This document shows, piece after piece, positions 1 to 64,000 of a stretch of DNA of 64,000 nucleotides. A program made the position numbers and the translations under genes. The notes under the pieces are model-generated. The model did no database searches and had not been told where the DNA came from. It saw only the letters and a program-made list of their open reading frames with translations. Numbering within the stretch: the stretch's first letter is position 1; each line of letters opens with the position of its first letter. Source of the DNA: Coleofasciculus sp. B1-GNL1-01 (GTDB lineage: Bacteria; Cyanobacteriota; Cyanobacteriia; Cyanobacteriales; Coleofasciculaceae). The stretch lies in assembly GCA_040220235.1 (NCBI GenBank), contig JAVJTO010000055.1. One strand, written 5' to 3'.

Positions 1-370
1 CATTGCTGAACAGCTTTTTGAAAAAGGTCGGGTTGACCATCCATATCTGGGAATTCAGATGGTAACGCTGACTCCAGAGTTACGCAAAGAAATTAATCAG
101 GATCAAGATGCGGGTTTAAAGGTGACTCAAGATCAAGGCGTCTTAATCGTCCGCGTCGTTCCTAATTCCCCAGCTCAACAAGCGGGTCTTGAACCGGGTG
201 ATATTATTCAAAAAGTTGGCGGAAAACCGATTAAAACTGCCTCGGATGTACAAGAAGAAGTAGAAGCGAGTGAAGTGGGCGCGAATCTCGATATTGAAGT
301 GAATCGTCAGGGGAAAACGAAAACGATTCTCGTGAAACCGGGAGCGTTTCCGGTCAATCAATTGGAATGA
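1..370 (+). CDS. HtrA/DegP-family serine protease, C-terminal PDZ part (5' end outside window)
   Basis: [14 protein letters not shown]...GVLIVRVVPNSPAQQAGLEPGDII PDZ; closely parallels the C-terminus of the HtrA at 22173-23417. Confidence 0.9.
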   Translation, partial: IAEQLFEKGRVDHPYLGIQMVTLTPELRKEINQDQDAGLKVTQDQGVLIVRVVPNSPAQQAGLEPGDIIQKVGGKPIKTASDVQEEVEASEVGANLDIEVNRQGKTKTILVKPGAFPVNQLE

Positions 371-493
371 ATAAAATATAGTGCTGCGGAGAGAAGTTAG
401 AACATCAGTTGATCCCAAGAGGGAATAGAGAACAGGGAACGGTTGTATGTAGTGCGAGCGTCTCGCTCGCTATTTTGTCTTAGACAAAAACGG

Positions 494-1051
494 TTAATCC
501 GACAACAGTTGCACCACAAACTCAGCTGCCGTCAGATAACGTCGCCATTCTCCCCCATTCTTAAGGGGTTGTATCCCCCACCCTGGACAGCTATCCGGCT
601 TTTCCCATAACGTTAGATGCTCCACTGGGGGGTCAGCATAAAACCTACTATCACCACTTCCCAATAAGGCGGAACTCCAGTGGGTAAAATAATCGTGACT
701 CAGCCGATGAATGGGAAACGTTCCATATAAGGGTACACCCCACCCATCCAACGCCACCAGCGCTTTCACGGTTCCCCCAAGCATCTGCCATCCCCATGCT
801 GCACCAATCGCACCAACTACTCCTGCACTAAAACTGATAAAAGTAACAGAGGTGTTCATTAGAGTAAGATGACGCTGTAAATAGTTCAAAATATGAATCG
901 CTGAATAAGCAGGATACTCGTGGCTGGGAAAAAGTAATAGTTGCTGAACACGCCCTACATTGCCAGAGTCACAGCGTTGTAACCCAGCTAAAAACTCTTG
1001 TGTCAACTGTGAATTGTGAATACCGGGACAAATGATAACTGCTTTGTGCAT
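494..1051 (-). CDS. Conserved hypothetical protein, alpha/beta-hydrolase-like
   Basis: 185-aa ORF; IICPG start and SFSAG nucleophile-elbow-like motif. Confidence 0.6.
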   Translation of the reverse strand: MHKAVIICPGIHNSQLTQEFLAGLQRCDSGNVGRVQQLLLFPSHEYPAYSAIHILNYLQRHLTLMNTSVTFISFSAGVVGAIGAAWGWQMLGGTVKALVALDGWGVPLYGTFPIHRLSHDYFTHWSSALLGSGDSRFYADPPVEHLTLWEKPDSCPGWGIQPLKNGGEWRRYLTAAEFVVQLLSD

Positions 1052-1450
1052 GATAGTGACGTAGTTTTATTTCTGCCTTCTGGCACTAGGCACTAGCGTA
1101 AAATAAAATATTATTATTGGAAATCAATGTGCTAAATCACGTCTTTTTAGCATACAGTTTTAATACTGAACCACCGTCCTCCACAAATACTCCTCAGACA
1201 AGGTGGCTGTAAATACTAATCTATTACAATTTCCGTTGGTTTCTGATCCCCATGGGTTTCTGCTCAACGTTAGAGGCGATCCATCAATTATTTTGTTTAG
1301 ATAGTAAAATGGAGGATAACCAGAAAACTCTCTATAACTAGAGCTTTAACATAACTTTACATTAGTGTATTATTTCTGTGAAGACAAGCCATAGAGCTTG
1401 AAATGGACTAGACGAGTATGCAACTATTTTCCTTGAAGGAGGGAAAAACA

Positions 1451-2506
1451 ATGGGGCTTCTACCAATCAAGACGACAACGACCACTATTGCAACAACGGC
1501 TCTTCTGAGCTTGGGGGGACTGCCAGCGATGGCATTTACAATCACGCCAACGAGTAATACAGATTTACTTCTGTATTCTTTGTTAGGGGATACGACCGGA
1601 CTGACTAACTTTGCTCTAGAGCTAGATGATGACAATCCAGACACACAGAATACTAAAGCTTTTGGTCTGTTTAGCAATGATCCCTTCGGTCTGGATGAGG
1701 GCATCGTATTGAGTACGGGTAAAGTCGAAGATTTACCCGGAGAAAACGAGGAAGATGGAGGAATAGAATTTTTAGGGGGTGAACCTCCGAATGATTTAAG
1801 TACTGATTTCGAGCCTGTAGGTTCTGAAGAAAACCCTCAGGCAGGAGTACGAGGGGATAAGATGACCCTAGAACTCAGCTTCGACGCTGACGAGACAGCG
1901 GAAAAGCTATTTTTTGAGTACGTATTTGGCTCAGAAGAGTTTCGTGAGTTCGGAGGAGATCCTGAACAAGATGCTAAATTTAACGACTCTTTTGAGCTAC
2001 TATTAAATGGACAAAACTTGGCTCTGCTGACTGATGGGCAGGAAGTTACGATTAACAATCTGATTCCTAATCGTGAAGATTCTTCCTCCTATCATCCTGA
2101 TTATATCAATAATCCAAAAGGCTCCCCAGTCAATACTAAGCTGGATGGTTACACAGAAATCTTGACCTTTGAAGGTCTACTCAATAAAAATGCCAGAAAC
2201 ACTATCGAAATAAAAATCTGGGATGTGGCGGATGGTCAACTGGACTCTGCTGTCTTCGTCAAAGGCAAGTCCCTCGGCACAAAAGATCCCCAACTAAATA
2301 CTCAACCGAATGATGATCCGTCCGATGAACCCCAATCCCCCCCAGAAGACCCCGTAACCGATCCTGGAACTTTATTTCCCCCCGATGACCCAGAACCCCA
2401 GAGTGTGCCAGAACCATCCGGCTTACTCGGATTGCTGGGAGTGGCAACTTTAGGGGTTCGGACAATGATTAGACGCAAACAGAAAGCTCACTTACAAGAA
2501 CACTGA
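1451..2506 (+). CDS. PEP-CTERM exported protein with choice-of-anchor L-like domain
   Basis: Signal peptide (..PAMA); GIVLSTG, FEYVFGSEEF and DSAVF motifs; Pro/Asp linker; VPEP + TM + RRK tail. Alternative start 1418. Confidence 0.85.
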   Translation: MGLLPIKTTTTTIATTALLSLGGLPAMAFTITPTSNTDLLLYSLLGDTTGLTNFALELDDDNPDTQNTKAFGLFSNDPFGLDEGIVLSTGKVEDLPGENEEDGGIEFLGGEPPNDLSTDFEPVGSEENPQAGVRGDKMTLELSFDADETAEKLFFEYVFGSEEFREFGGDPEQDAKFNDSFELLLNGQNLALLTDGQEVTINNLIPNREDSSSYHPDYINNPKGSPVNTKLDGYTEILTFEGLLNKNARNTIEIKIWDVADGQLDSAVFVKGKSLGTKDPQLNTQPNDDPSDEPQSPPEDPVTDPGTLFPPDDPEPQSVPEPSGLLGLLGVATLGVRTMIRRKQKAHLQEH

Positions 2507-2633
2507 ATGCGATTAGCTAGTTCCTCGCGGGCTACTGGGTTTGCGATACCCATAAGTGGTAATCTAGAGAGCGGTATTGTTAAGCTCTTAAGCTGTGACA
2601 ACTCCACAGACTGACTCGATGGAGCATACATAG

Positions 2634-4175
<1,542 letters not shown>

Positions 4176-4228
4176 TCCCTTCCGTGTTTCGAGTCATTAG
4201 TCATGAGGCTGTTCTAAGCTGATGACTA

Positions 4229-4454
4229 TTCACCAACCTTGCCCTAAAAGGGACAAGGATTGACGCCAGTTTGGACAATGTAAGCGGTGAATAGCTTTTT
4301 GAGCCTAGTTCTGGCACAGACTTCTGAATACTTCCCTAGTTCGGACTATCTCTAAGCCTAATTGGTTAGGCGTTGGGTAATGCCAAGACATCTTGGACTG
4401 GGTAGGCGAAGGGACTTATTACAGGGCGAGCTGGTTCCTGGGATTATCTCCATT
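4229..4454 (+). ncRNA. Stand-alone IscB-type omegaRNA (HEARO-like) with no IscB ORF
   Basis: 5' TTCAC end; CTATTCACC 4226-4234 pairs with GGTGAATAG 4286-4294; terminal hairpin CCTTGCCCTAAAAGGGACAAGG; TCTGAA-TACTTCCCTAG-TTCGGA stem 4323-4345; 3' GGCGAAGGGAC 4405-4415; ends GGATTATCTCC-ATT where iscB ATG usually follows. Confidence 0.75.
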
Positions 4455-4520
4455 TAAAAACCAGCATTTAATTGTAAAGCTGTCTGATCAAGACAGGGTT
4501 TGGGACTCAAAGGAGTTTCG

Positions 4521-4931
4521 ATGAGCTTAACTGTTCGAGTTGTTTCTCCCGACAAAATTGTCTGGGATTCTAATGCCGAAGAAGTGATTTTGCCCAGTAC
4601 GACGGGTCAACTGGGTATATTGACGGGTCACGCCCCCCTGTTGTCAGCACTGGACATTGGTGTAATGCGAGTTCGTCCGGGTAAAGACTGGATACCCATC
4701 GCCCTCATGGGCGGATTTGCCGAAGTTGAAAATGATGAAGTAACCATTCTCGTTAATGGGGCGGAACAAGGAGAGACGATTGACAAGGAAGCCGCACGAG
4801 AAGCTTTCTCTCAAGCCCAAGAGCGTCTCAACCAAGTCCAAACCAGTGAGAATCGGCAAGAAAAAATTCAAGCCACGCAAGCTTTAAAGAGAGCAAGAGC
4901 TCGCTTTCAAGCGGCGGGTGGTATGGTTTGA
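4521..4931 (+). CDS. atpC: F0F1 ATP synthase subunit epsilon
   Basis: [37 protein letters not shown]; downstream of beta subunit. Confidence 0.98.
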
Positions 4932-4958
4932 TGGGATAGAGCATTGCCCTTGAAACAT

Positions 4959-4999
4959 AAAGGAGCTATCCAGCTAACTAACGTCTGGATAGCTCCTTT
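4959..4999. terminator. Bidirectional intrinsic terminator-like hairpin
   Basis: Perfect 15-bp stem AAAGGAGCTATCCAG/CTGGATAGCTCCTTT between convergent atpC and PSRP-3. Confidence 0.7.
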
Positions 5000-5192
5000 G
5001 TATAGGAGAAGGCAGCAGGAGTCAGGATGGGTAGAAGGAAAAAGTATCCCAGGGATAAAGGGGTTTGGGTCATCGGATTTGGTATTACTCGCTATTTTGT
5101 ATGGGTTTTTTTCCCCAGCTCCCCCAGCTCCCAGACGTGCCATGGCACGTCTCTACATTGCTCCCCCAGCTCCCCTAGCTCCGCTTCATCCC

Positions 5193-5492
5193 CTAGGCGC
5201 TACCTGTAAAGGTGACTTCTGGAAATTTTGCCTGAGCTTCATTCATGGGACGATTTTTACCTTCTTCTTGCCAGTAGTTAATCACTTCAGTGGCTTTGTT
5301 GAGCAACTCAACGCGATCCATTTCGCTAATCCAATGTTTGGCTTCCAGTTCGTTTTTGATTTGCTCCCAAGCATCGTTCCGGGGCCAGAAAAAGTAGGAT
5401 GTCAGCGGGCTAGTTCCTTTACCCACGACTTGATCGACGGCGAGTGCCACATTCTCTTCTAACCAGAGAACTTTTAAGATAAATTTAGACAA
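5193..5492 (-). CDS. ycf65: 30S ribosomal protein PSRP-3 (Ycf65)
   Basis: [34 protein letters not shown] start at 5492 after GGAGG. Confidence 0.92.
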
Positions 5493-5562
5493 ACAAACCT
5501 CCAACAATAGATCAGGTATCTTATACTTAATGTACAATCAATCATTCTACAGGATAGCAAAG

Positions 5563-5640
5563 GTGAAAGCCCTCGTGATTTATCCGGGGGATGAAACTGC
5601 ACGACTTAAGCAACTGAGTTAGTCGTGGGGGTATTTACAT
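5563..5640. mobile_element. Possible miniature IS200/IS605-end remnant (two adjacent subterminal hairpins)
   Basis: GAAAGCCCTCG..CCGGGGGATGAAA followed by CACGACT..AGTCGTGGGG hairpin, resembling IS605-family ends. Confidence 0.4.
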
Positions 5641-6455
5641 TGACAACTTTAAAAGCAAGAACAAAATCAGGGTCTAGACTAGCGATCGCCGTTTTCGATA
5701 TTGATGGTGTCATCCGGGATGTGAGTGGTTCTTACCGGAGAGCGATCGCGGATACAGTCGAGCATTTTACCGCCGGAGTGTATCGCCCGTCTTCTGTTGA
5801 GATTGACCACCTCAAATCCGAAGGCTTATGGAACAACGATTGGGAAGCCTCACGAGAGCTTATCTATCGCCACTTTGAGCAGCAAGGTCAGGCGCGATCG
5901 CAGGTTGCCCTAGATTATGATAACCTGATTGCCTTTTTTAATGCTCGCTACCGAGGCGCTGATCCAAATCATTGGACAGGATACATCTGTGATGAACCAT
6001 TACTCCTCAACCCCAACTATCTTGAATATCTAACCTCAGCCGATATTTTATGGGGCTTTTTTAGTGGGGCGACGCGAAATGAAGCACTTTACGCTCTTTC
6101 AAAACGTCTCGGTTTGCCAGCCCCCGTACTCGTGGCGATGGAAGATGCCCCCGGTAAACCTGATCCAACAGGATTATTAGCAGTAATTAACCAGCTTCAG
6201 CAACAGCACCACATTGAGCAACCATTGCCTACCATCTATGTGGGAGATACCGTGGCAGATATGTACACAGTTAAAGCAGCCCAAACTCTTCATCCAGACA
6301 GAACCTGGGTTGGTGTTGGTGTTCTCCCGCCCCATGTTCAGGAAACAGCAGAACGCCGTGAGGCTTATCAACAAACCTTAAAAAAAGCAGGGGCGGCTCA
6401 AGTTTTTGGCAATGTTGAGCAGATCACCCCAGAACAAATTCAGCAATTGGTGTGA
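5625..6455 (+). CDS. HAD-superfamily hydrolase (TIGR01548-like)
   Basis: FDIDGV motif I, GKPDP, YVGDTVAD; true start uncertain. Confidence 0.85.
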   Translation: MGVFTLTTLKARTKSGSRLAIAVFDIDGVIRDVSGSYRRAIADTVEHFTAGVYRPSSVEIDHLKSEGLWNNDWEASRELIYRHFEQQGQARSQVALDYDNLIAFFNARYRGADPNHWTGYICDEPLLLNPNYLEYLTSADILWGFFSGATRNEALYALSKRLGLPAPVLVAMEDAPGKPDPTGLLAVINQLQQQHHIEQPLPTIYVGDTVADMYTVKAAQTLHPDRTWVGVGVLPPHVQETAERREAYQQTLKKAGAAQVFGNVEQITPEQIQQLV

Positions 6456-6472
6456 ACTACCACGCTTCAAGT

Positions 6473-6593
6473 TATAGCACTACGAGGATATGTTAGGACA
6501 TCAGTTAGTCCAAGAGGGAACAGGGAACAGGGAACAGGGAACAGGGAACAGGGAACAGTAAAGAATGTCCTAACCTGTCTTAGTACCGCTATA
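6473..6593. mobile_element. MITE (TATAGC...GCTATA family) containing GGGAACA heptamer repeats
   Basis: ~28-bp imperfect TIRs TATAGC..GTTAGGACA / TGTCCTAAC..GCTATA; relative at 35027-35131, partial copy near 377-470. Confidence 0.7.
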
Positions 6594-6707
6594 CTTGTCA
6601 TCCCATCAGGAGATTTTCCCCACACCCTCCATTTTCCACCCAATCTCCTTGGACAAAGGAAAACCGTAAGCTATATTAGTATTGCTATCTTAGTATTAGC
6701 AATTTAG

Positions 6708-6899
6708 ATGCCAAAAATAGCATGGTGTATCCACATAAAAGCAATGAATTTAGACTATGATACTGCCGTGATTATGCTAGCCATCACGTTTCCTTTAGTG
6801 ATGACTTGGTTGCTAGTTAGTGGTGAATTAGAACTTTGGGCTTATTTAGGTATATATGGTATCTGTTTGTGGGGACTAGGAGCTTTAAAAAAAGAATAG
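6708..6899 (+). CDS. Small hypothetical membrane protein
   Basis: 63-aa ORF with two hydrophobic segments. Confidence 0.35.
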   Translation: MPKIAWCIHIKAMNLDYDTAVIMLAITFPLVMTWLLVSGELELWAYLGIYGICLWGLGALKKE

Positions 6900-7209
6900 T
6901 GATAACGGAGTCATTTTTCAGCGTTAGTCTGACAAAAAAGGTGTGATAAGTAGTCGGACAAAAGAAAACCGTACTGTATTAACTTTTGCAAGTAGCCCTA
7001 AAACCCTCTCTCCGTCTACTTTCACGCCAACCTTACCTATCAAATCAAAAGCATGACAGCTTGCTGAAGGGCGTAATTTTATCATCCCCTAAAAACGCTG
7101 AAATCCTCATCAAAAGGGACGTTTACGCCCCCGAAGCCGTACCAGACTAAATTAGAGCAGAGTAAAATATTAACTAGAGTTAATTGTTCCAAAAGGGCTA
7201 AACACAACT

Positions 7210-8397
7210 ATGGACTTTCGCCTCAAGACACTCTTACCTGACTACGAAAAAGCCTTCTTGACCTGTAGCTTACAAAAAGAACAAGAATCCGAAGTTCAGC
7301 AAATTGTTGAGCGCATGAAGGATCTGCGACAACACTATGAAACCGTTGAACAAGCGACAGGCATTCCATGGTGGTTTGCAGCGGTTCTTCACTACAGTGA
7401 GTGGAACCTCCGCGAACCTGACTTATTTGTGAAAAAAGTGACAGAAATTTTATTGGCTAAGGAGTTCCATAAAGCCCGAACTCGCACCCTCGGTGCTTAT
7501 CTGTGGGGGTTTGACTTGTGGAATGGATTTAGACATGGAGTTGGAGATCAATCCGAGTGGGTTTGGGGGGGTACCACTGTTCTGAAGCATCCATCAACCA
7601 CCATTGGAGCAGCGGCGATTGTTTACTATCTCCAATCCCAAAAAATCATTGATATCCCTAAACCAGGAACAGGCATTAAAATCAAGGTCTTATCCGATAC
7701 AGTATTTAAAGCGCGACCGGATCAATCATTTCGACTCAAACCCGAAGAAAAAATCACGGTAAAAGGGGGGACTCACCTAGAAATTATTGAGGATGATCCC
7801 TCTGAGGGAGGACACGTCAAAGTCCTTTTACCGGATGGGGTTTTGTTAGGGCAGAATAATCAGAGTGATTGGTATGTTTTCAAAGAACATATCGAAATTC
7901 AAGGAACTGAACCGAATAATCGTCCCAGCGATAAAGCAGAAGAACCCGAAACTAAGATTGCTTCACCCAATAAAGGACGTCCCATCACCGTACCCAAATT
8001 AGGAACAGTCTATCTAGGCAATCCAATTCTCGAAGGTGGACACTTTAGTTGGGCGGAAGCGACAATGAATGGCTCAAGGATTCCGGTGAATAATGAAGTG
8101 GTTGAGGGGATTTTGAGAGTGGCTCATGTGATGGAAGAAGTGAGAGAATATTTGGGCGCTCGTCCGATTACTATAAATTCTTGGTATCGTGATCCAGTAA
8201 CTAATCGTAAAGTCGGAGGGGCAACAAAATCCAGGCATTTAGTGGGTGATGCGGTGGATTTTGTGGTTCAAGGAATCTCCCCACCCCAAGTTAATCAGCG
8301 CCTAGAATCCTGGTGGGGAAATCGGGGTGGATTAGCCAGTGCTAGCTCTTTTACCCATATTGATGTGAGAGGATATCGCGCTCGGTGGCGCTACTGA
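7210..8397 (+). CDS. Peptidase M15 (D-Ala-D-Ala carboxypeptidase-type) with N-terminal lysozyme-like region
   Basis: C-terminal INSWYR..NRKVGGATKSRHLVGDAVD..FTHIDVRG; N-terminal YETVEQATGIPWWFAAVLHYSE. Confidence 0.85.
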   Translation: MDFRLKTLLPDYEKAFLTCSLQKEQESEVQQIVERMKDLRQHYETVEQATGIPWWFAAVLHYSEWNLREPDLFVKKVTEILLAKEFHKARTRTLGAYLWGFDLWNGFRHGVGDQSEWVWGGTTVLKHPSTTIGAAAIVYYLQSQKIIDIPKPGTGIKIKVLSDTVFKARPDQSFRLKPEEKITVKGGTHLEIIEDDPSEGGHVKVLLPDGVLLGQNNQSDWYVFKEHIEIQGTEPNNRPSDKAEEPETKIASPNKGRPITVPKLGTVYLGNPILEGGHFSWAEATMNGSRIPVNNEVVEGILRVAHVMEEVREYLGARPITINSWYRDPVTNRKVGGATKSRHLVGDAVDFVVQGISPPQVNQRLESWWGNRGGLASASSFTHIDVRGYRARWRY

Positions 8398-8556
8398 GTT
8401 TGATCTAATGCGTATTTTGGGTTTATTGTTCAGTGTTGATTGTTCATTGACTCACATCTTGCACTATTCTCAATCAGCCTATGCCGTGGCACACCTAATT
8501 GGGTAGATTAGCTATAAACTCAAAAAACATAAGAAATTAGGGGCTAAAGCCTTTAC

Positions 8557-8679
8557 TACTGGCGTGGCACAGTTAAAATTGTGGAATAGATTTGACCATT
8601 GAATCGGGCGCAAGTCTTTGCGCCCCTACGGTTTCCGGGCGTAATTCTAATTCATCAAATAAGCTGTGCCACGGCACTA
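8557..8679. mobile_element. MITE with TA-flanked ..CGTGGCACAG TIRs
   Basis: TACTGGCGTGGCACAG ... CTGTGCCACGGCACTA; a third TIR-like copy at ~8480. Confidence 0.6.
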
Positions 8680-8720
8680 CTGGACTATTAGGTTTTTGAG
8701 CCTCTTGAAGAATTTCATGC

Positions 8721-9308
8721 TTACACCCTACACCCTGACTCCAGAATCTGACGGATTTGTGCCGTTTGCTGGCTATAGTCGGTATCATCAACAACGGGTA
8801 CAGCACCCTCTAGAGAAATGGGTTCAGCTATATTAATCCAAGAACGACAGCCGCCGTATTCAGAACGATAGGGTATACGTTGAACCGAGGGAAGCTTGTA
8901 GATTCGTAGTAGGAGAACATACAACGGTTGACGTGGCTTCCATTTAAAACGCCCACTGGCAAATTGTTCATTCCAGATGTGGTAGGGTAACAGGGCGTCT
9001 ACTGCGGCTTGAGTGCTGATTTGAAAAATATCGGTAATGGTTGCCCAACTGCCAATCCGTACCGTTTGCGGATGCCAACCTGAGGTGACGGGTGTTACCT
9101 GAGAGGCATAATCGGGTTTGAGTAAATGAGGCTGTTGATGTTCGTAGGTAGGATAAAGTAAAACCGGATTGTAAGTGACGTGGAAGCGATTGTTTTCTTC
9201 CCGAATGCCGCCTTTACGCAGTAGCATAATCGTCTTACCCTGTTCTAAGGCATCAACGGCAACAGCCCATTCTTTGAGTGCGTTTGTAGTTGTCAATGGC
9301 ATCATCAA
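8721..9308 (-). CDS. DUF1802 family protein
   Basis: ALKEWAVAVDAL..LLRKGGIRE..LYPTYEHQ..YGGCRSW. Confidence 0.9.
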   Translation of the reverse strand: MMMPLTTTNALKEWAVAVDALEQGKTIMLLRKGGIREENNRFHVTYNPVLLYPTYEHQQPHLLKPDYASQVTPVTSGWHPQTVRIGSWATITDIFQISTQAAVDALLPYHIWNEQFASGRFKWKPRQPLYVLLLRIYKLPSVQRIPYRSEYGGCRSWINIAEPISLEGAVPVVDDTDYSQQTAQIRQILESGCRV

Positions 9309-9370
9309 GGATTAAAACTAATTTTTTAAATAGATTGTCTTATCTTGATTCATAATTCATAATTTAGATT

Positions 9371-10255
9371 ATGTCCAGTCAGATTGTTCGTAAAGCCGTA
9401 ATTCCCGCCGCCGGATTTGGTACTCGCTTGTTTCCAGCCACAAAGGTGGTGAAAAAAGAACTATTTCCAATTATCGATCGCGATGGGCGGACGAAGCCAG
9501 TAATTTTGGCGATTGTGGAGGAAGCAAGGCGCGGTGGTATCGAAGAAATCGGGATTGTGGTACAACCGAGCGATCGCGCCATTTTTGAGGCGTTCTTTAA
9601 AACTCCACCGAAACAGGCACTTTTGGATAAACTCTCTGATGCAAATCAGGACTATTGTCAGTATCTGCAAGAGTTAGGAGAGCGGATTACTATCTTAACC
9701 CAGGATGAGCAAGAAGGCTATGGTCATGCGGTGTTCTGTGCCAAGGATTGGGTGAATCAAGAGCCTTTTTTACTGTTACTTGGCGATCATGTTTATACTT
9801 CCGATACCGAAATTCCTTGTTCTCGTCAGGTGCTAGAAATTTATGAAAAAACGGATCAAAGTGTGATTGGTTTGACAGAAATGTCTGCCGAGATTATCCA
9901 TAAAGCGGGTTGTGTGACTGGGGTTTGGCAGAAGATGAATTCTATTTTAACGGTGACACAAGTCTGTGAAAAACCGGATCTTGACTATGCGCGATCGCAC
10001 TTGCGTGTTGAAGGGATGGCGGAGGATAGGTTTTTAGGGATTTTTGGTATGTATGTCCTCAAGCCGAAAATCTTTGAGATGCTGGCTGAAAGTATTAACC
10101 AGAATCAGCGCTATAAGGGGGAATTTCAGTTAACCACTTGTCTGGATACATTACGCCAAGAGGAGGGATTGATGGGATATTGGGTCAAAGGACAATATTT
10201 TGATACCGGAATGCCAGAGTTTTATCGACAAAGCCTGATAGATTTTAGCGGCTGA
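9371..10255 (+). CDS. UTP-glucose-1-phosphate uridylyltransferase-like nucleotidyltransferase
   Basis: KAVIPAAGFGTRLFPATKVVKKELFPI; EKP; GEFQLT; FDTG. Confidence 0.85.
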   Translation: MSSQIVRKAVIPAAGFGTRLFPATKVVKKELFPIIDRDGRTKPVILAIVEEARRGGIEEIGIVVQPSDRAIFEAFFKTPPKQALLDKLSDANQDYCQYLQELGERITILTQDEQEGYGHAVFCAKDWVNQEPFLLLLGDHVYTSDTEIPCSRQVLEIYEKTDQSVIGLTEMSAEIIHKAGCVTGVWQKMNSILTVTQVCEKPDLDYARSHLRVEGMAEDRFLGIFGMYVLKPKIFEMLAESINQNQRYKGEFQLTTCLDTLRQEEGLMGYWVKGQYFDTGMPEFYRQSLIDFSG

Positions 10256-10327
10256 ATTGACACTCCAGCATTCCATGTCATCTGGAATTGACATGCACTC
10301 CAACTTATTTCCTGCCATTCTAAACCC

Positions 10328-10987
10328 ATGACGACGCTCAATGCCAAAAACTTAACTTTAGATGATGTTCATCAGCTTTTTAATTTTCACAAACAGTACA
10401 GTACCTCATTTGAATCATTATTATCTCTCGAACCTGTAACCGAGTTTGAACAGCAGCAAGTTGAGCAAACTCGCCATGAATTTGACAATCATCTTACCTC
10501 AGCCACTGCTTCAGAAGGTCAGGTTAAATTGGTTGCGGTTAGTCCTCTGTTACGATTAGCTGGGTTCTATCGCTATCCTTTACAAATTGCTGTTGAAGAA
10601 GGAATTTCCCGGATTACCATTACGGCTGAAGACACCCTAATCACAGGTCGATTTGATATCCTGGCAATTAATAAAGCTCGACAGCCCAGAGATCATGTCC
10701 CGTTTTGGGTCTTAGTTATTGAATCAAAAAATAGCGCGGTTTCTCCATCAACAGGCTTACCCCAATTGCTGACGTATGCTTATAAAAGCTTAGAGTCTCA
10801 AGAGTCAGTCTGGGGTTTAGTCACGAATGGAGAACTGTATCGGTTTGTCTATATCCAGACAGGGAATTCGCCAACCTATCAGTTGCTGCCATTCCTAAGT
10901 TTAACGGATGCTGAATCGTCTATGAAGTTGCTTCAAGTTCTAAAGGCTATTTGCCAATTACAACAGATAAAGCTATCGCCAGAGTAG
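10328..10987 (+). CDS. Restriction-endonuclease-like PD-(D/E)XK protein (HsdR N-terminal-like)
   Basis: GRFDIL..VIESK..QLLTYA..WGLVTNG. Confidence 0.75.
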   Translation: MTTLNAKNLTLDDVHQLFNFHKQYSTSFESLLSLEPVTEFEQQQVEQTRHEFDNHLTSATASEGQVKLVAVSPLLRLAGFYRYPLQIAVEEGISRITITAEDTLITGRFDILAINKARQPRDHVPFWVLVIESKNSAVSPSTGLPQLLTYAYKSLESQESVWGLVTNGELYRFVYIQTGNSPTYQLLPFLSLTDAESSMKLLQVLKAICQLQQIKLSPE

Positions 10988-11155
10988 AAGCTGATAGGGT
11001 TGCTATTTTAGGAGTAGATTCCTTTGAGGTAAAATAGCCTTGGTAAAATGGCAAAAACGACCCAAATCATCCAGGCATTTGTGATACTCAATGACTGTAT
11101 CCGCAGGTGATCGGGTTCAGGTTAGAAAATCGGATATCGGGACAGGAAATCTAAT

Positions 11156-11390
11156 GTAGGGGCGGGTTTAGGGACAAAATTAACGGAGTCACCAATCACC
11201 TTTCTCCAAAACCCGCCCTGCCCAAATCTTTTACCCCGACATTTTTGAGGTGCGATCGCGGTTAGTAATCTGGTGGGTTTTGTTGTTCCGTTAATGGTGG
11301 GGAGGGCGGGTTTTGTTGTTCCGTTAGTGGTGAATATCTGAATTTAGCCCCTAAACCCGCCCCTACAGATTCCCTAAACCCGCCCCTACA
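11156..11390. repeat. GTAG-type palindromic (REP-like) cluster GTAGGGGCGGGTTT...AAACCCGCCCCTAC
   Basis: Same family at 13441-13503, 15345-15408, 19410-19545, 20614-20790 and 54597-54790. Confidence 0.85.
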
Positions 11391-11466
11391 GTTGATCAGT
11401 AGTCGGACTATGTATGATTGATAAACGTTAGCCTAAAAAATATCTATCCTCTCCAGTGGAATCTTT

Positions 11467-12567
11467 ATGATCGAAGTGGATCGTCTGAGCAAGCTCTATG
11501 GCGTCACTCCAGCAATTCAGGATGTCAGTTTTAAGGTGGAACCGGGGGAAATCCTGGGATTTCTCGGACCCAATGGTGCGGGGAAAACAACTACCATGCG
11601 GATTTTAGCCGGATATTTACCTGCCACCAGTGGAACCGCCCGAATTGCTGGGTATGATGTCCATGAAAATTCTCTGGCGGTGCGCCAACGCATCGGCTAT
11701 TTACCGGAAACCCCTCCCCTTTATCCAGAAATGACGGTTGAGGGGTTCTTGTACTTTGTCGCTCGTCTCAAAGGGGTATCCGCAGGCGATCGCACTAAGC
11801 GGGTGAAGATGGCAATTAAACGCTGTAACCTTGTAGAGAAGCGCAAAGTCTTGATCCGCAAACTCTCCAAGGGATTTCGTCAACGAGTGGGAATTGCTCA
11901 AGCGATCGTTCATGATCCACCTGCGATTATCTTAGATGAACCCACCGTCGGACTCGATCCTCGGCAAATTATTGATGTCCGCAACTTGATCAAAAGCCTT
12001 GCCGGTGAACATACGATTATCCTGTCTACCCATATTCTGCCAGAGGTGAGCATGACCTGTAGTCGGGTGGCGATTATCAACCGAGGTAAAATCGTCGCCA
12101 CCAATAGCCCAGAAAACCTGATGGCGCAATTGACGGGAGGGGCGGGCTATGAGTTAGAAGTGGATGGGGATGCAACTCAACTGCAAAAGCTATTACAAGT
12201 GTTGCAGGGAGTCTGCTTAGTCGAAATTGTCCCCACTCAACAGTTACCCCCAAATCGCTCCTTAATTCGGATTGTGACGGTACCGGGTACTGATCCGGGA
12301 CGAGATATTGCGGCTGTAACTGTGGGCGCTGGGATCGGATTGCATGAAATGCGCCGCACTCGCGCTACCCTGGAAGATGTCTTTTTAGAACTGACGACTC
12401 AGGAACGGAGGGCGGAGAACCTGGAAATAGAGACAGGGAACAATTTAGCTGAATCGCCTATCTCTGATTCTCCATCAGAAGTTCCTGAATCCAATGTTTC
12501 TCAATCCCAAGTCCCTGAATCAAAAGTCCCTGAGTCAGACGTTCCCCAATCAGGAGAAGATCGTTAA
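11467..12567 (+). CDS. ABC transporter ATP-binding protein (GldA-like)
   Basis: GPNGAGKTT, LSKGFRQRV, ILDEPT. Confidence 0.95.
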   Translation: MIEVDRLSKLYGVTPAIQDVSFKVEPGEILGFLGPNGAGKTTTMRILAGYLPATSGTARIAGYDVHENSLAVRQRIGYLPETPPLYPEMTVEGFLYFVARLKGVSAGDRTKRVKMAIKRCNLVEKRKVLIRKLSKGFRQRVGIAQAIVHDPPAIILDEPTVGLDPRQIIDVRNLIKSLAGEHTIILSTHILPEVSMTCSRVAIINRGKIVATNSPENLMAQLTGGAGYELEVDGDATQLQKLLQVLQGVCLVEIVPTQQLPPNRSLIRIVTVPGTDPGRDIAAVTVGAGIGLHEMRRTRATLEDVFLELTTQERRAENLEIETGNNLAESPISDSPSEVPESNVSQSQVPESKVPESDVPQSGEDR

Positions 12568-13367
12568 TGCGTATACTCTTTGGCAATATTGTGGCAATTT
12601 TTCGCAAGGAATTGCAGGGCTATTTTGCTTCACCTTTGGCTTATATAGTGGCTGGGTTTTTCTGGCTATTGTCGGGGTTCTTTTTCGTGTGGATTCTATT
12701 AAGTCCCGATGGGATTATTCAGCAAGTAGCGCAACGCGATCAACTGGGAATGCCGACACCCCCTGTGGATGTAGCCTATGAGTTTTTGAATATGTTTTTG
12801 AGTGTTATGGGGTCTCTAATTTTATTTGTTCTCCCCATCCTCTCCATGGGACTCTATTCGGAGGAACGGAAGCGGGGAACGTTAGAACTGCTGGCAACGT
12901 CGCCAGTGACGAATTGGGCGGTAGCCCTGGGAAAACTATTAGGTGTGCTAACCTTTTTTACGATTATGGTGCTACCGTTACTCCTATATGAAGTGATCGC
13001 CTTGAATGCCGCCAATCCACCCATTCAACCGTGGGTTCCTTTATTAGCCCATGCTGGATTAATTTTACTCGCCGCATCAGTGCTTTCCCTGGGAATGTTT
13101 ATTTCTTCGTTAACCGATAGTTCAATCCTGGCAGCTTTCCTCACATTTGTTTTGATATTGTTCCTCTGGGTAATTGATTTAATTGCTAATATTATCGGTG
13201 GTGCTTTTGGGGAAGCGTTAGGTTATTTATCGTTGATGGAGAATTATACCAATTTAGTTCGGGGTGTTCTAGATACCAGTAGTCTTATTTTATTTGCTAG
13301 TTATATCTTTCTGGGCATATTCCTCACCGCTCAGTCGATTGAAGCGTTCCGATTCCAGCGCTCTTAA
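12567..13367 (+). CDS. ABC-2 permease (GldF-like)
   Basis: KELQGYFASP, SEERKRGTLELLATSP; six TM segments; coupled TAATG overlap. Confidence 0.92.
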   Translation: MRILFGNIVAIFRKELQGYFASPLAYIVAGFFWLLSGFFFVWILLSPDGIIQQVAQRDQLGMPTPPVDVAYEFLNMFLSVMGSLILFVLPILSMGLYSEERKRGTLELLATSPVTNWAVALGKLLGVLTFFTIMVLPLLLYEVIALNAANPPIQPWVPLLAHAGLILLAASVLSLGMFISSLTDSSILAAFLTFVLILFLWVIDLIANIIGGAFGEALGYLSLMENYTNLVRGVLDTSSLILFASYIFLGIFLTAQSIEAFRFQRS

Positions 13368-13523
13368 GTTCGTAGTTGCGCTTTAGCGCCCTAAGCATTT
13401 TGGTATTGATGACAAACCTGTAACTATTTTATCACTCAGTCAGGGCGGGTTTAGTCAAATCTGGGTTAGGTCAGAAACAATAATCGTAAAACCCGCCCCT
13501 ACACAATCAAAACGCTATAAACT

Positions 13524-15335
13524 ATGACAACAAAGCCGATTAAGTGGACGTATTTAAAATATCTATTTTGGTTCGGACCGATCCTGACAATTATGGGACT
13601 TACCGCCCAAGAAGTCGCGGGTGAGTGGTCTCCTGTATCCTTGGCGCTGCTAATTGCAGGACTATTGATCATTGGCTTGTGGTTCCTACTTCTAGATCAA
13701 ATCGCCCCTGGTTTTTGGGGACGCCGTTCTACCCAGGTGGGAACCAATGCGATAATTGCCACCTTAGCGATGTTTGTGATTATCGGGTTAATTAACTTTT
13801 TAGGCGTGCGTTATGGGGTACAGATTGATTTAACCGAAAATCAGCTATTTACCCTTTCACCTCAGTCACAGCAAGTTGTGAGAAATTTAGATCAATCGGT
13901 GAAAGTTTGGGTGTTTGAGAGTCCCGCTAATCCCGCCAATCAAGAACTCCTGGAAAACTACCGCCGCTATGGATCAAATTTAGAATTTGAGTTTGTTGAC
14001 CCCCAGCTACAACCTGAATTAGCCCAAAAGTTTAATGTAAATTACATAGGGGAGGTTTACTTAGAATATGGGAATCAACGGGAGTTAGTCCAAACCATTA
14101 GCCCAGGGGAACGGTTATCGGAAGTTCAGCTAACCAACGCAATTGAACGCATCACAGGCGATCGCGCGGATAAGGTCTATTTTCTCCAAGGTCATGGTGA
14201 ACGCCCATTAGAAGCGTCAGACGAAGGTGGATTATCTCAAGCCGTAAGTGCGTTAGAGACAAAAAACTTCACCGTCGAACCCCTGAATCTCGCTGAACAG
14301 CCAGCCGTTCCCGATGATGCTTCTTTAATCGTAATTGCTGGACCCAAACGAGCGTTGTTTGAACCGGAAGTGCAAGCTTTAGAAGACTATTTGGCTGACG
14401 GGGGAAGTCTGTTAGTGATGATAGATCCCGATACCAATCCCGGCTTAGAACCCTTACTATCAGATTGGGGAGTGACGTTGACGAATCAGATTGTGATTGA
14501 TGCGTCGGGTCAAGGGAGGTTAGTCGGTTTAGGTCCAGCAACCCCCTTGGTTACGCAATATGGCGATCATCCAATTACCCAAGATTTTGGAACTGGCTTT
14601 TCGATTTATCCCTTAGCGCAACCCGTGGACATGGAACCTGTAGAAGGGATAAAGGAAACCCCTCTAGTGATAACAAGTCCCCAAAGTTGGGCGGAAAACA
14701 CGCCAGAACAACAACCGTTGGAGTTTAACGAACAAGAAGGCGATCGCCCTGGTCCTTTAGTATTAGGGGTAGCGTTAAGTCGTCAAGATTCCAGCGCTTC
14801 ACCACCATCAGAACCGGAAGCGGAAGACACTCCAGAAGCTGAAGGTGAAGACACTGATGAACCCGAAGCCGAAGACACTCCAGAAGTGTCGCCAGAAGAC
14901 ACCAATGAACCCGAAGCGGAAGAAACTCCCGAAGCGTTTCTAGAAGACACCGATGAACCCGAAGCGGAAACTCCAGAAGCATCTCCCACAGCTTCGCCAG
15001 AGGAATCCCCAGAAGCCTCACCTTCACCAATCCAGACCGATGAGTCTCAGTCTCAAGAAGACGAAGCTGAATCACGATTAATTGTGTATGGTAATTCAAA
15101 CTTTGCCACAGATAGTTGGTTTGATCAGCAACTCAATCCTGATATTTTTATCAATTCCGTGAGTTGGTTAAGTAAGCGAGATGAACAAGCACTTTCGATT
15201 AGTCCCAAAGAACCCGAAGACCGCCGAATTAACTTAACACCCGTCCAATCCGGAATATTGGGATGGTTAGCCCTGTTAATTGTTCCAGCGTTTGGCTTTT
15301 TGACCGCAGGGATGCTGTGGTGGTTACGGCGGTAA
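13524..15335 (+). CDS. GldG-family ABC transporter auxiliary protein with acidic repeat insertion
   Basis: DLTENQLFTLS, VYFLQGHGE, LIVIAGP, INSVSWL; EPEAEDTPE-type repeats ~14800-15060. Confidence 0.9.
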   Translation: MTTKPIKWTYLKYLFWFGPILTIMGLTAQEVAGEWSPVSLALLIAGLLIIGLWFLLLDQIAPGFWGRRSTQVGTNAIIATLAMFVIIGLINFLGVRYGVQIDLTENQLFTLSPQSQQVVRNLDQSVKVWVFESPANPANQELLENYRRYGSNLEFEFVDPQLQPELAQKFNVNYIGEVYLEYGNQRELVQTISPGERLSEVQLTNAIERITGDRADKVYFLQGHGERPLEASDEGGLSQAVSALETKNFTVEPLNLAEQPAVPDDASLIVIAGPKRALFEPEVQALEDYLADGGSLLVMIDPDTNPGLEPLLSDWGVTLTNQIVIDASGQGRLVGLGPATPLVTQYGDHPITQDFGTGFSIYPLAQPVDMEPVEGIKETPLVITSPQSWAENTPEQQPLEFNEQEGDRPGPLVLGVALSRQDSSASPPSEPEAEDTPEAEGEDTDEPEAEDTPEVSPEDTNEPEAEETPEAFLEDTDEPEAETPEASPTASPEESPEASPSPIQTDESQSQEDEAESRLIVYGNSNFATDSWFDQQLNPDIFINSVSWLSKRDEQALSISPKEPEDRRINLTPVQSGILGWLALLIVPAFGFLTAGMLWWLRR

Positions 15336-15549
15336 AGGTACATCTGTAGGGGCGGGTTTTACGATTATCATCTATTTGTCACCCAGATGTGACTAAACCC
15401 GCCCCGACTAAGTGATATAAAATGTTCGCATCGGAATTATGTTTTTTTAACGCAGAGGACGCAGAGGTTGACGCAGAGGGACGCAGAGGGGTCATAACCA
15501 ATGACGAATGACAAATGAACAATGACAAATGACCAATGACGAATAACAA

Positions 15550-16455
15550 ATGAAGCTACAGAAGACTACTTGGGTTTTATTAATTGTTGCCCTTTTCCTG
15601 GGAGGATTTGTCTACTTTTATGAAATCGTTGGAACTCCTCAACGGGAAGCCGCGAAGGAAGCCGAAAAGCAACTGTTTAGCTTTGAAGAAGATGAGGTTC
15701 AACGGGTTAACATTTATATCCAGGAAGAAAGCCGAAAATTTGAACGGGTGAGTGAACCTGAACCCGGTTGGCGCATGACGGAACCGAAGGATGTCCCCGC
15801 CAGTGATCCATCGGTTGCATTTCTCTTGAATTTACTCGTTGAAGGAAAGAGCGATCGCATAATTCCCAATGTCCCTCCGGAAAACCTGAAAGACTATGGC
15901 TTAGACAAACCCCAAGCCATGGTAACGGTGCGGCTTACAAACGATGAAACCCATGAAATTCTTTTAGGAAAACCAGATTTTAATAATAGTTTTCTCTATG
16001 CTCAAATTGATCCATTCTCAGACAAATCCCAGCAATCTAACGTCTTTTTAGTCCCCATGGACTTTGACTATGCTGTCAATCGCCCCTTATCAGAATGGGA
16101 GCAAACAAAAGAGGAAACACCTGAAGTAACTCAGCCATCCGATACGGAAAACGAGGAATCAACCTCTGAAACCGAACCCGCTACAGAGGAAAAAGAATCC
16201 CCTGAAAGCCAAGCACAACCCACTCCTAACAACTCTGATACTGAAACCGAGGAATCAACCCCTGAACCTGAAAAAACACCGACATCTGAGAACAAAAAGC
16301 CGTCCCCATCTCCCTCTCCTGAAAACACGTCCTCTTCCGAAGACAAAAAGCAGTCAATAGAGGATGAAACGGCTTCTCCTAATGAGGAAACAGAACCTGA
16401 AAATACCCCCAATGACTCTGAAGACGAAGATGTTTCTACTGATACAGAGGGTTGA
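15550..16455 (+). CDS. DUF4340 domain protein
   Basis: N-terminal TM, LKDYGLDKP; fourth gene of the Gld-like operon; acidic tail. Confidence 0.8.
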   Translation: MKLQKTTWVLLIVALFLGGFVYFYEIVGTPQREAAKEAEKQLFSFEEDEVQRVNIYIQEESRKFERVSEPEPGWRMTEPKDVPASDPSVAFLLNLLVEGKSDRIIPNVPPENLKDYGLDKPQAMVTVRLTNDETHEILLGKPDFNNSFLYAQIDPFSDKSQQSNVFLVPMDFDYAVNRPLSEWEQTKEETPEVTQPSDTENEESTSETEPATEEKESPESQAQPTPNNSDTETEESTPEPEKTPTSENKKPSPSPSPENTSSSEDKKQSIEDETASPNEETEPENTPNDSEDEDVSTDTEG

Positions 16456-16511
16456 AACTGTTTCCTGTTCCCTGTTCCCTCCCCTCACCATAAAACTCCC
16501 TGTAGCAACCC

Positions 16512-17606
16512 CTATTTTAAAGGATGACTGATGAAAGCGTACCTGTCATCAATTCTAACTCTGGCTACTCCTTGCTGAAATGACCAAGCACTATCAAATT
16601 GGGGCTTGATGACTAAATTCCCTATTTTGTTAATATAGCCCCACTTGTCGCCTATTTTGATCGCGATTAAGTCTTCCGAAAAGTCATAGGTGTTATCAAA
16701 CTGGGGAGCAATTAGCATATTTCCCTGCTGATCAATATAACCAATTTTATCGTTCATCGAGATGCCAGACACACCTTGGACAAAATCCCCCGCCCAATCA
16801 AAATAAGGCATAATCACAAACTCGCCTTGATGATTAATATACCCCGATTTCATTGCTTGATTCGAGACAGACGCCAAGCCTTCGGAAAAAGAACTCGCAT
16901 CTTTAAATTGAGGTGGAATCGCCCAGTTTCCGGTTTTGTCGATATAGCCATACTGGTTATTCAATTTTACCGTAGCTAACCCCTCAGAAAACGGTTTTGC
17001 TTCCTGAAATTGAGGCGGAGTAATCCAGTTTCCGGTTTTATCTACATAACCATACTGATTATTGTTTTCGACAATTGCCAATCCTTCGGAAAACAAATCC
17101 GCATCGTAAAATTGAGGTAAAATTATTACCGTGCCAGTTTTATCAATATAGCCCCAATCATCGTCTTGTTTAACTGGGGCTAATCCTTCCGCGAACGATT
17201 TAGCGCCATCGAATTGAGGTTTAATTACCCAGTTACCTGTTTGATCAATATAACCCCATTTTCCATCAACTTTGACTGGGGCTACATCTTCAGTAAACGA
17301 ATCAGCTAACTCGAATTGTGGTTGAATTACCCAGTTACCTGTTTGATTAATATAGCCCCACTCCCCATCCAACTTAACCGCAGCCAATCCCTGAGAAAAA
17401 TCATGTCCTGACTCTAACTCAAACGGGAAAGTAAATTGTACAGGAACAGCATTTTCGCTAGAAATTCGAGAAGTATGGAAACCGTTGTTAATCGTTGATA
17501 TAATCTGACATCCGGATAATTGAGTAACCAGTAAACCGAAGAAGAGACTGGTGATCTTAACAACTAGCCGATGTCTAAACTGGTAATCTAACAATCCTCT
17601 ACCCAT
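16512..17606 (-). CDS. WG-repeat (beta-repeat) lipoprotein
   Basis: About eight FSEGLA.V...WGYID.TG.W.I.PQF repeats; LSGC lipobox. Confidence 0.9.
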   Translation of the reverse strand: MGRGLLDYQFRHRLVVKITSLFFGLLVTQLSGCQIISTINNGFHTSRISSENAVPVQFTFPFELESGHDFSQGLAAVKLDGEWGYINQTGNWVIQPQFELADSFTEDVAPVKVDGKWGYIDQTGNWVIKPQFDGAKSFAEGLAPVKQDDDWGYIDKTGTVIILPQFYDADLFSEGLAIVENNNQYGYVDKTGNWITPPQFQEAKPFSEGLATVKLNNQYGYIDKTGNWAIPPQFKDASSFSEGLASVSNQAMKSGYINHQGEFVIMPYFDWAGDFVQGVSGISMNDKIGYIDQQGNMLIAPQFDNTYDFSEDLIAIKIGDKWGYINKIGNLVIKPQFDSAWSFQQGVARVRIDDRYAFISHPLK

Positions 17607-17932
17607 GGGGTAATAATCACTATTTAGGGCTTGTTGAATAAGTGCTGTGGGGAGCAGGGGGAGCAATGTAGAGACGTGCCATGGCACGTCTGGAAACTGG
17701 AGGAGCAGGGGAAGATGAGAAAGTTAACTCAAAACTCTACCTTACCTGTTCCCTGACGAATGACAAATGACGTAGCTTGCTTCTCGCTTGCGCGAGTATG
17801 ACAAATGACGAATGACGATCTCCGCCGTTAACTTTAATTGTCCCCACCTACTTAACCCCTCAGTGTCATCAGTGCTACCAACCGCCCATATCCCCACTCC
17901 AATCCCTCAACATCAATCCGTGAAATCAGTGT

Positions 17933-19324
17933 TTACCGTCTTGCTACCCCTTCATTCCGGGCGGCTTGTTGTACCGCTGCGGAAACAGCCGTCACAACAC
18001 GCTGATCAAAAACAGATGGAATAATATGTTCAGCGTCCAAATCTGTCGTAGACATCAAAGACGCGATTGCTTTTGCCGCTTCTAGATACATCGTACTGGT
18101 AATCATGGAGGCGCGACAGTCGAGGGCGCCGCGAAACACACCAGGAAACGCCAGAACATTATTAATTTGATTGGGATAGTCACTGCGCCCCGTTGCCATA
18201 ACCGCGACATCCTCTAACACCAATTCTGGCTGAATTTCGGGGATTGGATTCGCCATCGCCATAACAATGGGATCTCTTGCCATCGAATGTACCATGTCTG
18301 GCGTCAAAACACCGGGAACACTGACGCCGAGAAACACATCCGCCCCCACCATGGCACCCGCTAAAGTACCACTAGATTCAACGGCAAATTCCTGCTTTTG
18401 GGGTGTTAAATCCGTGCGTTTGGTTGAGAGAATCCCTTTGGAATCACAGATCCAAATCATCTTCGCCCCAGCTTGACGTAATAGCCGCGCGATCGCAATT
18501 CCCGCTGCGCCAGCGCCATTAATCACAATTCGCACCTCTTCCAGGGATTTCTTCACCAGTTTCAGGGAATTAATTAACGCCGCTAAACTGACAATCGCGG
18601 TTCCATGCTGATCATCGTGAAACACAGGAATATCCAAGACTTGTCGCAGTTTGGCTTCAATGTCAAAGCAACGGGGGGCGCTGATATCTTCCAGGTTAAT
18701 TCCGCCAAAAACGGGAGCAATATTTTTAACGGTTTCGATAATCGTATCGGTATCTTGATTTGCCAGACATATAGGAAAGGCGTCAATTCCGGCAAATTCT
18801 TTAAACAGCATCGCTTTCCCTTCCATAACGGGTAATGCGGCTTCGGCACCTAAGTTGCCCAATCCTAATACGGCGCTACCATCTGTAACAATTGCTACTG
18901 TATTACTTTTAATGGTCAGGGAGTAAACATCTTGGGGTTCATCGGCGATCGCGTTACAAATTCGACCCACCCCTGGTGTATACGCCATGGCTAAATCAGC
19001 TTGGGTTTTCAGGGGAAGTTTGTTCTCGATGCTGATTTTGCCCCCTCGATGTAGATTGAACGTGCGATCATAGACATCGATCACCTTGATATGGGTAAGT
19101 TCCTTAACCGCTTGCACAATCTGTTCAGCGTGTTCGGTACTCGTCGCATCGATGGTGATTTCACGAGTCGTAACTTTGTGGGTTTGGTGAATCAGATCAA
19201 TCTGTCCCAGGTTTCCCCCTACCTGTGCGATCGCGTGAGTAACAGTGGCTAACATCCCAGAACGATTGGGAAGTTGGATGCGAATCGTTAAACTGAAACT
19301 GGAATTCGGTGTCAGGTCTGCCAT
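17933..19324 (-). CDS. NAD(P)-dependent malic enzyme with N-terminal ACT domain
   Basis: AYTPGVG, MEGKAMLFK, FHDDQHGTA, GAGAAG, NQINNVLAFPG. Confidence 0.96.
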   Translation of the reverse strand: MADLTPNSSFSLTIRIQLPNRSGMLATVTHAIAQVGGNLGQIDLIHQTHKVTTREITIDATSTEHAEQIVQAVKELTHIKVIDVYDRTFNLHRGGKISIENKLPLKTQADLAMAYTPGVGRICNAIADEPQDVYSLTIKSNTVAIVTDGSAVLGLGNLGAEAALPVMEGKAMLFKEFAGIDAFPICLANQDTDTIIETVKNIAPVFGGINLEDISAPRCFDIEAKLRQVLDIPVFHDDQHGTAIVSLAALINSLKLVKKSLEEVRIVINGAGAAGIAIARLLRQAGAKMIWICDSKGILSTKRTDLTPQKQEFAVESSGTLAGAMVGADVFLGVSVPGVLTPDMVHSMARDPIVMAMANPIPEIQPELVLEDVAVMATGRSDYPNQINNVLAFPGVFRGALDCRASMITSTMYLEAAKAIASLMSTTDLDAEHIIPSVFDQRVVTAVSAAVQQAARNEGVARR

Positions 19325-19409
19325 GCTGGATTGATTTCGGGTCTCAAGCTTTCAATTGTAGACCGAATTCCCAGTCCGAGGGAAAGCTCTTGGTGAACAG
19401 GTGCGGGGT

Positions 19410-19545
19410 TGTAGGGGCGGGTTTTGTTGTTCGGTTATCGGTGGGGAGGGCGGGTTTTGTTGTTCGGTTATCGGTGGGGAGGGCGGGTTTTGTTGTTCAT
19501 TTATCGGTGGATATCTGAATTGATTCCCTAAACCCGCCCCTACAA
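19410..19545. repeat. REP-like element with internal 33-bp tandem repeat (x3)
   Basis: GGGCGGGTTTTGTTGTTCGGTTATCGGTGGGGA units closed by AAACCCGCCCCTAC. Confidence 0.85.
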
Positions 19546-19566
19546 TTGTCTTATTACTTTTTTATT

Positions 19567-20001
19567 ATGACAAGTCTCTATACTGAAATCGAAATTAATG
19601 CTCCTAAGTCACAAGTGTGGCAGGTTTTGTTGGACAAACAGCAGTGGAAGTATTGGAACACGTTTCTATTTGACCGTGAACCCGAACAGCCCTTGGAAAA
19701 AGGACAAGCCGTGTCTCTGTCTTTACGACGATTACCCAAGGATGAAGAAACGGAATTTGAACCCCTGATCACACTTTTACAACCCGAAATTTGTCTGCGC
19801 TGGGTTTCATCGATTCCCGGTTTTCGCAGTGAGTACGTCTTTGAGTTACAAGAGATTGGTTTGAGTCGCACTAAATATGTTCATATAAGCCGTTTTTCAG
19901 GTATTCTCACTCGTGTTTTTGTCCCCTTTATCCGGCAAGATGAGCATCGGGGAATGCAACGCATGGCGCGGGAGTTGAAGCGGTATGTTGAGCATTTATA
20001 A
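19567..20001 (+). CDS. SRPBCC domain protein
   Basis: TEIEINAPKSQVWQVL..WKYWN; C-terminal helix ARELKRYVE. Confidence 0.85.
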   Translation: MTSLYTEIEINAPKSQVWQVLLDKQQWKYWNTFLFDREPEQPLEKGQAVSLSLRRLPKDEETEFEPLITLLQPEICLRWVSSIPGFRSEYVFELQEIGLSRTKYVHISRFSGILTRVFVPFIRQDEHRGMQRMARELKRYVEHL

Positions 20002-20052
20002 TTAGGGAAAATATGGCTCTTGAGACCAGATGTTCTGCTATTCCCTAGGATT

Positions 20053-20619
20053 ATGACTACCGTATTAAACTTAAAGCCACTGACGACGACATTGACGCGA
20101 TCGCAGTTTTATCAACTGTGTGTAGCCAACCCTGATGTACCATTAGAACGTTCGCCCCAGGGAGAGTTAATTATCATGACACCGATTGGTGGAGAAGGTG
20201 GTAGCCAAGAAGCAAATCTAATTGGCGATCTGATCATCTGGAATCGCCAGACTCAGCTTGGTGTAGTCTTTAGTTCCCAAACAGTCTTTAGTTTACCTGG
20301 TGGAGGCGATCGCTCTCCAGATGTCGCTTGGGTGGAATTGGGGCGATGGCAACGTTTGAGTCAATCGGAACGAGAAAAGTTTCCGCCGCTTTGTCCAGAT
20401 TTCGTGATTGAATTGCGATCGCGCACCGACCGATTAAAGCCACTTCAGGATAAGATGCAGGAATATTTGGCAAGTGGTTTACGTTTGGGTTGGTTAATTA
20501 ATTATCAGGATCGGCAAGTGGAGATTTATCGAGAGGGAACAGAGGTAGAAGTTGTGTCGATGCCTGTTGTGTTGTCAGGGGAGGAAATATTGCCAGGGTT
20601 TAGATTAGAAATGCTGTAG
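20053..20619 (+). CDS. Uma2 family endonuclease
   Basis: RSPDVAW, CPDFVIELRS, KMQEYLASGLRLGWLI. Confidence 0.95.
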   Translation: MTTVLNLKPLTTTLTRSQFYQLCVANPDVPLERSPQGELIIMTPIGGEGGSQEANLIGDLIIWNRQTQLGVVFSSQTVFSLPGGGDRSPDVAWVELGRWQRLSQSEREKFPPLCPDFVIELRSRTDRLKPLQDKMQEYLASGLRLGWLINYQDRQVEIYREGTEVEVVSMPVVLSGEEILPGFRLEML

Positions 20620-20790
20620 GGGCGGGTTTAGAGATTCAATTAAACATATCACCAATAACCTTTCAACAAAACCCGCCCTTTTCCTAGGTGTAGCCGATCA
20701 ATAAATTCTGTAGGGGCGGGTTTAGGGATTCAATTAAACATATCACCGATAACCTTTCAACAAAACCCGCCCTTTTCCTAGATGTAGCTA
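20614..20790. repeat. Two tandem REP-like units (94-bp period)
   Basis: CTGTAGGGGCGGGTTTAG..AAACCCGCCCTTTTCCTAG at 20614 and 20708. Confidence 0.85.
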
Positions 20791-20796
20791 AACAAT

Positions 20797-21135
20797 TCAC
20801 GCCGCCGTACAAACAACCCGAAACCCGATATCGAGAAACCCGTAGTCTGGCACGTTTCTGAAGCGCAGAGAACAACGACAGAACCACGGATCATCAAACC
20901 ATGAACCACCGCGCATCACTCTAAAATGCTTCTGATGATCATCAATTAACCAAGCTTGACCATTTGATGGCGCATCTATATAGTTATCATGCCAATGATC
21001 AGCACACCATTCGTACACATTTTCATGCAGATCAAATAAGCCAAACGTGTTCGCTACAGGGAAACTCCCGACTGGGGTAGTTTCTTCACGATACTTACCC
21101 CTAGAACCTTCAGCATAAATATATTTGCCGTCGTT
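20797..21135 (-). pseudogene. C-terminal fragment of an FGE-sulfatase (CLec-fold) domain protein
   Basis: TTPVGSFPVANTFGLFDLHENVYEWCADHWH..RGGSW..IGFRVVC; no N-terminus or start. Confidence 0.8.
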
Positions 21136-21252
21136 AATGTAGCCTAATGGGGTAAACCTGTCAATTTGTCAAGATTACGGTAATAGGAATTTTGCGCGAT
21201 CGCTCCTGGCATAGTGGTCAATGTTCAGAACGCCCATGTCCAGCAATTCAGC

Positions 21253-22115
21253 GTGAAAACCGACACCATCTTCTATAACCTGTTTCTCGAATTCCCACTC
21301 ACCCTTGGCAGGTTGTCGTGATCTATCCTACTCGTAGGATTGAACGAGAACAAGCGTTTCAATTTGGTGAAATCCTTACCCTCAATCGCGTCAAACGCAT
21401 TTATATTGATGAATTAGGAGAAACCCCATCCGGTTCCCTTGGGATTGAAATAGTTAAGCTGGTGATTGAGGATGAGGACACTGCACCGGAACGAGCAAGA
21501 CGATTAGTCGCACAAGCTCAAATACAGATAGATGATGAAGCAAGCCAGCACAATCTAATCAAATTAATTGAGACAATCCTTGTTTACAAACTACCCCAAA
21601 AAAGCCGCGAGGAGATTGAAGCAATGTTCAGCTTAAGTGAACTCAAGCAAACTAAAGTTTATCAGGAAGCCTTAGAAGAAGGTGAAATTAAAGCCAAGTT
21701 AGCCGCGATACCACGCATGATAGAATTTGGCTTAAGATTGCCGCAAATTGCCCAGTTGCAAGATTTACCGCTAGAGGTTGTACAACAGACAGAACAGTTA
21801 TTTCAGAAACAAAACGTTGCCGCTTTTATTGAACTCTTAAATAATCAGCGCAACCTGTTTTCAGCTCAAGAGTTGGCAGAATTACAGCAGTGGATTACCC
21901 CTGTACCGGATCAGGTTGAAGACTTATCCCAGGCGATCGCACAATGGTGTAATCAGGAATCCCATACTATACAGCGTCAGGCTTGGCGTCAAGTTCTCTC
22001 TGATTTATGGAAGGCGACGGTGGAAACGATATTGAAAACGTACCCCAAGACTCTGGATTTAACATCCTCTCCCCTAACTAAGCAAATGGTGCAACAGGGG
22101 ATTGAAGGGAGTTGA
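21253..22115 (+). pseudogene. DUF2887/Rpn-like protein with internal deletion and frameshift
   Basis: GTG 21253 encodes MKTDTIFYNLFLEFP, then joins out of frame to PTHPWQVVVIYP..ETILVYKLP..SREEIEAM..LKQTKVYQEA. Confidence 0.75.
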
Positions 22116-22172
22116 AACCGGGAACTGTAGAGACGGTGCATGCAACGTCTCTACAACTATTTTTGATGAACC

Positions 22173-23417
22173 TTACTGTTGCATTTGAGTTGGCAAAGCA
22201 CCGGGTTGTACTGTCACCTCAATATCTTTGCGATCGCGGCGTAATTCTAGGTTTAAATCGCTACCTATTGGCGTCATTTCTACCGCATTTTGGACATCTT
22301 CCGCCTCTTTGATCGACTCACCATTAATTTTATGAATCACATCCCCAGCTCGCAATCCGGCTTTATCAGCAGGAGAATTTCGCATCACTCTGGCAATTAG
22401 CACCCCTTTGCTTTCCTCAATAGTCAGACCCGAATTGGAATTTTTGTTGATGTTTTCTTTCAACTCTGGGGTTAATGTGACCATCTGAATTCCTAAGAAT
22501 GGATGTTCGACTTTCCCGTTGGCGATTAATTGTTGGGCAATTCGTTGCGCTGTATTAATCGGAATAGAAAATCCTAACCCTTGAGCGCCTTGAATAATTG
22601 CTGTATTCATCCCAATCACTTCCCCAGACGCATTTAGCAGCGGTCCACCTGAGTTACCCGGGTTAATCGCAGCATCAGTTTGGATAAATTGGACGCGCTT
22701 ATCGGGAACGCCTACTTCAGAACTGGAACGTCCTGTCGCACTGATAATACCTGTGGTGACAGTATTATCTAATCCTAGGGGATTACCGATCGCGATCGCC
22801 CATTCCCCCGGTTTGAGTTGTTCTGAATCCCCTAAGGTGACAATGGGGAGATTATCGGCTTCTACTTTGATTACCGCCACATCGGTTACGGGGTCAGTTC
22901 CTAACACTTCTCCCGCAAATGTGCGACCATCTTTGAGAACCACATCGACTTGATCTGCACCATCAACAACGTGAGCATTGGTGAGAATCATCCCATCCGT
23001 GTTAATAATAAACCCCGAACCCGTTCCTCGTTCTACGCGCTGCTGTGGTTGTTCCGGAAATTGAGATCCAAAGAACTCGCGGAAAAACGGGTTGTTAAAT
23101 GCATCGGGAACTTGAGACGTTACGGTTTTGGAAGCGTTAATCCGCACGACTGCGGGTCCCACAGTATCCACAACGTTAGTAATAAAGTTGCTGTTTTGGG
23201 GAGAGGACAGGTTCGCTGGAGGAATGATTCCTCCCAACCCCTGAGAGGATTGAGGAACGATGGAGTTGGTTGAAATTTGGGGATTCCCGGAGATGAACGA
23301 GTTGGCGCCAAAGGAAACACCAGCGCCTAGCAACATCAGGGATAGATAGGTGACAGCTTTTTTTACCGGGGAAGCGTCACTGTCATGAGATTTGGATGTT
23401 TTCGTGTTGAATACCAT
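22173..23417 (-). CDS. HtrA/HhoA-HhoB family serine protease with PDZ
   Basis: [38 protein letters not shown]. Confidence 0.97.
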
Positions 23418-23864
23418 AATGATTCTGCTGTTGAAATAGGATTGATTTGGATGATGTCAGTTACAGTTGGTCGGAGTTTGGTTAATTCATTTCCAGGTCG
23501 AGAAAACCCGAATAAGGATCAACTTTCTCCTACCCATGGCTAACACCCCCATTGACGCTGTGATAATTATTTGCTGATAAGGTATTAACCAGGTCTGGCG
23601 TCGGTCGGTGAATCCGTTGCTTGGGAAGGAATCACAATGACCTATCGCTGACATTTATCAATGTAGATACTCGTTGTGACGTGGTTATGACAGTGTAGTT
23701 TCGCTGATGTGAAGATTTCTGGATTGGTGCTGTAGACTTCCCAGTGTTTTGGAGGAAATCCTCCCATTGAGGTTGTGCTGACCGTAATTTTAGAATACTC
23801 CCTTTTGCATAAGGGAGATGTAATCAGAAATAGATGACAACAACGTCCCTGGCTATGGCGAGGA

Positions 23865-23996
23865 TAAGCGGTTTGGTATTTAAACCTTAATATAATGCCT
23901 CCCATCCTCGTAGTGCGTTTAGCGAAGCCATGCCGCAGGCTTTGCATCTTGCTCGCTTAATACCCTAAATACCCTATTTCAATTCATCACCGCTTA
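23865..23996. mobile_element. MITE (TAAGC..GCTTA family) with nested small palindrome
   Basis: TAAGCGGT...ACCGCTTA ends; internal TTTAAACCTTAATAT and GCATCTTGCTCGCT shared with 35892-35994. Confidence 0.7.
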
Positions 23997-24019
23997 CTGT
24001 ACTGCTACAGCAACTCGAT

Positions 24020-25129
24020 ATGAAACGCTTCTGGTTCTCTCAACCCACATCCCGACAAATTGACATCAAGAATATCGCCTTTGGCTTAGGACTCACGGGA
24101 CTCATTCCTTGTCTTCTCTTATCCTTAGCTGCTTATTTGGGCGGAGTTCACCGATATTTTGAATTAAGCTCCCACTTTAAAGTGCAATATTGCGTCATTA
24201 GTTGTATTATTTTTCTCTTATTTTTATTAGCACGACGAAAAACTTGGTGGTTGGTAAGTTTATTTTGTTTAACCCTTAATGCTGTAGACGTTATTCCCTG
24301 GTATATTCCCCAATTTTCGCCAATTAATACGTCTTCCGGACAACCGTTGCGAGTATTACTGGCAAATGTCCATAGTGATAACCAGCGTTATGCTGAGTTT
24401 ATCTCCTTGGTCAAAGAAGAAAAGCCTAAACTGCTCGTTGTCCAAGAAGTTAATCCAATGTGGTCACAGCAACTAGAAGCGCTTAAGCCTCTCCTTCCTT
24501 ACCAGATTGTGTATCCGAGATTTGATAACTTTGGCATTGCTGTCTACAGTGCGATTCCTCTGCGAAATACGGATATTAAATCGTTCACCGAGTATGATAT
24601 TCCCTCTATTTTTGCTGAGGTACAGTGGCAAGATAAAACAGTTTCTATTATTGCCACTCATCCATTACCACCGATTAATGCGGAATATTTTAAGTCACGC
24701 AATCAGCAACTTTTAGAACTGGGAAACGGGATAAAGTCAATCAACAATATTCATGCTGTCATCGGTGATTTGAATACAACCATGTGGTCTCCCTATTACC
24801 GCCAATTTATCCATCAGACTGGATTGAAAAATGCGCGATCGGGTTTTGGGATTTTACCCACTTGGCCCCAAGGTGCGCCAATGTTACAGATTCCTCTGGA
24901 TCATTGTCTGATTAGTCCAGAAATCAATGTCTTAGCTATTCGCACTGGCGGAGATATTGGTTCCGATCATCGTCCCTTAATTATCGATTTGGTGATACCT
25001 ACGTTACCAGCCAGATCCCCGACTTCTTCAAGAAGTCGGGGATCTTTATACCTAACTTACTTTCCCAATCTTCACCTGCTTTCAGACGCGCTACTTCCTG
25101 TTCCCTATTTCCCATTAAACCAACTTTAA
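24020..25129 (+). CDS. Membrane-anchored endonuclease/exonuclease/phosphatase (EEP) family protein
   Basis: Three TM segments; LANV, VQEV, GDLNTT, LDHCL, GSDHRPL. Confidence 0.9.
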   Translation: MKRFWFSQPTSRQIDIKNIAFGLGLTGLIPCLLLSLAAYLGGVHRYFELSSHFKVQYCVISCIIFLLFLLARRKTWWLVSLFCLTLNAVDVIPWYIPQFSPINTSSGQPLRVLLANVHSDNQRYAEFISLVKEEKPKLLVVQEVNPMWSQQLEALKPLLPYQIVYPRFDNFGIAVYSAIPLRNTDIKSFTEYDIPSIFAEVQWQDKTVSIIATHPLPPINAEYFKSRNQQLLELGNGIKSINNIHAVIGDLNTTMWSPYYRQFIHQTGLKNARSGFGILPTWPQGAPMLQIPLDHCLISPEINVLAIRTGGDIGSDHRPLIIDLVIPTLPARSPTSSRSRGSLYLTYFPNLHLLSDALLPVPYFPLNQL

Positions 25130-25160
25130 AATCCCGTAGGTTGGGTTTACGACAGGAAAC

Positions 25161-26327
25161 CTAACCGAATATAGGGCTAAAGCCCTTACTACAAGCCGAC
25201 TTCAAAATCCCTCCCTCTAACTGATAAATTGCTGCCATAATGCCATTGTCGGGATTATCCAATAGGGACGCTTTAACTTCTTGTAAATAATCCCGAATCG
25301 CTTCCCGCAAAACAGGGCGTTCAACATTTACAGTATGCTGATAATCCCAAACATCCCAGATAATAATTCCTACGCCAACAATCGGATCAAGAAACTGAGC
25401 GCCAAATTTACCAGCTACAGCGCCACCTGTTTTTGCTGCCATTTTAGCGGAGGCTTTTCCGGCAAAGGATACAGCCACTTTACTGCCAATCTTAGTGACA
25501 ACGGGAATCATGGCTTTGGCAAATAAGTACGTACTTCCGCCAACTAACACCTTTAACGATAAGTTAGAAAGATTGCCTTCCGTATCTCGAATCGTTACCG
25601 CAATATCATCCAAATATCGCTCCCATTGTCCTTGAGGAATCTGGTACTGAGTTTGGATGTTGGAAATGTTGTTTTCTAAGTCAGCAATATACAAATTTAC
25701 CGTATCTCTAGTGATATGTTCCAGTTGGAGTTGGGCAATTTTAGGGCGGAGGACTCGTTTGGTGAATTCCGTTTGGAATTCCTCCGTAATTTTTTCAGCG
25801 ACGGCTTGATTGGGAGTCGGTTTCGTGGTATCCATCCAGTGAGAGACGGCTGAAGATACCCAAACAAAAGGAGCGCTAAATTCCAGTTTCTTTTGATTAA
25901 AATAATCAAAATACCAATCCAAAAAATTGTCATCCACGCGACTCATGAGTTGATCAATCCACTCATCGAGTTGGTCTGAGGCGAACTGTTCGGCGGTATG
26001 ATGAGCATGAGTGATAGCCGTTGCGATCGCGCGATCAATCTTCTCCTGATCCGGTACAGTCCGATCAATGGTGACAATCTCATGGTTCGGCTTCTCTAGA
26101 CTCGCCGCATCGGTTGATAATGAACTGGCAATAAAACCACTCCCGATCAGCGGGATAATCACAATTAGGATCACCGCCACCCAAATATAAGGTGTCACTG
26201 ACTTAATCAACTGACTCCAGGCTTGTAGGCGAGTCGTTTTTTCTGTATAGGTGGGTTTTTCAGATGGATTGGTTAGGGACAAGGTTGGGTTATGAGTATC
26301 GTTAGAGGGCGTAAAGGCATAAAACAA
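25161..26327 (-). CDS. Hypothetical membrane-anchored helical protein
   Basis: 388-aa ORF with one N-terminal TM and a Gly/Ala/Lys-rich C-terminal segment; start uncertain because it abuts an IS remnant. Confidence 0.65.
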   Translation of the reverse strand: MFYAFTPSNDTHNPTLSLTNPSEKPTYTEKTTRLQAWSQLIKSVTPYIWVAVILIVIIPLIGSGFIASSLSTDAASLEKPNHEIVTIDRTVPDQEKIDRAIATAITHAHHTAEQFASDQLDEWIDQLMSRVDDNFLDWYFDYFNQKKLEFSAPFVWVSSAVSHWMDTTKPTPNQAVAEKITEEFQTEFTKRVLRPKIAQLQLEHITRDTVNLYIADLENNISNIQTQYQIPQGQWERYLDDIAVTIRDTEGNLSNLSLKVLVGGSTYLFAKAMIPVVTKIGSKVAVSFAGKASAKMAAKTGGAVAGKFGAQFLDPIVGVGIIIWDVWDYQHTVNVERPVLREAIRDYLQEVKASLLDNPDNGIMAAIYQLEGGILKSACSKGFSPIFG

Positions 26328-26583
26328 CTATATTAGAACAAGTCGGGGTAGGGCATATCCAGGACTCTAAACGGACGGGGAGCGAGTGTAAGACCTCATC
26401 TGGGGCTGTTTGTGATGAGCCGTCAATCGTTCGGCTGAGACGTTCGGCGAGCGCTCAGACTTCGGCGAGCGCTCAGTCGAGCCGTCGAGTCGCGCTCACG
26501 CCGAAGCCTACCGAGAGTACGAGTAATTAAAATTGTTCGACTGGTAGGAATCCCCGTGCGTTTCACGCCAGGGAGAATGTCAA
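26325..26583 (+). mobile_element. IS200/IS605 remnant: tnpB 3' tail/omegaRNA and right end
   Basis: Reads TILEQVGVGHIQDSKRTGSECKT like a TnpB C-terminal tail; ends GAATCCCCGTGCGTTTCACGCCAGGGAGAATGTCAA; nested CGGCGAGCGCTCAG repeats. Confidence 0.7.
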
Positions 26584-26646
26584 AATACCGAGATTCCCAG
26601 TGCTTGAACAGCTTCTTGCCAAAATGAGAATTGCTGGGGTTTTGAG

Positions 26647-27039
<393 letters not shown>

Positions 27040-27371
27040 TTAAGATTATGCCAAAGATCGGCGAATCCACTACCCTCTGTTAGGAAAGATTGACTCAGAT
27101 TAGCGGAAGCATTTTATAAAAAACACTTATCCTTATTGGCTTGGCGCTATGACCACCATTCAACATCAGATTGCAGGGGGTACGAGGGACGAGGGCTCTG
27201 CCGTTTGCAGTACCGTCCCCTGGTAGAGTAATCAAACTTCGATTCACCATTCAACAGCGGAGCAGCTCTTGAATATCATCACCCTCACCGCAGATGTTTT
27301 AGTTTGGGAACTGGGTTTGGAAACCAAACCCAGTTCTGCTGACCCATGCTAAAATGTAAAGCAATGTAAAT

Positions 27372-27385
27372 GTATTGTCTTTTAC
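27372..27385. promoter_or_regulatory. Putative NtcA box
   Basis: GTA-TTGTCTTT-TAC (GTA-N8-TAC) 75 bp upstream of the SSADH start. Confidence 0.35.
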
Positions 27386-27459
27386 CAGACACCATCGCAG
27401 TAGACTTGAGAATGAAACTGCTAACTCCATCTTAAGTAATGGAGTCGAAGAGGAAGGCT

Positions 27460-28824
27460 ATGGGGATCGCCACAATTAACCCAGCAACGGGAGAAACGCT
27501 CAAAACCTTTGAGCCACTAGATCATGAGTCGATAGAAGCCAAACTCACCCTGGGGCAACAGGTGTTTGAGTCGTACCAAAAAACGCCAATGGCGCAACGG
27601 GCGAACTGGCTAAACGCGGCGGCGGATATTCTGGAACGGGATCAGGTCAAGTTTGGTCAGCTGATGACCTTGGAAATGGGCAAACCGATCAAAAGTGCGA
27701 TCGCGGAGGTGCAGAAATGTGCCTGGGTTTGCCGTTTCTACGCTGAAAACGCAGCGACGTTTTTAGCCGATCATCCTATTGCCACCGATGCCAGCCAGAG
27801 TTTTGTCCGCTATCAGCCCTTAGGTATTATCTTAGCGGTAATGCCGTGGAATTTTCCGTTCTGGCAAGTTTTTCGGTTTGCTGCACCCGCGTTAATGGCG
27901 GGGAATGTCGGTATATTGAAACACGCCTCGAATGTGCCGCAATGTGCTTTGGCGATTGAGGACATTATAAAGGAAGCAGGATTTCTGGAAGGGGCATTCC
28001 AAAGCTTATTAATTGGGGCTTCTCAAGTCGAAGCCATTGTCAGTGACTCCCGGATTAAAGCCGCTACCTTAACCGGAAGTGAACCCGCAGGTGCATCATT
28101 AGCCGCTACTGCGGGGAAACACTTGAAGAAAACTGTGCTGGAACTCGGTGGAAGTGATCCATTTATTGTCCTGGAAAGCGCCGACTTAGACGCCGCCGTT
28201 ACCACCGCCGTTACCGCCCGGATGCTGAATAATGGTCAATCCTGCATCGCCGCTAAACGCTTCATTTTAGCCGATGCGATCGCCGATGAGTTTGAAAAAC
28301 GTTTGGTTGAAAAATTTCAAGCCCTGAATGTGGGTGATCCAATGGAGGAAACCACCAATAGTGGTCCATTGGCAACACCAAGCATCCTGCAAGAATTAGA
28401 TCAACTGGTACAAGCTTGTATAGCCAAAGGTGCTAAGGTTCTGATTGGGGGCAAACCCTTAGATCGTCCGGGTAATTTTTATCCCCCGACTATCTTGGCG
28501 GACTTTCCTCCAGGAACCCCCGCCGACAACGAAGAATTTTTCGGACCAGTGGCGTTATTGTTTAGAATTCCTGACATTAACGCGGCAATTGCTAAAGCCA
28601 ATGCGATTCCGTTTGGTTTAGGGGCAAGTGCGTGGACAACGGACGAAACCCAAGCCCAGCGGCTCATTGATGAGATTGAAGCGGGAGCTGTCTTTATCAA
28701 TGGATTAGTTAAATCCGATCCCCGTCTACCTTTTGGCGGGATTAAGCGCTCCGGCTATGGACGAGAATTAGGAGTACAAGGAATTCACGAATTTGTCAAC
28801 ATTAAAACCGTTTGGGTGAAATAG
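27460..28824 (+). CDS. gabD: NAD(P)-dependent succinate-semialdehyde dehydrogenase
   Basis: [37 protein letters not shown]. Confidence 0.92.
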
Positions 28825-28857
28825 TTAAGAACTATGGACGGAAGAGTACAGTAGAGG

Positions 28858-28889
28858 CTATTGTTAAAAAAACCGAATTTTAACAATAG
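28858..28889. terminator. AT-rich intercistronic hairpin
   Basis: CTATTGTTAAAA/TTTTAACAATAG 12-bp stem. Confidence 0.45.
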
Positions 28890-29060
28890 GATTTTGATCC
28901 TTAGCTTTGAATTTTTACCGGGGATAGCTAACAGCCAGTCCTAGCTGTAGCCCCCCTCTAACTTGTCCTGCTGAAATTTCAGCAGGCACGAATTGCAACG
29001 AAATAGGACATCGCGCCAACCATCAAACGATAACCAAAGAAAATTAAGGGGAAAATTGAG

Positions 29061-30707
29061 ATGGGCGAAATGAATACAGCCGACATGCTAGTCAGATGCC
29101 TAGAAAATGAAGGCGTCGAATATGTGTTTGGATTGCCGGGAGAAGAGAACTTGCATGTGTTAGAAGCACTCAAGCACTCCTCCATTCAATTCATCACCAC
29201 CCGCCATGAACAAGGGGCAGCCTTTATGGCGGATTTGTATGGGCGTTTAACTGGAAAGGCGGGCGTCTGCCTTTCGACATTAGGACCAGGGGCAACCAAC
29301 TTAATGACGGGGGTAGCTGATGCTAACCTCGATGGTGCCCCGGTGGTAGCGATTACGGGACAAGTGGGAACCGATCGCATGCATATCGAATCCCACCAAT
29401 ACTTGGACTTGGTGGCAATGTTTGCCCCGGTTACCAAGTGGAACACGCAAATTGTCCGTCCCAGCAATACCTCGGAAATTGTCCGTAAAGCCTTTAAGCT
29501 GGCGCAAAGTGAGAAACCGGGCGCAGTTCACATTGATCTGCCGGAAAATATTGCCGCCATGCCCGTTTCGGGGGAACCCCTGAATAAAGATGAACGGGAG
29601 AAAACCTATGCCTCATTCCGGAGTATTGGCAAAGCCGCCGTTGCCATCTCCAAGGCAAAAAATCCTTTAATCTTAGTCGGGAATGGGGCAATCCGCGCCC
29701 ATGCAGCCGAAGCCCTGACAGAGTTTGCCACCCGGATGAATATCCCGGTGATCAACAGTTTTATGGGCAAAGGCGTGATTCCCTATACCCATCCCCTTGC
29801 CCTATGGACTATGGGATTACAACAGCGTGATCACGTTAGCTGTGCCTTTGATCAAACGGACTTAGTGATTGCGGTGGGTTACGATTTAATCGAATATTCG
29901 CCGAAGAAATGGAATCCAGAGGGCAAGATTCCGATTATTCACATTGGCGCTGCCCATGCGGAAATTGACAGTAGCTTTATTCCGTTGGTGGAAGTGGTTG
30001 GCGATATTTCCGATTCGCTGAATGAAATTATGAAACAAGCGGATCGGGAAGGCAAGGCGACACCCCATGCGGTGGAATTACGGTCTGATATTCGGGCAGA
30101 TTATGAACAATATGCCAATGATGAGGCGTTTCCAGTTAAGCCGCAAAAACTCATCTATGACTTACGTCAGGTGATGGGACCTGAAGATATTGTTATCTCC
30201 GATGTCGGTGCCCATAAAATGTGGATGGCACGCCATTACCACTGCGATCGCCCTAACACTTGTATTATCTCCAATGGTTTTGCCGCCATGGGGATTGCCA
30301 TGCCGGGCGCGATCGCGGCAAAATTAGTTCATCCGGATCGGAATGTCGTCGCGGTGACGGGTGATGGCGGTTTTATGATGAATTGCCAGGAACTAGAAAC
30401 CGCCCTGCGAGTTGGTACCAATTTTGTCACCTTGATTTTCAATGATGGTGGCTATGGCTTGATTGAGTGGAAACAACACAATCAATTTGGTGACTCAGCA
30501 TTTATTAAATTTGGCAATCCTGATTTTGTCAAGTTTGCCGAAAGTATGGGGTTAAAAGGCTATCGGGTGAATTCAGTGGCGGAGTTTATTCCCACGCTGC
30601 AAGAAGCCTTAAAGCAAGATGTACCGACGGTCATTGATTGCCCTGTAGACTATGGCGAAAATCTCCGCTTTAGTCAAAAAGCTGGGGATTTGAGTTGTAA
30701 GATGTAG
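29061..30707 (+). CDS. TPP-dependent acetolactate-synthase-like enzyme, probably 2-oxoglutarate decarboxylase
   Basis: FGLPGEEN, RHEQGAAFMAD, GDGGFMM..N; adjacent to SSADH as in the cyanobacterial TCA shunt. Confidence 0.88.
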   Translation: MGEMNTADMLVRCLENEGVEYVFGLPGEENLHVLEALKHSSIQFITTRHEQGAAFMADLYGRLTGKAGVCLSTLGPGATNLMTGVADANLDGAPVVAITGQVGTDRMHIESHQYLDLVAMFAPVTKWNTQIVRPSNTSEIVRKAFKLAQSEKPGAVHIDLPENIAAMPVSGEPLNKDEREKTYASFRSIGKAAVAISKAKNPLILVGNGAIRAHAAEALTEFATRMNIPVINSFMGKGVIPYTHPLALWTMGLQQRDHVSCAFDQTDLVIAVGYDLIEYSPKKWNPEGKIPIIHIGAAHAEIDSSFIPLVEVVGDISDSLNEIMKQADREGKATPHAVELRSDIRADYEQYANDEAFPVKPQKLIYDLRQVMGPEDIVISDVGAHKMWMARHYHCDRPNTCIISNGFAAMGIAMPGAIAAKLVHPDRNVVAVTGDGGFMMNCQELETALRVGTNFVTLIFNDGGYGLIEWKQHNQFGDSAFIKFGNPDFVKFAESMGLKGYRVNSVAEFIPTLQEALKQDVPTVIDCPVDYGENLRFSQKAGDLSCKM

Positions 30708-30856
30708 GTCTTAGAACTGGCGTTTTCTGAGTGGAGTAGGGGCGATTCATGTATTGCCCCTACCCGATGGGTTTCAGTCAGACCTGAAACCTCTAAGCTG
30801 AAGTTCCCCCAAGCAAAAAATCAAAACTGCCTCACCTGGAAGGGGGGAAATCCAGT

Positions 30857-31156
30857 TTAAGTGTTGACAATCAAGGCTTTAATCTGCTCTTTATGGTAGG
30901 AATTCATTAAAAGCTGAGTTACAAGTTCAGGAATAAAAGCTGTATTGTGTAATTTGCAAAGTTGAACAAGTCGATTTATCAATACTGCATCTATCTTTTT
31001 TGACATTACACGCTCGGATTCAGGGAAATTGGCTATGAAAATATATTCGTCATTCTGCTTCTGCGATTGTTGTATTACATAACCAGCTTTGTAAAGCAGG
31101 TAGATCGCCGAACGTAGTTCCCCACGAGTCCGATTGTGTCCGAATACTTCAATCAA
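30857..31156 (-). CDS. Hypothetical protein, possibly the split C-terminus of the NYN gene
   Basis: TTG start overlaps the NYN stop (TTGATTGA); AT-rich. Confidence 0.4.
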   Translation of the reverse strand: MIEVFGHNRTRGELRSAIYLLYKAGYVIQQSQKQNDEYIFIANFPESERVMSKKIDAVLINRLVQLCKLHNTAFIPELVTQLLMNSYHKEQIKALIVNT

Positions 31157-31835
31157 ATGTTTGTTTAACTTGATATAGTTTGACTATCTCAGGTGCGCTT
31201 TGGAGGAATTTCATGAATCCTCCAAACCCCAAGTTATGCTCATCAAATGCCGAGTCAATCTCAAGCATTTCGTTTTTCAGTGTAGAGAGGCTTACGCCGT
31301 CTGGAAATTTACCAAGTACACGTTCCAGCAAATCTAGTGCGTCTTCACGCAGTTGAGTTGTTTTCAGCGAGGCAGATACACCATTAGTAGTTGATTCTTC
31401 ATCAATGTAAATAAATCGATTACAAGATTTCTTGACAGCCTCGCTAAGAGCAGAACGCGGTCCAACACCGACTACAGATTTACCCAACTCTCTTAAACGC
31501 CTAAACAAAGGTGAAAAATCTGAATCTCCAGTGGCAAGCACAATCCATTCCAAATCAGGAATACGAGCCAAGTACTCCATCACATCGACAACAATTTGAA
31601 TGTCAGCGGAGTTTTTACCTTTTACTGGATGATAAACGTGGACAAACTCAAAACCGAGCAAATTCAGCTCTGGCTGACGTACACTGACTGATGCAATACT
31701 GAAATCCCCATACGCTCGACGAACCACTACACGCCCTAACTCATTAGCGCGTTCTAATAACGCTTCTCCTCCATCAGCTTTCAACCAGCCTGATAGGTTT
31801 TCGACATCCAAAAAGATTGCGACTTTTTCTGCCAT
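31149..31835 (-). CDS. NYN-domain ribonuclease with OST-HTH/LOTUS domain
   Basis: AIFLDVENL, KNSADIQIVVD, LATGDSDFSPL; OST-HTH FDEHNLGFGGFMKFLQS. Confidence 0.88.
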   Translation of the reverse strand: MAEKVAIFLDVENLSGWLKADGGEALLERANELGRVVVRRAYGDFSIASVSVRQPELNLLGFEFVHVYHPVKGKNSADIQIVVDVMEYLARIPDLEWIVLATGDSDFSPLFRRLRELGKSVVGVGPRSALSEAVKKSCNRFIYIDEESTTNGVSASLKTTQLREDALDLLERVLGKFPDGVSLSTLKNEMLEIDSAFDEHNLGFGGFMKFLQSAPEIVKLYQVKQTFD

Positions 31836-32084
31836 TTAGGATTCTGCTGAATTATTGCTGAGTTAATTTTTCTCACAGGACACCCTAATTCGCTTATTAT
31901 CCGATACCCAGCGTCAGTCTATCAACAACTTCCTGAAACGGGCAATGCCACGGTTGCTATATTAAGGTTGTTAATCTTCAAGGAAATGTGAGACTATCCG
32001 TCAAGACCATGGCTATAGAATCGGGAAAAATGTACCAGTGCTTGCCTTGCTTCCCCTGCTCTCTAACCCCACCCCAACACTGAT

Positions 32085-33239
32085 TCAGCAGCCCCTATCT
32101 ACAACCCAATCTACCTGATGGGCTTCAGTTAGATCTGGAACCTCTACGCGATCGCGCATCCGTTGCATCACTGTTTCCGGCACTTTGGCAGCGCGAGAAC
32201 GATTGCGCCGCAGCAATTCTTCCCAAGCGGCTTCCAGGTAAACAATGCGAATTCGTGCATGGTAGGCAGAAAATAGATTAATTAAGGACGAACGCAGTTG
32301 GCGAGAGAGATTGGTCGCATTCCAAACAAAGGATTTTTCGGCTCTCATGTAGTCTTTCGCGATCGCTCTTGCTCGCTCCGCTACAGCAGTTTGGTCATCT
32401 TTGGGAGAAATCTTCATCGCTTGTCGCAGTTCATCCAGGGAGATTACTGTCCAATCGGGAAGGTTCTCCTGAATCCAAGAGTCTTTGCCAGCACCCGGTA
32501 ATCCTGACATCAGGACAACCTCGAAGCGAGTGTCATCAAAAGCAGCATAGTTGGGATCGCGATCGTCTTTTTGGAAATAGACAAATCGACTATGATCTGA
32601 GGGGAATGGTTTTGGATAAAATAAGCAATTATTCTCTTGACAATATTCTCGAAAGAACTGAACACGCTCCAGCAGTTCTAGCGGATCGTCACACACGCGA
32701 CCCCGAATATCCGCTTCTGCCAAAAGTGCCAGCAGGTCGCAGCGAATCACTTGACTGGCTTTAATTACGGCACGTTGCGGGTTGGGTTTGTCCCAAAACC
32801 AGAGAGGAAGACTACCATGCTGCACCAGGGAGACAATCGCCTCCCGTTGATGAAAGGGTACGTTGAGTGACCAGAGGATTTGCCGCGCCATTTTTGCCCC
32901 TTGGCGGACATGACCCTTGGAGGTGATCCTGCCATCGGCTTCAATTTCAGTAGCCGCAGGTTTTGCCACATCATGGAGTAAGGCAGCCGCAAATAGAAGC
33001 GATCGCTCAATAGGTGGTAACTCCTGCCAAGCGGGTAATGCAATTAATGCCTCACAAACCAAGCGGGTATGGGTGAGAACATCCCCTTCTGCATGGTAAC
33101 GGGGGTCTTGGGGACAATCCTGAAGGGATTGAAGCCAGTCAAACTCAGCCTGAAGCGATGCCCAATCTAGCGTCCAGTCTGGAGGCGTGGGACACCAGGG
33201 AAATGACCAGCATAAGGATTGAGAAATAGAAGAAGTCAT
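32085..33239 (-). CDS. HD-Pnk: HD phosphoesterase fused to P-loop polynucleotide kinase
   Basis: YHAEGDVLTHT, LLHDVAKP, EADIRGR; C-terminal GLPGAGKDSW, ISLDELR, WNATNL. Confidence 0.88.
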   Translation of the reverse strand: MTSSISQSLCWSFPWCPTPPDWTLDWASLQAEFDWLQSLQDCPQDPRYHAEGDVLTHTRLVCEALIALPAWQELPPIERSLLFAAALLHDVAKPAATEIEADGRITSKGHVRQGAKMARQILWSLNVPFHQREAIVSLVQHGSLPLWFWDKPNPQRAVIKASQVIRCDLLALLAEADIRGRVCDDPLELLERVQFFREYCQENNCLFYPKPFPSDHSRFVYFQKDDRDPNYAAFDDTRFEVVLMSGLPGAGKDSWIQENLPDWTVISLDELRQAMKISPKDDQTAVAERARAIAKDYMRAEKSFVWNATNLSRQLRSSLINLFSAYHARIRIVYLEAAWEELLRRNRSRAAKVPETVMQRMRDRVEVPDLTEAHQVDWVVDRGC

Positions 33240-33273
33240 ATAACACTACATCGTAAGGTGAATGTCGCTGACT

Positions 33274-33377
33274 TAAGCTGGGTTTGTAGTAGGCACTTTA
33301 GTGCCAGAAGCGCTCGCATCGCTTACTACAAACTTTAAATCAGTGGCATCTTTAGCTGGAAACCCAATCACAGCTTA
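33274..33377. mobile_element. MITE-like element (TAAGCTG..CAGCTTA)
   Basis: TA-flanked short TIRs, internal GTAG..CTAC palindrome; lies between the ligase and HD-Pnk genes. Confidence 0.55.
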
Positions 33378-33463
33378 CTGTTTAAGTAGAGGGCAACCTC
33401 TTTCATGGCAGTGATTAGCTCAAGAATCTCCCGTCATAGTCGTAGACTTGACGGCGAGAGTTG

Positions 33464-34243
33464 TCAAAACTGAAACAAATCGACGCCGGGACGTAGGAGA
33501 TTGGGGACGATAGGGCGGTTGAGCCAATGGCTATCCGATTGCAGGATGGTGGTTGAAAAGCTAGGACGGACGTATTTGTAACGAGCCGTTACAGCCGCTC
33601 CCTCTTCAACTTTGATATATAACCCTTCCATCAGGGGACTGGGGTCAGTTTGTTTGAGACTTCGCTCCACATCCAATCCCCGTTCCTCACAGGCTTGACG
33701 GAAGCGTTCTAAATGTCCTGACTCAATGAAATTCGAGTGACCCAGCAATCCCATTAGCTGCTTGTAGGATGTTAATACACCGGAAAACAGGACGGGTACG
33801 GAAACCAGGGGTAATCCGGCGAGTAACTCCTGGCGACGTTGGGTACTGAGAAACTGCTGCTGTTCAACATCTAGCACATCAAATTCTAAGAAATAATGGG
33901 GTAAGGCGTCGTAAAAGACGGTGTGTTTGGCATAGAGCCATTCGCCATAGAGGATGTAGCGATCGCCCAGAACCTGCCAAAACGTTCCAGTATGACTGTA
34001 CGCCCATTGTTTGAACAAGTTAAAGTGTTTTTCTCGCTCTCCTCCAGTTAAATAATGTCCCCGGCTTTGCAACAGCATTTGCCCATCAGGAGTAAAACTG
34101 ATGGCAGCATTGGCTCCATCTACTTTTTCTTCGACTACCACATATTGAGAGGCGATCGCGCTGAAAGGCACGTTATCCAAGTCTTCATCCCCCGGTTGGA
34201 GCCGTGAACCTTGGATATGAGGGGTGCGAGGGAATTTGTACAT
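33464..34243 (-). CDS. ATP-dependent RNA ligase family protein
   Basis: KFPRTPH N-terminus; motif I EEKVDGAN; LYGEW, FLEFDV, MEGLYIK, RYKYVR. Confidence 0.88.
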   Translation of the reverse strand: MYKFPRTPHIQGSRLQPGDEDLDNVPFSAIASQYVVVEEKVDGANAAISFTPDGQMLLQSRGHYLTGGEREKHFNLFKQWAYSHTGTFWQVLGDRYILYGEWLYAKHTVFYDALPHYFLEFDVLDVEQQQFLSTQRRQELLAGLPLVSVPVLFSGVLTSYKQLMGLLGHSNFIESGHLERFRQACEERGLDVERSLKQTDPSPLMEGLYIKVEEGAAVTARYKYVRPSFSTTILQSDSHWLNRPIVPNLLRPGVDLFQF

Positions 34244-34257
34244 CAAATAACAGAAGC

Positions 34258-34347
34258 GTGAACTACTTCAGGTTTAGCGTAGCGGAACCGAGAGCTTCTG
34301 GCTTCACGAGGGAATGTTTCAAGACGGACTTATACCCAACTTTTGAT
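34258..34347 (-). mobile_element. IS605/TnpB right-end (omegaRNA-like) remnant
   Basis: Minus strand reads ..TAAGTCCGTC..CGTGAAGCCAGAAGCTC..GTAGTTCAC, a typical IS605-group 3' end. Confidence 0.55.
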
Positions 34348-34348
34348 A

Positions 34349-34975
34349 TTACCTACCAGCCTTCAACACCTGTTCAGCCGTTAGTTTTAAATCTGGGAAG
34401 GTTGGAGAGACAATAGTCTGATTGCCCCGAAACTGCTGAATTTCATACTCCCCATCCACTAACCTACAGACAGAGAGAGTGGGTTGTTTAGGTTTTCCAA
34501 TATGTCGAGTACCACCTAATCCTGCATAGTCTGCTATCCAATATTCGCAAATGCCCAAAACTGCGTAGTCTTCGACCTTACGGGCATAATCATTTTGCCA
34601 GTTGCTACTAACTACTTCTGCCACAAATTTAATCGAACTGCCTAGCGTTAGGATTGATTGCTCAGACCAAAGCGGTTCTTTGACGAGTTCATCTCGATCA
34701 ACAACTGCAACGTCAGGTCGAAATGCTGTCATACCAACGTTAGAAGGGCGCAATAGTCCCCGCTGAAAGACAAACCAAGGTAAGCCTATTGCGTCAATCT
34801 GGACACAGATATTTGCGCTAATGAAGGCTACAATTTCTTCATGTAAACCTGTTGGTTCCAAATCGAACACCTCTCCGTCGATCAGTTCGTAGCGGTTATC
34901 GCTACCATGACGAGCGAGAAACTCGTCAAAGCTAAGTGGCTTCTGTTGAATTGCCGGATCGACTGCAATGGTCAT
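34349..34975 (-). CDS. Uma2 family endonuclease
   Basis: YELIDGEV, RPDVAV, VAEVVSSNWQNDY..KVEDYAVLGICEYWIAD. Confidence 0.93.
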   Translation of the reverse strand: MTIAVDPAIQQKPLSFDEFLARHGSDNRYELIDGEVFDLEPTGLHEEIVAFISANICVQIDAIGLPWFVFQRGLLRPSNVGMTAFRPDVAVVDRDELVKEPLWSEQSILTLGSSIKFVAEVVSSNWQNDYARKVEDYAVLGICEYWIADYAGLGGTRHIGKPKQPTLSVCRLVDGEYEIQQFRGNQTIVSPTFPDLKLTAEQVLKAGR

Positions 34976-35026
34976 AGGTCAACTGAGTCCAATTAATGCC
35001 TTAAGTCTACCAAATCGAGTATGTGA

Positions 35027-35131
35027 TATAGCAACCGCCATGGCGGTTAGGACACATCATTTATGTAGAGACGTTGCATTTTAGTCTCTACAATGGTGCC
35101 GAAAGTCCTAATCGATGTGTCTACTGCTATA
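35027..35131. mobile_element. MITE (TATAGC...GCTATA family)
   Basis: TATAGC..TTAGGAC / GTCCTAA..GCTATA; internal GTAGAGAC..GTCTCTAC palindrome. Confidence 0.7.
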
Positions 35132-35459
35132 CATAGGACGAATCAAACCTCTGATTGCTTTGCCCCAGAATATTGACAAACTTTCGACTAGAAACCAACC
35201 AAAAATTCAGTCATCTAAGGTTCCGGTTGAGCGGAGACTAACCAACTTGAACGATAGACGAAGAGACTTTTTCTAAGAAATAATCGGGAAAGGAGTCGTA
35301 CAAGACGGCGTGTTTGCTGTATGGTATGGCGGTAGTTAGATAGTTGTTTGCCCTGAGATCGCAGTTCTATGAGTTGAGCGATGGTCGCTACGCGAACCGC
35401 CTTCGGCATCGCCAACGCTATCCTCGTATTATCTCCTATGAATCTATAAGCCTGGAAAA

Positions 35460-35813
35460 ATGCAATTAGAAGATTATTTTGATTTCCTCAGTCCTGATGA
35501 CATTCGGATAAAAGGCACAAGAATAGGGATTGAAACTGTTTTATATGATTTCATCCATCGGTGTCGCACCCCAGAGGAAATTGCCCAGAGTTATCGAACC
35601 CTAGATTTAGAACAAGTCTACGCTACGATTCTATACTATCTGCACAACAAAGAAGCAGTCAGTACCTACCTTGCTAATTGGATTGAGCATGGTCGCAGGA
35701 TGCGAGAGGAACAAAAATACAATCCTCCACCTGTTTCTGAAAAACTGCGGAAACTGAGAGCAGAAAGAGAAGCAATGAGGAAAGCAAGTGGCACTGAAGT
35801 ATCTTTTAGATGA
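35460..35813 (+). CDS. DUF433 antitoxin-like protein
   Basis: IRIKGTRIGIETVL..TPEEIAQSY.TLDLEQVYATILYY. Confidence 0.9.
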   Translation: MQLEDYFDFLSPDDIRIKGTRIGIETVLYDFIHRCRTPEEIAQSYRTLDLEQVYATILYYLHNKEAVSTYLANWIEHGRRMREEQKYNPPPVSEKLRKLRAEREAMRKASGTEVSFR

Positions 35814-36251
35814 GAACGTCGATCGAGTTTATCAAACTCAACTTTTGCGGCAATATCCTGAATTAATTGTTCTTATGGTAGGAGAGCCTGGTAAGCTGTC
35901 ATGCATTTAAATTGGGTATTAGTAGCGAGCAAGATGCTCGCACTACAAGGATTTCATGATTATTGATATTAAGGTTTAAATGCCGAACAGCTTAATCCTC
36001 CCAAAAGCACGCCAGATCCTGAAATTTTATGCTGGTGTGAAGCCAATGGGTTTGTTTTGGTGACTAATAATCGTGCTTCTATGCCTGTACATTTAGCCGA
36101 TCATCTTGCTCAAAATCGCCACATACCTGGTATTTTTATTCTCAATCCCGATCTAGGCATTGGTGGAAATCTCGAAGAATTAATTTTAGCTGCTCTTGCT
36201 TCCGAAGACCATGAGTATCAGGATCGGATTATTTATTTACCTCTGCCATAG
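35788..36251 (+). pseudogene. DUF5615 PIN-like toxin interrupted by a MITE
   Basis: MALKYLLDENV...GEPG | NPPKSTPDPEILCWC..LVTNN; removing the insertion restores the frame. Confidence 0.88.
35892..35994. mobile_element. MITE with 20-bp TIRs and TA target duplication
   Basis: TAAGCTGTCATGCATTTAAA ... TTTAAATGCCGAACAGCTTA (17/20 match); net 101-bp insertion. Confidence 0.9.
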
Positions 36252-36360
36252 AGGATGTAGCGATCGCCCAGCACCTGCCGAAACGTTCCAGTATGACTGT
36301 ACGCCCATTGTTTGAACAAGTTAAAGTCTTTTTCTCGCTCTCCTCCAGTTAAATATGTCC
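36245..36360 (-). repeat. Diverged duplicate of an internal RNA ligase segment (33944-34060)
   Basis: 116/117-bp direct repeat with a few substitutions and a 1-bp indel. Confidence 0.95.
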
Positions 36361-36570
36361 GTTGCGAATTCGTTCCTTAGCTGCTTCCCATGAACTACCT
36401 GAGCCAGGATTCTGCAAATAGGAAGCCTTTCTCTTTGCCAGCTCTTCTTTTTGCCAATCAAGCACAGGAATTTGCTCTGGAATTTGGGCAATGCTGTCCC
36501 ATAAATCTTCCAGCAGTTGTAGTTTTTCCGAGAGGGTTAACTCAAACATTTGAGTGAACTCTGTGTTCAT
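36349..36570 (-). CDS. Addiction-module antitoxin-like protein (TIGR02574-like)
   Basis: LTLSEKLQLLEDLWDSI..WQKEELAKR..SWEAAKERI. Confidence 0.85.
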   Translation of the reverse strand: MNTEFTQMFELTLSEKLQLLEDLWDSIAQIPEQIPVLDWQKEELAKRKASYLQNPGSGSSWEAAKERIRNGHI

Positions 36571-36769
36571 GCTGACCTCACCATCGCAATCGGTGTCTTG
36601 CTTCAAGTTTATCACCGATAACGATATTGCTTCCTCCTCAACGGCGGATGTGCTTGAGGCGGCAAAATGTGCAGGTCAAGAACTGGCTCGATGGTTAGAG
36701 CAATCTAGAAAAGTTGGGTTGAGTCTGTCAAGTCCTTGCTTGTGAATCAGTCGGTAACGTGAAATCCAA

Positions 36770-36869
36770 CATGGCTCGATTAAGCGATCGCACTCTTGTT
36801 TGAGGTGGAGAAGCAGTGATGAGTGTCAGGTTTCATCCCGCAACCCAACCGACAAGATCGGGCGATCGC
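36770..36869. repeat. ~100-bp HIP1-bounded dispersed repeat, copy A
   Basis: Near-identical to 40268-40367; right half also at 37599-37670. Confidence 0.9.
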
Positions 36870-36895
36870 TCACCCAGGATCTTTTCTGAGGCAAT

Positions 36896-37534
36896 TCATG
36901 AATTGTCCCTACACCCAGATGTTATTGCCTCTAATTCCAGTTCGCATTGCCTAAACACATAATTTAGTGCTGCAAAAAGTTGTTCGAGATTATATATCGT
37001 ATAAGCTGCAAAATTCTTGGTAAAACGATTGTTTTGGAGTTTGCCAAACTGCCAAAGCTGACCATTCGATACGATTCCGTATATCGTCTGCTGTTCAGAT
37101 TGGTCATTCATCTTCTGAATCGCCACCATTTCAGCTAAACATTGACCCCATCCTTTAGTAAAATCATCCCGTTTAGCTTCAACAGCGACAAAAAACGGCT
37201 GCTCAAATATTTCTTTTCCTAGAGGCGATCGCTTGGCTATGATATAGTCAGGTACACCGGATAATTTTTCATTATAAATTAGTGACTTGTGGCTCCACAA
37301 AGTAAACTTATCTCGATAAAGCCGATAAAGCTCTTTGAGGACTGGAAAAATAATCGTTTCACAAATCGCATATTCTGACTCCTCAAAGGTTAATTCTTTC
37401 AGGCAAAATTCTAAATCTTCTCTAAATGATTCTCGAATATCAATTTTGCTTTCGATAATATAGTTTGTTTCTGAGGAAGTAATCTCATACTCTTTGAGGA
37501 CTTCCCCAAGATTTTTGTAGGATTCAAAAGACAC
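36896..37534 (-). CDS. Restriction-endonuclease-like hypothetical protein
   Basis: GVPDYII..AVEAKRDDF..GWGQCLAEMVA..YGIVSNG.LWQFGKL. Confidence 0.8.
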   Translation of the reverse strand: MSFESYKNLGEVLKEYEITSSETNYIIESKIDIRESFREDLEFCLKELTFEESEYAICETIIFPVLKELYRLYRDKFTLWSHKSLIYNEKLSGVPDYIIAKRSPLGKEIFEQPFFVAVEAKRDDFTKGWGQCLAEMVAIQKMNDQSEQQTIYGIVSNGQLWQFGKLQNNRFTKNFAAYTIYNLEQLFAALNYVFRQCELELEAITSGCRDNS

Positions 37535-37598
37535 AATAACAGATTACCTTTTTGACTTTAATTTGGTATTAAGTAGATGGACAAAATTCAAGTATCCT

Positions 37599-37670
37599 TG
37601 TCGGGTTTCATCCTTCAACCCAACCGAAAAAATCGGGCGATCGCATATTGAGTGCATGGGCATTGTTCAA
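37599..37670. repeat. Dispersed repeat, copy B (partial)
   Basis: TGTCGGGTTTCATCCTTCAACCCAACCG..GCGATCGCATATTG.GTGCATGGG.ATTGTTCAA matches 40322-40393. Confidence 0.9.
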
Positions 37671-38002
37671 GCAGCACCATAGTCTGTGTACTGCCGTTTG
37701 TAAGGAGGCTGTAAACCCAACACAATATCTTCTCTCTTGACACCCATTCCAACCAAATCCTCAGCAGGATTCTGGTCTGTCAGATTCTGCTGAAGCCAAA
37801 TTTTTCCGTCTTTGATATCAAAATGGACAATACAACGATAAACTCGGTTAAGCTGTTGCCATCCCACATTCATCCATTGGTAATGATCCCGCTCCGTGTC
37901 CAAGATAAGTTGCACTTCGACCTCATCATCCGAAACATCATCCTTGGCGTACTGGCTCAGTAATGTCTGAATGTACTCCCGATATTGAGCTACCTTGTCC
38001 AT
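37667..38002 (-). CDS. xisI: XisI-family protein
   Basis: DTERDHYQWMNVGW..HFDIKDGKIWLQQN.T..LV.MGV.REDIVLG. Confidence 0.93.
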   Translation of the reverse strand: MDKVAQYREYIQTLLSQYAKDDVSDDEVEVQLILDTERDHYQWMNVGWQQLNRVYRCIVHFDIKDGKIWLQQNLTDQNPAEDLVGMGVKREDIVLGLQPPYKRQYTDYGAA

Positions 38003-38130
38003 TGCACTATCACCTCATTAACTGGATCATACACAATTATCAAGACCTGATACCGTTGCAGGTGCAGTTTGAGTAAATTCGTATTGAAAAACGTTTGGTA
38101 AACATCAACTGGAACTGCCAAGTATAGGCT
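37990..38130 (-). pseudogene. xisH: XisH C-terminal remnant
   Basis: LYLAVPVDVYQTFF..IIVYDPVNEVIVQW overlapping the xisI start; 5' part missing. Confidence 0.8.
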
Positions 38131-38157
38131 GATTCATAACCATTTAAAGAGTTGTTT

Positions 38158-38787
38158 TCAAGATTGAAGCCAACTTCGCAAGATATTAATTACCACTGGA
38201 GTAAAAGGTTCCATCTGACTCTGTTGGGGTTGTGATAGCTCATCGATTAACATCTCTAAAAGTTCTTCATCCTCTAAGCCTTCATCGGGGTCTATACCAT
38301 TTGTCCATAATAAAGCATTAGACAATTGCTTGCGTTTTTCGATCAAGGCACGGTTATGTTTTTCGTGATCTCCCAAGTTTAAGACTCGGATCGTATCGGT
38401 TGCCCGCTCGCTTAACCCTTCTACCCGACCACTAATTTTAAAGCGAAGTTCTGTTTCACATTCTATCATCAGAGGAGTTAGGGGTAGGGGTTGAGATTTA
38501 TGAGCATCACCGCATTGATTAGAGGTATTACAACTGGCGACAATATTTGAAAAGTCAACTGTGCGTCTAGGATTCAATTTTTGAGCTTCTATATGCTCAT
38601 TGTGGCAAGCATCAATATCTTGGATGCGCTGGCAACAATAGGCACAAAGGTAGAATTGTTCTGATAGAGCATATTGCCGAATAGTTCGGCGAATCTCTTC
38701 GGTTAACTGGTTGTAGCGTCCGTGAGGGTTTGCTCGTTTCCAAACTGTTAAGCTGGAGGGTTCAGTCCCTTTACTAATGGTTCGCAT
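38158..38787 (-). CDS. ptuB: HNH endonuclease, PtuB/Septu-like (TIGR02646-like)
   Basis: EQFYLCAYCC..HNEHI..NIVASC..QCGDAHK; start overlaps the ATPase stop by 14 nt. Confidence 0.85.
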   Translation of the reverse strand: MRTISKGTEPSSLTVWKRANPHGRYNQLTEEIRRTIRQYALSEQFYLCAYCCQRIQDIDACHNEHIEAQKLNPRRTVDFSNIVASCNTSNQCGDAHKSQPLPLTPLMIECETELRFKISGRVEGLSERATDTIRVLNLGDHEKHNRALIEKRKQLSNALLWTNGIDPDEGLEDEELLEMLIDELSQPQQSQMEPFTPVVINILRSWLQS

Positions 38788-40144
38788 GACGCAATTCTTG
38801 TTTACGGATCAGCAATTTTGCTTTGACCAATTCCAGATGATTTGCGGGTAGTTCCTCAGTTAATTTGGCGAGTCGTTGTTGAGCCTCGGTTAGCTTTGAA
38901 TCTTGTATGGCATCCAGCAGATCGTTCAGTTCAGCATCAATTTTCTGATTACGGATGCTGGTATCCATAACATCTAATAAGACCGTATTAGCATCTTGCC
39001 CATACTGAGAGGGCAATTGTCGCAATTCACCATTGGTTAAGGTGTAAACCAAAACATTTTTACAGTCACTGATCACCAGAGGTGAATGGGTAGTCAGCAC
39101 AAACTGACAATTTGGGAACGTTGCGATTAGGCGATCGCACAGGCTGCGTTGCCAAGAGGGATGCAGGTGCAAATCGACTTCATCAATCAAGACGATACCA
39201 TCTCCTGCTAGAGGATTCTCCAAAGCAGGGTTCAGCATGGCTAAACGGCGAGCAATATCACCAACCAGAGCCATGAGAGATTTTTCGCCTTGTGAAAGTT
39301 GGGCGACATTCAGGGTTTCACCGTTTTTATCAATCGCCATGTAGAGACGGGGTTTACGACGGACTCTCAGGTTGTCCATCTGGGGCATAAATCGGCGAAT
39401 GGCGGTGCGAACTGCGGTTAATTGCCGATCTTTGGCTGAGGCATTGAGTTCGTTTAACCGTTGCCATGCGTCTGGATTGGTTTCCAATAGTGGTTTCAGT
39501 TGGTTGAGAACATCTTCAGGCATTGCTGATTCATTTTCGGTATCTTCCCGTTCCCGAAACCACTCAAAAAAGCGGCGAAAGTCAACCCCCTGACTTAAAG
39601 AGTTATCGTAACCATCGAGTTGCAAGAAGGTATGCTTTGTCCTAATTTTTAGGGGAATATCAAGTACAACGCGCTCGACAGGGTAAAACGCAATGATGGG
39701 CAGGCTAGTTTTGTGATCACGGGTAAGGGCATCACGGTAACGATTGGCTAAGCGAGTGCAGTCGTTGAGATGGCTAGTGTACCGGGCTTTACGTCCTGTT
39801 CTATTTTTGGCTAAAGTCCACTTGAAGTGATGCTGGATCTCGTTTTGATTCGGATTGTCTGATGTTCCAGAAGCATCACAAATTTCTATTTCAATACTGG
39901 CGGCGTTGGCGGTGTTAAGTATGGCATCTTCCGGGATAGGGTTACCACTACCCTTTTCTGTACGTAAACGAGCAGTAAACCAACTCAGGGAAATAGCTAA
40001 GGCTTTCAATACAGAGGTTTTACCCGCGCCGTTATTACCCACAAAGACAGTGATGTTGCTGGGATTTTGCTCGGTGGGTGCTAAAGGAATTTCCAGGTTT
40101 TCAAATAGCCCAATGTTATTTAAGATAACCCGTTGGATTTCCAT
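38774..40144 (-). CDS. ptuA: ABC/AAA ATPase, PtuA/Septu-like
   Basis: GNNGAGKT, LSQGEK, LIDEVDLHLHPSWQ, TTHSP; coupled to the HNH gene. Confidence 0.87.
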   Translation of the reverse strand: MEIQRVILNNIGLFENLEIPLAPTEQNPSNITVFVGNNGAGKTSVLKALAISLSWFTARLRTEKGSGNPIPEDAILNTANAASIEIEICDASGTSDNPNQNEIQHHFKWTLAKNRTGRKARYTSHLNDCTRLANRYRDALTRDHKTSLPIIAFYPVERVVLDIPLKIRTKHTFLQLDGYDNSLSQGVDFRRFFEWFREREDTENESAMPEDVLNQLKPLLETNPDAWQRLNELNASAKDRQLTAVRTAIRRFMPQMDNLRVRRKPRLYMAIDKNGETLNVAQLSQGEKSLMALVGDIARRLAMLNPALENPLAGDGIVLIDEVDLHLHPSWQRSLCDRLIATFPNCQFVLTTHSPLVISDCKNVLVYTLTNGELRQLPSQYGQDANTVLLDVMDTSIRNQKIDAELNDLLDAIQDSKLTEAQQRLAKLTEELPANHLELVKAKLLIRKQELRHANH

Positions 40145-40267
40145 AGCGGTAACGTTCAAACCTCTGAGGTTTTCGACATTGACAACAGTACCTCAAACGG
40201 TACTTGAAGGCACTTACCCCTATTATGGTCTCAAAACAGTTGCACGTAGCCAGTTTCATCCCAGTCT

Positions 40268-40393
40268 CATGACTCGATTGAGTGATCGCACTCTTGTTTG
40301 AGGTGGAGAAGCAGTGATGAGTGTCAGGTTTCATCCTTCAACCCAACCGACAAGATCGCGCGATCGCATATTGGGTGCATGGGTATTGTTCAA
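40268..40393. repeat. Dispersed repeat, copy C (longest)
   Basis: Spans the sequences of both copy A and copy B. Confidence 0.9.
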
Positions 40394-40602
40394 CGGCGAC
40401 GTGCCTTAAACCTGAGTGGGTCATCAGTACACTGCTCTTTTTGAAGCGCTCGTTTGGTTTTTATGCAAAAATACCGCTAGTTGTTGCAAAACTTTACAGG
40501 CTGGTGAGTGTGTAGCACGGACGTGAAACTCACTCGTGGCAAACAGTAAAAAGTTTGCCTTATCTAAGGGCGCTGTCAACGTAAGTAGTGTGTACAGGAG
40601 CA

Positions 40603-41460
40603 ATGGAATCAAACGTTTTAACCGCAATTTTTCTTCCCTTAGCCCTATTTATCATTATGCTGGGTATGGGATTAGGGTTGACAGTTGATGATTTCAAGCG
40701 GGTACTGGTTGAACCATTAGCCGCAATTCTTGGACTCATTGCTCAGCTTATCATGCTGCCCGCCGTAGGCTTTTTACTGGCTAGCCTTTTCCCGCTTTCT
40801 CCAGAATTGGCGGTTGGCGTAATGGTTTTAGCGGCTTGCCCTGGCGGACCCACATCCAACCTGGTAACCTACTTAGTACAGGGTAACGTTGCCCTATCGA
40901 TTACGCTGACGGCAATTAGCAGCGTGATTACAGTATTTACGATTCCTTTGGTCGTTAACCTAGCGATGCAGCGTTTTCTGGGGGAGGCTACTATCCTAGA
41001 GCTACCCTTCTTGACGACGGTCATTCAAATTGCTGTCATTACCCTGATTCCAGTGATATTAGGCATGGTAATTCACCACTACGCTCCTCGTTTTGCGGCT
41101 TATGTGGAAAAGTGGGTCAAGTGGCTCTCTCTATTCTTTTTAGCCCTAATTATCGTGGGTTTGTTGGCAGCAGAACGCGCTAATGTTGCCAGCTTCTTCT
41201 TGAAAGTGGGCTGGGTTACCCTCGCTTTAAACATGAGTACAATGCTACTGGGGTTTGCACTCGCCACCTTGGCTAAGCTAGATATCCGCAGCGCCAAAGC
41301 CATTACGGTAGAAGTCGGTATTCAAAACGGTACTTTAGCCATTACCATTGCCAGCGCACCAACTCTTTTGAACACGCCAAGCATGGCTATTCCAGCCGCC
41401 ATCTATAGCTTAATCATGTTCGCAACAAGTGCCGTCTTTGCTGGGTTAGCGCGACGTTGA
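40603..41460 (+). CDS. Bile acid:sodium symporter family transporter
   Basis: MLGMGLGL, ACPGGPTSN, EVGIQNG. Confidence 0.93.
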   Translation: MESNVLTAIFLPLALFIIMLGMGLGLTVDDFKRVLVEPLAAILGLIAQLIMLPAVGFLLASLFPLSPELAVGVMVLAACPGGPTSNLVTYLVQGNVALSITLTAISSVITVFTIPLVVNLAMQRFLGEATILELPFLTTVIQIAVITLIPVILGMVIHHYAPRFAAYVEKWVKWLSLFFLALIIVGLLAAERANVASFFLKVGWVTLALNMSTMLLGFALATLAKLDIRSAKAITVEVGIQNGTLAITIASAPTLLNTPSMAIPAAIYSLIMFATSAVFAGLARR

Positions 41461-41612
41461 CAAGCAAGAGGAGGCGATTGAAATCGCTGCTACACAAACA
41501 AAGTCCGCCTGCGCGGACTGGGTAATAACGGGGGTAGCGTTCCCCGGATTTGGTATAAAGCGGCAACAAAGGAAGCCTACAACCGTACCCATAGGATCGG
41601 TGTAGGAGGACG

Positions 41613-42092
41613 TCACAGCTTCTTGAAGTATCTGGCAACTGGTAATAGCTCGAAACCTACCTTTTCATAGGTGTGACGGGCTGGGGCATGACCAGGATCG
41701 CCTCCAGTTTCAACCATAGCAATAGACATCCCAGCATCTTTCATCCAAGCCAGAGCAAATTCTATCAAAGCACTACCAATGCCGTGACCTTGAAAGTCTG
41801 GATCGACAGCAACCATGTAGATTTCACCCATGCTGTCCTCTGAGTGTAGTTTCACAGCTACAAAGCCCACAGTAGAATCGGCATCGATAGCAACCCATAC
41901 ATTCGTATCTTCCGCAGCACAGACATCCTCGACAGCTTTTTGCTGACTCACACGCCAATGATTGGGATAGAATGCCTGGTACACATCAGCGTTCATCACG
42001 TTCTGAATCGAATCAAAGACCGGAGTCCATGCCCGAAGCGAAAGACGAATAATAGCATCCAGGTGGCGAGGGTCGTATGGTTCAATTTGCAT
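41613..42092 (-). CDS. GNAT family N-acetyltransferase
   Basis: VAVDPDFQGHGIGSAL, YEKVGF. Confidence 0.92.
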   Translation of the reverse strand: MQIEPYDPRHLDAIIRLSLRAWTPVFDSIQNVMNADVYQAFYPNHWRVSQQKAVEDVCAAEDTNVWVAIDADSTVGFVAVKLHSEDSMGEIYMVAVDPDFQGHGIGSALIEFALAWMKDAGMSIAMVETGGDPGHAPARHTYEKVGFELLPVARYFKKL

Positions 42093-42341
42093 TCCCAGAT
42101 GAACTCCAGTTAACTCTGCAAGCTTTATCGGTTATACTACAATATGCTACAAAATCGGATAGCTTGGCTTTGAATGTTTACCTAGCAGAAGCAACGGCTA
42201 TTTCTTCCAAGGAAACTTGGTGCCCATCTCAGTTAGCGCCGAAAAGACGAGATAAAGGATGAGTACACCAACGCTTAGGTTTAGGGGAAGCAATCAACTA
42301 CAACCCATTACGTTAGGTATAACAAGAGGGAATATCAAACC

Positions 42342-43034
42342 GTGTCTATCTGGATTATTCGTCATGCTGAAAGTTGCTCTAATGCTGGGTCGCCAACCAT
42401 CGGACCGCATGATAATGGCTTGAGTGAATTGGGCTACCGACAATCAAAATGTATTCCAACCACCGTGAAACAGTCTCCAGACTTAATTGTGACTTCACCT
42501 TATCTGAGAACGCAACTCACGGCTCAGCCATTGATTGAACAATTTCCACATACACCCATTGAGGTTTGGCAAATTCAGGAATTTACCTATCTAAGCCTAC
42601 CGCTCGACCAACCAACCACACCTTTGATTCGCAAACCTCTGAGCAAAGCTTATTGGGATCGCTGCGACCCTGAATATGTGGATGGAGCCAACGCTGAATC
42701 GTTGGTTCAACTGATGGAACGAGTCCGAAATGCTCTGAACCAGTTGCAACAACAATCCGGTTTTGTGGTTGTCTTTTCACATGGATTCTTTATCAAAGCG
42801 ATGCTGTGGCAGATTTTGGCTAACCCAACGGTAATTGATGCCGTTGCCATGCGTCGGCTTTTAGGATTTTCCCGAGGATTTCGAGTACCGAATGCATCAA
42901 TTTTGCAGATGGAATTTGACTCAAGTGGGATACCTCACTGGAGTTCCTTCATCACCAATCATCTGCCACCGGAGCTAGAATCGGCAACACCCGATGCAAC
43001 AGTGGCGAGTGATGCAGGCGATCAACCTTCATGA
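42342..43034 (+). CDS. Histidine phosphatase (phosphoglycerate mutase family)
   Basis: IRHAES, SPYLRTQLT, FSHG, PNAS. Confidence 0.9.
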   Translation: MSIWIIRHAESCSNAGSPTIGPHDNGLSELGYRQSKCIPTTVKQSPDLIVTSPYLRTQLTAQPLIEQFPHTPIEVWQIQEFTYLSLPLDQPTTPLIRKPLSKAYWDRCDPEYVDGANAESLVQLMERVRNALNQLQQQSGFVVVFSHGFFIKAMLWQILANPTVIDAVAMRRLLGFSRGFRVPNASILQMEFDSSGIPHWSSFITNHLPPELESATPDATVASDAGDQPS

Positions 43035-43107
43035 CCTATCTTTTAGGGGGGAAAGTAACCAAAGTGTTACCAAATGCCAAATAGATAACTTTGTCTAGAA
43101 CAGTAGC

Positions 43108-43357
43108 TTGTAGTATATTGGTAGTACGACTCAACCCCTCATTGTTTCGTGAGCGATCGCTCAGACTTTGCCTCAGGCAAATCGTAGCACCGTTGCTTCC
43201 AGAGGGACAAGGCCGCATACATTACACCCCTTGGCGAAGGTATGTCAGAGCAAAGAGTCCAGAAGAAAAAAATGGCGACGATTCGTGAAGTCTACGATCG
43301 CATTCTCTGGGATGCACGTCTAGACCGCAGCGCCTTTGCGATCGGCTATATCGAGCG
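43108..43357 (+). pseudogene. Truncated duplicate of the upstream region and first 39 codons of the poly(A) polymerase fusion gene
   Basis: 250-bp diverged direct repeat of 44814-45063; encodes MSEQRVQKKKMATIREVYDRILWDARLDRSAFAIGYIER, then breaks. Confidence 0.93.
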
Positions 43358-43362
43358 TATGT

Positions 43363-44742
43363 CTATTGAGCAAACTTATCCGTGGGTGTAATAACTATAG
43401 TTACTGATGACATTACTTCATAAGGTCTAGTGATTTCCTGGTAATTATCTTCATGAAGTCTTATGTGTGTAATATCTGGAAATAATGCTGGTTCTATAGG
43501 ATATAAAGCGTTTGGATTATGAAACATTACTATACTCTCTGACCATGTTTCTCGATATGATGGATGATCGATATCAATTGAGAAAGGAATTGGTTCAAAT
43601 GCTTCTGGATCTGGATCGAAGAGCTTGCCAACTCTAATCATTTTGATAGCTTGACTACCAAGACCAGCAAGCTTTCCCATTCTATTGAACTTTGTAATAG
43701 TTGCACTATTGGTAAATAAAACTGCGCTGATGTTCTCGGTCTCTGGAAGTTTGAAAAAACCTGATGGGATTCTTTTTCCCTCATACTCATGAAAATCAAT
43801 ATCTTCTTTAACTATGCTGCTATTGCCGTTACTATCCTTTGTCAGTCTGATGCGTTTAGCATAGAGGTAGTCCGACAAAGCAGTTCTTGACCAAACCATT
43901 GATCCGGTCTGGTGATAATCATGTATCGCAATTACCAATGGCTTACCACGGACATGTTCCTTTTCCCAATATTTCTTATTTAGCTTTGAGTAAAGAGGAC
44001 TTCCAAACTTGATAGGCATATAATGCCTAAGCCGTTCGTCTAAATCTTCTTGACTCGTTGGTTCTGGCAAGTCTTGTTTGTGTCTACTAGGATTGACGGT
44101 AACAGCCTCAATACAGATTATCTGATTAAATCGCTCTACAACATAATCAGGAGCGTTGAAAGAACGATCTATTTTAAAGCCCGACTCATGAAGATAAACA
44201 TATAGAAAAATTTCCCAGAGTCTTGAATCAAAACCACTTGTTTGAAAGTCCCGAATAAAATTACCATCGGGATCAGTGAATGTATAAATAATCTCTTCAA
44301 TTAGATTTCGAGCCGCCTCAAATCTAGGTTCTTCAACCAAGTAGCGGAAATAAGGATGTAGTTTTTCTGGTGCAACGATTTGTTTATAGATGTATTGAGG
44401 CGGACTATCCTCATCTCCTTGAGGATATTGTTCGTGCTCTTCCTGACTAAACTCAGTTAACTTTTTTTCAAGCTCCTTGCGTGCATCTTCAATAGAATTA
44501 AAGCTAACTCCAGTGTAGATGCAACGGTAATTTTTGCGTGTGTCTCGACCAAAAATTACAAAATTCCAATCGTTATCAAACTTATCGATGAATATATTTG
44601 CAATAAGAATTTTTCGTTCGTCAGTGTACCACTCGACTTCCTTATTAATAGTAAAAGCCTCTGTTTCCGGCTTAATTCCTCTGACAAGCGGATCGCGAAC
44701 ATAGCACAGAGCATTAAAGTACTCTTGAGAGATAGGGTGCAT
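43363..44742 (-). CDS. Hypothetical protein with PD-(D/E)XK-like nuclease motif, probably foreign
   Basis: FDSRLWE..APDYVV..ICIEAVT; AT-rich; no HIP1 octamer seen in 1.4 kb. Confidence 0.7.
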   Translation of the reverse strand: MHPISQEYFNALCYVRDPLVRGIKPETEAFTINKEVEWYTDERKILIANIFIDKFDNDWNFVIFGRDTRKNYRCIYTGVSFNSIEDARKELEKKLTEFSQEEHEQYPQGDEDSPPQYIYKQIVAPEKLHPYFRYLVEEPRFEAARNLIEEIIYTFTDPDGNFIRDFQTSGFDSRLWEIFLYVYLHESGFKIDRSFNAPDYVVERFNQIICIEAVTVNPSRHKQDLPEPTSQEDLDERLRHYMPIKFGSPLYSKLNKKYWEKEHVRGKPLVIAIHDYHQTGSMVWSRTALSDYLYAKRIRLTKDSNGNSSIVKEDIDFHEYEGKRIPSGFFKLPETENISAVLFTNSATITKFNRMGKLAGLGSQAIKMIRVGKLFDPDPEAFEPIPFSIDIDHPSYRETWSESIVMFHNPNALYPIEPALFPDITHIRLHEDNYQEITRPYEVMSSVTIVITPTDKFAQ

Positions 44743-44947
44743 TGCAGAAACTCTAGAACCTTAAATTGCAATAAATTGGCTGACACTTAGCTTTTCGTGG
44801 CAACCAAATACTATTGTAGTATATTAGTAACACACCTGAACCCCTCATTGTTTCGTTAGCGATCGCTCAGACTTTGCCTCAGGCAAATCGTAGCACCGTT
44901 GCTTCCAGAGGGACAAGGCAGCATACATCACACCCCTTGGCGTAGCC

Positions 44948-47900
44948 ATGTCAGAGCAAAAAGTCCAGAAGAAAAAAATGGCGACGATTCGCGAGATCTA
45001 CGATCGCATTCTCTGGGATGCACGTCTAGACCGCAGCGCCTTTGCCATCGGCTATATCGAGCGCAGGTCTGAAGAAGGTATCCGCGAAAAACCATTTACC
45101 TCTTGGTCAACCGATGGAGACATCCCATTGCATCGCATCCGCTATATACGCTGCGGGGAGGAAATCGTTTGGGATCGCGACCAGCACTTGGATCTGTTCT
45201 CGGCAGGACAACTGCCTGATGCTGCCTTTCTAGCGCATCCCCAAGAGGAGACACATTGGGCTACAGTCACACCTCCTGCACAAAGCCAACACCTACTATT
45301 CAAGCCACGATCGGCCTACCAGTACAGTTCACAAGGTTGGCAACCAACTGACCAACCGTCAACAGAGACAACAATAGGTACGCTGACCATTGCCAGTTTT
45401 AACGTGCTGTGCGACAGCTACGAGCAGGAACGCATCCAGACAGCACAACGCCTGCCTGTGATTGTAGAACATCTGCGCCGATGCGATGCGGATATTATCG
45501 CGCTACAAGAAGCGACGCCACCCCTGCTAGACGTGTTGTTAAAACAGGATTGGGTACACTCTTACACCATTTCTGAATCACCCGAAGGACAAACTCTAAA
45601 GCCCTATGGTGTTTTGCTTCTATCGCGACTGCCGTTTACGCTGGTCGAGCATCAGTATTCGGCGCACAAGCGGGTGCTGGTGGGAACCTGGCAGATTAAC
45701 GGGCGATCGCTACATTTAGCCGTCGTGCATCTGACCAGCAATCGCGCCCGCAATGCTCTTGAAGTCCGGGCAAATCAACGTTCTGTATTACTGGAGTATC
45801 TCAAGACGCTGCCAGGAGAGAGTTTCATTGTTGGAGATTTCAACAGCCGAGGGGATGAGCCAGAGGAGGAGTTGAGCCAAAGCGGTTTTGTCGATGTTTG
45901 GACGCTGCTGCATCCTGATGATCCAGGCTACACCTTTGACCCAGAACGTAACCCGCTAGCCACATTGATGAGTTTGAACGGTGAGGCGGCGCGGTTTGAT
46001 CGCATCTTACAGCGCAGTGAAGATGGGTGCTGGATGCCTCGTTCGATGGAGTTGTTTGCCTGCGAACCTGTAGCGGATACCCAAGGAACCCTTTACCCCT
46101 CCGATCATTTCGGCATCCGTGCCGTTTTGGATTACTCAACGCCCACAATAGCAGCGTTGCAGACAGTGCCGCCAGTCTATCGGAGTGCAGTTGTGGTGAT
46201 TCCCTCGGCTGATGTGTTACCTGCGATTCAAGCAATTCGCCACCGATATGATCGCAGGTTCCACCGTTGGATGCCGCACATCAATTTGCTGTATGGCTTT
46301 GTGCCAGAGGAGTATTTTGAAGAAGCAGCGCAAGCGATCGCACTTGCACTTGCCCAATGGCAACCCTTTGAGATAACGCTCACCAGCTTTGAGGCATTCA
46401 AGCACCGCTCTAGCTGTACGGCATGGTTGCGCCCCGTTGCCCAACCCCCAGATGCACTCCATCAGTTGCAAGCCGTTCTCCAGCAGTTGTTCCTGCAGTG
46501 CGACGAGCAAAGCCAGAAGTCAGCAGCAGGGTTTACACCGCATCTGAGCGTCGGTCAGTTTCCCACTGCACAGGAAGCCAAAACCCAGCTTCCTTCCTGG
46601 CATCCAGTGAGTTTTCTCGTGAACTCCGTAGCCCTGATTAGCCGTCGCGGTGATGAGCCGTTTGAGGTGCGATACAGGGTGCATTTAGGGCAAGAGAGCA
46701 AGGATTGTAGAGACGCGCCATGGCGCGTCTGGGAAGCTGGGGAAGAGACAACTAACCTAATGCAGCGACTGAACCACCTCGAACCCGAGCTGAGTCAGGA
46801 GCAACGCCAGCATCGCGAAACCATTTTGGCATTAGTCGAGCAAGCTTGTGCCGAGTGTTTGGGTTTCCCGGTATCCCTGCATCGAGTAGGTTCGGCACGT
46901 TTGGGCGTGCAGAGTCCGCAAAGCGATTTAGATGTTCTTTGCCTGATTCCCGCGTATCTGTCTGGGGAGGCGTTTTTGGAAAGCGTGGGACAACGCTTGG
47001 AGGGATTATGCGATCGCGCCCAAGTCGTCTCATCTGCCAAGATACCTCTGTTAAGGATGGGATTTGAAGGCGTGTCTGTTGATCTCCTGTATGCCCGCTA
47101 TCCTTCTGATCTAGGCACAGTTGAGCCGTTCACAGAGGCAGCACGACCCTTTTTTGATCCAGTGAGTTGGAAAGCACTGGTGGGTTGTTTGGAAGCTGAT
47201 ATCCTTACAGCTATAGTACGCCAGTCTGTACCGCTAGCGTCTTTCCGGCAGCTTTTGAGGGCAGTGCGGGCGTGGGCGAAGGCACGCCAGATTCACGGCA
47301 ATGCTTGGGGGTTTCTGGGTAGCTTTTCCTGGGCATTGCTGGCGGCTTGGAGTTGCACTCGTTTTCCCGAAGCGGGTGCGGATACAGGGCTTGAGGCATT
47401 ACTTGCTCATTTTTTCCAGGTACTCAACCAACAGGATTGGAGTCAGCCTGTAGCCTTGACCCCAGCAGGTAAACAATACCAGAAATTGCCCTATGACTGG
47501 CTACCTGTCATCACCTCCATTGAACCCTGTCAAAACAGCGCTCGTAATGTCACGCGATCAACTGCCCAGATTTTGCGCCGCGAATTCGAGCGAGGGGCCG
47601 CTATTTCAGAGCAAGTGTTGGCTGGCAAAATAGGTTGGGACGCTCTTTTCGAGATAGCTGATTTACCGACGCAATCCGATTCGTTCTTGGTGCTGACGGC
47701 AACCTGTGACAACAACGATCGCTTGTCAGCTTGCTGCGGGTGGCTGGAAGGTCATGCGATCGGATTGGTCATCGCTCTGGAACAGCAACTCGATCTGTAT
47801 GTTAGACCTTGGACTGGGATTCTGAAAGGGCAAAACAGGATTTGCGCGGTGTTAGGATTAAACTCTTCCCAAGACTTTGATGATGTTGCAATTGAGCAGG

Positions 47901-48013
47901 TTGGTCGAGATTTTGTTCTTCAGTTCAATGCTGATTCTAATGGCAGTATGTTGGAGTGTGTGGCGTGCGATCGCGTTACACTTGTCCAATATGTAAACCT
48001 GCCTGCCAAATAA
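44948..48013 (+). CDS. Multidomain RNA end-repair protein: MJ1316/DUF504 + EEP + 2H phosphoesterase + eukaryote-type poly(A) polymerase
   Basis: IYDRILWD..IGY..IPLHRIRY..IVWDR; ASFNV/LQE/GDFN/FDRI/SDHFG; PHINL and PHLSV; GSARLG..SDLDVL..VDL; RAVRAWAKARQI..GFLGSFSWALL; QNSARNV. Start 44948 or 44978. Confidence 0.9.
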   Translation: MSEQKVQKKKMATIREIYDRILWDARLDRSAFAIGYIERRSEEGIREKPFTSWSTDGDIPLHRIRYIRCGEEIVWDRDQHLDLFSAGQLPDAAFLAHPQEETHWATVTPPAQSQHLLFKPRSAYQYSSQGWQPTDQPSTETTIGTLTIASFNVLCDSYEQERIQTAQRLPVIVEHLRRCDADIIALQEATPPLLDVLLKQDWVHSYTISESPEGQTLKPYGVLLLSRLPFTLVEHQYSAHKRVLVGTWQINGRSLHLAVVHLTSNRARNALEVRANQRSVLLEYLKTLPGESFIVGDFNSRGDEPEEELSQSGFVDVWTLLHPDDPGYTFDPERNPLATLMSLNGEAARFDRILQRSEDGCWMPRSMELFACEPVADTQGTLYPSDHFGIRAVLDYSTPTIAALQTVPPVYRSAVVVIPSADVLPAIQAIRHRYDRRFHRWMPHINLLYGFVPEEYFEEAAQAIALALAQWQPFEITLTSFEAFKHRSSCTAWLRPVAQPPDALHQLQAVLQQLFLQCDEQSQKSAAGFTPHLSVGQFPTAQEAKTQLPSWHPVSFLVNSVALISRRGDEPFEVRYRVHLGQESKDCRDAPWRVWEAGEETTNLMQRLNHLEPELSQEQRQHRETILALVEQACAECLGFPVSLHRVGSARLGVQSPQSDLDVLCLIPAYLSGEAFLESVGQRLEGLCDRAQVVSSAKIPLLRMGFEGVSVDLLYARYPSDLGTVEPFTEAARPFFDPVSWKALVGCLEADILTAIVRQSVPLASFRQLLRAVRAWAKARQIHGNAWGFLGSFSWALLAAWSCTRFPEAGADTGLEALLAHFFQVLNQQDWSQPVALTPAGKQYQKLPYDWLPVITSIEPCQNSARNVTRSTAQILRREFERGAAISEQVLAGKIGWDALFEIADLPTQSDSFLVLTATCDNNDRLSACCGWLEGHAIGLVIALEQQLDLYVRPWTGILKGQNRICAVLGLNSSQDFDDVAIEQVGRDFVLQFNADSNGSMLECVACDRVTLVQYVNLPAK

Positions 48014-48177
48014 CTAGAGCGCCAGTCCAGTAATCAAAATCGATACTAGAATCTACGACAATCTGTAAATGTTTGTGGAAATTTGTCAAGTTAGCCGGGA
48101 ATATATTAACAGTAGAATCCTTGTTTAATAAGGCTTTCAGGTAGTTTAAGATAGAGGCGGATAAAAGAGGGTACTAT

Positions 48178-48666
48178 CTAGAGGGGACTACCTGTCGGGA
48201 ATAGCAGTGCTAATCGCTTTTCCCGGAGTTTAGCCTCTTCAGTACAAATCTCTTCAATCTGCTTTACAATTTCTGCATCAACACCAACTTTAGCTGCCAT
48301 TTTGGTAACAGTTTCCCGCTCTCCGCTACTATATTCACCATCCGCTGAGCAAGCCCTGATCGCGTCATAGACAAGATAGCGTCGAGACGCATTTGCTGCG
48401 GCATCTCTAGAAATAACTGAATCAATGTCTTCATCCGCCTCATCCGCCGGGTAAGTTTTGAGTTTTTCAACCACTTGATCAGGGGCGCCAAGGGCTGATG
48501 CGTACCCAACAATCCAATCTCGTTCCGCCTGAGTTAACTCATTATCGCCATTGGCACAAATCAATAACGATTTCATATAACTATCGTAGGAAGAAGATCC
48601 TGGAATATCGTTCAAACCGCATCTCTCAGCGAAAATCCAATAAACACCTTCTTTTCGGGTAGACAT
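48178..48666 (-). CDS. TerB-like helical protein
   Basis: ANGDNELTQAE and ACSADGEYSSGE repeats typical of the TerB fold; AGGAG RBS. Confidence 0.6.
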   Translation of the reverse strand: MSTRKEGVYWIFAERCGLNDIPGSSSYDSYMKSLLICANGDNELTQAERDWIVGYASALGAPDQVVEKLKTYPADEADEDIDSVISRDAAANASRRYLVYDAIRACSADGEYSSGERETVTKMAAKVGVDAEIVKQIEEICTEEAKLREKRLALLFPTGSPL

Positions 48667-49002
48667 AATCCGATTACTCCTGATCAATATTTGACGGGCT
48701 GGTAGGGAGCTTTATGCCTTACCATCCCAACTAAAAAGAATAACAAAATATCGGCTTACTGTAAAGCTAAAATCAATTAATTTTTTATCTGAATTAACCT
48801 CTTAATAAATGGACAAGGCGGCACTTGTTTCTGTCTCGTGATAAGTCTCTACAAAAGTACCGTTCACCCAGTCAACACAGCGCTTTGCATCTAATACCAA
48901 ATCCGGGTTAGCCACCCCCCTTATAAGCTAGTCCGCGCAGGCTGACTTTGTTTGTGTAGCTGCGACTTCTAGTCGCTAGGGCAAAAAAGGGGTTCCTTAT
49001 GC

Positions 49003-50346
49003 TTATGCCTGAATTTCAAAATTATTCAGATAAGCAATCGGATCACTCGGATCAAATTGGCGTTGATCGATAAAAACGGTAGCAGGTTCTACTTTCATCG
49101 GATCACTGGGTAGCTCAATCTTTAATGCCTCCGCCACTTCTGTATAAACGTCTAACGGATAAATTTCCTCCAGGATTTCATCAGCATCCTTGGGATAATC
49201 TTGTTGCTCAATTTGACCCCAACGAATCATCTGAGTCAGCAACCACATCCCATGAGAACGCCAGGGATAGTTAACTGGATTCGGCTTTTCTGGATCATCG
49301 CTATTTTGACCATAAAACCGATAGAAATTAGGAATCGTTTCCAACCGTTCCTGGTTATCAAAACCACCATAACTATAGTTACCCAATAAAGTCGGTTCTA
49401 TAAATTCCTGATCCGTATCCAGATACCTGCTTTGGGCAAGAATTTGGGCAACTTCGCGGCGATTTTGGGCTTGCTCACAAAACTGACAGGCTTCGAGAAT
49501 CGCCGCAACTAAAGCTCTCGCGGTTGCGGGATGTTCCTCCACCCAAGCTTGCATTGTGGCTAGCACATTTCCCGGATGTCCCGTCCAAATATTCTGAGAG
49601 ATATTGCCGATAAATCCATTTCCCTGCAAAACTGTCTGTTGGTTCCAGGGTTCACTGCTGCTATAGGCATCCATCACCCCGGCTTGAATTTTATAGATCA
49701 TTTGGGAGGGGGCAATCTCCATAAATTCAACCTCGCTTTCCGGATTAATTCCCATCGCCGCTAACCAATAGCGGCTAATGTAATAATCCATCGAAGCATT
49801 CGACTCTGTGGCAAAGATAGGCGGTTCCTGGAATTTGCGAACATATTGTCTATAGGAATCGGCAAACTCCTGAAAGGTGAAATATTCAATCGCTGGTCGA
49901 ATTCCCGCGTCCCAGGCTTTGGGAGATAAGGTAATGCTACTGCCATGGAGATTGAGTACCATCAGGGCAATCATGGGGGCGGATTCTGAGCCTAATTGTG
50001 CCATCATTGGCATTCCATACAAGGCTTGAGCCGCATCTAACTGGTAGTCGAGTAAGCCATCCTGAATTTGATTCCAATTCTCTTGCTTACTCAGGCTAAC
50101 ATTCAGTCCATAGCGAGCAAAAAAGCCTAATTCTTGGGCGATAACGAGGGGCGCACTTTCGATAATGGGAATAATGCCGAGGTTGAGGTACGTTTTTTCG
50201 AGTTTGCCAAAGTCAACATCTGAGACGGAGGAGGATTCAGATGAGTTATTCTTTCCGGAAGTGGACAAATTCACCGAGTTGCAAGCTGCAAAGGCTAATC
50301 CTGTACTTGCCAGACTGGTGTATTTGAGAAAATGGCGGCGCTTCAT
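49003..50346 (-). CDS. CmpA/NrtA-family ABC substrate-binding lipoprotein
   Basis: Tat signal KRRHFLK + lipobox FAAC; LGIIP..APLVIAQELGFF; YWLAAMGINP; EPWN; YPWRSH..W.LTQMIRWG. Confidence 0.9.
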   Translation of the reverse strand: MKRRHFLKYTSLASTGLAFAACNSVNLSTSGKNNSSESSSVSDVDFGKLEKTYLNLGIIPIIESAPLVIAQELGFFARYGLNVSLSKQENWNQIQDGLLDYQLDAAQALYGMPMMAQLGSESAPMIALMVLNLHGSSITLSPKAWDAGIRPAIEYFTFQEFADSYRQYVRKFQEPPIFATESNASMDYYISRYWLAAMGINPESEVEFMEIAPSQMIYKIQAGVMDAYSSSEPWNQQTVLQGNGFIGNISQNIWTGHPGNVLATMQAWVEEHPATARALVAAILEACQFCEQAQNRREVAQILAQSRYLDTDQEFIEPTLLGNYSYGGFDNQERLETIPNFYRFYGQNSDDPEKPNPVNYPWRSHGMWLLTQMIRWGQIEQQDYPKDADEILEEIYPLDVYTEVAEALKIELPSDPMKVEPATVFIDQRQFDPSDPIAYLNNFEIQA

Positions 50347-50401
50347 GTTCTTGTATTCTCACCCAATAAATTATAGATGCTGACTTGAATCTACCGCGTT
50401 T

Positions 50402-50670
50402 GGGGAAGATGGGGGAGATGGGGGAGATGGGGGAGATGGGGAAGATGGGGGAGATGGGGGAGATGGGGGAGATGGGGGAGATGGGGGAGATGGGGAAGAT
50501 GGGGGAGATGGGGAAGATGGGGGAGATGAGGGAGATGGGGAAGATGGGGGAGATGGGGGAGATGGGGGAGATGGGGGAGATGGGGGAGATGGGGGAGATG
50601 GGGGAGATGGGGGAGATGAGGGAGATGGGGGAGATGAGGGAGATGGGGAAGATGGGGGAGATGGGGGAGA
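50402..50670. repeat. 9-bp tandem repeat (GGGGGAGAT), ~30 copies
   Basis: Directly visible, with variants GGGGAAGAT and GAGGGAGAT. Confidence 0.97.
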
Positions 50671-50674
50671 AAAA

Positions 50675-50931
50675 TTCAATCTTGAACGTCAATAATAGCA
50701 AAATCCTTGTAGTGCGAGCATCTTGCTCGCTACATTGAACATCTTGCTCGCTACATTGAACATCTTGCTCGCTACATTGAACATCTTGCTCGCTACATTG
50801 AACATCTTGCTCGCTACATTGAACATCTTGCTCGCTACATTGAACATCTTGCTCGCTACATTGAGCATCTTGCTCGCTACCTTGAACATCTTGCTCGCTA
50901 CTAATACCCAATTTAGATGCATGACAGCTTA
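50675..50931. mobile_element. Truncated MITE (35892 family, opposite orientation) with 21-bp tandem expansion x9
   Basis: AAATCCTTGTAGTGCGAG[CATCTTGCTCGCTACATTGAA]n CTAATACCCAATTTAGATGCATGACAGCTTA; units start at 50719 through 50887. Confidence 0.88.
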
Positions 50932-50940
50932 TCCGATCAG

Positions 50941-51537
50941 TCAGGTATCGACTACCGTTTTACTAATCGGTTGACCTGTCCAAACGATAACCGATAAAAG
51001 TTGGCTACGCGGTTCCGCCTTAAATCCCCCAACCACGGGTTTAATTTCCAGGAAAAATATTTCCCAACACGCTGGTTCCATGACCCACTGTATCGGTGTG
51101 TTCGGCAACTGGATGCCGCATCGTTGGACTGATGATCCATAAATCGGGCGAATCGTTGAAGGACAAAACAGTAAGTCAATAACGTTCGGTTTAAACCCAT
51201 ATTTAGCCGCAAAATAGGTGACATCTTCCCATTGATAAATTAACTTGTCGTTCGTCCCTAAATAGTCATCATTTTCTGAACAATTGGCTCCAAGTAACCA
51301 CACTAATCTAGAGCATATCACTTCCACGCGCAGGCGATCGCTCCTAAGTAGGTTTACCTCTTCAGGCAGCAAGATAGCGTCAGATTTGGGCGACCAAATC
51401 TGGACGGAGGTATTGCCATCAATGGACACCTCTCTCAAGATGAGATGGGGCGGATATCCGGCAGGATACGCAGGCGCGATCGCCAGTTCCTCCGGAATGA
51501 ATCGATTAATCATATTACCTACTGCAATGTCTGCCAC
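50941..51537 (-). CDS. Hypothetical protein
   Basis: 198-aa ORF with HIP1 sites and ordinary composition. Confidence 0.6.
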   Translation of the reverse strand: MADIAVGNMINRFIPEELAIAPAYPAGYPPHLILREVSIDGNTSVQIWSPKSDAILLPEEVNLLRSDRLRVEVICSRLVWLLGANCSENDDYLGTNDKLIYQWEDVTYFAAKYGFKPNVIDLLFCPSTIRPIYGSSVQRCGIQLPNTPIQWVMEPACWEIFFLEIKPVVGGFKAEPRSQLLSVIVWTGQPISKTVVDT

Positions 51538-51688
51538 TCAATCGAAGAGTGCTATACCTTGCAGTTTCGTATATTTAGGCATGAAATTAGGATAATTTAT
51601 GCATTTAACGAATCAAAATTATTTTATTTTTGCATAAATTATCCTAAAATTGGCAATTATCCCAAAAAACGTCACGGTTTAGGTAAGT

Positions 51689-52462
51689 TCATCCACATCC
51701 CCAGCCTGTTGTTTGCAAATGAAAACTATTCGAGTTTAATGCGTCTTGATCAAAGCTTGCGGCTTGAATCAATGCTTGGAAAATGGAAAAATGTCTGGAA
51801 TCTGGGAGGGATAGTTCTGGATGCCATTGCAGCGCGATCGCAAAAGGATGCTGTTTATGTTCTAATGCTTCAATTAAGCCATCTTCGGCTTTAGCGACAA
51901 TCTGCCAACTACAAGGTATTGTACGCACGGTTTGATGATGCCAAGAGACAACAGTAAGTTCCTCCTCTCCCATAATTCCAGACAGTTGGCTATCGGCATA
52001 AATCCGCACCGTATGCTGACTCGGTTTAAGCATTTCCTCGCGATGCAAGATATCTTCCCCAAATTCATCTGGCAGATGGGGAACTAAATCACCCCCACTC
52101 GCTACCATCAGCACTTCTAAGCCGCGACAAATCCCCAAAACAGGCTTGTGTTTCGCCAATGCTAGTTTCGCGAGTGCCAATTCAGCCTGATCTCGTTCCG
52201 GATCAGTGCCATAAATCGTCGGATGAGAGGAACCGTTGTAGAAATCGGGATCAATATCACCCCCACCTGTAAAAATTAATCCATCCACCTGGTTCAGCAA
52301 AACCGCAGGATCAGATTGAACAGGCGGAAGCAAAATGGGTATCCCTCCAGCAGACTGGACTGCCTGAGTATAACCCGCTGGGGAATAAAAATTTCCCGTT
52401 GGCTTGTCGTTATAGGTAGTAATTCCAATGATTGGCTGTGTCATCGGCTTTGGATTCATCAA
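51689..52462 (-). CDS. Gamma-glutamyl-gamma-aminobutyrate hydrolase family (peptidase C26, PuuD-like)
   Basis: GLIFTGGGDIDP, LGICRG, SWHHQ, LQWHPE; start may be 52459 or 52444. Confidence 0.92.
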   Translation of the reverse strand: MMNPKPMTQPIIGITTYNDKPTGNFYSPAGYTQAVQSAGGIPILLPPVQSDPAVLLNQVDGLIFTGGGDIDPDFYNGSSHPTIYGTDPERDQAELALAKLALAKHKPVLGICRGLEVLMVASGGDLVPHLPDEFGEDILHREEMLKPSQHTVRIYADSQLSGIMGEEELTVVSWHHQTVRTIPCSWQIVAKAEDGLIEALEHKQHPFAIALQWHPELSLPDSRHFSIFQALIQAASFDQDALNSNSFHLQTTGWGCG

Positions 52463-53144
52463 GGAAAGTGTCGATAAGGGTTTTCTGATTTAGCCTATAC
52501 AATTTTTACGGAATAAATTGATAGAATCACTGCATTCTCAGCGATGAATTCCAGCTACAGGGAAGAAAATGAGCAAGGGAACGCATCAACCCCAAACGGC
52601 TACGCTGTTAATCTCCGCCATCAGGTTTTAGTTGACGGGAATCGAACTGTGGTTTTTGCTTAAGCAAAATCTGTAGAGGGTATGGCTATGCCTATTTCCC
52701 TAGAACGAGAACGTCTCATTTTTTCTGGCTAAATAAAACTTATTGAGTCATGGCTAGTCACTGCACTGATAGATTAGGATTGTACTCTCTAATTTTAGAA
52801 CTTTTTTGGGTTAGAAAAGTTTGTAGTAGGCACGAAGCGTGCCAGAAGCGCTAAAGCGCTGACTACGAACTCGTATTCTAGGGGTTAAAAAGGGCTTGTT
52901 TGGCTTGTTCTAGCAAAAACTGTTCATAGACACAGCAAATCGATCGCAGGTAGCGGGTAAAATCGATAGAGTAGTCTTGAACCATGGCAATGCTGTAATC
53001 TAGGCAATGCGATCGCTCTTCAACAGACAGAGGCGATCAGATTACTAATTCTGTGGTGGTGGTTTGGATCAGAACTTTTGAGGTGACAAACCCGTAACCC
53101 AGAACAAATGACAAATGACGAAGGACGAATGACGAAGGATAATC

Positions 53145-54080
53145 ATGCGAATTTTAATCATGGGTGGCACTCGCTTCATTGGAGTCTACTTAACCAAAAT
53201 CTTAGTTGAACAAGGACATGAGGTGGTACTGTTCAACCGAGGGAATAAACCTGCCCCTGTTGAAGGGGTACAACAGATTCATGGCGATCGCAAAGACGCT
53301 ACCCAACTCAAGGAAAAGCTGTCTGGAGAAACGTTTGATGCCATCTTTGATAATAACGGGCGGGAACTCAGTGACACTCAACCCCTAGTTGAGATATTTA
53401 AAGACAAAGTACAGCATTTTGTCTATATGAGTTCGGCAGGTGTCTATTTACAATCTGACCAAATGCCCCATGTAGAAGGCGATTCTGTTGATCCGAAAAG
53501 TCGTCACAAAGGGAAACATGAGACGGAAGCGTATCTAGACGCCCAGGGAATTCCCTTTACGGCGATTCGTCCAACCTATATTTATGGACCTCAAAACTAT
53601 AATGACTTAGAAGCCTGGTTCTTTGACCGCATTGTTCGCGATCGCCCGATCCTAATTCCCAGTAGTGGTCTATATATCACACAACTGGGACATTGTAAAG
53701 ATTTAGCCCGTGCCATGTCTATGGTACTAGGAAACCAGCAAGCCATTGGACAAATTTACAATGTATCTGGCGATCGTTATGTCACCTTTGACGGCTTGGC
53801 AAACGCCTGTATTGTCGCGGCGGGCAAATCCCCCAAGGATTTCGATCTGTTACATTACAATCCCAAAAAATTTGATTTTGGCAAGCGCAAAGCGTTCCCC
53901 CTGCGAACCCAACACTTTTTTGCTGATGTCCAGAAAGCCAAGACTCAACTCAAATGGGAACCGGAATATGACTTGATATCGGGACTTAAGGACTCATTCC
54001 AAAATGATTACCTAGCATCTGGACGTCATGAAGCGGAGGTGGATTTCTCCTTAGATGACCAAATATTAGCCGCGAGTTGA
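53145..54080 (+). CDS. NAD-dependent epimerase/dehydratase family, CSP41b-like RNA-binding protein
   Basis: MGGTRFIG, YMSSAGVY, VDPKSRHKGK, KRKAFPLR.QHFFA. Confidence 0.9.
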   Translation: MRILIMGGTRFIGVYLTKILVEQGHEVVLFNRGNKPAPVEGVQQIHGDRKDATQLKEKLSGETFDAIFDNNGRELSDTQPLVEIFKDKVQHFVYMSSAGVYLQSDQMPHVEGDSVDPKSRHKGKHETEAYLDAQGIPFTAIRPTYIYGPQNYNDLEAWFFDRIVRDRPILIPSSGLYITQLGHCKDLARAMSMVLGNQQAIGQIYNVSGDRYVTFDGLANACIVAAGKSPKDFDLLHYNPKKFDFGKRKAFPLRTQHFFADVQKAKTQLKWEPEYDLISGLKDSFQNDYLASGRHEAEVDFSLDDQILAAS

Positions 54081-54583
54081 GGTAAAAGGTAAATTCCGCC
54101 AGAAATTAGGGTGAGGACAACCGATAACCAAAATAGGACAAGGGATGGCATCTCCCACACCTGCGGAAGTGGTGCAATTAATAGGGCAACTGCTGTAATT
54201 TGAGTTACGGTTTTGAGTTTGCCCCAAATATTTGCGCCACTAATTTCCTGGGTCAAATTGGGGTTCACTCGCCAACCCGCGATCGCTAATTCCCGCGCTA
54301 AAATCAGAAACACCCCCCAAGCGGGAACCTGACCCAATTCGATTAAGGCTAAAAGGGGGGCTAAGACTAATAATTTATCCACTAACGGATCAAGAAATTT
54401 TCCTAAATCCGTAACTTGATCCAGTTTTCGCGCCAGATAACCATCTAACCAATCCGTACCTGCGGCGATGAGAAAGATTGCCAGACAAATCCAGCGCGTC
54501 TGATCTGTGGGATCATGCAGTCCGTATAGAATAAAGGGCAATCCGAGTAATCGAGAAAATGTAATCCATGTGGGTAGTGTCAT
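54026..54583 (-). CDS. pgsA: CDP-diacylglycerol-glycerol-3-phosphate 3-phosphatidyltransferase
   Basis: TDWLDGYLARK..TDLGKFLDPLVDK. Confidence 0.95.
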   Translation of the reverse strand: MTLPTWITFSRLLGLPFILYGLHDPTDQTRWICLAIFLIAAGTDWLDGYLARKLDQVTDLGKFLDPLVDKLLVLAPLLALIELGQVPAWGVFLILARELAIAGWRVNPNLTQEISGANIWGKLKTVTQITAVALLIAPLPQVWEMPSLVLFWLSVVLTLISGGIYLLPQLAANIWSSKEKSTSAS

Positions 54584-54596
54584 CAGATTTATGAAT

Positions 54597-54792
54597 CAGG
54601 GCGGGTTTTGTTGTTCTGTTATCGGTGGGGAGGGCGGGTTTTGCTGTTCTGTTATCGGTGGGGAGGGCGGGTTTTGTTGTTCCGTTATCGGTGGGGAGGG
54701 CGGGTTTTGCTGTTCTGTTATCGGTGACTAGCTGAATTGAGTCCCTAAACCCGCCCCTACAATTGTCCCTAAACCCGCCCCTACAATTGTCC
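54597..54792. repeat. REP-like element with 33-bp repeat x4 and 24-bp repeat x2
   Basis: GGGCGGGTTTTG.TGTTC.GTTATCGGTGGGGA units, then CCCTAAACCCGCCCCTACAATTGT twice. Confidence 0.88.
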
Positions 54793-54928
54793 CTGAACAT
54801 TATTTTTTTAGTTTAATCGAGTTAGGATTAGAAAATCTTAATTGCTGGATGTTGTTTAAATATTAAGGATTGAAAAATTACAAAGAATTTTTTCGGCAAT
54901 AGCAACTTAAACCGAGATACACGTCGGT

Positions 54929-55615
54929 TCAATGCGCTCCTTGCTTCTTCAGAACTACAGCAATCGTTTTCAGAATGAGCTGGAAGTCATAGAGAAGAGA
55001 CCACTTGCGCTGATAAGCTAGATCCATCGACACAATATCTTCAAAATCAATCACACTAGAGCGACCATGGACTTGCCATTCTCCAGTCATTCCTGGCTTA
55101 GTTCTCAATCGTTGCCAATGATGCGACTTATAGTGCTGTACTTCATTCAGGGTGGGCGGACGAGTCCCGACTAAGCTCATCTCACCGTTAAGCACATTCC
55201 AAAATTGAGGCAATTCATCCAAGCTGGTGCGCCGCAAAAACCGACCTACACGAGTGATGCGAGGGTCGTTGGTATTTTTAAAGATATGACCTTTTGCCTG
55301 ATTTTGCACCAAATGTTGCCTGCGATCAGCATCTACAACCATTGAACGAAATTTCAAGATGCGAAAGGATTTACCTCGTAAACCACAACGAAGTTGACGA
55401 TAGAAGATTGGACCAGGATCGTCAATCTGGATGGCGATCACAATTGGTATGGCGAGAATTGCCGTCAGAAACAAGCCAACCACAGCTCCCAGAATATCAA
55501 TGAGACGTTTAATTTTGCAGGTTGCCGATCGGTGCTGCACAATTAATCGAGAGGAACTTTGGAGCTGGGGGGGATCACCCGGTAAGGGTGTGGAACCGTT
55601 TGATGTAGTAAACAC
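54929..55615 (-). CDS. Bacterial sugar transferase (priming glycosyltransferase)
   Basis: KRLIDI, KFRSM, DPRITRVGRFLRRTSLDELPQFWNVL.GEMSLVG.RP. Confidence 0.95.
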   Translation of the reverse strand: MFTTSNGSTPLPGDPPQLQSSSRLIVQHRSATCKIKRLIDILGAVVGLFLTAILAIPIVIAIQIDDPGPIFYRQLRCGLRGKSFRILKFRSMVVDADRRQHLVQNQAKGHIFKNTNDPRITRVGRFLRRTSLDELPQFWNVLNGEMSLVGTRPPTLNEVQHYKSHHWQRLRTKPGMTGEWQVHGRSSVIDFEDIVSMDLAYQRKWSLLYDFQLILKTIAVVLKKQGAH

Positions 55616-56170
55616 AGTGCAAACTCAGTTGTATTACAAGTTGTAAGTTATTTAGCCGATTATCATGTTCTATATTATTGAGAGGTTTGCCAAAAAAAAA
55701 TAGTCCGTTGGATACACTTCACGAATTCTTTACAATTCTATAGCGACTGAATGCAGTTTTTATGAAGATATGATGAAGATTATGGATTGAGATTAACGAG
55801 GATTACGCCATCTAACAATTTCTAATCAAAGCTGAAAGCGCGATCTAGGGTCTAAGTAATGACTTTACCTTTGGCATCTATCTTAAGATGTAGATTATAT
55901 AGTCATAGCCCGTTTAAATGAGGCGTGAACATAAATGGCGCTAAAACCCTTATCCAGTAAGGGTTATCATTTCACAACTGATTTAGAGGTTACTGAATAA
56001 GTAGGGGCTGCTAAATAAGTCTTGTGGTAGGGAGAGGCAATAGGGAATAGGGAATGGGAAACAGAGAACAGTTGTAGTGTGAGCGTCTCGTTCGCTATTT
56101 TGTCAGGGTTTTTATCTATGTTTCATAAGAAGACGCTATATGCAACGTCTCTAAAGTATGTTGATAGCTT

Positions 56171-57901
56171 TTATTTATAGCAATGATTAAAATTAATGAT
56201 TAAAGGCTCATCAAACGTTTGAGATAGACTGGATGCAATCAGTTTAAGGTATTGACGTAGACGCTCGTGTTGTTGGAAATTGGGACGATAAAGCCGATCG
56301 CCTACGGGTGAAAATAGGTTGACATCAGCCAGATCAGCATCAGGAAAATCTGGGAGAGAAGCTGGAGAGAACCCCCGTAGGCGATCGCCATCCGGGATTA
56401 ACCCTGACGGTAACTCACCATCCAAAAACCCCAGCAACCGTTCATTACAGGCGACTGTGTTGAGACCTTGACGTTCTAAGCGTTGCCGAATCTCTGCCAG
56501 AGTGTAATCTCGAATTCCTGATTCCTTCTCTGTTGAGGGAAACGCCTTTAGCAGTTCTGACAGCAGAAAGTAGTCACTATACTGTTGCTGGAAGCGATTA
56601 AAGACATGAGGATACAGGGGTAACCTCGCTAGTCCGGTAGCGACCCAAGTTTGGGGAAATTCACTGTCTTGAATCAGTGTAGCGTTAGGCAATTTGTCCT
56701 GAAGCCACTGCTTCACCCTGTTTGACTTAGCACTTCCTCCCGTACAGATAGCTTGACTGATCGCCTGTTGGGATTGTCCGGCTTGAATCAGCAATCGGTT
56801 GACCTGTTGGTTGAGTTGTTCAATAAACGGTGTGATAACGGCACTGTTAAAGTCTTTTTGCTGCACCGTCCATCGATACGCACCCAATTCCAGGGTAAAT
56901 TCAGTTTTGTGTGGCAAAATCAGCTTCAAATATTCAGCCGCTTTCAGTAGCGCCTGTCCTAACACCGAATGCTGTAACTCGAATAAAGCGCGATCGCGTC
57001 GTTTGGGGTCAGGTTGACCGGGTAAGGGGGGTTCTAAATCCTGGCTAAGATTCAGTTGTGCTAATTGCGCCTCAGACATCTGCGGGTAGAGTAACTGCCA
57101 AACGATATCTTGATCAATAGCCTGACCTGCGTAAGACCAACTTTGAAGTTTAAAATCGGCGTAGGTTAATTGGCGGGGATTGTAAGGCAAATCCACTAAT
57201 GCCAATTCCGTGGTGGTTGCGCCACTATCGATCACCAACGTCCAGCCACGCCCAAGTGTAGTAGATTGAGACCTCAAGGGGGAAGAGGCGGGTTCAGCCG
57301 TGGGAAAAGCGGCCAAGAGGGAGGCGATCGCATCTTCTAAAAAGACAATTTGTTGCGATTCCTTGACTAACTTGGCAGCTAATACGGCTTCTCGGACATT
57401 AATCTGGTAGGTATCGCCCCAATCGGCTGGATAACTGACAATAACACCTGCCAGTTGTGCCAAAGCGTCTGCTAGTAATTCGGATTCTAGACCCATCGCC
57501 CCTACCTGCAATGACACCTTGGTGCGAACCGTCTCTGGGGTTAAAGTGGCTAACATTGCCTGTAAGGATCGCCGTACCCAATAGAGAGGAACCCGTCCAT
57601 CGGGTAACGCTAACATTGGTTCCCACTGACGATGTTCTGGGCAATAGTAAGGAATTGCCAACGGTAAATAGGGTTTAACCGTGGACACCCTTATTCCTGC
57701 TGCTTTTACCACGGTAGGACTCGCGGAGGTTTGTGTCGGTAAGCGAAATACGCGATCGCCTGAATCATGATTGGTGGTTGACGATTCCTGTTGCCAATAT
57801 AAAGGGTAGTGCTGACCTGTGTTTTTGTTCAACACCACAGCCGACAGCCCCGTGGTGCCGAAATCAATTCCTAAGTACCAGAGAGGATTATTGGTATCCA
57901 C
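56171..57901 (-). CDS. Hsp70/actin-like ATPase-fold hypothetical protein
   Basis: LGIDFGTT, VIDSGATTT, AGQAIDQ, CTGG. Confidence 0.75.
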   Translation of the reverse strand: MDTNNPLWYLGIDFGTTGLSAVVLNKNTGQHYPLYWQQESSTTNHDSGDRVFRLPTQTSASPTVVKAAGIRVSTVKPYLPLAIPYYCPEHRQWEPMLALPDGRVPLYWVRRSLQAMLATLTPETVRTKVSLQVGAMGLESELLADALAQLAGVIVSYPADWGDTYQINVREAVLAAKLVKESQQIVFLEDAIASLLAAFPTAEPASSPLRSQSTTLGRGWTLVIDSGATTTELALVDLPYNPRQLTYADFKLQSWSYAGQAIDQDIVWQLLYPQMSEAQLAQLNLSQDLEPPLPGQPDPKRRDRALFELQHSVLGQALLKAAEYLKLILPHKTEFTLELGAYRWTVQQKDFNSAVITPFIEQLNQQVNRLLIQAGQSQQAISQAICTGGSAKSNRVKQWLQDKLPNATLIQDSEFPQTWVATGLARLPLYPHVFNRFQQQYSDYFLLSELLKAFPSTEKESGIRDYTLAEIRQRLERQGLNTVACNERLLGFLDGELPSGLIPDGDRLRGFSPASLPDFPDADLADVNLFSPVGDRLYRPNFQQHERLRQYLKLIASSLSQTFDEPLIINFNHCYK

Positions 57902-57936
57902 TAGCCAATTTGATGATCAAGTCACATTACCTACCT

Positions 57937-58269
57937 ATAGGGGTACGGCAGTGTCCACCCGTGTCAACTACAGGCGAGAAAACCAATGCTGGCAAGATTT
58001 TAAGCTGTGTCTATCTACTTCTCGACATTTCCCCCTCATCCCCTAACCCCTTCTCCCGACCCCCCTCGTTCCCCCCTACAAGAGGGGGGATGACAGAGGA
58101 TACTTCGTTTTTGTTGCACGGGAGAAGGGGAACCGGATCTCTTGCTCCCCTCTTGCTCCCCTCTCCCAAGCTTGGGAGAGGGGCTGGGGGTGAGGGCTGG
58201 CGTGGGAGAGGGGCTGGGGACGAGGGGTTGAGCTTAAGTTGACACCAATGGACACTGCCGTGTCCCTAC
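57937..58269. mobile_element. ~330-bp MITE-like composite with ~33-bp imperfect TIRs
   Basis: TAGGGGTACGGCAGTGTCCACCCGTGTCAACTA ... AAGTTGACACCAATGGACACTGCCGTGTCCCTAC enclosing CCCCTCTCCC/GGGAGAGGGG palindromes. Confidence 0.65.
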
Positions 58270-58270
58270 T

Positions 58271-60622
58271 CTAATCCCTATTGTGTTCGCCATCCTCTAA
58301 AGACGTTTCTTGAGGTTGGCTCACGGAATGTTGATCAGGAGTCACGGAGTCTTCCAAGACATATTCTTCTACCACATTGTCTTGCTCTAAGTCAATCGAT
58401 TCCTCAGACAAATCATCATAAACATCGTCCAACTCTGGGGATGGTGGTGGCGTCGTTTTCTCCGAGTCACTCACCAAGGGATCAGGTTCGCGAGAGTCTC
58501 GGTCAGTTGGGGTTGTCTGTTGCCAATCTGGGAAGATAACATCCTCTTGGGATAGGTCATGGAGGGCAAACTCTTCCCAATCTTCTGCCAACAACTCCTC
58601 TGACATGGGCAATGACTGGATTGAGTCCAAATCGAAGTTTGGCGGTGAAACGGTGCGATCGCGAGACGGGGACGGCTGAGGGACAATATTCAGATGGTCT
58701 TCAGCTTCAAAGCTGTGTAGGTCTTCACTAAGCTGCTGGAGGGTACTTTGGTCTAGCCTAATCTCTTGACCGGAAAACTGTTGCGATTCATCGCTAACCA
58801 GCAAATCTTCATCGGGTGAGGCGGGAATATAGTGATCCTCAACTGAGGTAACGGAGGAATCGGTTTCTCCGGGGTGTTCCGAAAACCATTCTTCCTCACG
58901 AGTCGTTGCGATGGATGGAGTATCGGCTAGGGGGGAGGAATAACTGATCCCCATTTCATCGAGTAAATCGGTTAGGGCGGTAATTGTTTTAACATCTTGA
59001 GACTTGCTGAACCTTTCCTGGTAAAAATAAGTGGCGGGTTCTGGCGTGGCGACTACCTCTGACTCAATCGGGGCGTCAGGTGTTGGCGTTTCAAATAATA
59101 AGGTTTCCCAGGATAGTTGATCATGATTGATGCCTTCAATCCAGGGTTCGGCTGAACTCGGTTCATCGGCGGGATCAGTGAATCCGTCAAATAGATAATC
59201 AGCAATCTCCACCGATACAGTCTCACCGAAAGCCTGATCCGAGGATCGCTCATCTTGCCCTTCCGTTGTGGTGATTGATGTTGCTGAGGTATTTGCATCC
59301 GTCACTTCGACGGTATTGGCTGAAGCAGGGGTATTGGAGTCTAGGACTGCGTCTGTGCCAAATAAGGTGTTATACAACTCATCAATTTCATGGTGGCGAT
59401 TCTCGACTTCAGTTTGATCGGCAACCTCTGGTTCTACAGGTTGCGTGTCATCCGCCTGAGAGATTGGGGCTGAGGGGGATGATGGTGTTGTGGACTCCGG
59501 CGTACTATCGATGCCTAAGAGGAAATCTAGGTCTTGAAAGTTTGAATCATTTTCTGAGATAGAGGTATCCATATCCCAGCCAATCAAGGCGTCTAGGGGA
59601 TTGTCTGCTAAATTTTCTGTTTCGAGTTCTTTAGTCCATTGCTGATCAGCAATTTTAGACGGTAGTTGAGCCTGAGTTGGTGGGGATGGGGTTAAAGCGT
59701 TGGCAGATAGGGTCACATTGAATTCAGGCTGAGACACCGGATCAATGCCCACAAAAATGCCCTCTTGTTTTGATGTCGATGACGTTGAATCGGGCATTGA
59801 CTGGGATAATTCTGTCACCTCTGACCAAGGTTGAGACGATTGCACCAAGGTTGAGGTTTCTCGTCCCAATAGCTGGGCGAGGCGATTGACCAGGGCTGTA
59901 AATAATAGCTCTCCTTGATTGCTCAAGCGATGCATTTTGTCAAGTCCTTGAGACAAAGATTGCTGATACCCATGCAGATCCCGATCAAGTGCATCAAAGA
60001 GTGACCGTTGGTTGGCATCGAGATTGAGCAACATGCGATCGCTCTCTCGTTGCAGTTGCCGCAGTTGCTCCAAGCGTTCTTGTGGCAACATTATTCCAGA
60101 GGCAGGTTGCCCGGGTGAGTCCGATGTTGATGAAGCGTTGAGCAGTTGAGCTTCTAAATTCAGTAAGATTTGAGCCAGTTGCTGGGTCAGGCGTTCGGTT
60201 GACTGGTGAATTAAATCCTGAGCAAATTCTGGGAGAGGTTGCTCTTGTCCGCCCCCTTTCGCGGTAACAGTATTTTGCAATTGCTGTTTTTTCTGCTCAA
60301 GGTGCTGAATGTCTTGAGTTAAGGACTCTCGCTGTTGACGTAATGCTGACAATTCAGTCTGCAAGGGTTCTGTAACCTGTTGGCGGATACTCTCCATTTC
60401 TTGAGCAACCGCCTGCACAATTGGTGTAACGGCTGATTCGGGGGATGGCGACATTGCCATTTCGTCTGACTGCATCGACAGCAGATAGCTACGCACCCGT
60501 TTTAGGATTTCGCGATCGCGGGCTAAATCGTTGGGTTTAGACCAAGGGAAACGGGAGCCAAACTTGGCAAGGAGACTGTCAATATCAGCAATCAGCGATT
60601 GGATTTTCTTCTGTTTAGTCAC
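58271..60622 (-). CDS. Hypothetical protein with N-terminal coiled coils and long acidic disordered region
   Basis: 783-aa ORF; Q/L-rich heptads followed by a D/E/S/P/T-rich region. Confidence 0.75.
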   Translation of the reverse strand: MTKQKKIQSLIADIDSLLAKFGSRFPWSKPNDLARDREILKRVRSYLLSMQSDEMAMSPSPESAVTPIVQAVAQEMESIRQQVTEPLQTELSALRQQRESLTQDIQHLEQKKQQLQNTVTAKGGGQEQPLPEFAQDLIHQSTERLTQQLAQILLNLEAQLLNASSTSDSPGQPASGIMLPQERLEQLRQLQRESDRMLLNLDANQRSLFDALDRDLHGYQQSLSQGLDKMHRLSNQGELLFTALVNRLAQLLGRETSTLVQSSQPWSEVTELSQSMPDSTSSTSKQEGIFVGIDPVSQPEFNVTLSANALTPSPPTQAQLPSKIADQQWTKELETENLADNPLDALIGWDMDTSISENDSNFQDLDFLLGIDSTPESTTPSSPSAPISQADDTQPVEPEVADQTEVENRHHEIDELYNTLFGTDAVLDSNTPASANTVEVTDANTSATSITTTEGQDERSSDQAFGETVSVEIADYLFDGFTDPADEPSSAEPWIEGINHDQLSWETLLFETPTPDAPIESEVVATPEPATYFYQERFSKSQDVKTITALTDLLDEMGISYSSPLADTPSIATTREEEWFSEHPGETDSSVTSVEDHYIPASPDEDLLVSDESQQFSGQEIRLDQSTLQQLSEDLHSFEAEDHLNIVPQPSPSRDRTVSPPNFDLDSIQSLPMSEELLAEDWEEFALHDLSQEDVIFPDWQQTTPTDRDSREPDPLVSDSEKTTPPPSPELDDVYDDLSEESIDLEQDNVVEEYVLEDSVTPDQHSVSQPQETSLEDGEHNRD

Positions 60623-61078
60623 GGTGGAACGCCTGACAACTTATGTTCACGCTTCGCAGGAGTTATTGCGATCGCCTGCTTTTATTATGTAGGAACATGA
60701 ACCCTTGCCGTTAGCCTAGTCTGAAAACGTATTCTGGCTAACCGATGTCCTCTCAAGTCCTGATTACAGGCATCTAAGTTGTTAAATCTCCCTCAATATG
60801 CAGCATAATAGCTGTGTACCAATCTCCGGCTGATTAGCTTGAATTTCCAATAGGATTAGAATTAAAGGCACTTCGAGGGAGTATAGCGCCGTTCATCGAT
60901 CAGGACATAAGTCCCTTGTATCTGCCATTATGGCTGGTCTGGATGGGGTGATGAGGGGCGCTTGTACCACAAAGACTCAATTTTGTGTCTGTTGTGAAAC
61001 AGCAAGGAACCTGCTTAAGTTTTTGAGGATAACAAATCGCCGTACTTGTCCACGGCGTATACAATGTGGTTTGGCTTC

Positions 61079-61786
61079 ATGGATGATCGATACAGCTCAC
61101 ACGAAATGAACTCTAATGTTAATGAGTTGATTCGCACTGCTCCTTTATTTTCTGGCTTACCAGAAGCCAGTGTGAATCAAGCGACTTCTCATGTTGTTAC
61201 TCGCAGCCACCCCAAGGATCGAGTTATTTTGCTGGAGAATGACTGGGGTGGCTCAGTTTACTTCATTTTGGAGGGCTGGGCAAAAATTCGTACCTATAAC
61301 CTGGAAGGGAAAGAGGTGACCCTCAACATTTTAGGGAAGGGGGAAATTTTTGGCGAAATGGCGGCGCTGGATGAGGTACCTCGTTCTACCGATGTGATTA
61401 CCCTAACGCCCACGACGATTGGCAGTATACCTGCCCAGGATTTTATCCAGCTTATTCATGATGAACCTTTAGCCGGGGTTCGTTTGTCTCAGCTTATGGC
61501 AAAGCGCTTGCGCCAAGTTAATCGCCGTCTCCGCCTGAGAGAGTCGGATAGTACCTCGCGAGTGGCAGACACGCTCCTGTTTTTGGCAGAGGGTCAGGGT
61601 AAACTTAAACAGCAAGGCACTGAGATTCCCAACTTACCCCATCGCGAGTTAAGCAGTTTGAGTGGATTGGCACGGGAGACAGTGACGCGAGTTTTGACGA
61701 AGCTGGAAAAAAAAGGCTTGATTAAGCGAGAACACGATATTATGTTTATCCCGGATCTGGCGGCATTAGAACGCATTATTGCTTAG
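61079..61786 (+). CDS. Crp/Fnr family transcriptional regulator (cAMP-receptor-like)
   Basis: GEIFGEMAALDEVPRST cNMP pocket; HTH LARETVTRVL. Confidence 0.93.
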   Translation: MDDRYSSHEMNSNVNELIRTAPLFSGLPEASVNQATSHVVTRSHPKDRVILLENDWGGSVYFILEGWAKIRTYNLEGKEVTLNILGKGEIFGEMAALDEVPRSTDVITLTPTTIGSIPAQDFIQLIHDEPLAGVRLSQLMAKRLRQVNRRLRLRESDSTSRVADTLLFLAEGQGKLKQQGTEIPNLPHRELSSLSGLARETVTRVLTKLEKKGLIKREHDIMFIPDLAALERIIA

Positions 61787-61920
61787 AAGTGTTATTTGTC
61801 TTATGTTCTTCATCATTGGTAAGGTTTGAGGCAGATTTACCTACGCAAGGGGATCAGGCGATCATGTCGAGGTGAAAGGGGCGTTAAAGTGGAGGTTGAT
61901 CAAGCGTTGATAAAAGCTGC

Positions 61921-62754
61921 ATGAGCGATTCTTTTGAGGATGCCCAAGCGCCTCGCCCTAATCCCGATCAGAATACTGAATCCTCCTCAAAGGACTCAGA
62001 AAATGTCAATGACGAATGGGATTTAGTGGAGGAACTAGCGCCAGAGACGGAACCATCAACCAATGCTAGACCTGAAAGGCTAATCCCTAATCAGGACAAA
62101 AATTCAGCGAGTCAACAATCTCAGGCACAACAGCGACAATTCAATACCACTGTCGTCATGGTGGAAACGGCGTTCCTCGCCAGTACAGCGAGTTTGATTT
62201 GGCTCATTAATTATTATTTTCCCCTCGGTCCAGTCCTGAAGATGTTTTTCCCGGTGCCAATCGCCTTGGTGTACATGCGTCGCGGAAATCGAGCCTCTTG
62301 GATGGCGGCACTGGTTTCAGGGTTATTGCTGTCGGTGCTACAAGGACCAACCCGCAGTATCCTGTTTTTGATTCCCTACGGTTTGATGGGCGTTCAGTTG
62401 GGCGCCTTGTGGAAACGTCAAGCCAATTGGTTATTTTCCATTGGGATTGGTACGCTACTGGGAACTTTGGGATTCTTTTTTCGCTTTTGGTTGCTCTCAA
62501 TTCTTTTGAGTGAGGATCTGTGGGTTTATGTGATGACTCAAATTACCGAATTAGTGGAATGGGGGTTTGTCAAGCTGGGGTTACTCGCTCAACCCAGTTT
62601 AATGTTAATTCAGGTGGTGGCAATTGTGGCAATTGTGATCAATAACGCCATTTATTTATTTGTGGTTCATCTGGTGGCGTTACTCATCTTTGATCGCCTG
62701 AAAAATCCTATTCCTCGTCCGCCTCAGTGGGTACAAGTTTTGCTGGATTATTAA
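61921..62754 (+). CDS. DUF2232 membrane protein
   Basis: MVETAFLAS..FFPVPIAL..GPTRS..PYG; ends IPRPPQWVQ. Confidence 0.88.
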   Translation: MSDSFEDAQAPRPNPDQNTESSSKDSENVNDEWDLVEELAPETEPSTNARPERLIPNQDKNSASQQSQAQQRQFNTTVVMVETAFLASTASLIWLINYYFPLGPVLKMFFPVPIALVYMRRGNRASWMAALVSGLLLSVLQGPTRSILFLIPYGLMGVQLGALWKRQANWLFSIGIGTLLGTLGFFFRFWLLSILLSEDLWVYVMTQITELVEWGFVKLGLLAQPSLMLIQVVAIVAIVINNAIYLFVVHLVALLIFDRLKNPIPRPPQWVQVLLDY

Positions 62755-62967
62755 TTTTTGTAAACACGCCTCAAACCCTTACATAAGAAGAATGACGTAG
62801 CTTTCTTCTCAAGGGAGCGAGTATGACGAATGACGCTCCCTACCATCAACTTTAATGAAAGTCCGACTACTTATCTGTCAATATTGCTACAACAGAGTTG
62901 GCTCACCTGTTGATACGTTGGTAATTCGCTAAGATAACAGATTACAGTAGGTTACAGGTCACTTGAT

Positions 62968-63411
62968 ATGTCTTTATTGTTTATCATTCCCTTGGGGATT
63001 TTCCTCGTCACTGCGTATCTTTTTAAACAATTGGCTAATGAAATGGCTTATCTTGCCGCTGCCATTGCTTTAGTTAGCTTAGTTGTAACGTTATGTTTAG
63101 CCCCCTGGCAAATTCAATTATTGCTGCTGGCATTAGTCATTTTTAGCAATCATAGACGCAGTTCTTCATCGTCTCAGCCCGTCACCGAGTCGTCATTGCC
63201 AGATGAGCATAACGTTAAGCTGGTGTATCGAGGCGTTAACTATGACCTAACCCCTGCCCAGGTTGAGGTAACGGAAGATGAGGTGATCGGAAAATATCGG
63301 GGTCAGGCTTTGAGAGTTCACCATTTGGTGAAACCTCCGGCTACGTCAACTCTCTTACCCTTGAAATATCGAGGGGTTAACGTTAGCGATCACAAAACAG
63401 TAACAGGATAA
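62968..63411 (+). CDS. DUF4278 domain membrane protein
   Basis: N-terminal TM segments; LVYRGV.Y..GKYRG..LKYRGV repeats. Confidence 0.75.
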   Translation: MSLLFIIPLGIFLVTAYLFKQLANEMAYLAAAIALVSLVVTLCLAPWQIQLLLLALVIFSNHRRSSSSSQPVTESSLPDEHNVKLVYRGVNYDLTPAQVEVTEDEVIGKYRGQALRVHHLVKPPATSTLLPLKYRGVNVSDHKTVTG

Positions 63412-63476
63412 GATAGATTAACTGTGAGGCTCCTGCGGGATTAGCTGAAGTGACGAGTCGTTGATAAGGAGAAACT

Positions 63477-64000
63477 ATGCGGATTGCTCATAATATCACA
63501 GAATTAATTGGTCACACTCCCCTAATTCAGCTCAACCGGATTCCTCAAGCCGAGGGATGTGTAGGACAAATTGTGGTGAAACTGGAGGGAATGAACCCTG
63601 CCGCTTCTGTGAAAGATCGCATCGGGATGAGTATGATTCAGGCAGCCGAAGAAGCGGGTCAGATTCATCCGGGAAAAACGGTGTTAGTGGAACCAACATC
63701 GGGGAATACAGGTATTGCCCTAGCGATGGTAGCCGCCGCTAAAGGATATCAGCTAATCTTGACGATGCCCGATACGATGAGCATGGAACGGCGATCTATG
63801 CTGAAAGCGTATGGAGCCAAACTAGAGCTGACACCCGGAAGCGAGGGAATGAAAGGAGCAATTCGCCGAGCCAACGAAATTACCGAAAGCACTCCTGAAG
63901 CTTTTATGCTGCAACAGTTTCAGAATCCAGCTAATCCCAAAATTCATCGAGAGACAACGGCTGAAGAAATTTGGGCAGATACTGAGGGTCAGGTCGATAT
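63477..64000 (+). CDS. cysK: Cysteine synthase A (3' end outside window)
   Basis: Translated by hand: [55 protein letters not shown]. Confidence 0.96.

Follow-up and report, generated by a model that had tools for sequence, protein, structure and literature searches.

A probable non-autonomous mini-transposon with a predicted IsrB-type omegaRNA scaffold on the atpC start codon of a Coleofasciculus genome

The closest described systems are the ISC1 elements, renamed IsrB according to the accessible part of PMC13565253. In the portion of PMC4810608 that is available, the ISC1 and IS605B elements of Microcystis have N|ATGA targets and CG-3' termini. The available text of PMC9581776 gives NTG(A) as the TAMs of IsrB, with nicking beside the TAM, and defines an adaptor and a nexus pseudoknot in the IsrB RNAs of Crocosphaera and Dolichospermum. 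As far as the open text of bioRxiv 10.1101/2023.03.14.532601 and PMC13565253 goes, TnpA peels and pastes such elements beside a fixed motif, and an RNA-guided nuclease cuts the empty site, restoring the element. Two further classes are relevant here: the palindrome-associated transposable elements, or PATEs (PMC4810608, bioRxiv 10.1101/2023.03.14.532601), which are short and non-coding, have IS605-type ends and are moved by TnpA in trans, and the standalone omegaRNAs cited in PMC9581776, which are scaffolds without a linked nuclease gene. These two classes and the ATGA target have all been published.

Here we describe an element in the spacer between atpD and atpC of Coleofasciculus sp. B1-GNL1-01. 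Coordinates refer to the window, the whole stretch of 64,000 nt of contig JAVJTO010000055.1 that was analysed; G000 denotes the genome it belongs to (a 172-contig assembly), G001-G008 are other genomes of the genus, C-numbers are contigs of G000 and L-numbers are single loci. The element is mobile, has fixed ends and inserts 5' of ATGA without duplication; at this locus it sits on the atpC start codon and replaces 62 bp of leader. Of its identity and mobility we are highly confident. The features of the locus are as follows.

2661..4175, + strand: reading frame that we take, from motifs in its translation (P-loop, DELSEED), to be atpD (ATP synthase beta); ORF list, stop at 4173-4175
4176..4228, + strand: surviving native atpD-atpC spacer, 53 bp, alignable to the empty alleles of G001, G004, G006 and G008
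4198-4204 with 4222-4228, + strand: 7-bp inverted repeat in the native spacer, read from the sequence
4209..4228, + strand: would-be 20-nt guide, which is host flank; an arm of the native inverted repeat forms its 3' seed
4229..4520, + strand: ORF-less mobile element of 292 bp, 5'-TT ... CG-3', without target duplication; ends set by empty sites
4229..4422, + strand: predicted IsrB-type omegaRNA scaffold with S1, SL1, SL2, S2, S3, SL4, SL5 and SL6
4229-4234 with 4286-4291, + strand: S1 stem
4265..4366, + strand: adaptor-type pseudoknot, SL2 loop 4265-4270 with SL5 loop 4361-4366; named after the available text of PMC9581776
4333-4337 with 4410-4414, + strand: nexus-type pseudoknot, from pairing and covariation
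4430..4465, + strand: cap, a GCTGG/CCAGC stem around a vestigial isrB leader (4441-4451, then ATT)
4480..4496, + strand: subterminal hairpin at the target-proximal end, putative binding site of Y1 TnpA
4510..4515, + strand: Shine-Dalgarno-like AAGGAG, 5 nt upstream of the atpC ATG, predicted to be partly paired in a hairpin
4521..4524, + strand: ATGA target motif, doubling as the start codon of atpC; empty alleles begin atpC at the same ATG
4521..4931, + strand: atpC, ATP synthase F1 epsilon, 136 aa (TIGR01216, 140.4 bits; PF02823, PF00401)

The first-pass annotation of this DNA had proposed a stand-alone IscB-type omegaRNA at 4229..4454, in a 345-bp spacer. The spacer has that length (4176-4520, between the atpD stop at 4175 and the atpC start at 4521), and the motifs that were named are all present: TTCAC at 4229, GGTGAATAG at 4286-4294, CTTCCC at 4331-4336, GAAGGGA at 4408-4414 and GGATTATCTCC at 4441-4451, followed by ATT. 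No IscB ORF follows in the ORF list, as had been said, and no IsrB ORF either; in the same list the spacer holds no ORF of at least 60 aa, except a 7-codon in-frame extension of atpC. The original observation is confirmed and the scaffold is real, yet it is part of a mobile element, and the proposed extent is too short, since the unit runs to 4520. An omegaRNA scaffold without a nuclease gene does lie within the atp operon, placed where transcription of the operon would pass through it. The interpretation given to it is partly supported, as set out below.

Like the ISC1/IsrB elements (for example ISC1-1_MA of Microcystis, in the available text of PMC4810608), the element has an N|ATGA target, a CG-3' end, subterminal hairpins and an omegaRNA at its 5' end, and makes no target duplication; unlike them, it lacks an isrB gene, measures 292 bp and carries a conserved cap over the old leader. 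Comparison with the HEARO RNA of Rfam (RF02033) gives a similar picture. All of the model (1-211) aligns to 4229-4422, with the helices in the same order, but the score is 25.5 bits (E 0.0042 for 901 bases) against a gathering threshold of 83, and no Rfam model reaches its gathering score anywhere in the window. The covariance-model check suggested with the first-pass annotation thus recovered a full-length match at a score below that of a member. Other copies of the family score 25-41 bits with the same model and one IsrB-linked RNA 35.9 bits, while the 13 HEARO matches over the cut-off in G000 are other loci, missed when the spacer was the query. No ORF for an HNH-containing IscB lies downstream, and the proteins of the nearest relatives are HNH-less. 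The element works like a PATE carrying a predicted IsrB-type omegaRNA; it is neither a HEARO by score nor an IscB locus. It differs from PATEs, which the available portions of PMC4810608 and bioRxiv 10.1101/2023.03.14.532601 describe by their ends only, in that a complete, covarying omegaRNA scaffold takes up about two-thirds of its length.

The relatives of the spacer point to IsrB. In G000 the weaker ones mostly precede 390-aa PLMP/RRXRR ORFs, and two such RRXRR proteins match PF14239 only, without the HNH insert of the genome's IscB. The nearest coding relatives encode RRXRR proteins of 365-400 aa without HNH, that is, IsrB. Several full-length IsrB ORFs with the RuvC acidic positions present occur in G000. 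A single strand folds unremarkably (z -1.28, no better than shuffles); the structure is visible only by comparison. We built a model after the IsrB RNA in the available text of PMC9581776 and applied it to 30 hand-picked ORF-less copies. In these, 94.0% of 1885 cells are paired and 39 of 65 pairs show two-sided changes, figures that are favoured by the structure having been drawn from one of the 30 rows; no shuffle of 500 scored as high, and slid controls gave 30-50%. At the family level, covariation recovers the core stems S1-S3, SL1, SL2, SL4 and SL5 of IsrB-type omegaRNAs together with both pseudoknots. The adaptor type (SL2-SL5) is paired in 95.6% of cells, with both sides changed at 3/6 pairs, and the nexus type (SL4 to the 3' strand) in 149/149 cells, with both sides changed at 2/5. 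A pseudoknot between CTTCCC and GAAGGGA had been predicted; the pseudoknot stands but its register shifts to UCCCU (4333-4337) with AGGGA (4410-4414), which pairs in all 149 cells of the family alignment against 136/180 for CTTCCC/GAAGGG. The ATGA flank also fits the published IsrB TAMs. Judged from these sequence comparisons, the scaffold is of the IsrB type and not of the IscB type.

A tree of 30 ORF-less and 44 coding scaffolds is interleaved, with at least 5 forced label changes, which makes repeated origin of the ORF-less form, or recombination, likely. The covariation may accordingly be, in part, a legacy of coding elements, and it is no necessary sign that the ORF-less form is under selection. 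A single origin of the ORF-less family was considered and is unsupported by this tree.

The interleaving would also suit a one-off decayed isrB element, in which the scaffold has lost its function and each ORF-less copy is the dead leftover of its own deletion, and a true remnant with a short isrB N-terminus does exist on contig C64. Against this reading stand near-identical ORF-less copies at many unrelated sites, precise empty sites and the yield of a search of the genome collection with a motif from the cap region. This search returned 109 loci, 89 of them confirmed by a DNA profile as having the same cap; the motif was also used to collect the ORF-less family, and its conservation within the family is by construction. 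Among the matches listed, the closest titled records are Coleofasciculus and the unconfirmed loci with titles are non-cyanobacterial. A burst of near-identical copies appears in Dolichospermum records. In a sample of 401 genomes from the order, 39 gave a match to the element at E 1e-20, a figure that includes coding relatives. As regards mobility the decayed-relic explanation is largely refuted, and as a whole we give it almost no credence.

Several other elements of G000 were observed in the course of this work. The C64 remnant (11846-12042, - strand; L014) places an omegaRNA in a second essential operon, with a 15-codon isrB N-terminus right before ATGA; this ATGA opens what looks like rplR, after an apparent rplF stop. 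Divergent ORF-less relatives, in which the cap varies and the end differs, lie at C141 ~8620-8900 (+) and C51 ~188400-188480 (+). At C34 ~55000-56530 (-) an isrB element is interrupted by an ORF, which we take to resemble a group II intron reverse transcriptase. C29:11850-13530 (-) holds a tandem pair of IsrB-type omegaRNAs, the first with a truncated isrB and the second with a full 388-aa frame.

Evidence for mobility comes from the copies and their empty sites. G000 contains four copies, the other three (in C102, C71 and C119) being 93-94% identical with sharp ends, and 17 matches, partial ones counted, occur across eight of the nine genomes of the genus; complete copies all extend to the base equivalent of 4520. 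When the joined flanks of nine copies from other genomes of the genus were searched in G000, two sites were filled and seven empty, six of these joining precisely without duplication and one with a 2-nt indel. Two congeners carry the element at two ATGA motifs 7 bp apart in the same locus. ATGA lies directly 3' of 59 of 60 unique ends, which were called from internal signatures without use of ATGA. In the single exception, L151, the position expected for ATGA is taken by the start of a second element, inserted in tandem at that junction. The element thus shows the marks of a PATE: it is multicopy, has fixed ends, a fixed 4-nt target and subterminal hairpins, has empty sites in relatives, makes no target-site duplication and carries no protein gene. 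Its subterminal-hairpin end type is also found on IsrB-coding elements from other cyanobacterial genomes of the order. A profile search of G000 returned 13 Y1_Tnp (PF01797) matches, and one tnpA+tnpB element (C86) ends in a similar, not identical, hairpin followed by ATGA; no coding element with the exact end type was found in the 172 contigs.

At atpC itself, the spacer of the related strains, whose comparison had been proposed, is empty in five congeners (G001, G004, G006, G007 and G008) of seven readable alleles, the locus being N-filled in G003 and broken in G005, which were left out of the count. Including the stop, the spacer measures 118-158 bp in the empty congeners and 348 bp in G000. 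Between the left-junction ATGA and the atpC ATGA, 62 bp of native leader are missing, a departure from the normal precise insertion; a target motif lies at each junction, a configuration consistent with adjacent deletion by a transposase or with slippage between ATGA repeats. The G008 spacer (L033), counted as 'empty', has an extra 40 bp and includes, on the opposite strand, a short hairpin fragment similar to the element's subterminal hairpin, which may be the scar of a separate insertion. In G002 the element is present at atpD-atpC with its 5' part and flank deleted (the guide, the 5' strand of S1 and SL1 are gone), and this allele shares with G000 the same right junction and one rare base. 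Neither a sister relation of G000 and G002 nor a single shared insertion is resolved by the atpD+atpC tree; a separate tree of four rows is too small to count.

The first-pass annotation offered the RNA either as a guide or as a domesticated element. For the former, a guide RNA made in abundance by co-transcription with ATP synthase would act in trans, sending IscB, IsrB or a derivative to another target. The full scaffold with both pseudoknots and the presence of nucleases in the genome speak for it, and the accessible text of PMC9581776 reports standalone omegaRNAs that work with IscB. Contigs of two RNA libraries, which show neither strand nor level, also bridge atpD into a truncated element of the G002 type. 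This allele recurs in contigs of one DNA and two RNA libraries from mats or lakes; the run data are contigs, and no sequencing run contained half of the words of the stretch. Against it, the guide 4209-4228 matches its own empty site only, with no other target in its own 172-contig assembly, where the next-best site combines a 10-nt seed match with 7 mismatches in 20. The guide is plain host spacer with its seed in the native inverted repeat, each copy of the element has an unrelated flank, a 3-nt deletion after 4264 removes three SL2 pairs from the atpC copy, and the G002 copy has neither guide nor the 5' strand of S1 nor SL1. We consider a trans-acting guide very unlikely. The locus differs from the standalone omegaRNAs cited in the available part of PMC9581776, being a predicted IsrB-type mobile unit with its own ends and target and with no trans target found in the assembly.

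Domestication, as an mRNA processing, stability or translation-control element for atpC, is also quite improbable. In its favour, the element is now the sole leader of an essential gene, its Shine-Dalgarno-like hexamer lies in a predicted hairpin, and a second species, G002, shares the insertion with the same right junction and rare base. The element is, however, a multicopy insertion absent from five of the seven readable congeneric alleles and eroded in both carrier genomes, its 5' part being lost in G002, whose sister relation to G000 the tree does not resolve. A scan of 4100-4600 found two antisense promoter-like sites and neither a sense promoter nor a terminator consensus. In a fourth run, a mat metagenome contig joins atpD to atpC through a spacer of ~6 nt; its likeness of 88 indicates that it comes from a relative. 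An allele without guide and 5' stem and another with a ~6-nt spacer imply that atpC does not need the RNA, which is eroding there. A trans-acting or domesticated RNA at atpC is thus unlikely, and this copy is probably a decaying passenger that now serves as the atpC 5' leader.

The position on a start codon is common in the family. An end could be called for 103 of the 115 cap matches, and these 103 collapsed to 84 sites; the 12 dropped were at contig ends, had altered targets or were missed by the expression. At 51 of the 84 sites an ORF of at least 50 aa opens from the target ATG, against 20.5% expected. The null was taken from G000 with our own rough gene caller, in which 20.5% of non-coding ATGA open such an ORF and 12.7% are called starts. 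The nominal p of about 1e-15 exaggerates the significance, given the non-independence of related copies and a null drawn from a single genome. When 53 target-ATG ORFs were scanned, 40 matched a family, 29 with a profile beginning in the first 16 residues. The genes include atpC, atpH, rpsP, rplS, acpP, ycf4, chlI, miaB, aspS, ndhA/nuoH, sqdB, CP12, metallothionein and pirA, among others, the short names being our rendering of family descriptions. For CP12 and metallothionein the empty allele shows a purine-rich native leader, which the element has displaced 295 bp from the ATG.

One orthologous pair escaped collapsing: L064 (101-415, -) and L118 occupy the same acpP insertion site in two genomes, and the acyl carrier protein at L064 has a 24-residue insertion near its N-terminus. 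At L062 and L066 the element sits on the start of a 25-codon ORF without a family match, which presumably corresponds to the first frame of prfB (the RF2 frameshift gene).

Two explanations of the start-codon excess were set aside. It is not special to the ORF-less form, since IsrB-coding elements occupy such sites at 31/54 (9 more had no ATGA end called), against 51/84 (Fisher p 0.73), and is therefore tied to the ATGA target. The idea that a Shine-Dalgarno sequence supplied by the element explains its success at starts is unsupported, and SD-like ends are not enriched at start codons (24/47 with such an end, 27/37 without), which also weighs against domestication; a search of the G000 assembly found no 16S 3' end. 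In a recently amplified subtype, mostly from Dolichospermum records, 5 of 21 sites open an ORF of at least 50 aa from the target ATG, the chance level, compared with 46 of 63 in the rest. This split was made post hoc; it favours gradual retention of start-codon copies over targeting of starts.

With relatives across cyanobacteria also often on start codons, the element appears as a genomic parasite and not as a guide RNA recruited by the operon. We consider it very probable that it is a non-autonomous mini-transposon of the IS200/IS605 superfamily, derived from IsrB (ISC1) elements, that has kept both ends and the whole scaffold and lost the gene, and that operates as follows. If it follows the known IS200/IS605 mechanism, it would be moved by a Y1 TnpA whose gene lies elsewhere in the genome, and host read-through would supply the family's RNA, each copy with a guide from its own 5' flank. 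A borrowed IsrB could then nick the element's own empty site (guide plus ATGA), favouring restoration after excision, and such self-guiding may be why the ORF-less family keeps its scaffold. For this retention step we put the chances at about even. Its weak point is that the resident IsrBs share only ~60% identity with the IsrB clade that has the omegaRNAs nearest to that of the mini-element. Start-codon copies may be tolerated, since the insertion spares the coding frame and the end of the element takes the role of the leader, and would persist longer than intergenic copies.

More tentatively, it is conceivable, though we lean against it, that cyanobacterial ATGA-targeting OMEGA elements use host start codons as safe harbours, where the gene stays intact, the host promoter transcribes guide and scaffold, and imprecise loss is costly. 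The ORF-less family would then be a double hyperparasite, borrowing TnpA and IsrB and over time rewriting the 5' leaders of essential genes (atpC, atpH, rpsP, rplS, acpP, aspS). The 2021 OMEGA paper, outside the scope of our search, reportedly may already mention standalone IsrB-type omegaRNAs in cyanobacteria. In the literature searched, including the available text of PMC11448079, PMC10734277, PMC9755519 and PMC8987985, we did not find a PATE combined with an IsrB-type omegaRNA. A full-text search, beyond whose reach lay the primary papers on standalone omegaRNAs and HEARO, likewise returned no link to start codons, and the term 'start codon' is absent from the accessible text of PMC4810608.

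The atpC locus alone, a mini-transposon in an operon spacer, is of little consequence. The pattern of the family offers a natural test of why OMEGA RNAs persist without a nuclease, namely whether through self-retention by a borrowed IsrB, and since a transposon target motif can coincide with a start codon, such elements can replace the ribosome-binding regions of housekeeping genes. Elsewhere in the window, 1418-2506 (+) encodes a 362-aa protein with a VPEP motif, a hydrophobic stretch and basic residues at its end, which we take to be typical of PEP-CTERM sorting.

Follow-up and report, generated by a model that had tools for sequence, protein, structure and literature searches.

Coleofasciculus sp. 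B1-GNL1-01 carries genes for RNA repair, ribonucleases and phage defence within 18 kb of DNA, which raises the question of whether they form a single functional unit. The window analyzed is one strand of 64,000 nucleotides (GCA_040220235.1, JAVJTO010000055.1), and the region studied spans positions 30,857–49,002. The original prediction was of a conflict island that couples RNA-cleaving defence to two alternative recovery routes, religation and 3' tailing. The genes that it named were all found in their places: NYN + OST-HTH, HD + AAA_33 kinase, PF09414 ligase, Uma2, DUF433, PD-DExK, XisI, PtuB/PtuA, histidine phosphatase and the MJ1316-EEP-2H-poly(A) polymerase (PAP) fusion (Table 1). PD-T7-1, a bile-acid-type symporter and a GNAT gene, all inside the region, had been overlooked. 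The 18-kb "island" is two things, a repair system and the cargo of an insertion hotspot. As read from the sequence, the core repair system comprises the ligase, HD-Pnk and the fusion protein, all with intact catalytic motifs. The ligase/HD-Pnk pair and the fusion gene are positioned head-to-head and diverge, and the 10.7 kb between them contain Septu, PD-T7-1, toxin-antitoxin scraps and other genes.

Table 1 Features of the locus, in positions of the window.
Feature	Position	Strand	Remarks
NYN/OST-HTH gene, two ORFs (31149-31835, 30857-31156)	30857..31835	-	221-bp deletion; cargo
HD-Pnk, HD phosphoesterase + P-loop 5'-kinase, 384 aa	32085..33239	-	Pfam HD + AAA_33; core
ATP-dependent ligase, nucleotidyltransferase domain only, 260 aa	33464..34246	-	PF09414 E 5e-37; core
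Uma2-type PD-(D/E)XK gene	34349..34975	-	15 similar copies in genome; cargo
DUF433 (35460-35813, intact) + DUF5615/PIN toxin (about 35788-36251, disrupted)	35460..36251	+	cargo
Ligase gene remnant	36245..36360	-	97% to 33944-34060; second remnant 35271-35316
Orphan addiction-module antitoxin	36349..36615	-	TIGR02574; no adjacent toxin; cargo
PD-DExK gene	36896..37534	-	cargo
XisI (37667-38002) + XisH remnant	37667..38130	-	cargo
PtuA (38774-40159), PtuB (38158-38787)	38158..40159	-	PADLOC PtuA1 554 bits, PtuB1 323 bits; Septu type, intact
SBF (bile-acid-type) symporter	40588-41460	+	cargo, RNA link not seen
GNAT	41613-42092	-	cargo, RNA link not seen
Histidine phosphatase	42342-43034	+	cargo, RNA link not seen
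Copy (257 bp, 93%) of fusion upstream region + first codons	43108..43364	+	second copy 44814-45070
PD-T7-1 defence gene, 459 aa	43363..44742	-	PADLOC 580 bits; cargo between two copies of fusion 5' end
Fusion: MJ1316 (11-77), TDP2-like EEP (143-396), 2H (410-581), canonical PAP with RNA-binding domain (597-1017)	44948..48013	+	Pfam, AlphaFold; core
TerB-like gene	48178..48687	-	weak match E 4e-4, below Pfam cut-off; cargo

The ligase lacks an OB or DNA-binding domain. K41 of motif I (KVDG), R62, E102, E207 and K224 are invariant across 33 homologues. The fold aligns best with Naegleria Rnl (Z score of 15.6, RMSD of 3.2, 189 aligned positions) and T4 Rnl2 (Z score of 13.5), and the top ten matches are all RNA ligases. 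Identity with fungal Trl1 was rejected: the functions reside on separate genes, the 260-residue single domain leaves no room for the Trl1 C-terminal domain, and the Z score with Trl1 is 11.5. HD-Pnk retains H57, H89-D90, H110, D177, the GLPGAGKD motif, D269, R272 and R349. Its sequence matches the Runella type, with an N-terminal HD domain including the metal ligands and a C-terminal P-loop kinase, and 2',3'-phosphoesterase and 5'-kinase activities are predicted. As in the Runella type, a co-oriented ligase gene lies directly upstream of HD-Pnk, here with a gap of 225 bp. Prediction of a ligase + HD-Pnk complex was uninformative (score of 0.00), and a promoter scan on the ligase side returned 5 hits versus 4.9 expected, the chance level. 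A Pnkp-Hen1 system at the locus was also rejected (TIGR04075 31 bits versus a cut-off of 750; methyltransferase absent among the proteins scanned). In some other genomes a methyltransferase is located upstream of the ligase; its assignment to Hen1 was not achieved.

According to the available text of PMC6097658, the Runella slithyformis cluster comprises ligase, HD-Pnk, Tpt1 and MTase-HIT, and its ligase gave no sealing with any 3'-OH/5'-PO4 substrate tried, a result that counts against the joint repair system proposed below. The Coleofasciculus pair shares with that description the gene arrangement and an identical domain order, but has the gap in place of the Runella overlap, lacks both Tpt1 and MTase-HIT at this locus (contig C89 carries a Tpt1) and has the fusion as a partner. 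The Deinococcus radiodurans DR_B0100/B0099/B0098 ligase/HD-Pnk operon serves radiation resistance, and its ligase reportedly needs partners (PMC6300522, available text). By that description both operons have a stand-alone ligase and an HD-Pnk kinase, whereas Deinococcus has PARG where the PAP fusion stands here.

The AlphaFold model of the fusion protein has a pLDDT of 83.4 and a pTM of 0.48, and the catalytic residues are invariant in 32 homologues. The PAP part has the GS motif (G648-S649) and three catalytic aspartates, D660, D662 and D712, the aspartates being invariant in 32/32. Its fold aligns with bovine PAP (1q78) with a Z score of 37.3 and an RMSD of 2.5 for 410 aligned positions over residues 597–1017, and the profile match has an E value of 3e-59; TUTase-type enzymes align with Z scores of 23–24 over residues 599–906 only. 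As modeled, the PAP part has the complete architecture of a canonical eukaryote-type poly(A) polymerase: a catalytic domain, a central domain and a C-terminal domain for RNA binding. Some pocket residues in the alignment are unlike those of the mammalian enzyme, and ATP-specific processive tailing is the activity predicted from the family. The EEP set, N152, E188, H261, D297, N299, D351, D386 and H387, is likewise invariant. This domain matches TDP2 with an E value of 1e-18 versus 4e-5 for the CCR4-type profile, and by fold TDP2 (Z score of 27.1) precedes nocturnin (22.8) and ANGEL2 (20.9). The model thus points to TDP2 as the nearest solved relative, with putative 5'-phosphotyrosyl hydrolysis; the ANGEL2/CCR4 clade ranks below it, and the shared fold leaves the enzyme activity unsettled. 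The 2H part, for which the fold match is YjcG (Z score of 18.0), has invariant H444 and H532; its second motif is HLS and its first is HIN, the third position being N in 18/32 homologues and T in 14/32. The fusion protein belongs to a large family, whose members are already annotated in databases as poly(A) polymerase or as RNA repair protein. In 2016 Burroughs and Aravind reportedly predicted multidomain proteins for RNA repair, of the MJ1316-containing and 'Swiss Army Knife' kinds, with the identical domain set. The role of MJ1316 is taken from the available text of PMC6514570, which cites that survey. RlaP/CCA-type Pol-beta transferases beside RNA ligases are predicted, in the available part of PMC7824862, to restore lost nucleotides before ligation; they too are template-independent transferases accompanying a ligase, but the enzyme here is a full three-domain canonical PAP.

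Association of the core genes was examined in 79 fusion loci gathered by two peptide patterns, a sample that favours close relatives. HD-Pnk is located no more than 10 kb from the fusion in 30/79 loci, 28 of them directly adjacent, co-oriented and within about 1.1 kb. The linked loci belong to cyanobacteria and two Bacteroidota, the latter with the layout ligase-Rnl2-fusion-HD-Pnk (2 loci), and the genes flanking the operon vary between genera. In actinomycetes a fused ligase-kinase gene lies directly upstream of the fusion in 6/6 full-length carriers from a sample of 250, and in 2/2 further records. This gene was detected by relaxed searches, the stricter threshold having given 0/6 HD-Pnk, and in actinomycetes, where the fusion adjoins, the HD site appears to be lost. 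Where HD-Pnk is not near the fusion it is still present elsewhere in the genome in 42/46 cases, compared with a background of 1/150 genomes in the phylum of G725 and 3/200 in the class of G713; all four positive background genomes are without the fusion. The repair genes are linked far more often than chance predicts. The ligase occurs in 71/400 genomes of the host's own order, and 49 of those 71 lack the fusion. Because the dependence is one-sided, the fusion is better regarded as an add-on to one pathway than as an alternative route. The two repair modules therefore belong together, as the original prediction held, as an operon in cyanobacteria and Bacteroidota and differently fused in actinomycetes; its two alternative recovery routes fit less well.

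That nothing functional joins the genes, which would merely be neighbours in a hotspot or travel together on a single transferred block, is hardly credible for the three core genes, for which it is already largely refuted. The three layouts occur in three phyla, one of them with a distinct fused ligase-kinase, and co-occurrence far exceeds background even where the parts are unlinked. Absence of linkage is nonetheless common: the pair is not nearby in 49/79 loci (35 of 48 blank loci extended 3 kb or more to either side), and in G171 and G530 both parts are present but far apart. The cyanobacterial linked cases are kin, with 7 changes on a FastTree tree that has long-branch warnings and no bootstrap, and may derive from few events. 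Searching the phylum with the PAP part gave 1/400 genomes, too few to serve as a linkage test.

For the cargo, absence of a functional link does hold, and the locus itself is mosaic. It is an insertion and recombination hotspot in the host genus, where the operon has been split head-to-head. The two copies of the fusion 5' region best match alleles of different relatives, and besides the ligase gene remnants here (Table 1) others occur in G006, G004, G002 and G001. Of 9 genus genomes, G000 and probably G007 keep the three core genes whole; G001 keeps a ligase remnant only, the HD domain is deleted in G006, and G004 and G008 have no whole fusion. This decay of the set within the genus counts against a joint system. 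The earlier caveat that co-location may reflect an insertion hotspot was right for the cargo.

The cargo differs in each relative read; for example, a CBASS-type patatin + cyclase replaces PD-T7-1, which is absent from all relatives' loci read. The histidine phosphatase was found only in G004 among the genus loci read, and in 0/79 distant loci by tblastn. The PD-DExK gene sits past the fusion 3' end in G002, G004 and G006. The predicted TerB-like gene is in its place, with a match too weak to secure the assignment (Table 1), and occurs at the locus also in G001, G007 and G008. The two predicted RNase genes are likewise present but damaged. NYN is 221 bp short of the 399-aa allele of G003, with NYN and the first OST-HTH still in frame; in same-genus loci it occurs only in G003, at another place, and G007, with the identical deletion. 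The PIN toxin is interrupted by a 101-bp repeat element (about 35892–35992) that has 329 BLAST matches in the genome. Septu is intact, with the PtuA ATPase adjoining the PtuB HNH protein and all motifs preserved. A crude scan of 26–54 kb found no YxDD reverse-transcriptase ORF, and the retron Ec78 NCBIfam cut-offs were not reached. Contigs of four metatranscriptome runs cover genes and intergenic DNA alike and are therefore uninformative on transcription; NYN, PD-T7-1 and TerB are barely covered, which does not prove absence.

A functional coupling of RNA-cleaving defence (Septu, NYN, PIN) to the repair genes for cell recovery is improbable. One Septu of E. coli cleaves tRNA-Tyr and defends against phage (PMC13096335, available text), and both activities are predicted for PtuAB here by analogy. 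PtuAB is present at the locus in 7/7 genus genomes read, and G647, of another genus, has it 5.5 kb from the ligase. In G023 ligase/HD-Pnk borders on a type III CRISPR cluster that includes a Card1-like gene, in L064 the fusion has a PIN gene next to it, and PtuB-like genes occur anywhere in 21/35 operon genomes, a count without control. However, beside the fusion NYN, histidine phosphatase and PD-T7-1 were found in 0/79 loci and PtuAB in 1/79, a same-genus genome. PtuB-like genes were found in 0/6 actinomycete and 0/2 Bacteroidota operon genomes, and Septu is intact in G001, G004, G006 and G008 despite their lost or broken repair genes. Damage to PIN and NYN also argues against coupling. Nucleases of the HNH, PIN and NYN families depend on metal and as a rule produce 3'-OH/5'-P ends; such ends require no healing, which further weakens the proposal. 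Among 200 neighbour representatives of 29 linked loci, 14 gave PADLOC matches, none to PtuA/B, PD-T7-1 or NYN. The defence genes give strong PADLOC matches here. The recurrent linkage that the original prediction proposed to look for was found among the repair genes only; linkage of RNase/defence cargo to repair genes was not seen beyond the host's family. Septu is a long-standing resident of the locus within that family, outside the repair system. Both Septu and PD-T7-1 are ordinary, intact members of known systems that act as passengers, and a defence-island reading adds little.

The three core genes probably constitute one nucleic-acid end-repair system, most likely acting on RNA, with the genes of the gap coming and going independently. 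Linkage in three phyla and three layouts, one-sided co-occurrence, and intact motifs and folds argue for one functional system; the canonical PAP, MJ1316, 2H, the Rnl-type ligase fold and the extra Rnl2 argue for RNA rather than DNA. From family knowledge, MJ1316 would bind the cyclic-phosphate end, 2H would open the cyclic phosphate, HD would take off the leftover phosphate, the kinase would phosphorylate the 5'-OH and the TDP2-like domain would free a blocked 5' end. PAP would add AMP to the freed 3'-OH, either restoring lost nucleotides before sealing or tailing unsealable fragments, and the ligase would do the final sealing. The fusion would thereby broaden the end types manageable by the ligase/kinase pair, while Septu, PD-T7-1, toxin-antitoxin pieces and metabolic genes would be gained and lost independently at the hotspot.

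The same genes could instead act chiefly on DNA or mixed ends, repairing damage from desiccation, UV or oxidation as in Deinococcus, with the TDP2-like domain stripping 5' protein or chemical adducts; this is unlikely. The EEP domain, counting against the RNA reading, is nearest by profile and fold to TDP2, a DNA-repair enzyme. In the available sources, the Deinococcus operon is radiation-induced and its kinase required for resistance (PMC6300522), and the title of the Runella HD-Pnk paper names a DNA/RNA end-healing enzyme. The operon also stands mostly among housekeeping rather than defence genes. Against DNA are the RNA-acting families PAP, MJ1316 and 2H, the bare ligase domain with its RNA-ligase matches, and Rnl2 inserted in the Bacteroidota operon.

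Within an RNA end-repair system, Trl1 provides a further comparison; its ligation requires a 2'-phosphate that is later removed by Tpt1. Fungal Trl1 + Tpt1 combine ligase, 5'-kinase and 2H cyclic phosphodiesterase (PMC6097658, available text). All three are present here, most plainly in the actinomycete layout, but are spread over two or three genes and accompanied by HD, EEP and PAP. It is conceivable, though doubtful, that plain 3'-OH/5'-P ends are no substrate for the ligase, which would depend on the fusion to prepare the end, either as a 2H-made 2'-phosphate/3'-OH (a divided Trl1-like route that Tpt1 completes) or as a PAP-extended 3' end, the TDP2-like domain clearing 5' adducts, and that this is widespread in bacteria. 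Such a dependence would account for the failure of the Runella ligase in the sealing tests and for the apparent loss of the HD site in actinomycetes; counting against it are the 49/71 ligase genomes without the fusion and Tpt1 not being resolvably commoner in operon genomes. Tpt1 is present in 24/27 operon genomes, 15/20 ligase-only genomes and 25/33 without the pair (12/92 intended genomes, too large, are left out), frequencies too alike for it to mark such a route. If true, ligation of fusion-prepared ends would mean that canonical PAP takes part in bacterial repair.

The available text of PMC6097658 asks what the HD-Pnk-linked ligase acts on in nature and which partner it is missing, and the linkage described here names a candidate partner. 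The question is testable with three purified proteins, or two in actinomycetes. The linkage also means that a repair operon of bacteria includes a TDP2-like domain together with a complete eukaryote-type PAP. A literature search found no description of the three-gene operon; Burroughs and Aravind 2016 may already show it, and Munir and Shuman 2017 and Schmier and Shuman 2018 may bear on its novelty. The component domains are predicted in print, and the operon linkage, read from sequence, would be the addition here. The fusion was not found in a phage collection and occurs in 5 records of a plasmid collection, and look-alikes are present in rotifers and fungi.

The locus in the window is a real instance of a conserved, predicted end-repair system, here in split form, together with ordinary hotspot cargo. 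The window corresponds to positions 32001-96000 of contig C55 in G000, the genome of strain B1-GNL1-01. The gene list of the original prediction was confirmed between the flanking genes with Pfam, PADLOC and NCBIfam; PD-T7-1 (580 bits), symporter and GNAT genes were found in addition. The GC content of the locus shows nothing unusual and no tRNA gene was found there. The fusion gene, which combines MJ1316, TDP2-like EEP, 2H and canonical poly(A) polymerase (PAP) domains, lies on the plus strand, separated by 10.7 kb from the minus-strand pair of ATP-dependent ligase and HD-Pnk, and its closest named homologues belong to Coleofasciculus and related cyanobacteria. All checked catalytic residues are kept in the three proteins.

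Coordinates of features in the window (positions without handle), elsewhere in the genome of strain B1-GNL1-01 (G000) and in loci fetched from other genomes (L numbers)
Feature	Location	Remark
Acetolactate synthase gene	29061-30707	bounds locus on one side
HD-Pnk gene	32085..33239 (-)	
ATP-dependent ligase gene	33464..34246 (-)	
Fusion gene	44948..48013 (+)	
ABC substrate-binding gene	49003-50346	bounds locus on other side
Element with 21-bp units	35892-35995, 50674-50931	short; terminal inverted repeats; variable count of internal units
9-bp tandem array	50347-50724	long; adjoins 21-bp array
Three-copy repeat	36713-36869, 37599-37670, 40268-40403	
HIP1 (GCGATCGC)	33959/36260, 36784, 36862, 43153/44859, 47967	
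Stand-alone EEP-domain paralogues	G000:C157:140082-140885, C119:58843-59601	
Patatin and split CD-NTase (CBASS-type)	L031:14971-17249	same-genus genome G003
Type III CRISPR cluster	L033:5432-15721	genome G023
ADP-ribosylglycohydrolase gene	L083:8615-9517	
Upstream methyltransferase	L175:2052-2777; L177:7946-8644; L178:4135-4851; L182:3994-4686; L183:7918-8613	

Fusion domains were assigned by fold comparison, Foldseek and sequence searches. In the predicted structure (pLDDT 83.4), which contains flexible linkers, residues 597–1017 resemble bovine PAP with its C-terminal RNA-binding domain included (Z 37.3), residues 143–396 resemble TDP2 (Z 27.1) more closely than nocturnin (22.8) or ANGEL2 (20.9), and residues 410–581 resemble the 2H protein YjcG (Z 18.0). 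The ligase is a single nucleotidyltransferase domain, nearest to RNA ligases. Stand-alone EEP-domain paralogues occur elsewhere in this genome and in each of the 8 other genomes of the genus.

A 32-sequence fusion alignment yielded 79 loci from the GTDB collection, representing the best 80 of 102 relatives. HD-Pnk lies within the fetched flank of the fusion in 30/79 of these loci, and in 28 loci it is co-oriented with the fusion within about 1.1 kb. In 26 cyanobacterial loci (Argonema, Nostoc, Calothrix, Rivularia, Mastigocoleus, Chamaesiphon and others), two of them on contigs that begin within or past the ligase, the genes run ligase, HD-Pnk, fusion; two Bacteroidota loci have the arrangement ligase, Rnl2, fusion, HD-Pnk. 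A third layout occurs in Actinomycetes, where 6 of 250 genomes carry the full fusion. HD-Pnk was not found in these six at 1e-50; in all six, the gene directly upstream of the fusion and co-oriented with it encodes a protein of about 600 aa that combines ligase and kinase, an arrangement also seen in Nonomuraea and Embleya records. The middle part of this protein can be aligned to the final portion of the HD domain, and on visual inspection, which also set the position examined, the HD pair appears to be missing in 6/6. When linkage is mapped on a FastTree phylogeny of 76 fusion proteins, 7 changes are required versus 24 in shuffles. The cyanobacterial cases therefore do not count as independent, and the linkage argument relies on the three layouts in three phyla.

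The pair is not near the fusion in 49 loci of the same set (best 80 of 102 relatives). With two short-contig loci excluded, 47 loci in 46 genomes were searched, and HD-Pnk is encoded elsewhere in 42/46 (E 1e-74 or better), usually with its ligase. It was found in 9/9 unlinked Bacteroidota versus a background of 3/200, and in 5/6 loci labelled Myxococcota versus 1/150. Conversely, a long fusion match occurs in 22 of 71 ligase-positive genomes of the window's own order; in 13 of these, fusion and ligase share a contig and are no more than 10 kb apart, and in a further one the fusion is beside HD-Pnk at a contig end. Two genomes (G171 and G530) carry ligase and fusion far apart. Since the fusion nearly always occurs with a ligase-kinase partner and the pair often occurs without the fusion, we lean towards reading the fusion as an accessory of one pathway. 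The evidence for a system comprises linkage, one-sided dependence, motifs and folds, all directly observed.

In the proposed pathway an end would be bound, opened, dephosphorylated, phosphorylated, unblocked, extended and finally sealed, and the trigger might be ribotoxin attack or abiotic damage. A literature search found no account of the operon of pair and fusion, though the Burroughs and Aravind 2016 survey may hold one; it reportedly treats such multidomain proteins, and the operon may therefore already be in print as a prediction. The ligase/HD-Pnk pair itself is described in PMC6097658, where the substrate is given as unknown and the ligase as inactive on standard ends. According to PMC6514570, MJ1316 reads cyclic ends and is fused to repair domains. 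In section 3.4.9 of PMC7824862, Pol-beta transferases are predicted to refill ends ahead of ligation. Nothing relevant came from PMC11090510. The operon is usually surrounded by housekeeping genes; the Deinococcus ligase/HD-Pnk operon is described as serving radiation resistance (PMC6300522). An ADP-ribosylglycohydrolase gene directly upstream of one fusion resembles the Deinococcus arrangement, which includes PARG. Five non-cyanobacterial genomes encode, immediately upstream of the ligase, a methyltransferase of about 232 aa with matches to 3jwi/3jwg, presumably Hen1 domains, that are weak and not its best ones; it could be a junction-methylating partner.

The original prediction had coupled the repair genes to the RNase and defence genes of the locus. 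The neighbourhood survey it called for supports recurrent linkage among the repair genes and does not extend it to the others: tblastn matches to NYN, histidine phosphatase and PD-T7-1 were found in 0/79 loci and matches to PtuAB in 1/79, a same-genus genome (best 80 of 102 relatives). Among 200 cluster representatives from 380 ORFs around 29 linked loci, 14 match PADLOC at 1e-10 (scattered Uma2, methylase, ATPase, TnpB-like and repeat domains), and no defence system recurs among them. A PIN gene is next to the fusion in a single locus (L064). In another genome the immediate neighbour of ligase and HD-Pnk is a type III CRISPR cluster that includes Cas10 and a CARF/Card1-like gene. PtuB-like genes occur somewhere in 21/35 operon genomes, a count made without a control set, and in none of the actinomycete or Bacteroidota ones. 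Because Septu is described as able to cut tRNA-Tyr (PMC13096335), the repair genes might conceivably be used locally against Septu damage; however, Septu persists without them, and such use is very improbable.

The locus was read in 7/9 genus genomes (contig ends interrupt it in G005 and G007), and the cargo differs in each relative: G003 carries a patatin plus cyclase (CBASS-type) and a phytochelatin synthase, G002 glycosylation genes and G008 a sodium symporter. PtuAB is present in 7/7 and intact in five (G000, G001, G004, G006 and G008). G000 and G006 have the entire fusion gene; in G007 and G002 contig ends truncate it, G003 and G004 retain a remnant, and none was found in G001, G005 or G008. 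Most of the HD domain of HD-Pnk is lost in G006, and HD-Pnk was not found in G001. In other genera, PtuAB lies close to the ligase in G647, and G018 shares the head-to-head arrangement, with 4.7 kb of other genes between the two halves. The cargo is bordered by short duplicated fragments of genes. The copies on either side of PD-T7-1 differ in the relative whose allele they match best (93.8 vs 90.3% to G018; 91.4 vs 95.7% to G003), which points to recombination between strains. The locus in the genus is a hotspot, as the original prediction had cautioned, and this holds for the cargo. In G003 the patatin and split CD-NTase occupy the slot taken by PD-T7-1 in G000.

Within the window, the DUF5615/PIN toxin gene, whole in G006, is interrupted by a 101-bp element that has 329 BLAST matches in the genome. 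Compared with the 399-aa G003 allele, 221 bp are missing from the NYN gene; since the NYN domain and the first OST-HTH domain are retained, it may have some activity left. The element with 21-bp units that disrupts the PIN gene has about 220–330 copies in the genome, and in G003 and G005 it has inserted at other sites of the locus; the 9-bp unit is also very abundant genome-wide.

Genome-wide, HIP1 occurs in 23/54 low-copy direct repeats 0.3–8 kb apart versus 5.6 in random stretches (maximum 13 of 500), a count inflated by scoring either repeat copy and by some related repeats. In G002 the 3' end of the fusion is joined to a PD-DExK gene exactly at a HIP1 site, and four sequencing runs contain the same junction (8 shared letters). 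From sequence, the junctions and the enrichment fit HIP1-guided cassette shuffling. The three-copy repeat, which we take to be REP-doublet-like, may be a cassette exchange site; it has no other close copies elsewhere in the genome, and several copies surround differing cargo in G002, G003, G004, G006, G008 and G018.

Follow-up and report, generated by a model that had tools for sequence, protein, structure and literature searches.

A predicted RNA-repair fusion protein with a eukaryote-type poly(A) polymerase fold in Coleofasciculus sp. B1-GNL1-01

The window analysed here is a 64,000-nucleotide stretch of contig JAVJTO010000055.1 from the cyanobacterium Coleofasciculus sp. B1-GNL1-01. It contains an uninterrupted gene for a 1021-residue protein, P0001, in which an MJ1316 domain, an EEP domain and a 2H phosphoesterase precede a nucleotidyltransferase half with the fold of poly(A) polymerase (PAP). 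All five Pfam matches of P0001 exceed the curated cut-offs (Table 1). The AlphaFold model has a mean pLDDT of 87.1 and a pTM of 0.50, with low-confidence linkers at residues 99–115 and 585–600.

Table 1. Features of the locus, with positions in the window.
Feature	Position	Strand	Details
HD phosphoesterase + P-loop polynucleotide kinase (HD-Pnk-like)	32085..33239	-	384 aa; PF01966 E 1.7e-6, PF13671 E 2.2e-27
ATP-dependent RNA ligase	33464..34246	-	260 aa; PF09414 E 5.2e-37
Septu-type PtuA/PtuB pair	38158..40159	-	between ligase and fusion gene; PADLOC E 6e-167, 1.9e-97
Orphan repeat copy	43108..43364	+	257 nt, 93% identical; upstream region + first ~41 codons of fusion gene
PD-T7-1-like defence gene	43363..44742	-	between repeat copies; PADLOC PD-T7-1 E 7.7e-175
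Second 257-nt repeat copy	44814..45070	+	start of intact gene; repeat occurs only twice in genome
MJ1316-EEP-2H-PAP-fold fusion gene (P0001)	44948..48013	+	1021 aa; no internal stops
MJ1316/DUF504 domain	44978..45178	+	aa 11-77; PF04457 E 6e-20
EEP domain, TDP2-like	45371..46141	+	aa 142-398; Exo_endo_phos from aa 149, E 1.7e-13
2H phosphoesterase	46169..46687	+	about aa 408-580; 2_5_RNA_ligase2 PF13563 aa 423-570, E 3.3e-35
Pol-beta nucleotidyltransferase domain	46742..47227	+	about aa 599-760; PAP_NTPase aa 647-718, E 9.2e-8
PAP central domain	47240..47653	+	aa 765-902; PF04928 E 1.1e-28
RRM-like C-terminal PAP domain	47663..47998	+	about aa 906-1017; structural alignment to PAP up to aa 1017/chain residue 497

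The fusion gene is situated within a variable island of Septu, PD-T7-1 and toxin-antitoxin-type genes. Depth over the PD-T7-1-like gene was 0–2.3 in all four sequencing runs covering its flanks; this gene and the PtuA/PtuB pair are passengers, outside the proposed repair system. Three RNA-labelled runs covered genes and intergenic repeats in much the same way as the unlabelled run and were therefore uninformative on transcription, and so was a promoter scan, which returned 9 sites against 7.3 expected. Such surroundings could point to a defence effector or a toxin-like enzyme that adds nucleotides to tRNA or phage RNA ends during infection, with the hydrolases reversing or limiting this in uninfected cells. 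The gene is also rare and patchy, being present in 1 of 400 other cyanobacteria sampled and decayed or lost in the majority of congeners. P0001 matched no PADLOC system model, however (best E 0.008), most homologs outside this family have housekeeping or repair neighbours and the architecture is also found in protists, making this role very unlikely.

Residue conservation was counted in the 108 full-length homologs among 120 matches listed. The catalytic motifs which the preliminary description had reported as apparently intact in four modules are present (H444-I-N446, H532-L-S534, G648-S649, D660-L-D662 and D712) and conserved across these homologs. The EEP residues N152, E188, H261, D297, N299, D351 and D386 and the GS...DxD...D residues G648, S649, D660, D662 and D712 were found in 108/108, H387 and H532 in 107 each, and H444 in 105, the other three being gaps. 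Comparison with the three closest intact relatives tested gave dN/dS values below 1 in every domain: 0.02–0.27 for the five parts other than the RRM-like domain, which was the least constrained at 0.26–0.60. The intact frame and these values ruled out a pseudogene in this genome, and 914 homologs ruled out an assembly artefact or chance fusion.

The MJ1316 domain has invariant P60, R63, W75 and R77 residues in 40 diverse homologs, and its family match predicts that it reads RNA ends carrying a 2',3'-cyclic phosphate. Passages of PMC6514570 describe MJ1316 as recognising cyclic ends and as being fused to RNA-repair domains. A fold search found no solved structural relative of the domain (best Z 4.7), and scattered Sm/SH3/WYL-like matches at Z 2–3.8 gave no fold assignment. 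The 2H domain gave a profile match to 2d4g (E 1.8e-9) and carries both family motifs, H444-x-N and H532-x-S. Of the 108 homologs, 63 have N at position 446 and 42 have T, indicating that HxN is a natural variant of the first motif.

The EEP domain superimposed on TDP2 with a Z of 28.7 and an rmsd of 2.2 over 234 aligned residues at ~25% identity, and the alignment paired the HLxS and R-F-D-R motifs. Profile comparison likewise placed TDP2 (E 4.5e-26) far ahead of nocturnin (2.3e-7), CNOT6L (1.8e-7) and ANGEL2 (5.8e-4). The residues N152, E188, K241, H261, D297, N299, D351, D386 and H387 were present in 40/40 diverse homologs. The closest solved relative of the domain is TDP2, not an enzyme of the ANGEL2/CCR4 type. 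TDP2 is a phosphodiesterase and ANGEL2 a known cyclic phosphatase; because the EEP is TDP2-like and not ANGEL2-like, a phosphatase step is uncertain, and the preliminary description's view of this domain as simply a phosphatase was not borne out. The host genome also holds a separate stand-alone TDP2-like EEP paralog, whose neighbours are uninformative.

Residues 599–1017 matched the canonical PAP fold with a Z of 38.7 and an rmsd of 2.2 over 404 aligned residues spanning the nucleotidyltransferase, central and RRM-like domains, and the C-terminal half matched human, bovine and yeast canonical PAPs by sequence (E 9e-38). The central-domain signature quoted in the preliminary description is present (RAVRAWAKAR, GFLG..SWA.L and QNSARNV), and the class I fold proposed there agrees with the structural alignment. 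The RRM-like domain at the C-terminus was missing from that description. Ordinary bacterial PAPs belong to the CCA-adding class, which is distinct from class I; P0001 did not match class II PAP/CCA-adding enzyme models in Pfam or NCBIfam, and the fold matches listed were all class I. Like yeast Pap1, PAPOLA/PAPOLG and Pla1 (Z 33–39), P0001 has the three domains and the GS, DxD and D residues, and it largely keeps the equivalents of K232, N239, T317 and N324. Comparison with canonical PAPs identified R774, K778, H783, N785, F793, T856, N863 and R866 as its central-domain residues. It differs in having about 25% identity to these enzymes, in branching separately, in its fusion to three end-processing domains, in lacking the ~30 residues with which the PAP chain begins and in replacements at the N202, V206, Y237, V247 and Y326 positions.

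Four of these replaced positions, N202, V206, Y237 and V247 in bovine numbering, are presumably functional residues of the canonical nucleotide pocket, and in P0001 they are V745, E749, H783 and F793. Among 87 unfused rows the pocket was conserved (N in 76, V in 72, Y in 82 and V/I in 75), whereas the 63 fused rows had E/D at 749 in 62, F/Y at 793 in 47 and Y at 783 in only 12. The fused family has therefore lost N202, exchanged V206 for E/D and V247 for F/Y, and become variable at Y237; E749 is a family-specific residue of the fused nucleotidyltransferases. T856 and N863 are kept in the fused family, and N785 in 42/63. The family-wide replacement of conserved pocket residues leaves the poly(A) product implied by the preliminary description unproven, and the added nucleotide need not be A. 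Spacing would place E749 at the equivalent of Cid1 N171; a short-segment PDB search gave no direct alignment of E749 with a TUTase.

The TDP2 likeness of the EEP, including its aligned motifs, would also suit processing of DNA or 5' adducts, with the EEP removing 5'-linked protein or adenylate left by abortive ligation and the nucleotidyltransferase acting on DNA ends. Deletions of Rnl and of HD-Pnk sensitise Deinococcus to radiation, according to a passage of PMC6300522, which would fit such a function. The MJ1316, 2H and PAP families are linked to RNA, however, and the acidic residue at 749 may nevertheless be able to bind the 2'-OH of a ribose, so that we give this reading little credence.

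The flanks of 62 genome loci contained the ligase in 27, HD-Pnk in 28 and either gene in 29, and at 23 loci the ligase, HD-Pnk and fusion genes follow one another in that order on the same strand; the loci are kin and not independent, and the neighbour profiles were derived from the same loci. Two Bacteroidota loci carry an additional Rnl2 gene. The ligase of the window lies 10.7 kb from the fusion gene on the opposite strand, is 70–80% identical to ligases adjoining homologs and is an ortholog of those upstream of many homologs. The HD-Pnk-like protein, which has a weak match to T4 Pnk (E 7e-4), is 54–74% identical to the HD-Pnk genes adjoining homologs. This copy is ordinary within its family except that the operon is split by the defence island. 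A ligase occurred elsewhere in 23 of 29 tested genomes with neither gene in the fusion flank (4 of these being non-cyanobacterial) and was absent with the query used in 6. Ligase or HD-Pnk was seen at just 11 of 61 loci from metagenomes, a set with many short entries, and at neither of two actinobacterial loci, limiting the linkage to the closer clade.

The ligase background in the 400 sampled cyanobacteria was 24; one of these, G206, is the sole other fusion carrier, and the remaining 23 were without the fusion. The background was high in some lineages (18/19 in one genus and 15/36 in the host's own family). Because ligase and HD-Pnk usually occur without it, the fusion is best regarded as an optional add-on. 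The linked ligase and HD-Pnk genes favour repair over signalling. The preliminary description had offered oligonucleotide signal synthesis as an alternative, in which 2H and EEP would serve as built-in degradation. The pol-beta fold and weak CD-NTase matches (PADLOC E 0.008, NCBIfam 17.9 bits, CdnC profile E 1.3e-5) could accommodate a second-messenger synthase, but PAP scores were much higher, no recurring effector family was found in the neighbour clusters of the 62 loci or among 56 selected neighbours scanned, and the CBASS seen in one congener comes with a cyclase of its own and adjoins a truncated fusion gene. This alternative is highly improbable. A CBASS cyclase was specifically rejected, the NCBIfam CD-NTase score being far below the cut-off of 200 and no conserved adjacent effector being found at the 62 loci.

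Conserved catalytic residues, purifying selection, a canonical-PAP fold and linkage to ligase and HD-Pnk form the observed basis for a role in repair. On balance, and with moderate confidence, we consider P0001 to be a heal-and-extend enzyme for RNA 3' ends, acting in RNA repair as an optional addition to a ligase kit. We infer that a ribonuclease, whether a toxin, a defence nuclease or one acting in stress, would leave a 2',3'-cyclic phosphate, which MJ1316 would bind and the 2H domain would open to a 2'-phosphate. Conversion of RNA>p to a 2'-phosphate is described for E. coli ThpR in PMC4201822. Whatever phosphate is left, or an adduct that blocks the end, may then be stripped by the EEP or by the partner's HD domain, and the PAP-fold domain may put one or a few nucleotides on the 3'-OH. 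The ligase could join the rebuilt end to a 5' end that HD-Pnk has phosphorylated, so that nucleotides missing from the break are replaced; alternatively, the rebuilt end could persist as a restored terminus, for example the acceptor end of a tRNA. Section 3.4.9 of PMC7824862 predicts that pol-beta nucleotidyltransferases beside ATP-grasp ligases restore lost nucleotides before ligation. The one-polypeptide pipeline of the preliminary description therefore stands in its PAP fold, catalytic motifs and repair role, the last supported by ligase and HD-Pnk genes that adjoin homologs and are both in the window; the poly(A) product that it implies and its simple phosphatase find no such support. Against repair, HD-Pnk and ligase should already heal and seal, making the 2H and EEP domains of the fusion look redundant, and the retained RRM-like domain suits long tails better than gap filling.

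Bacterial tails promote decay, and it is possible, though we think it unlikely, that P0001 unblocks cyclic-phosphate ends and adds A-rich or mixed tails as a foothold for 3'-5' exonucleases such as PNPase and RNase II/R, clearing fragments beyond rescue by the ligase. The completeness of the PAP fold down to its RRM-like domain, the retained T856, N863 and (in part) N785, and the distant members without a nearby ligase are consistent with decay tagging. The operonic order with ligase and kinase and the divergence of several conserved pocket positions from those of true PAPs argue against it.

Burroughs and Aravind reportedly predicted MJ1316-containing RNA-repair fusions in 2016 (NAR 44:8525). 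According to citing passages (PMC6514570, PMC7824862) and the Pfam name, those fusions combine MJ1316 with end-healing domains and a pol-beta nucleotidyltransferase, and as so described the architecture of P0001 differs from them in nothing essential. RlaP and CCA-adding repair enzymes resemble P0001 in proposed role, which according to PMC7824862 is to restore lost nucleotides without a template, next to a ligase or at the ends of tRNA; they belong to other nucleotidyltransferase families, and the Pfam and NCBIfam RlaP/CCA models miss P0001. TDP2, ANGEL2 and ThpR are single-domain precedents whose EEP or 2H catalytic residues are shared with P0001, where the domains are fused. ATP-grasp ligase plus HD-Pnk heal-and-seal systems, such as T4 Rnl-Pnkp and those with HD-Pnk in Deinococcus and Runella, have the same kinds of domain as the neighbouring genes of the window. 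Such systems need no nucleotide addition, the fusion being an extra in a minority of ligase-positive genomes.

P0001 is an added member of this already predicted RNA-repair family, and a literature search found no biochemistry of it. It is a soluble bacterial protein of one chain that includes the whole eukaryote-type PAP module, and could allow a single purification to test cyclic-end reading by MJ1316, template-free restoration before ligation and the nucleotide added by the closest sister family of PAP. If one protein converts RNA>p to a tailed end, it would be useful for sequencing cyclic-phosphate RNAs.

The preliminary description, which noted that similar fusions had been predicted, implied rarity, but the four domains recur widely in this order: in Bacteroidota (Aureispira), Myxococcales, Actinomycetota and protists (Capsaspora, Paratrimastix). 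The full set occurred in 37 of 45 scanned proteins from a 50%-identity library, the others comprising canonical PAPs, fragments and proteins short of one domain, and databases already label the fusion proteins 'poly(A) polymerase'. P0001 has the domain order, clade placement and E/D749 plus R866 signature of the family. A quick, unrooted LG+G4 tree of nucleotidyltransferases drawn from the best 150 hits separated 30 canonical from 43 fused-type rows by one branch (SH-aLRT 100), with P0001 outside the canonical clade and the canonical PAPs joining beside the protist fused form Balamuthia P0164 (SH-aLRT 97). Among these hits the fused enzymes were no less diverse than canonical PAPs and kept all three PAP domains. 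An extension that we consider improbable would make the fused family the stock from which canonical eukaryotic PAP arose; it would still supply healed breaks with a short patch, selected by the protein and other than poly(A), for an ATP-dependent ligase and so rebuild shortened RNA. The tree, being unrooted and drawn from the best hits, shows no direction of descent. A search of 50,697 phage records returned zero matches, and viral contigs gave just 3 weak matches, to the EEP part only. One cyanobacterial copy of the fusion gene is on a plasmid, and three actinobacterial copies are on large replicons.

The fusion gene is real and intact, a single open frame encoding a protein of 1021 aa (P0001); the gene has a GC content of 51-55% per kb, compared with 40-49% around it. 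MJ1316, EEP, 2H, PAP_NTPase and PAP_central all scored over the Pfam cut-off, and the catalytic residues of the EEP, 2H and nucleotidyltransferase (NTase) domains were essentially invariant in 108 full-length homologs and also in 40 diverse ones, confirming the four modules with intact motifs of the preliminary description. Comparison with three close intact relatives gave dN/dS values of 0.02-0.27 in every part but the RRM, where they were 0.26-0.60; two further, distant relatives were mostly saturated. The top PDB sequence matches were canonical poly(A) polymerases (PAPs; human, bovine, fission-yeast and budding-yeast, E 9e-38 to 2e-31), followed by TDP2. An AlphaFold model was built from 95 sequences (pLDDT 87.1), and structural alignment of residues 599-1017 with human PAP-gamma gave a Z of 38.7 and an rmsd of 2.2 over 404 residues, so that none of the three PAP domains (NTase, central, RRM-like) is missing and the PAP likeness proposed for the C-terminal half was borne out. 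TUTases ranked lower as fold matches, with Z of 25 or less.

P0001 is therefore PAP-like in its three-domain fold, yet it differs from canonical PAP in pocket residues and clade. The pocket was compared, in bovine PAP numbering taken from the 1f5a alignment, in an alignment of 63 fused with 87 unfused domains; some twelve of the unfused set are pieces of fused-type proteins. Both sets shared the catalytic aspartates. N202 (76/87 unfused) was variable and mostly hydrophobic in the fused domains, V206 (72/87 unfused) was replaced by E or D in 62 of 63, Y237 (82/87 unfused) was retained in 12 of 63, and V247 and Y326 were changed to F/Y in 47 and to R in 57, respectively. In Cid1, N171 recognises the ribose 2'-OH and the O2 of pyrimidines, and Y212 makes the stacking contact with the base (PMC3479196). 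Judged by their distance from the conserved lysine pair, and not by superposition, these would correspond to V206/E749 and V247/F793, respectively, so the fused family carries a conserved residue of its own at a likely specificity position. The label 'poly(A) polymerase', borne by most named P0001 matches, is a transferred name; of the original assignment the catalytic aspartates stand, and the poly(A) specificity is putative. In a quick, unrooted maximum-likelihood tree built from 73 selected NTase rows, several of biased composition, a single branch (SH-aLRT 100, length 0.56) separated the canonical from the fused-type domains, and the fused side was as deep as the other. The fused-type rows closest to canonical PAP were the homologs Balamuthia P0164 and P0157 (SH-aLRT 97).

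MJ1316 fusions to RNA-repair domains were predicted in 2016, as cited in PMC6514570, reportedly with 2H, EEP and PAP-like partners. P0001 belongs to this predicted, uncharacterised family; a literature search, with most subscription journals outside it, found no biochemical study of the fusion. Among 8000 candidates scored, 914 proteins matched P0001, the nearest named relatives being Coleofasciculus proteins at 90% identity. When 1.84 billion representatives were searched with the PAP half, fused proteins ranked first and canonical PAPs next, and all four domains were present in 37 of 45 scanned matches. Named matches included Aureispira, Cytophagales, Flammeovirgaceae, Myxococcales, Capsaspora and Paratrimastix; the Balamuthia form has no 2H listed, and full-length copies occur in Embleya and Nonomuraea. 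The fusion is rare in cyanobacteria (1/400 sampled genomes, its own aside). Eight congeners were compared: G006 has an intact copy and G007 an open one truncated by a contig end; in G002, G003 and G004 the gene is broken or survives as a fragment, and no copy was found in G001, G005 or G008. Stand-alone 2H domains 42-66% identical to that of the fusion were seen at three loci (L007 in genome G058, L114 and L143).

The neighbourhood of the fusion was examined at 62 loci, obtained by keeping the best 80 of the 323 stretches that matched in the genome collection. Two families dominated, an ATP-dependent RNA ligase of 262 aa (PF09414) and a protein combining an HD phosphoesterase with a P-loop kinase (HD-Pnk); with profiles built from those same loci, the ligase flanked 27, HD-Pnk 28 and either one 29 of the 62. 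The order ligase, HD-Pnk, fusion on one strand was found in 23, and two Bacteroidota loci had ligase, Rnl2, fusion, HD-Pnk. Of the 33 loci with neither neighbour, 30 (29 genomes) were searched genome-wide, and a ligase was found elsewhere in 23 of the 29 genomes, two with an internal stop. The ligase background was 24/400 cyanobacteria, clustered by lineage, and the fusion was absent from 23 of these 24, so the association is not reciprocal. Linkage weakened with distance: it was seen at 11 of 61 loci from metagenomes, many of them short, and at neither of two actinobacterial loci. In the window both genes lie 10.7 kb upstream of the fusion, and this divergent layout with variable filling recurs in G006, G018 and G004. 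The RNA repair reading of the preliminary description thereby gains a context that it had missed. The Bacteroidota-type operon was assigned to L064, L074 and L100; in L064 a MoxR-vWA-beta-propeller conflict system comes next. An ADP-ribosylglycohydrolase gene lies directly upstream of the fusion in L062 and L099, non-cyanobacterial loci that are close relatives of each other, and a putative RNase gene (NYN + OST-HTH) lies just downstream of HD-Pnk in the window; the latter was not seen adjoining homologs elsewhere.

Positions of features in the window and in related loci
Feature	Sequence	Position	Strand	Remark
Fusion gene	window	44948-48013	+
ATP-dependent RNA ligase	window	33464-34246	-	points away from fusion
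HD-Pnk	window	32085-33239	-	points away from fusion
NYN + OST-HTH	window	31149-31835		same strand as HD-Pnk
Copies of fusion 5' region (entry site)	window	43108-43364; 44814-45070
Entry site	L089	2125-2300
Entry site	L156	4613-7249
Septu PtuA/PtuB	window	38158-40159
Ligase pieces, 97% identical	window	33944-34054; 36245-36355
Ligase pieces, 89% identical	window	33884-33929; 35271-35316
9-nt array	window	50347-50724		about 28 register copies
21-nt array	window	50674-50925		9 copies
Match to 21-nt array flanks	window	35892-35981		inverted
~80 nt element	window	41480-41556; 48894-48969		inverted
EEP paralog	G000:C157	140043-140903		287 aa
Stand-alone 2H	L007	1480-2040
ADP-ribosylglycohydrolase	L062	6615-7517		same strand as fusion
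ADP-ribosylglycohydrolase	L099	5036-5956		same strand as fusion

Family membership suggests that the 3' end of an RNA would be healed by the fusion, that a short nucleotide patch would then be added, and that the patched end would be ligated or left as a restored terminus, a course that we consider somewhat favoured. ThpR is a precedent for the 2H step (PMC4201822), and NTases beside ATP-grasp ligases are predicted to restore nucleotides (PMC7824862, section 3.4.9). Tagging of RNA for decay, the other purpose initially proposed, is unlikely, and synthesis of an oligonucleotide signal is scarcely probable. TDP2 was the nearest relative of the EEP domain in both profile (E 4.5e-26) and fold (Z 28.7) comparisons, with CCR4-family enzymes including ANGEL2 far below on both. 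The domain may strip the 2'-phosphate left by 2H, as first proposed, although this step is uncertain; it may instead cleave an adduct, e.g. the 5'-adenylate from abortive ligation. Processing of DNA or 5'-adducts as the function of the whole protein is highly improbable. The operon link, the changed pocket and the TDP2-like EEP allow sharper experiments on the fusion. A stand-alone TDP2-like EEP paralog, 33% identical to fusion residues 119-391, is present in this genome and in most congeners.

The segment between the ligase and the fusion is a defence island containing Septu, a PD-T7-1 homolog and toxin-antitoxin-type genes. On either side of the PD-T7-1 homolog lies one copy of the fusion upstream region together with the first ~41 codons, the two being 93% identical, and the homolog had next to no read depth in all four runs examined. 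Its slot is occupied in G003 by a patatin + split cyclase CBASS. In L089 a TPR-like gene takes the place, and a partial duplicate is present there as well. The cargo genes are probably passengers that entered through recombination at the fusion 5' end, and a role of the fusion itself as a defence effector is very unlikely. This 5' end has repeatedly taken in cargo in divergent orientation (PD-T7-1, CBASS, TPR-like), with duplicated promoter/5' copies at two of the three sites (window, G003, L089). The Septu pair was retained in 6/6 congener regions examined while other cargo changed. Within the island there are second copies of internal ligase-gene segments, the longer with a HIP1 site; G002, G004 and G006 have comparable ones.

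The segment from GNAT to the TerB-like gene lies between the two copies of the ~80 nt element, which are 78-86% complementary; the very high depth of this element in all runs examined suggests a genome-wide repeat. The 9-nt and 21-nt tandem arrays sit just upstream of an NMT1-like gene.
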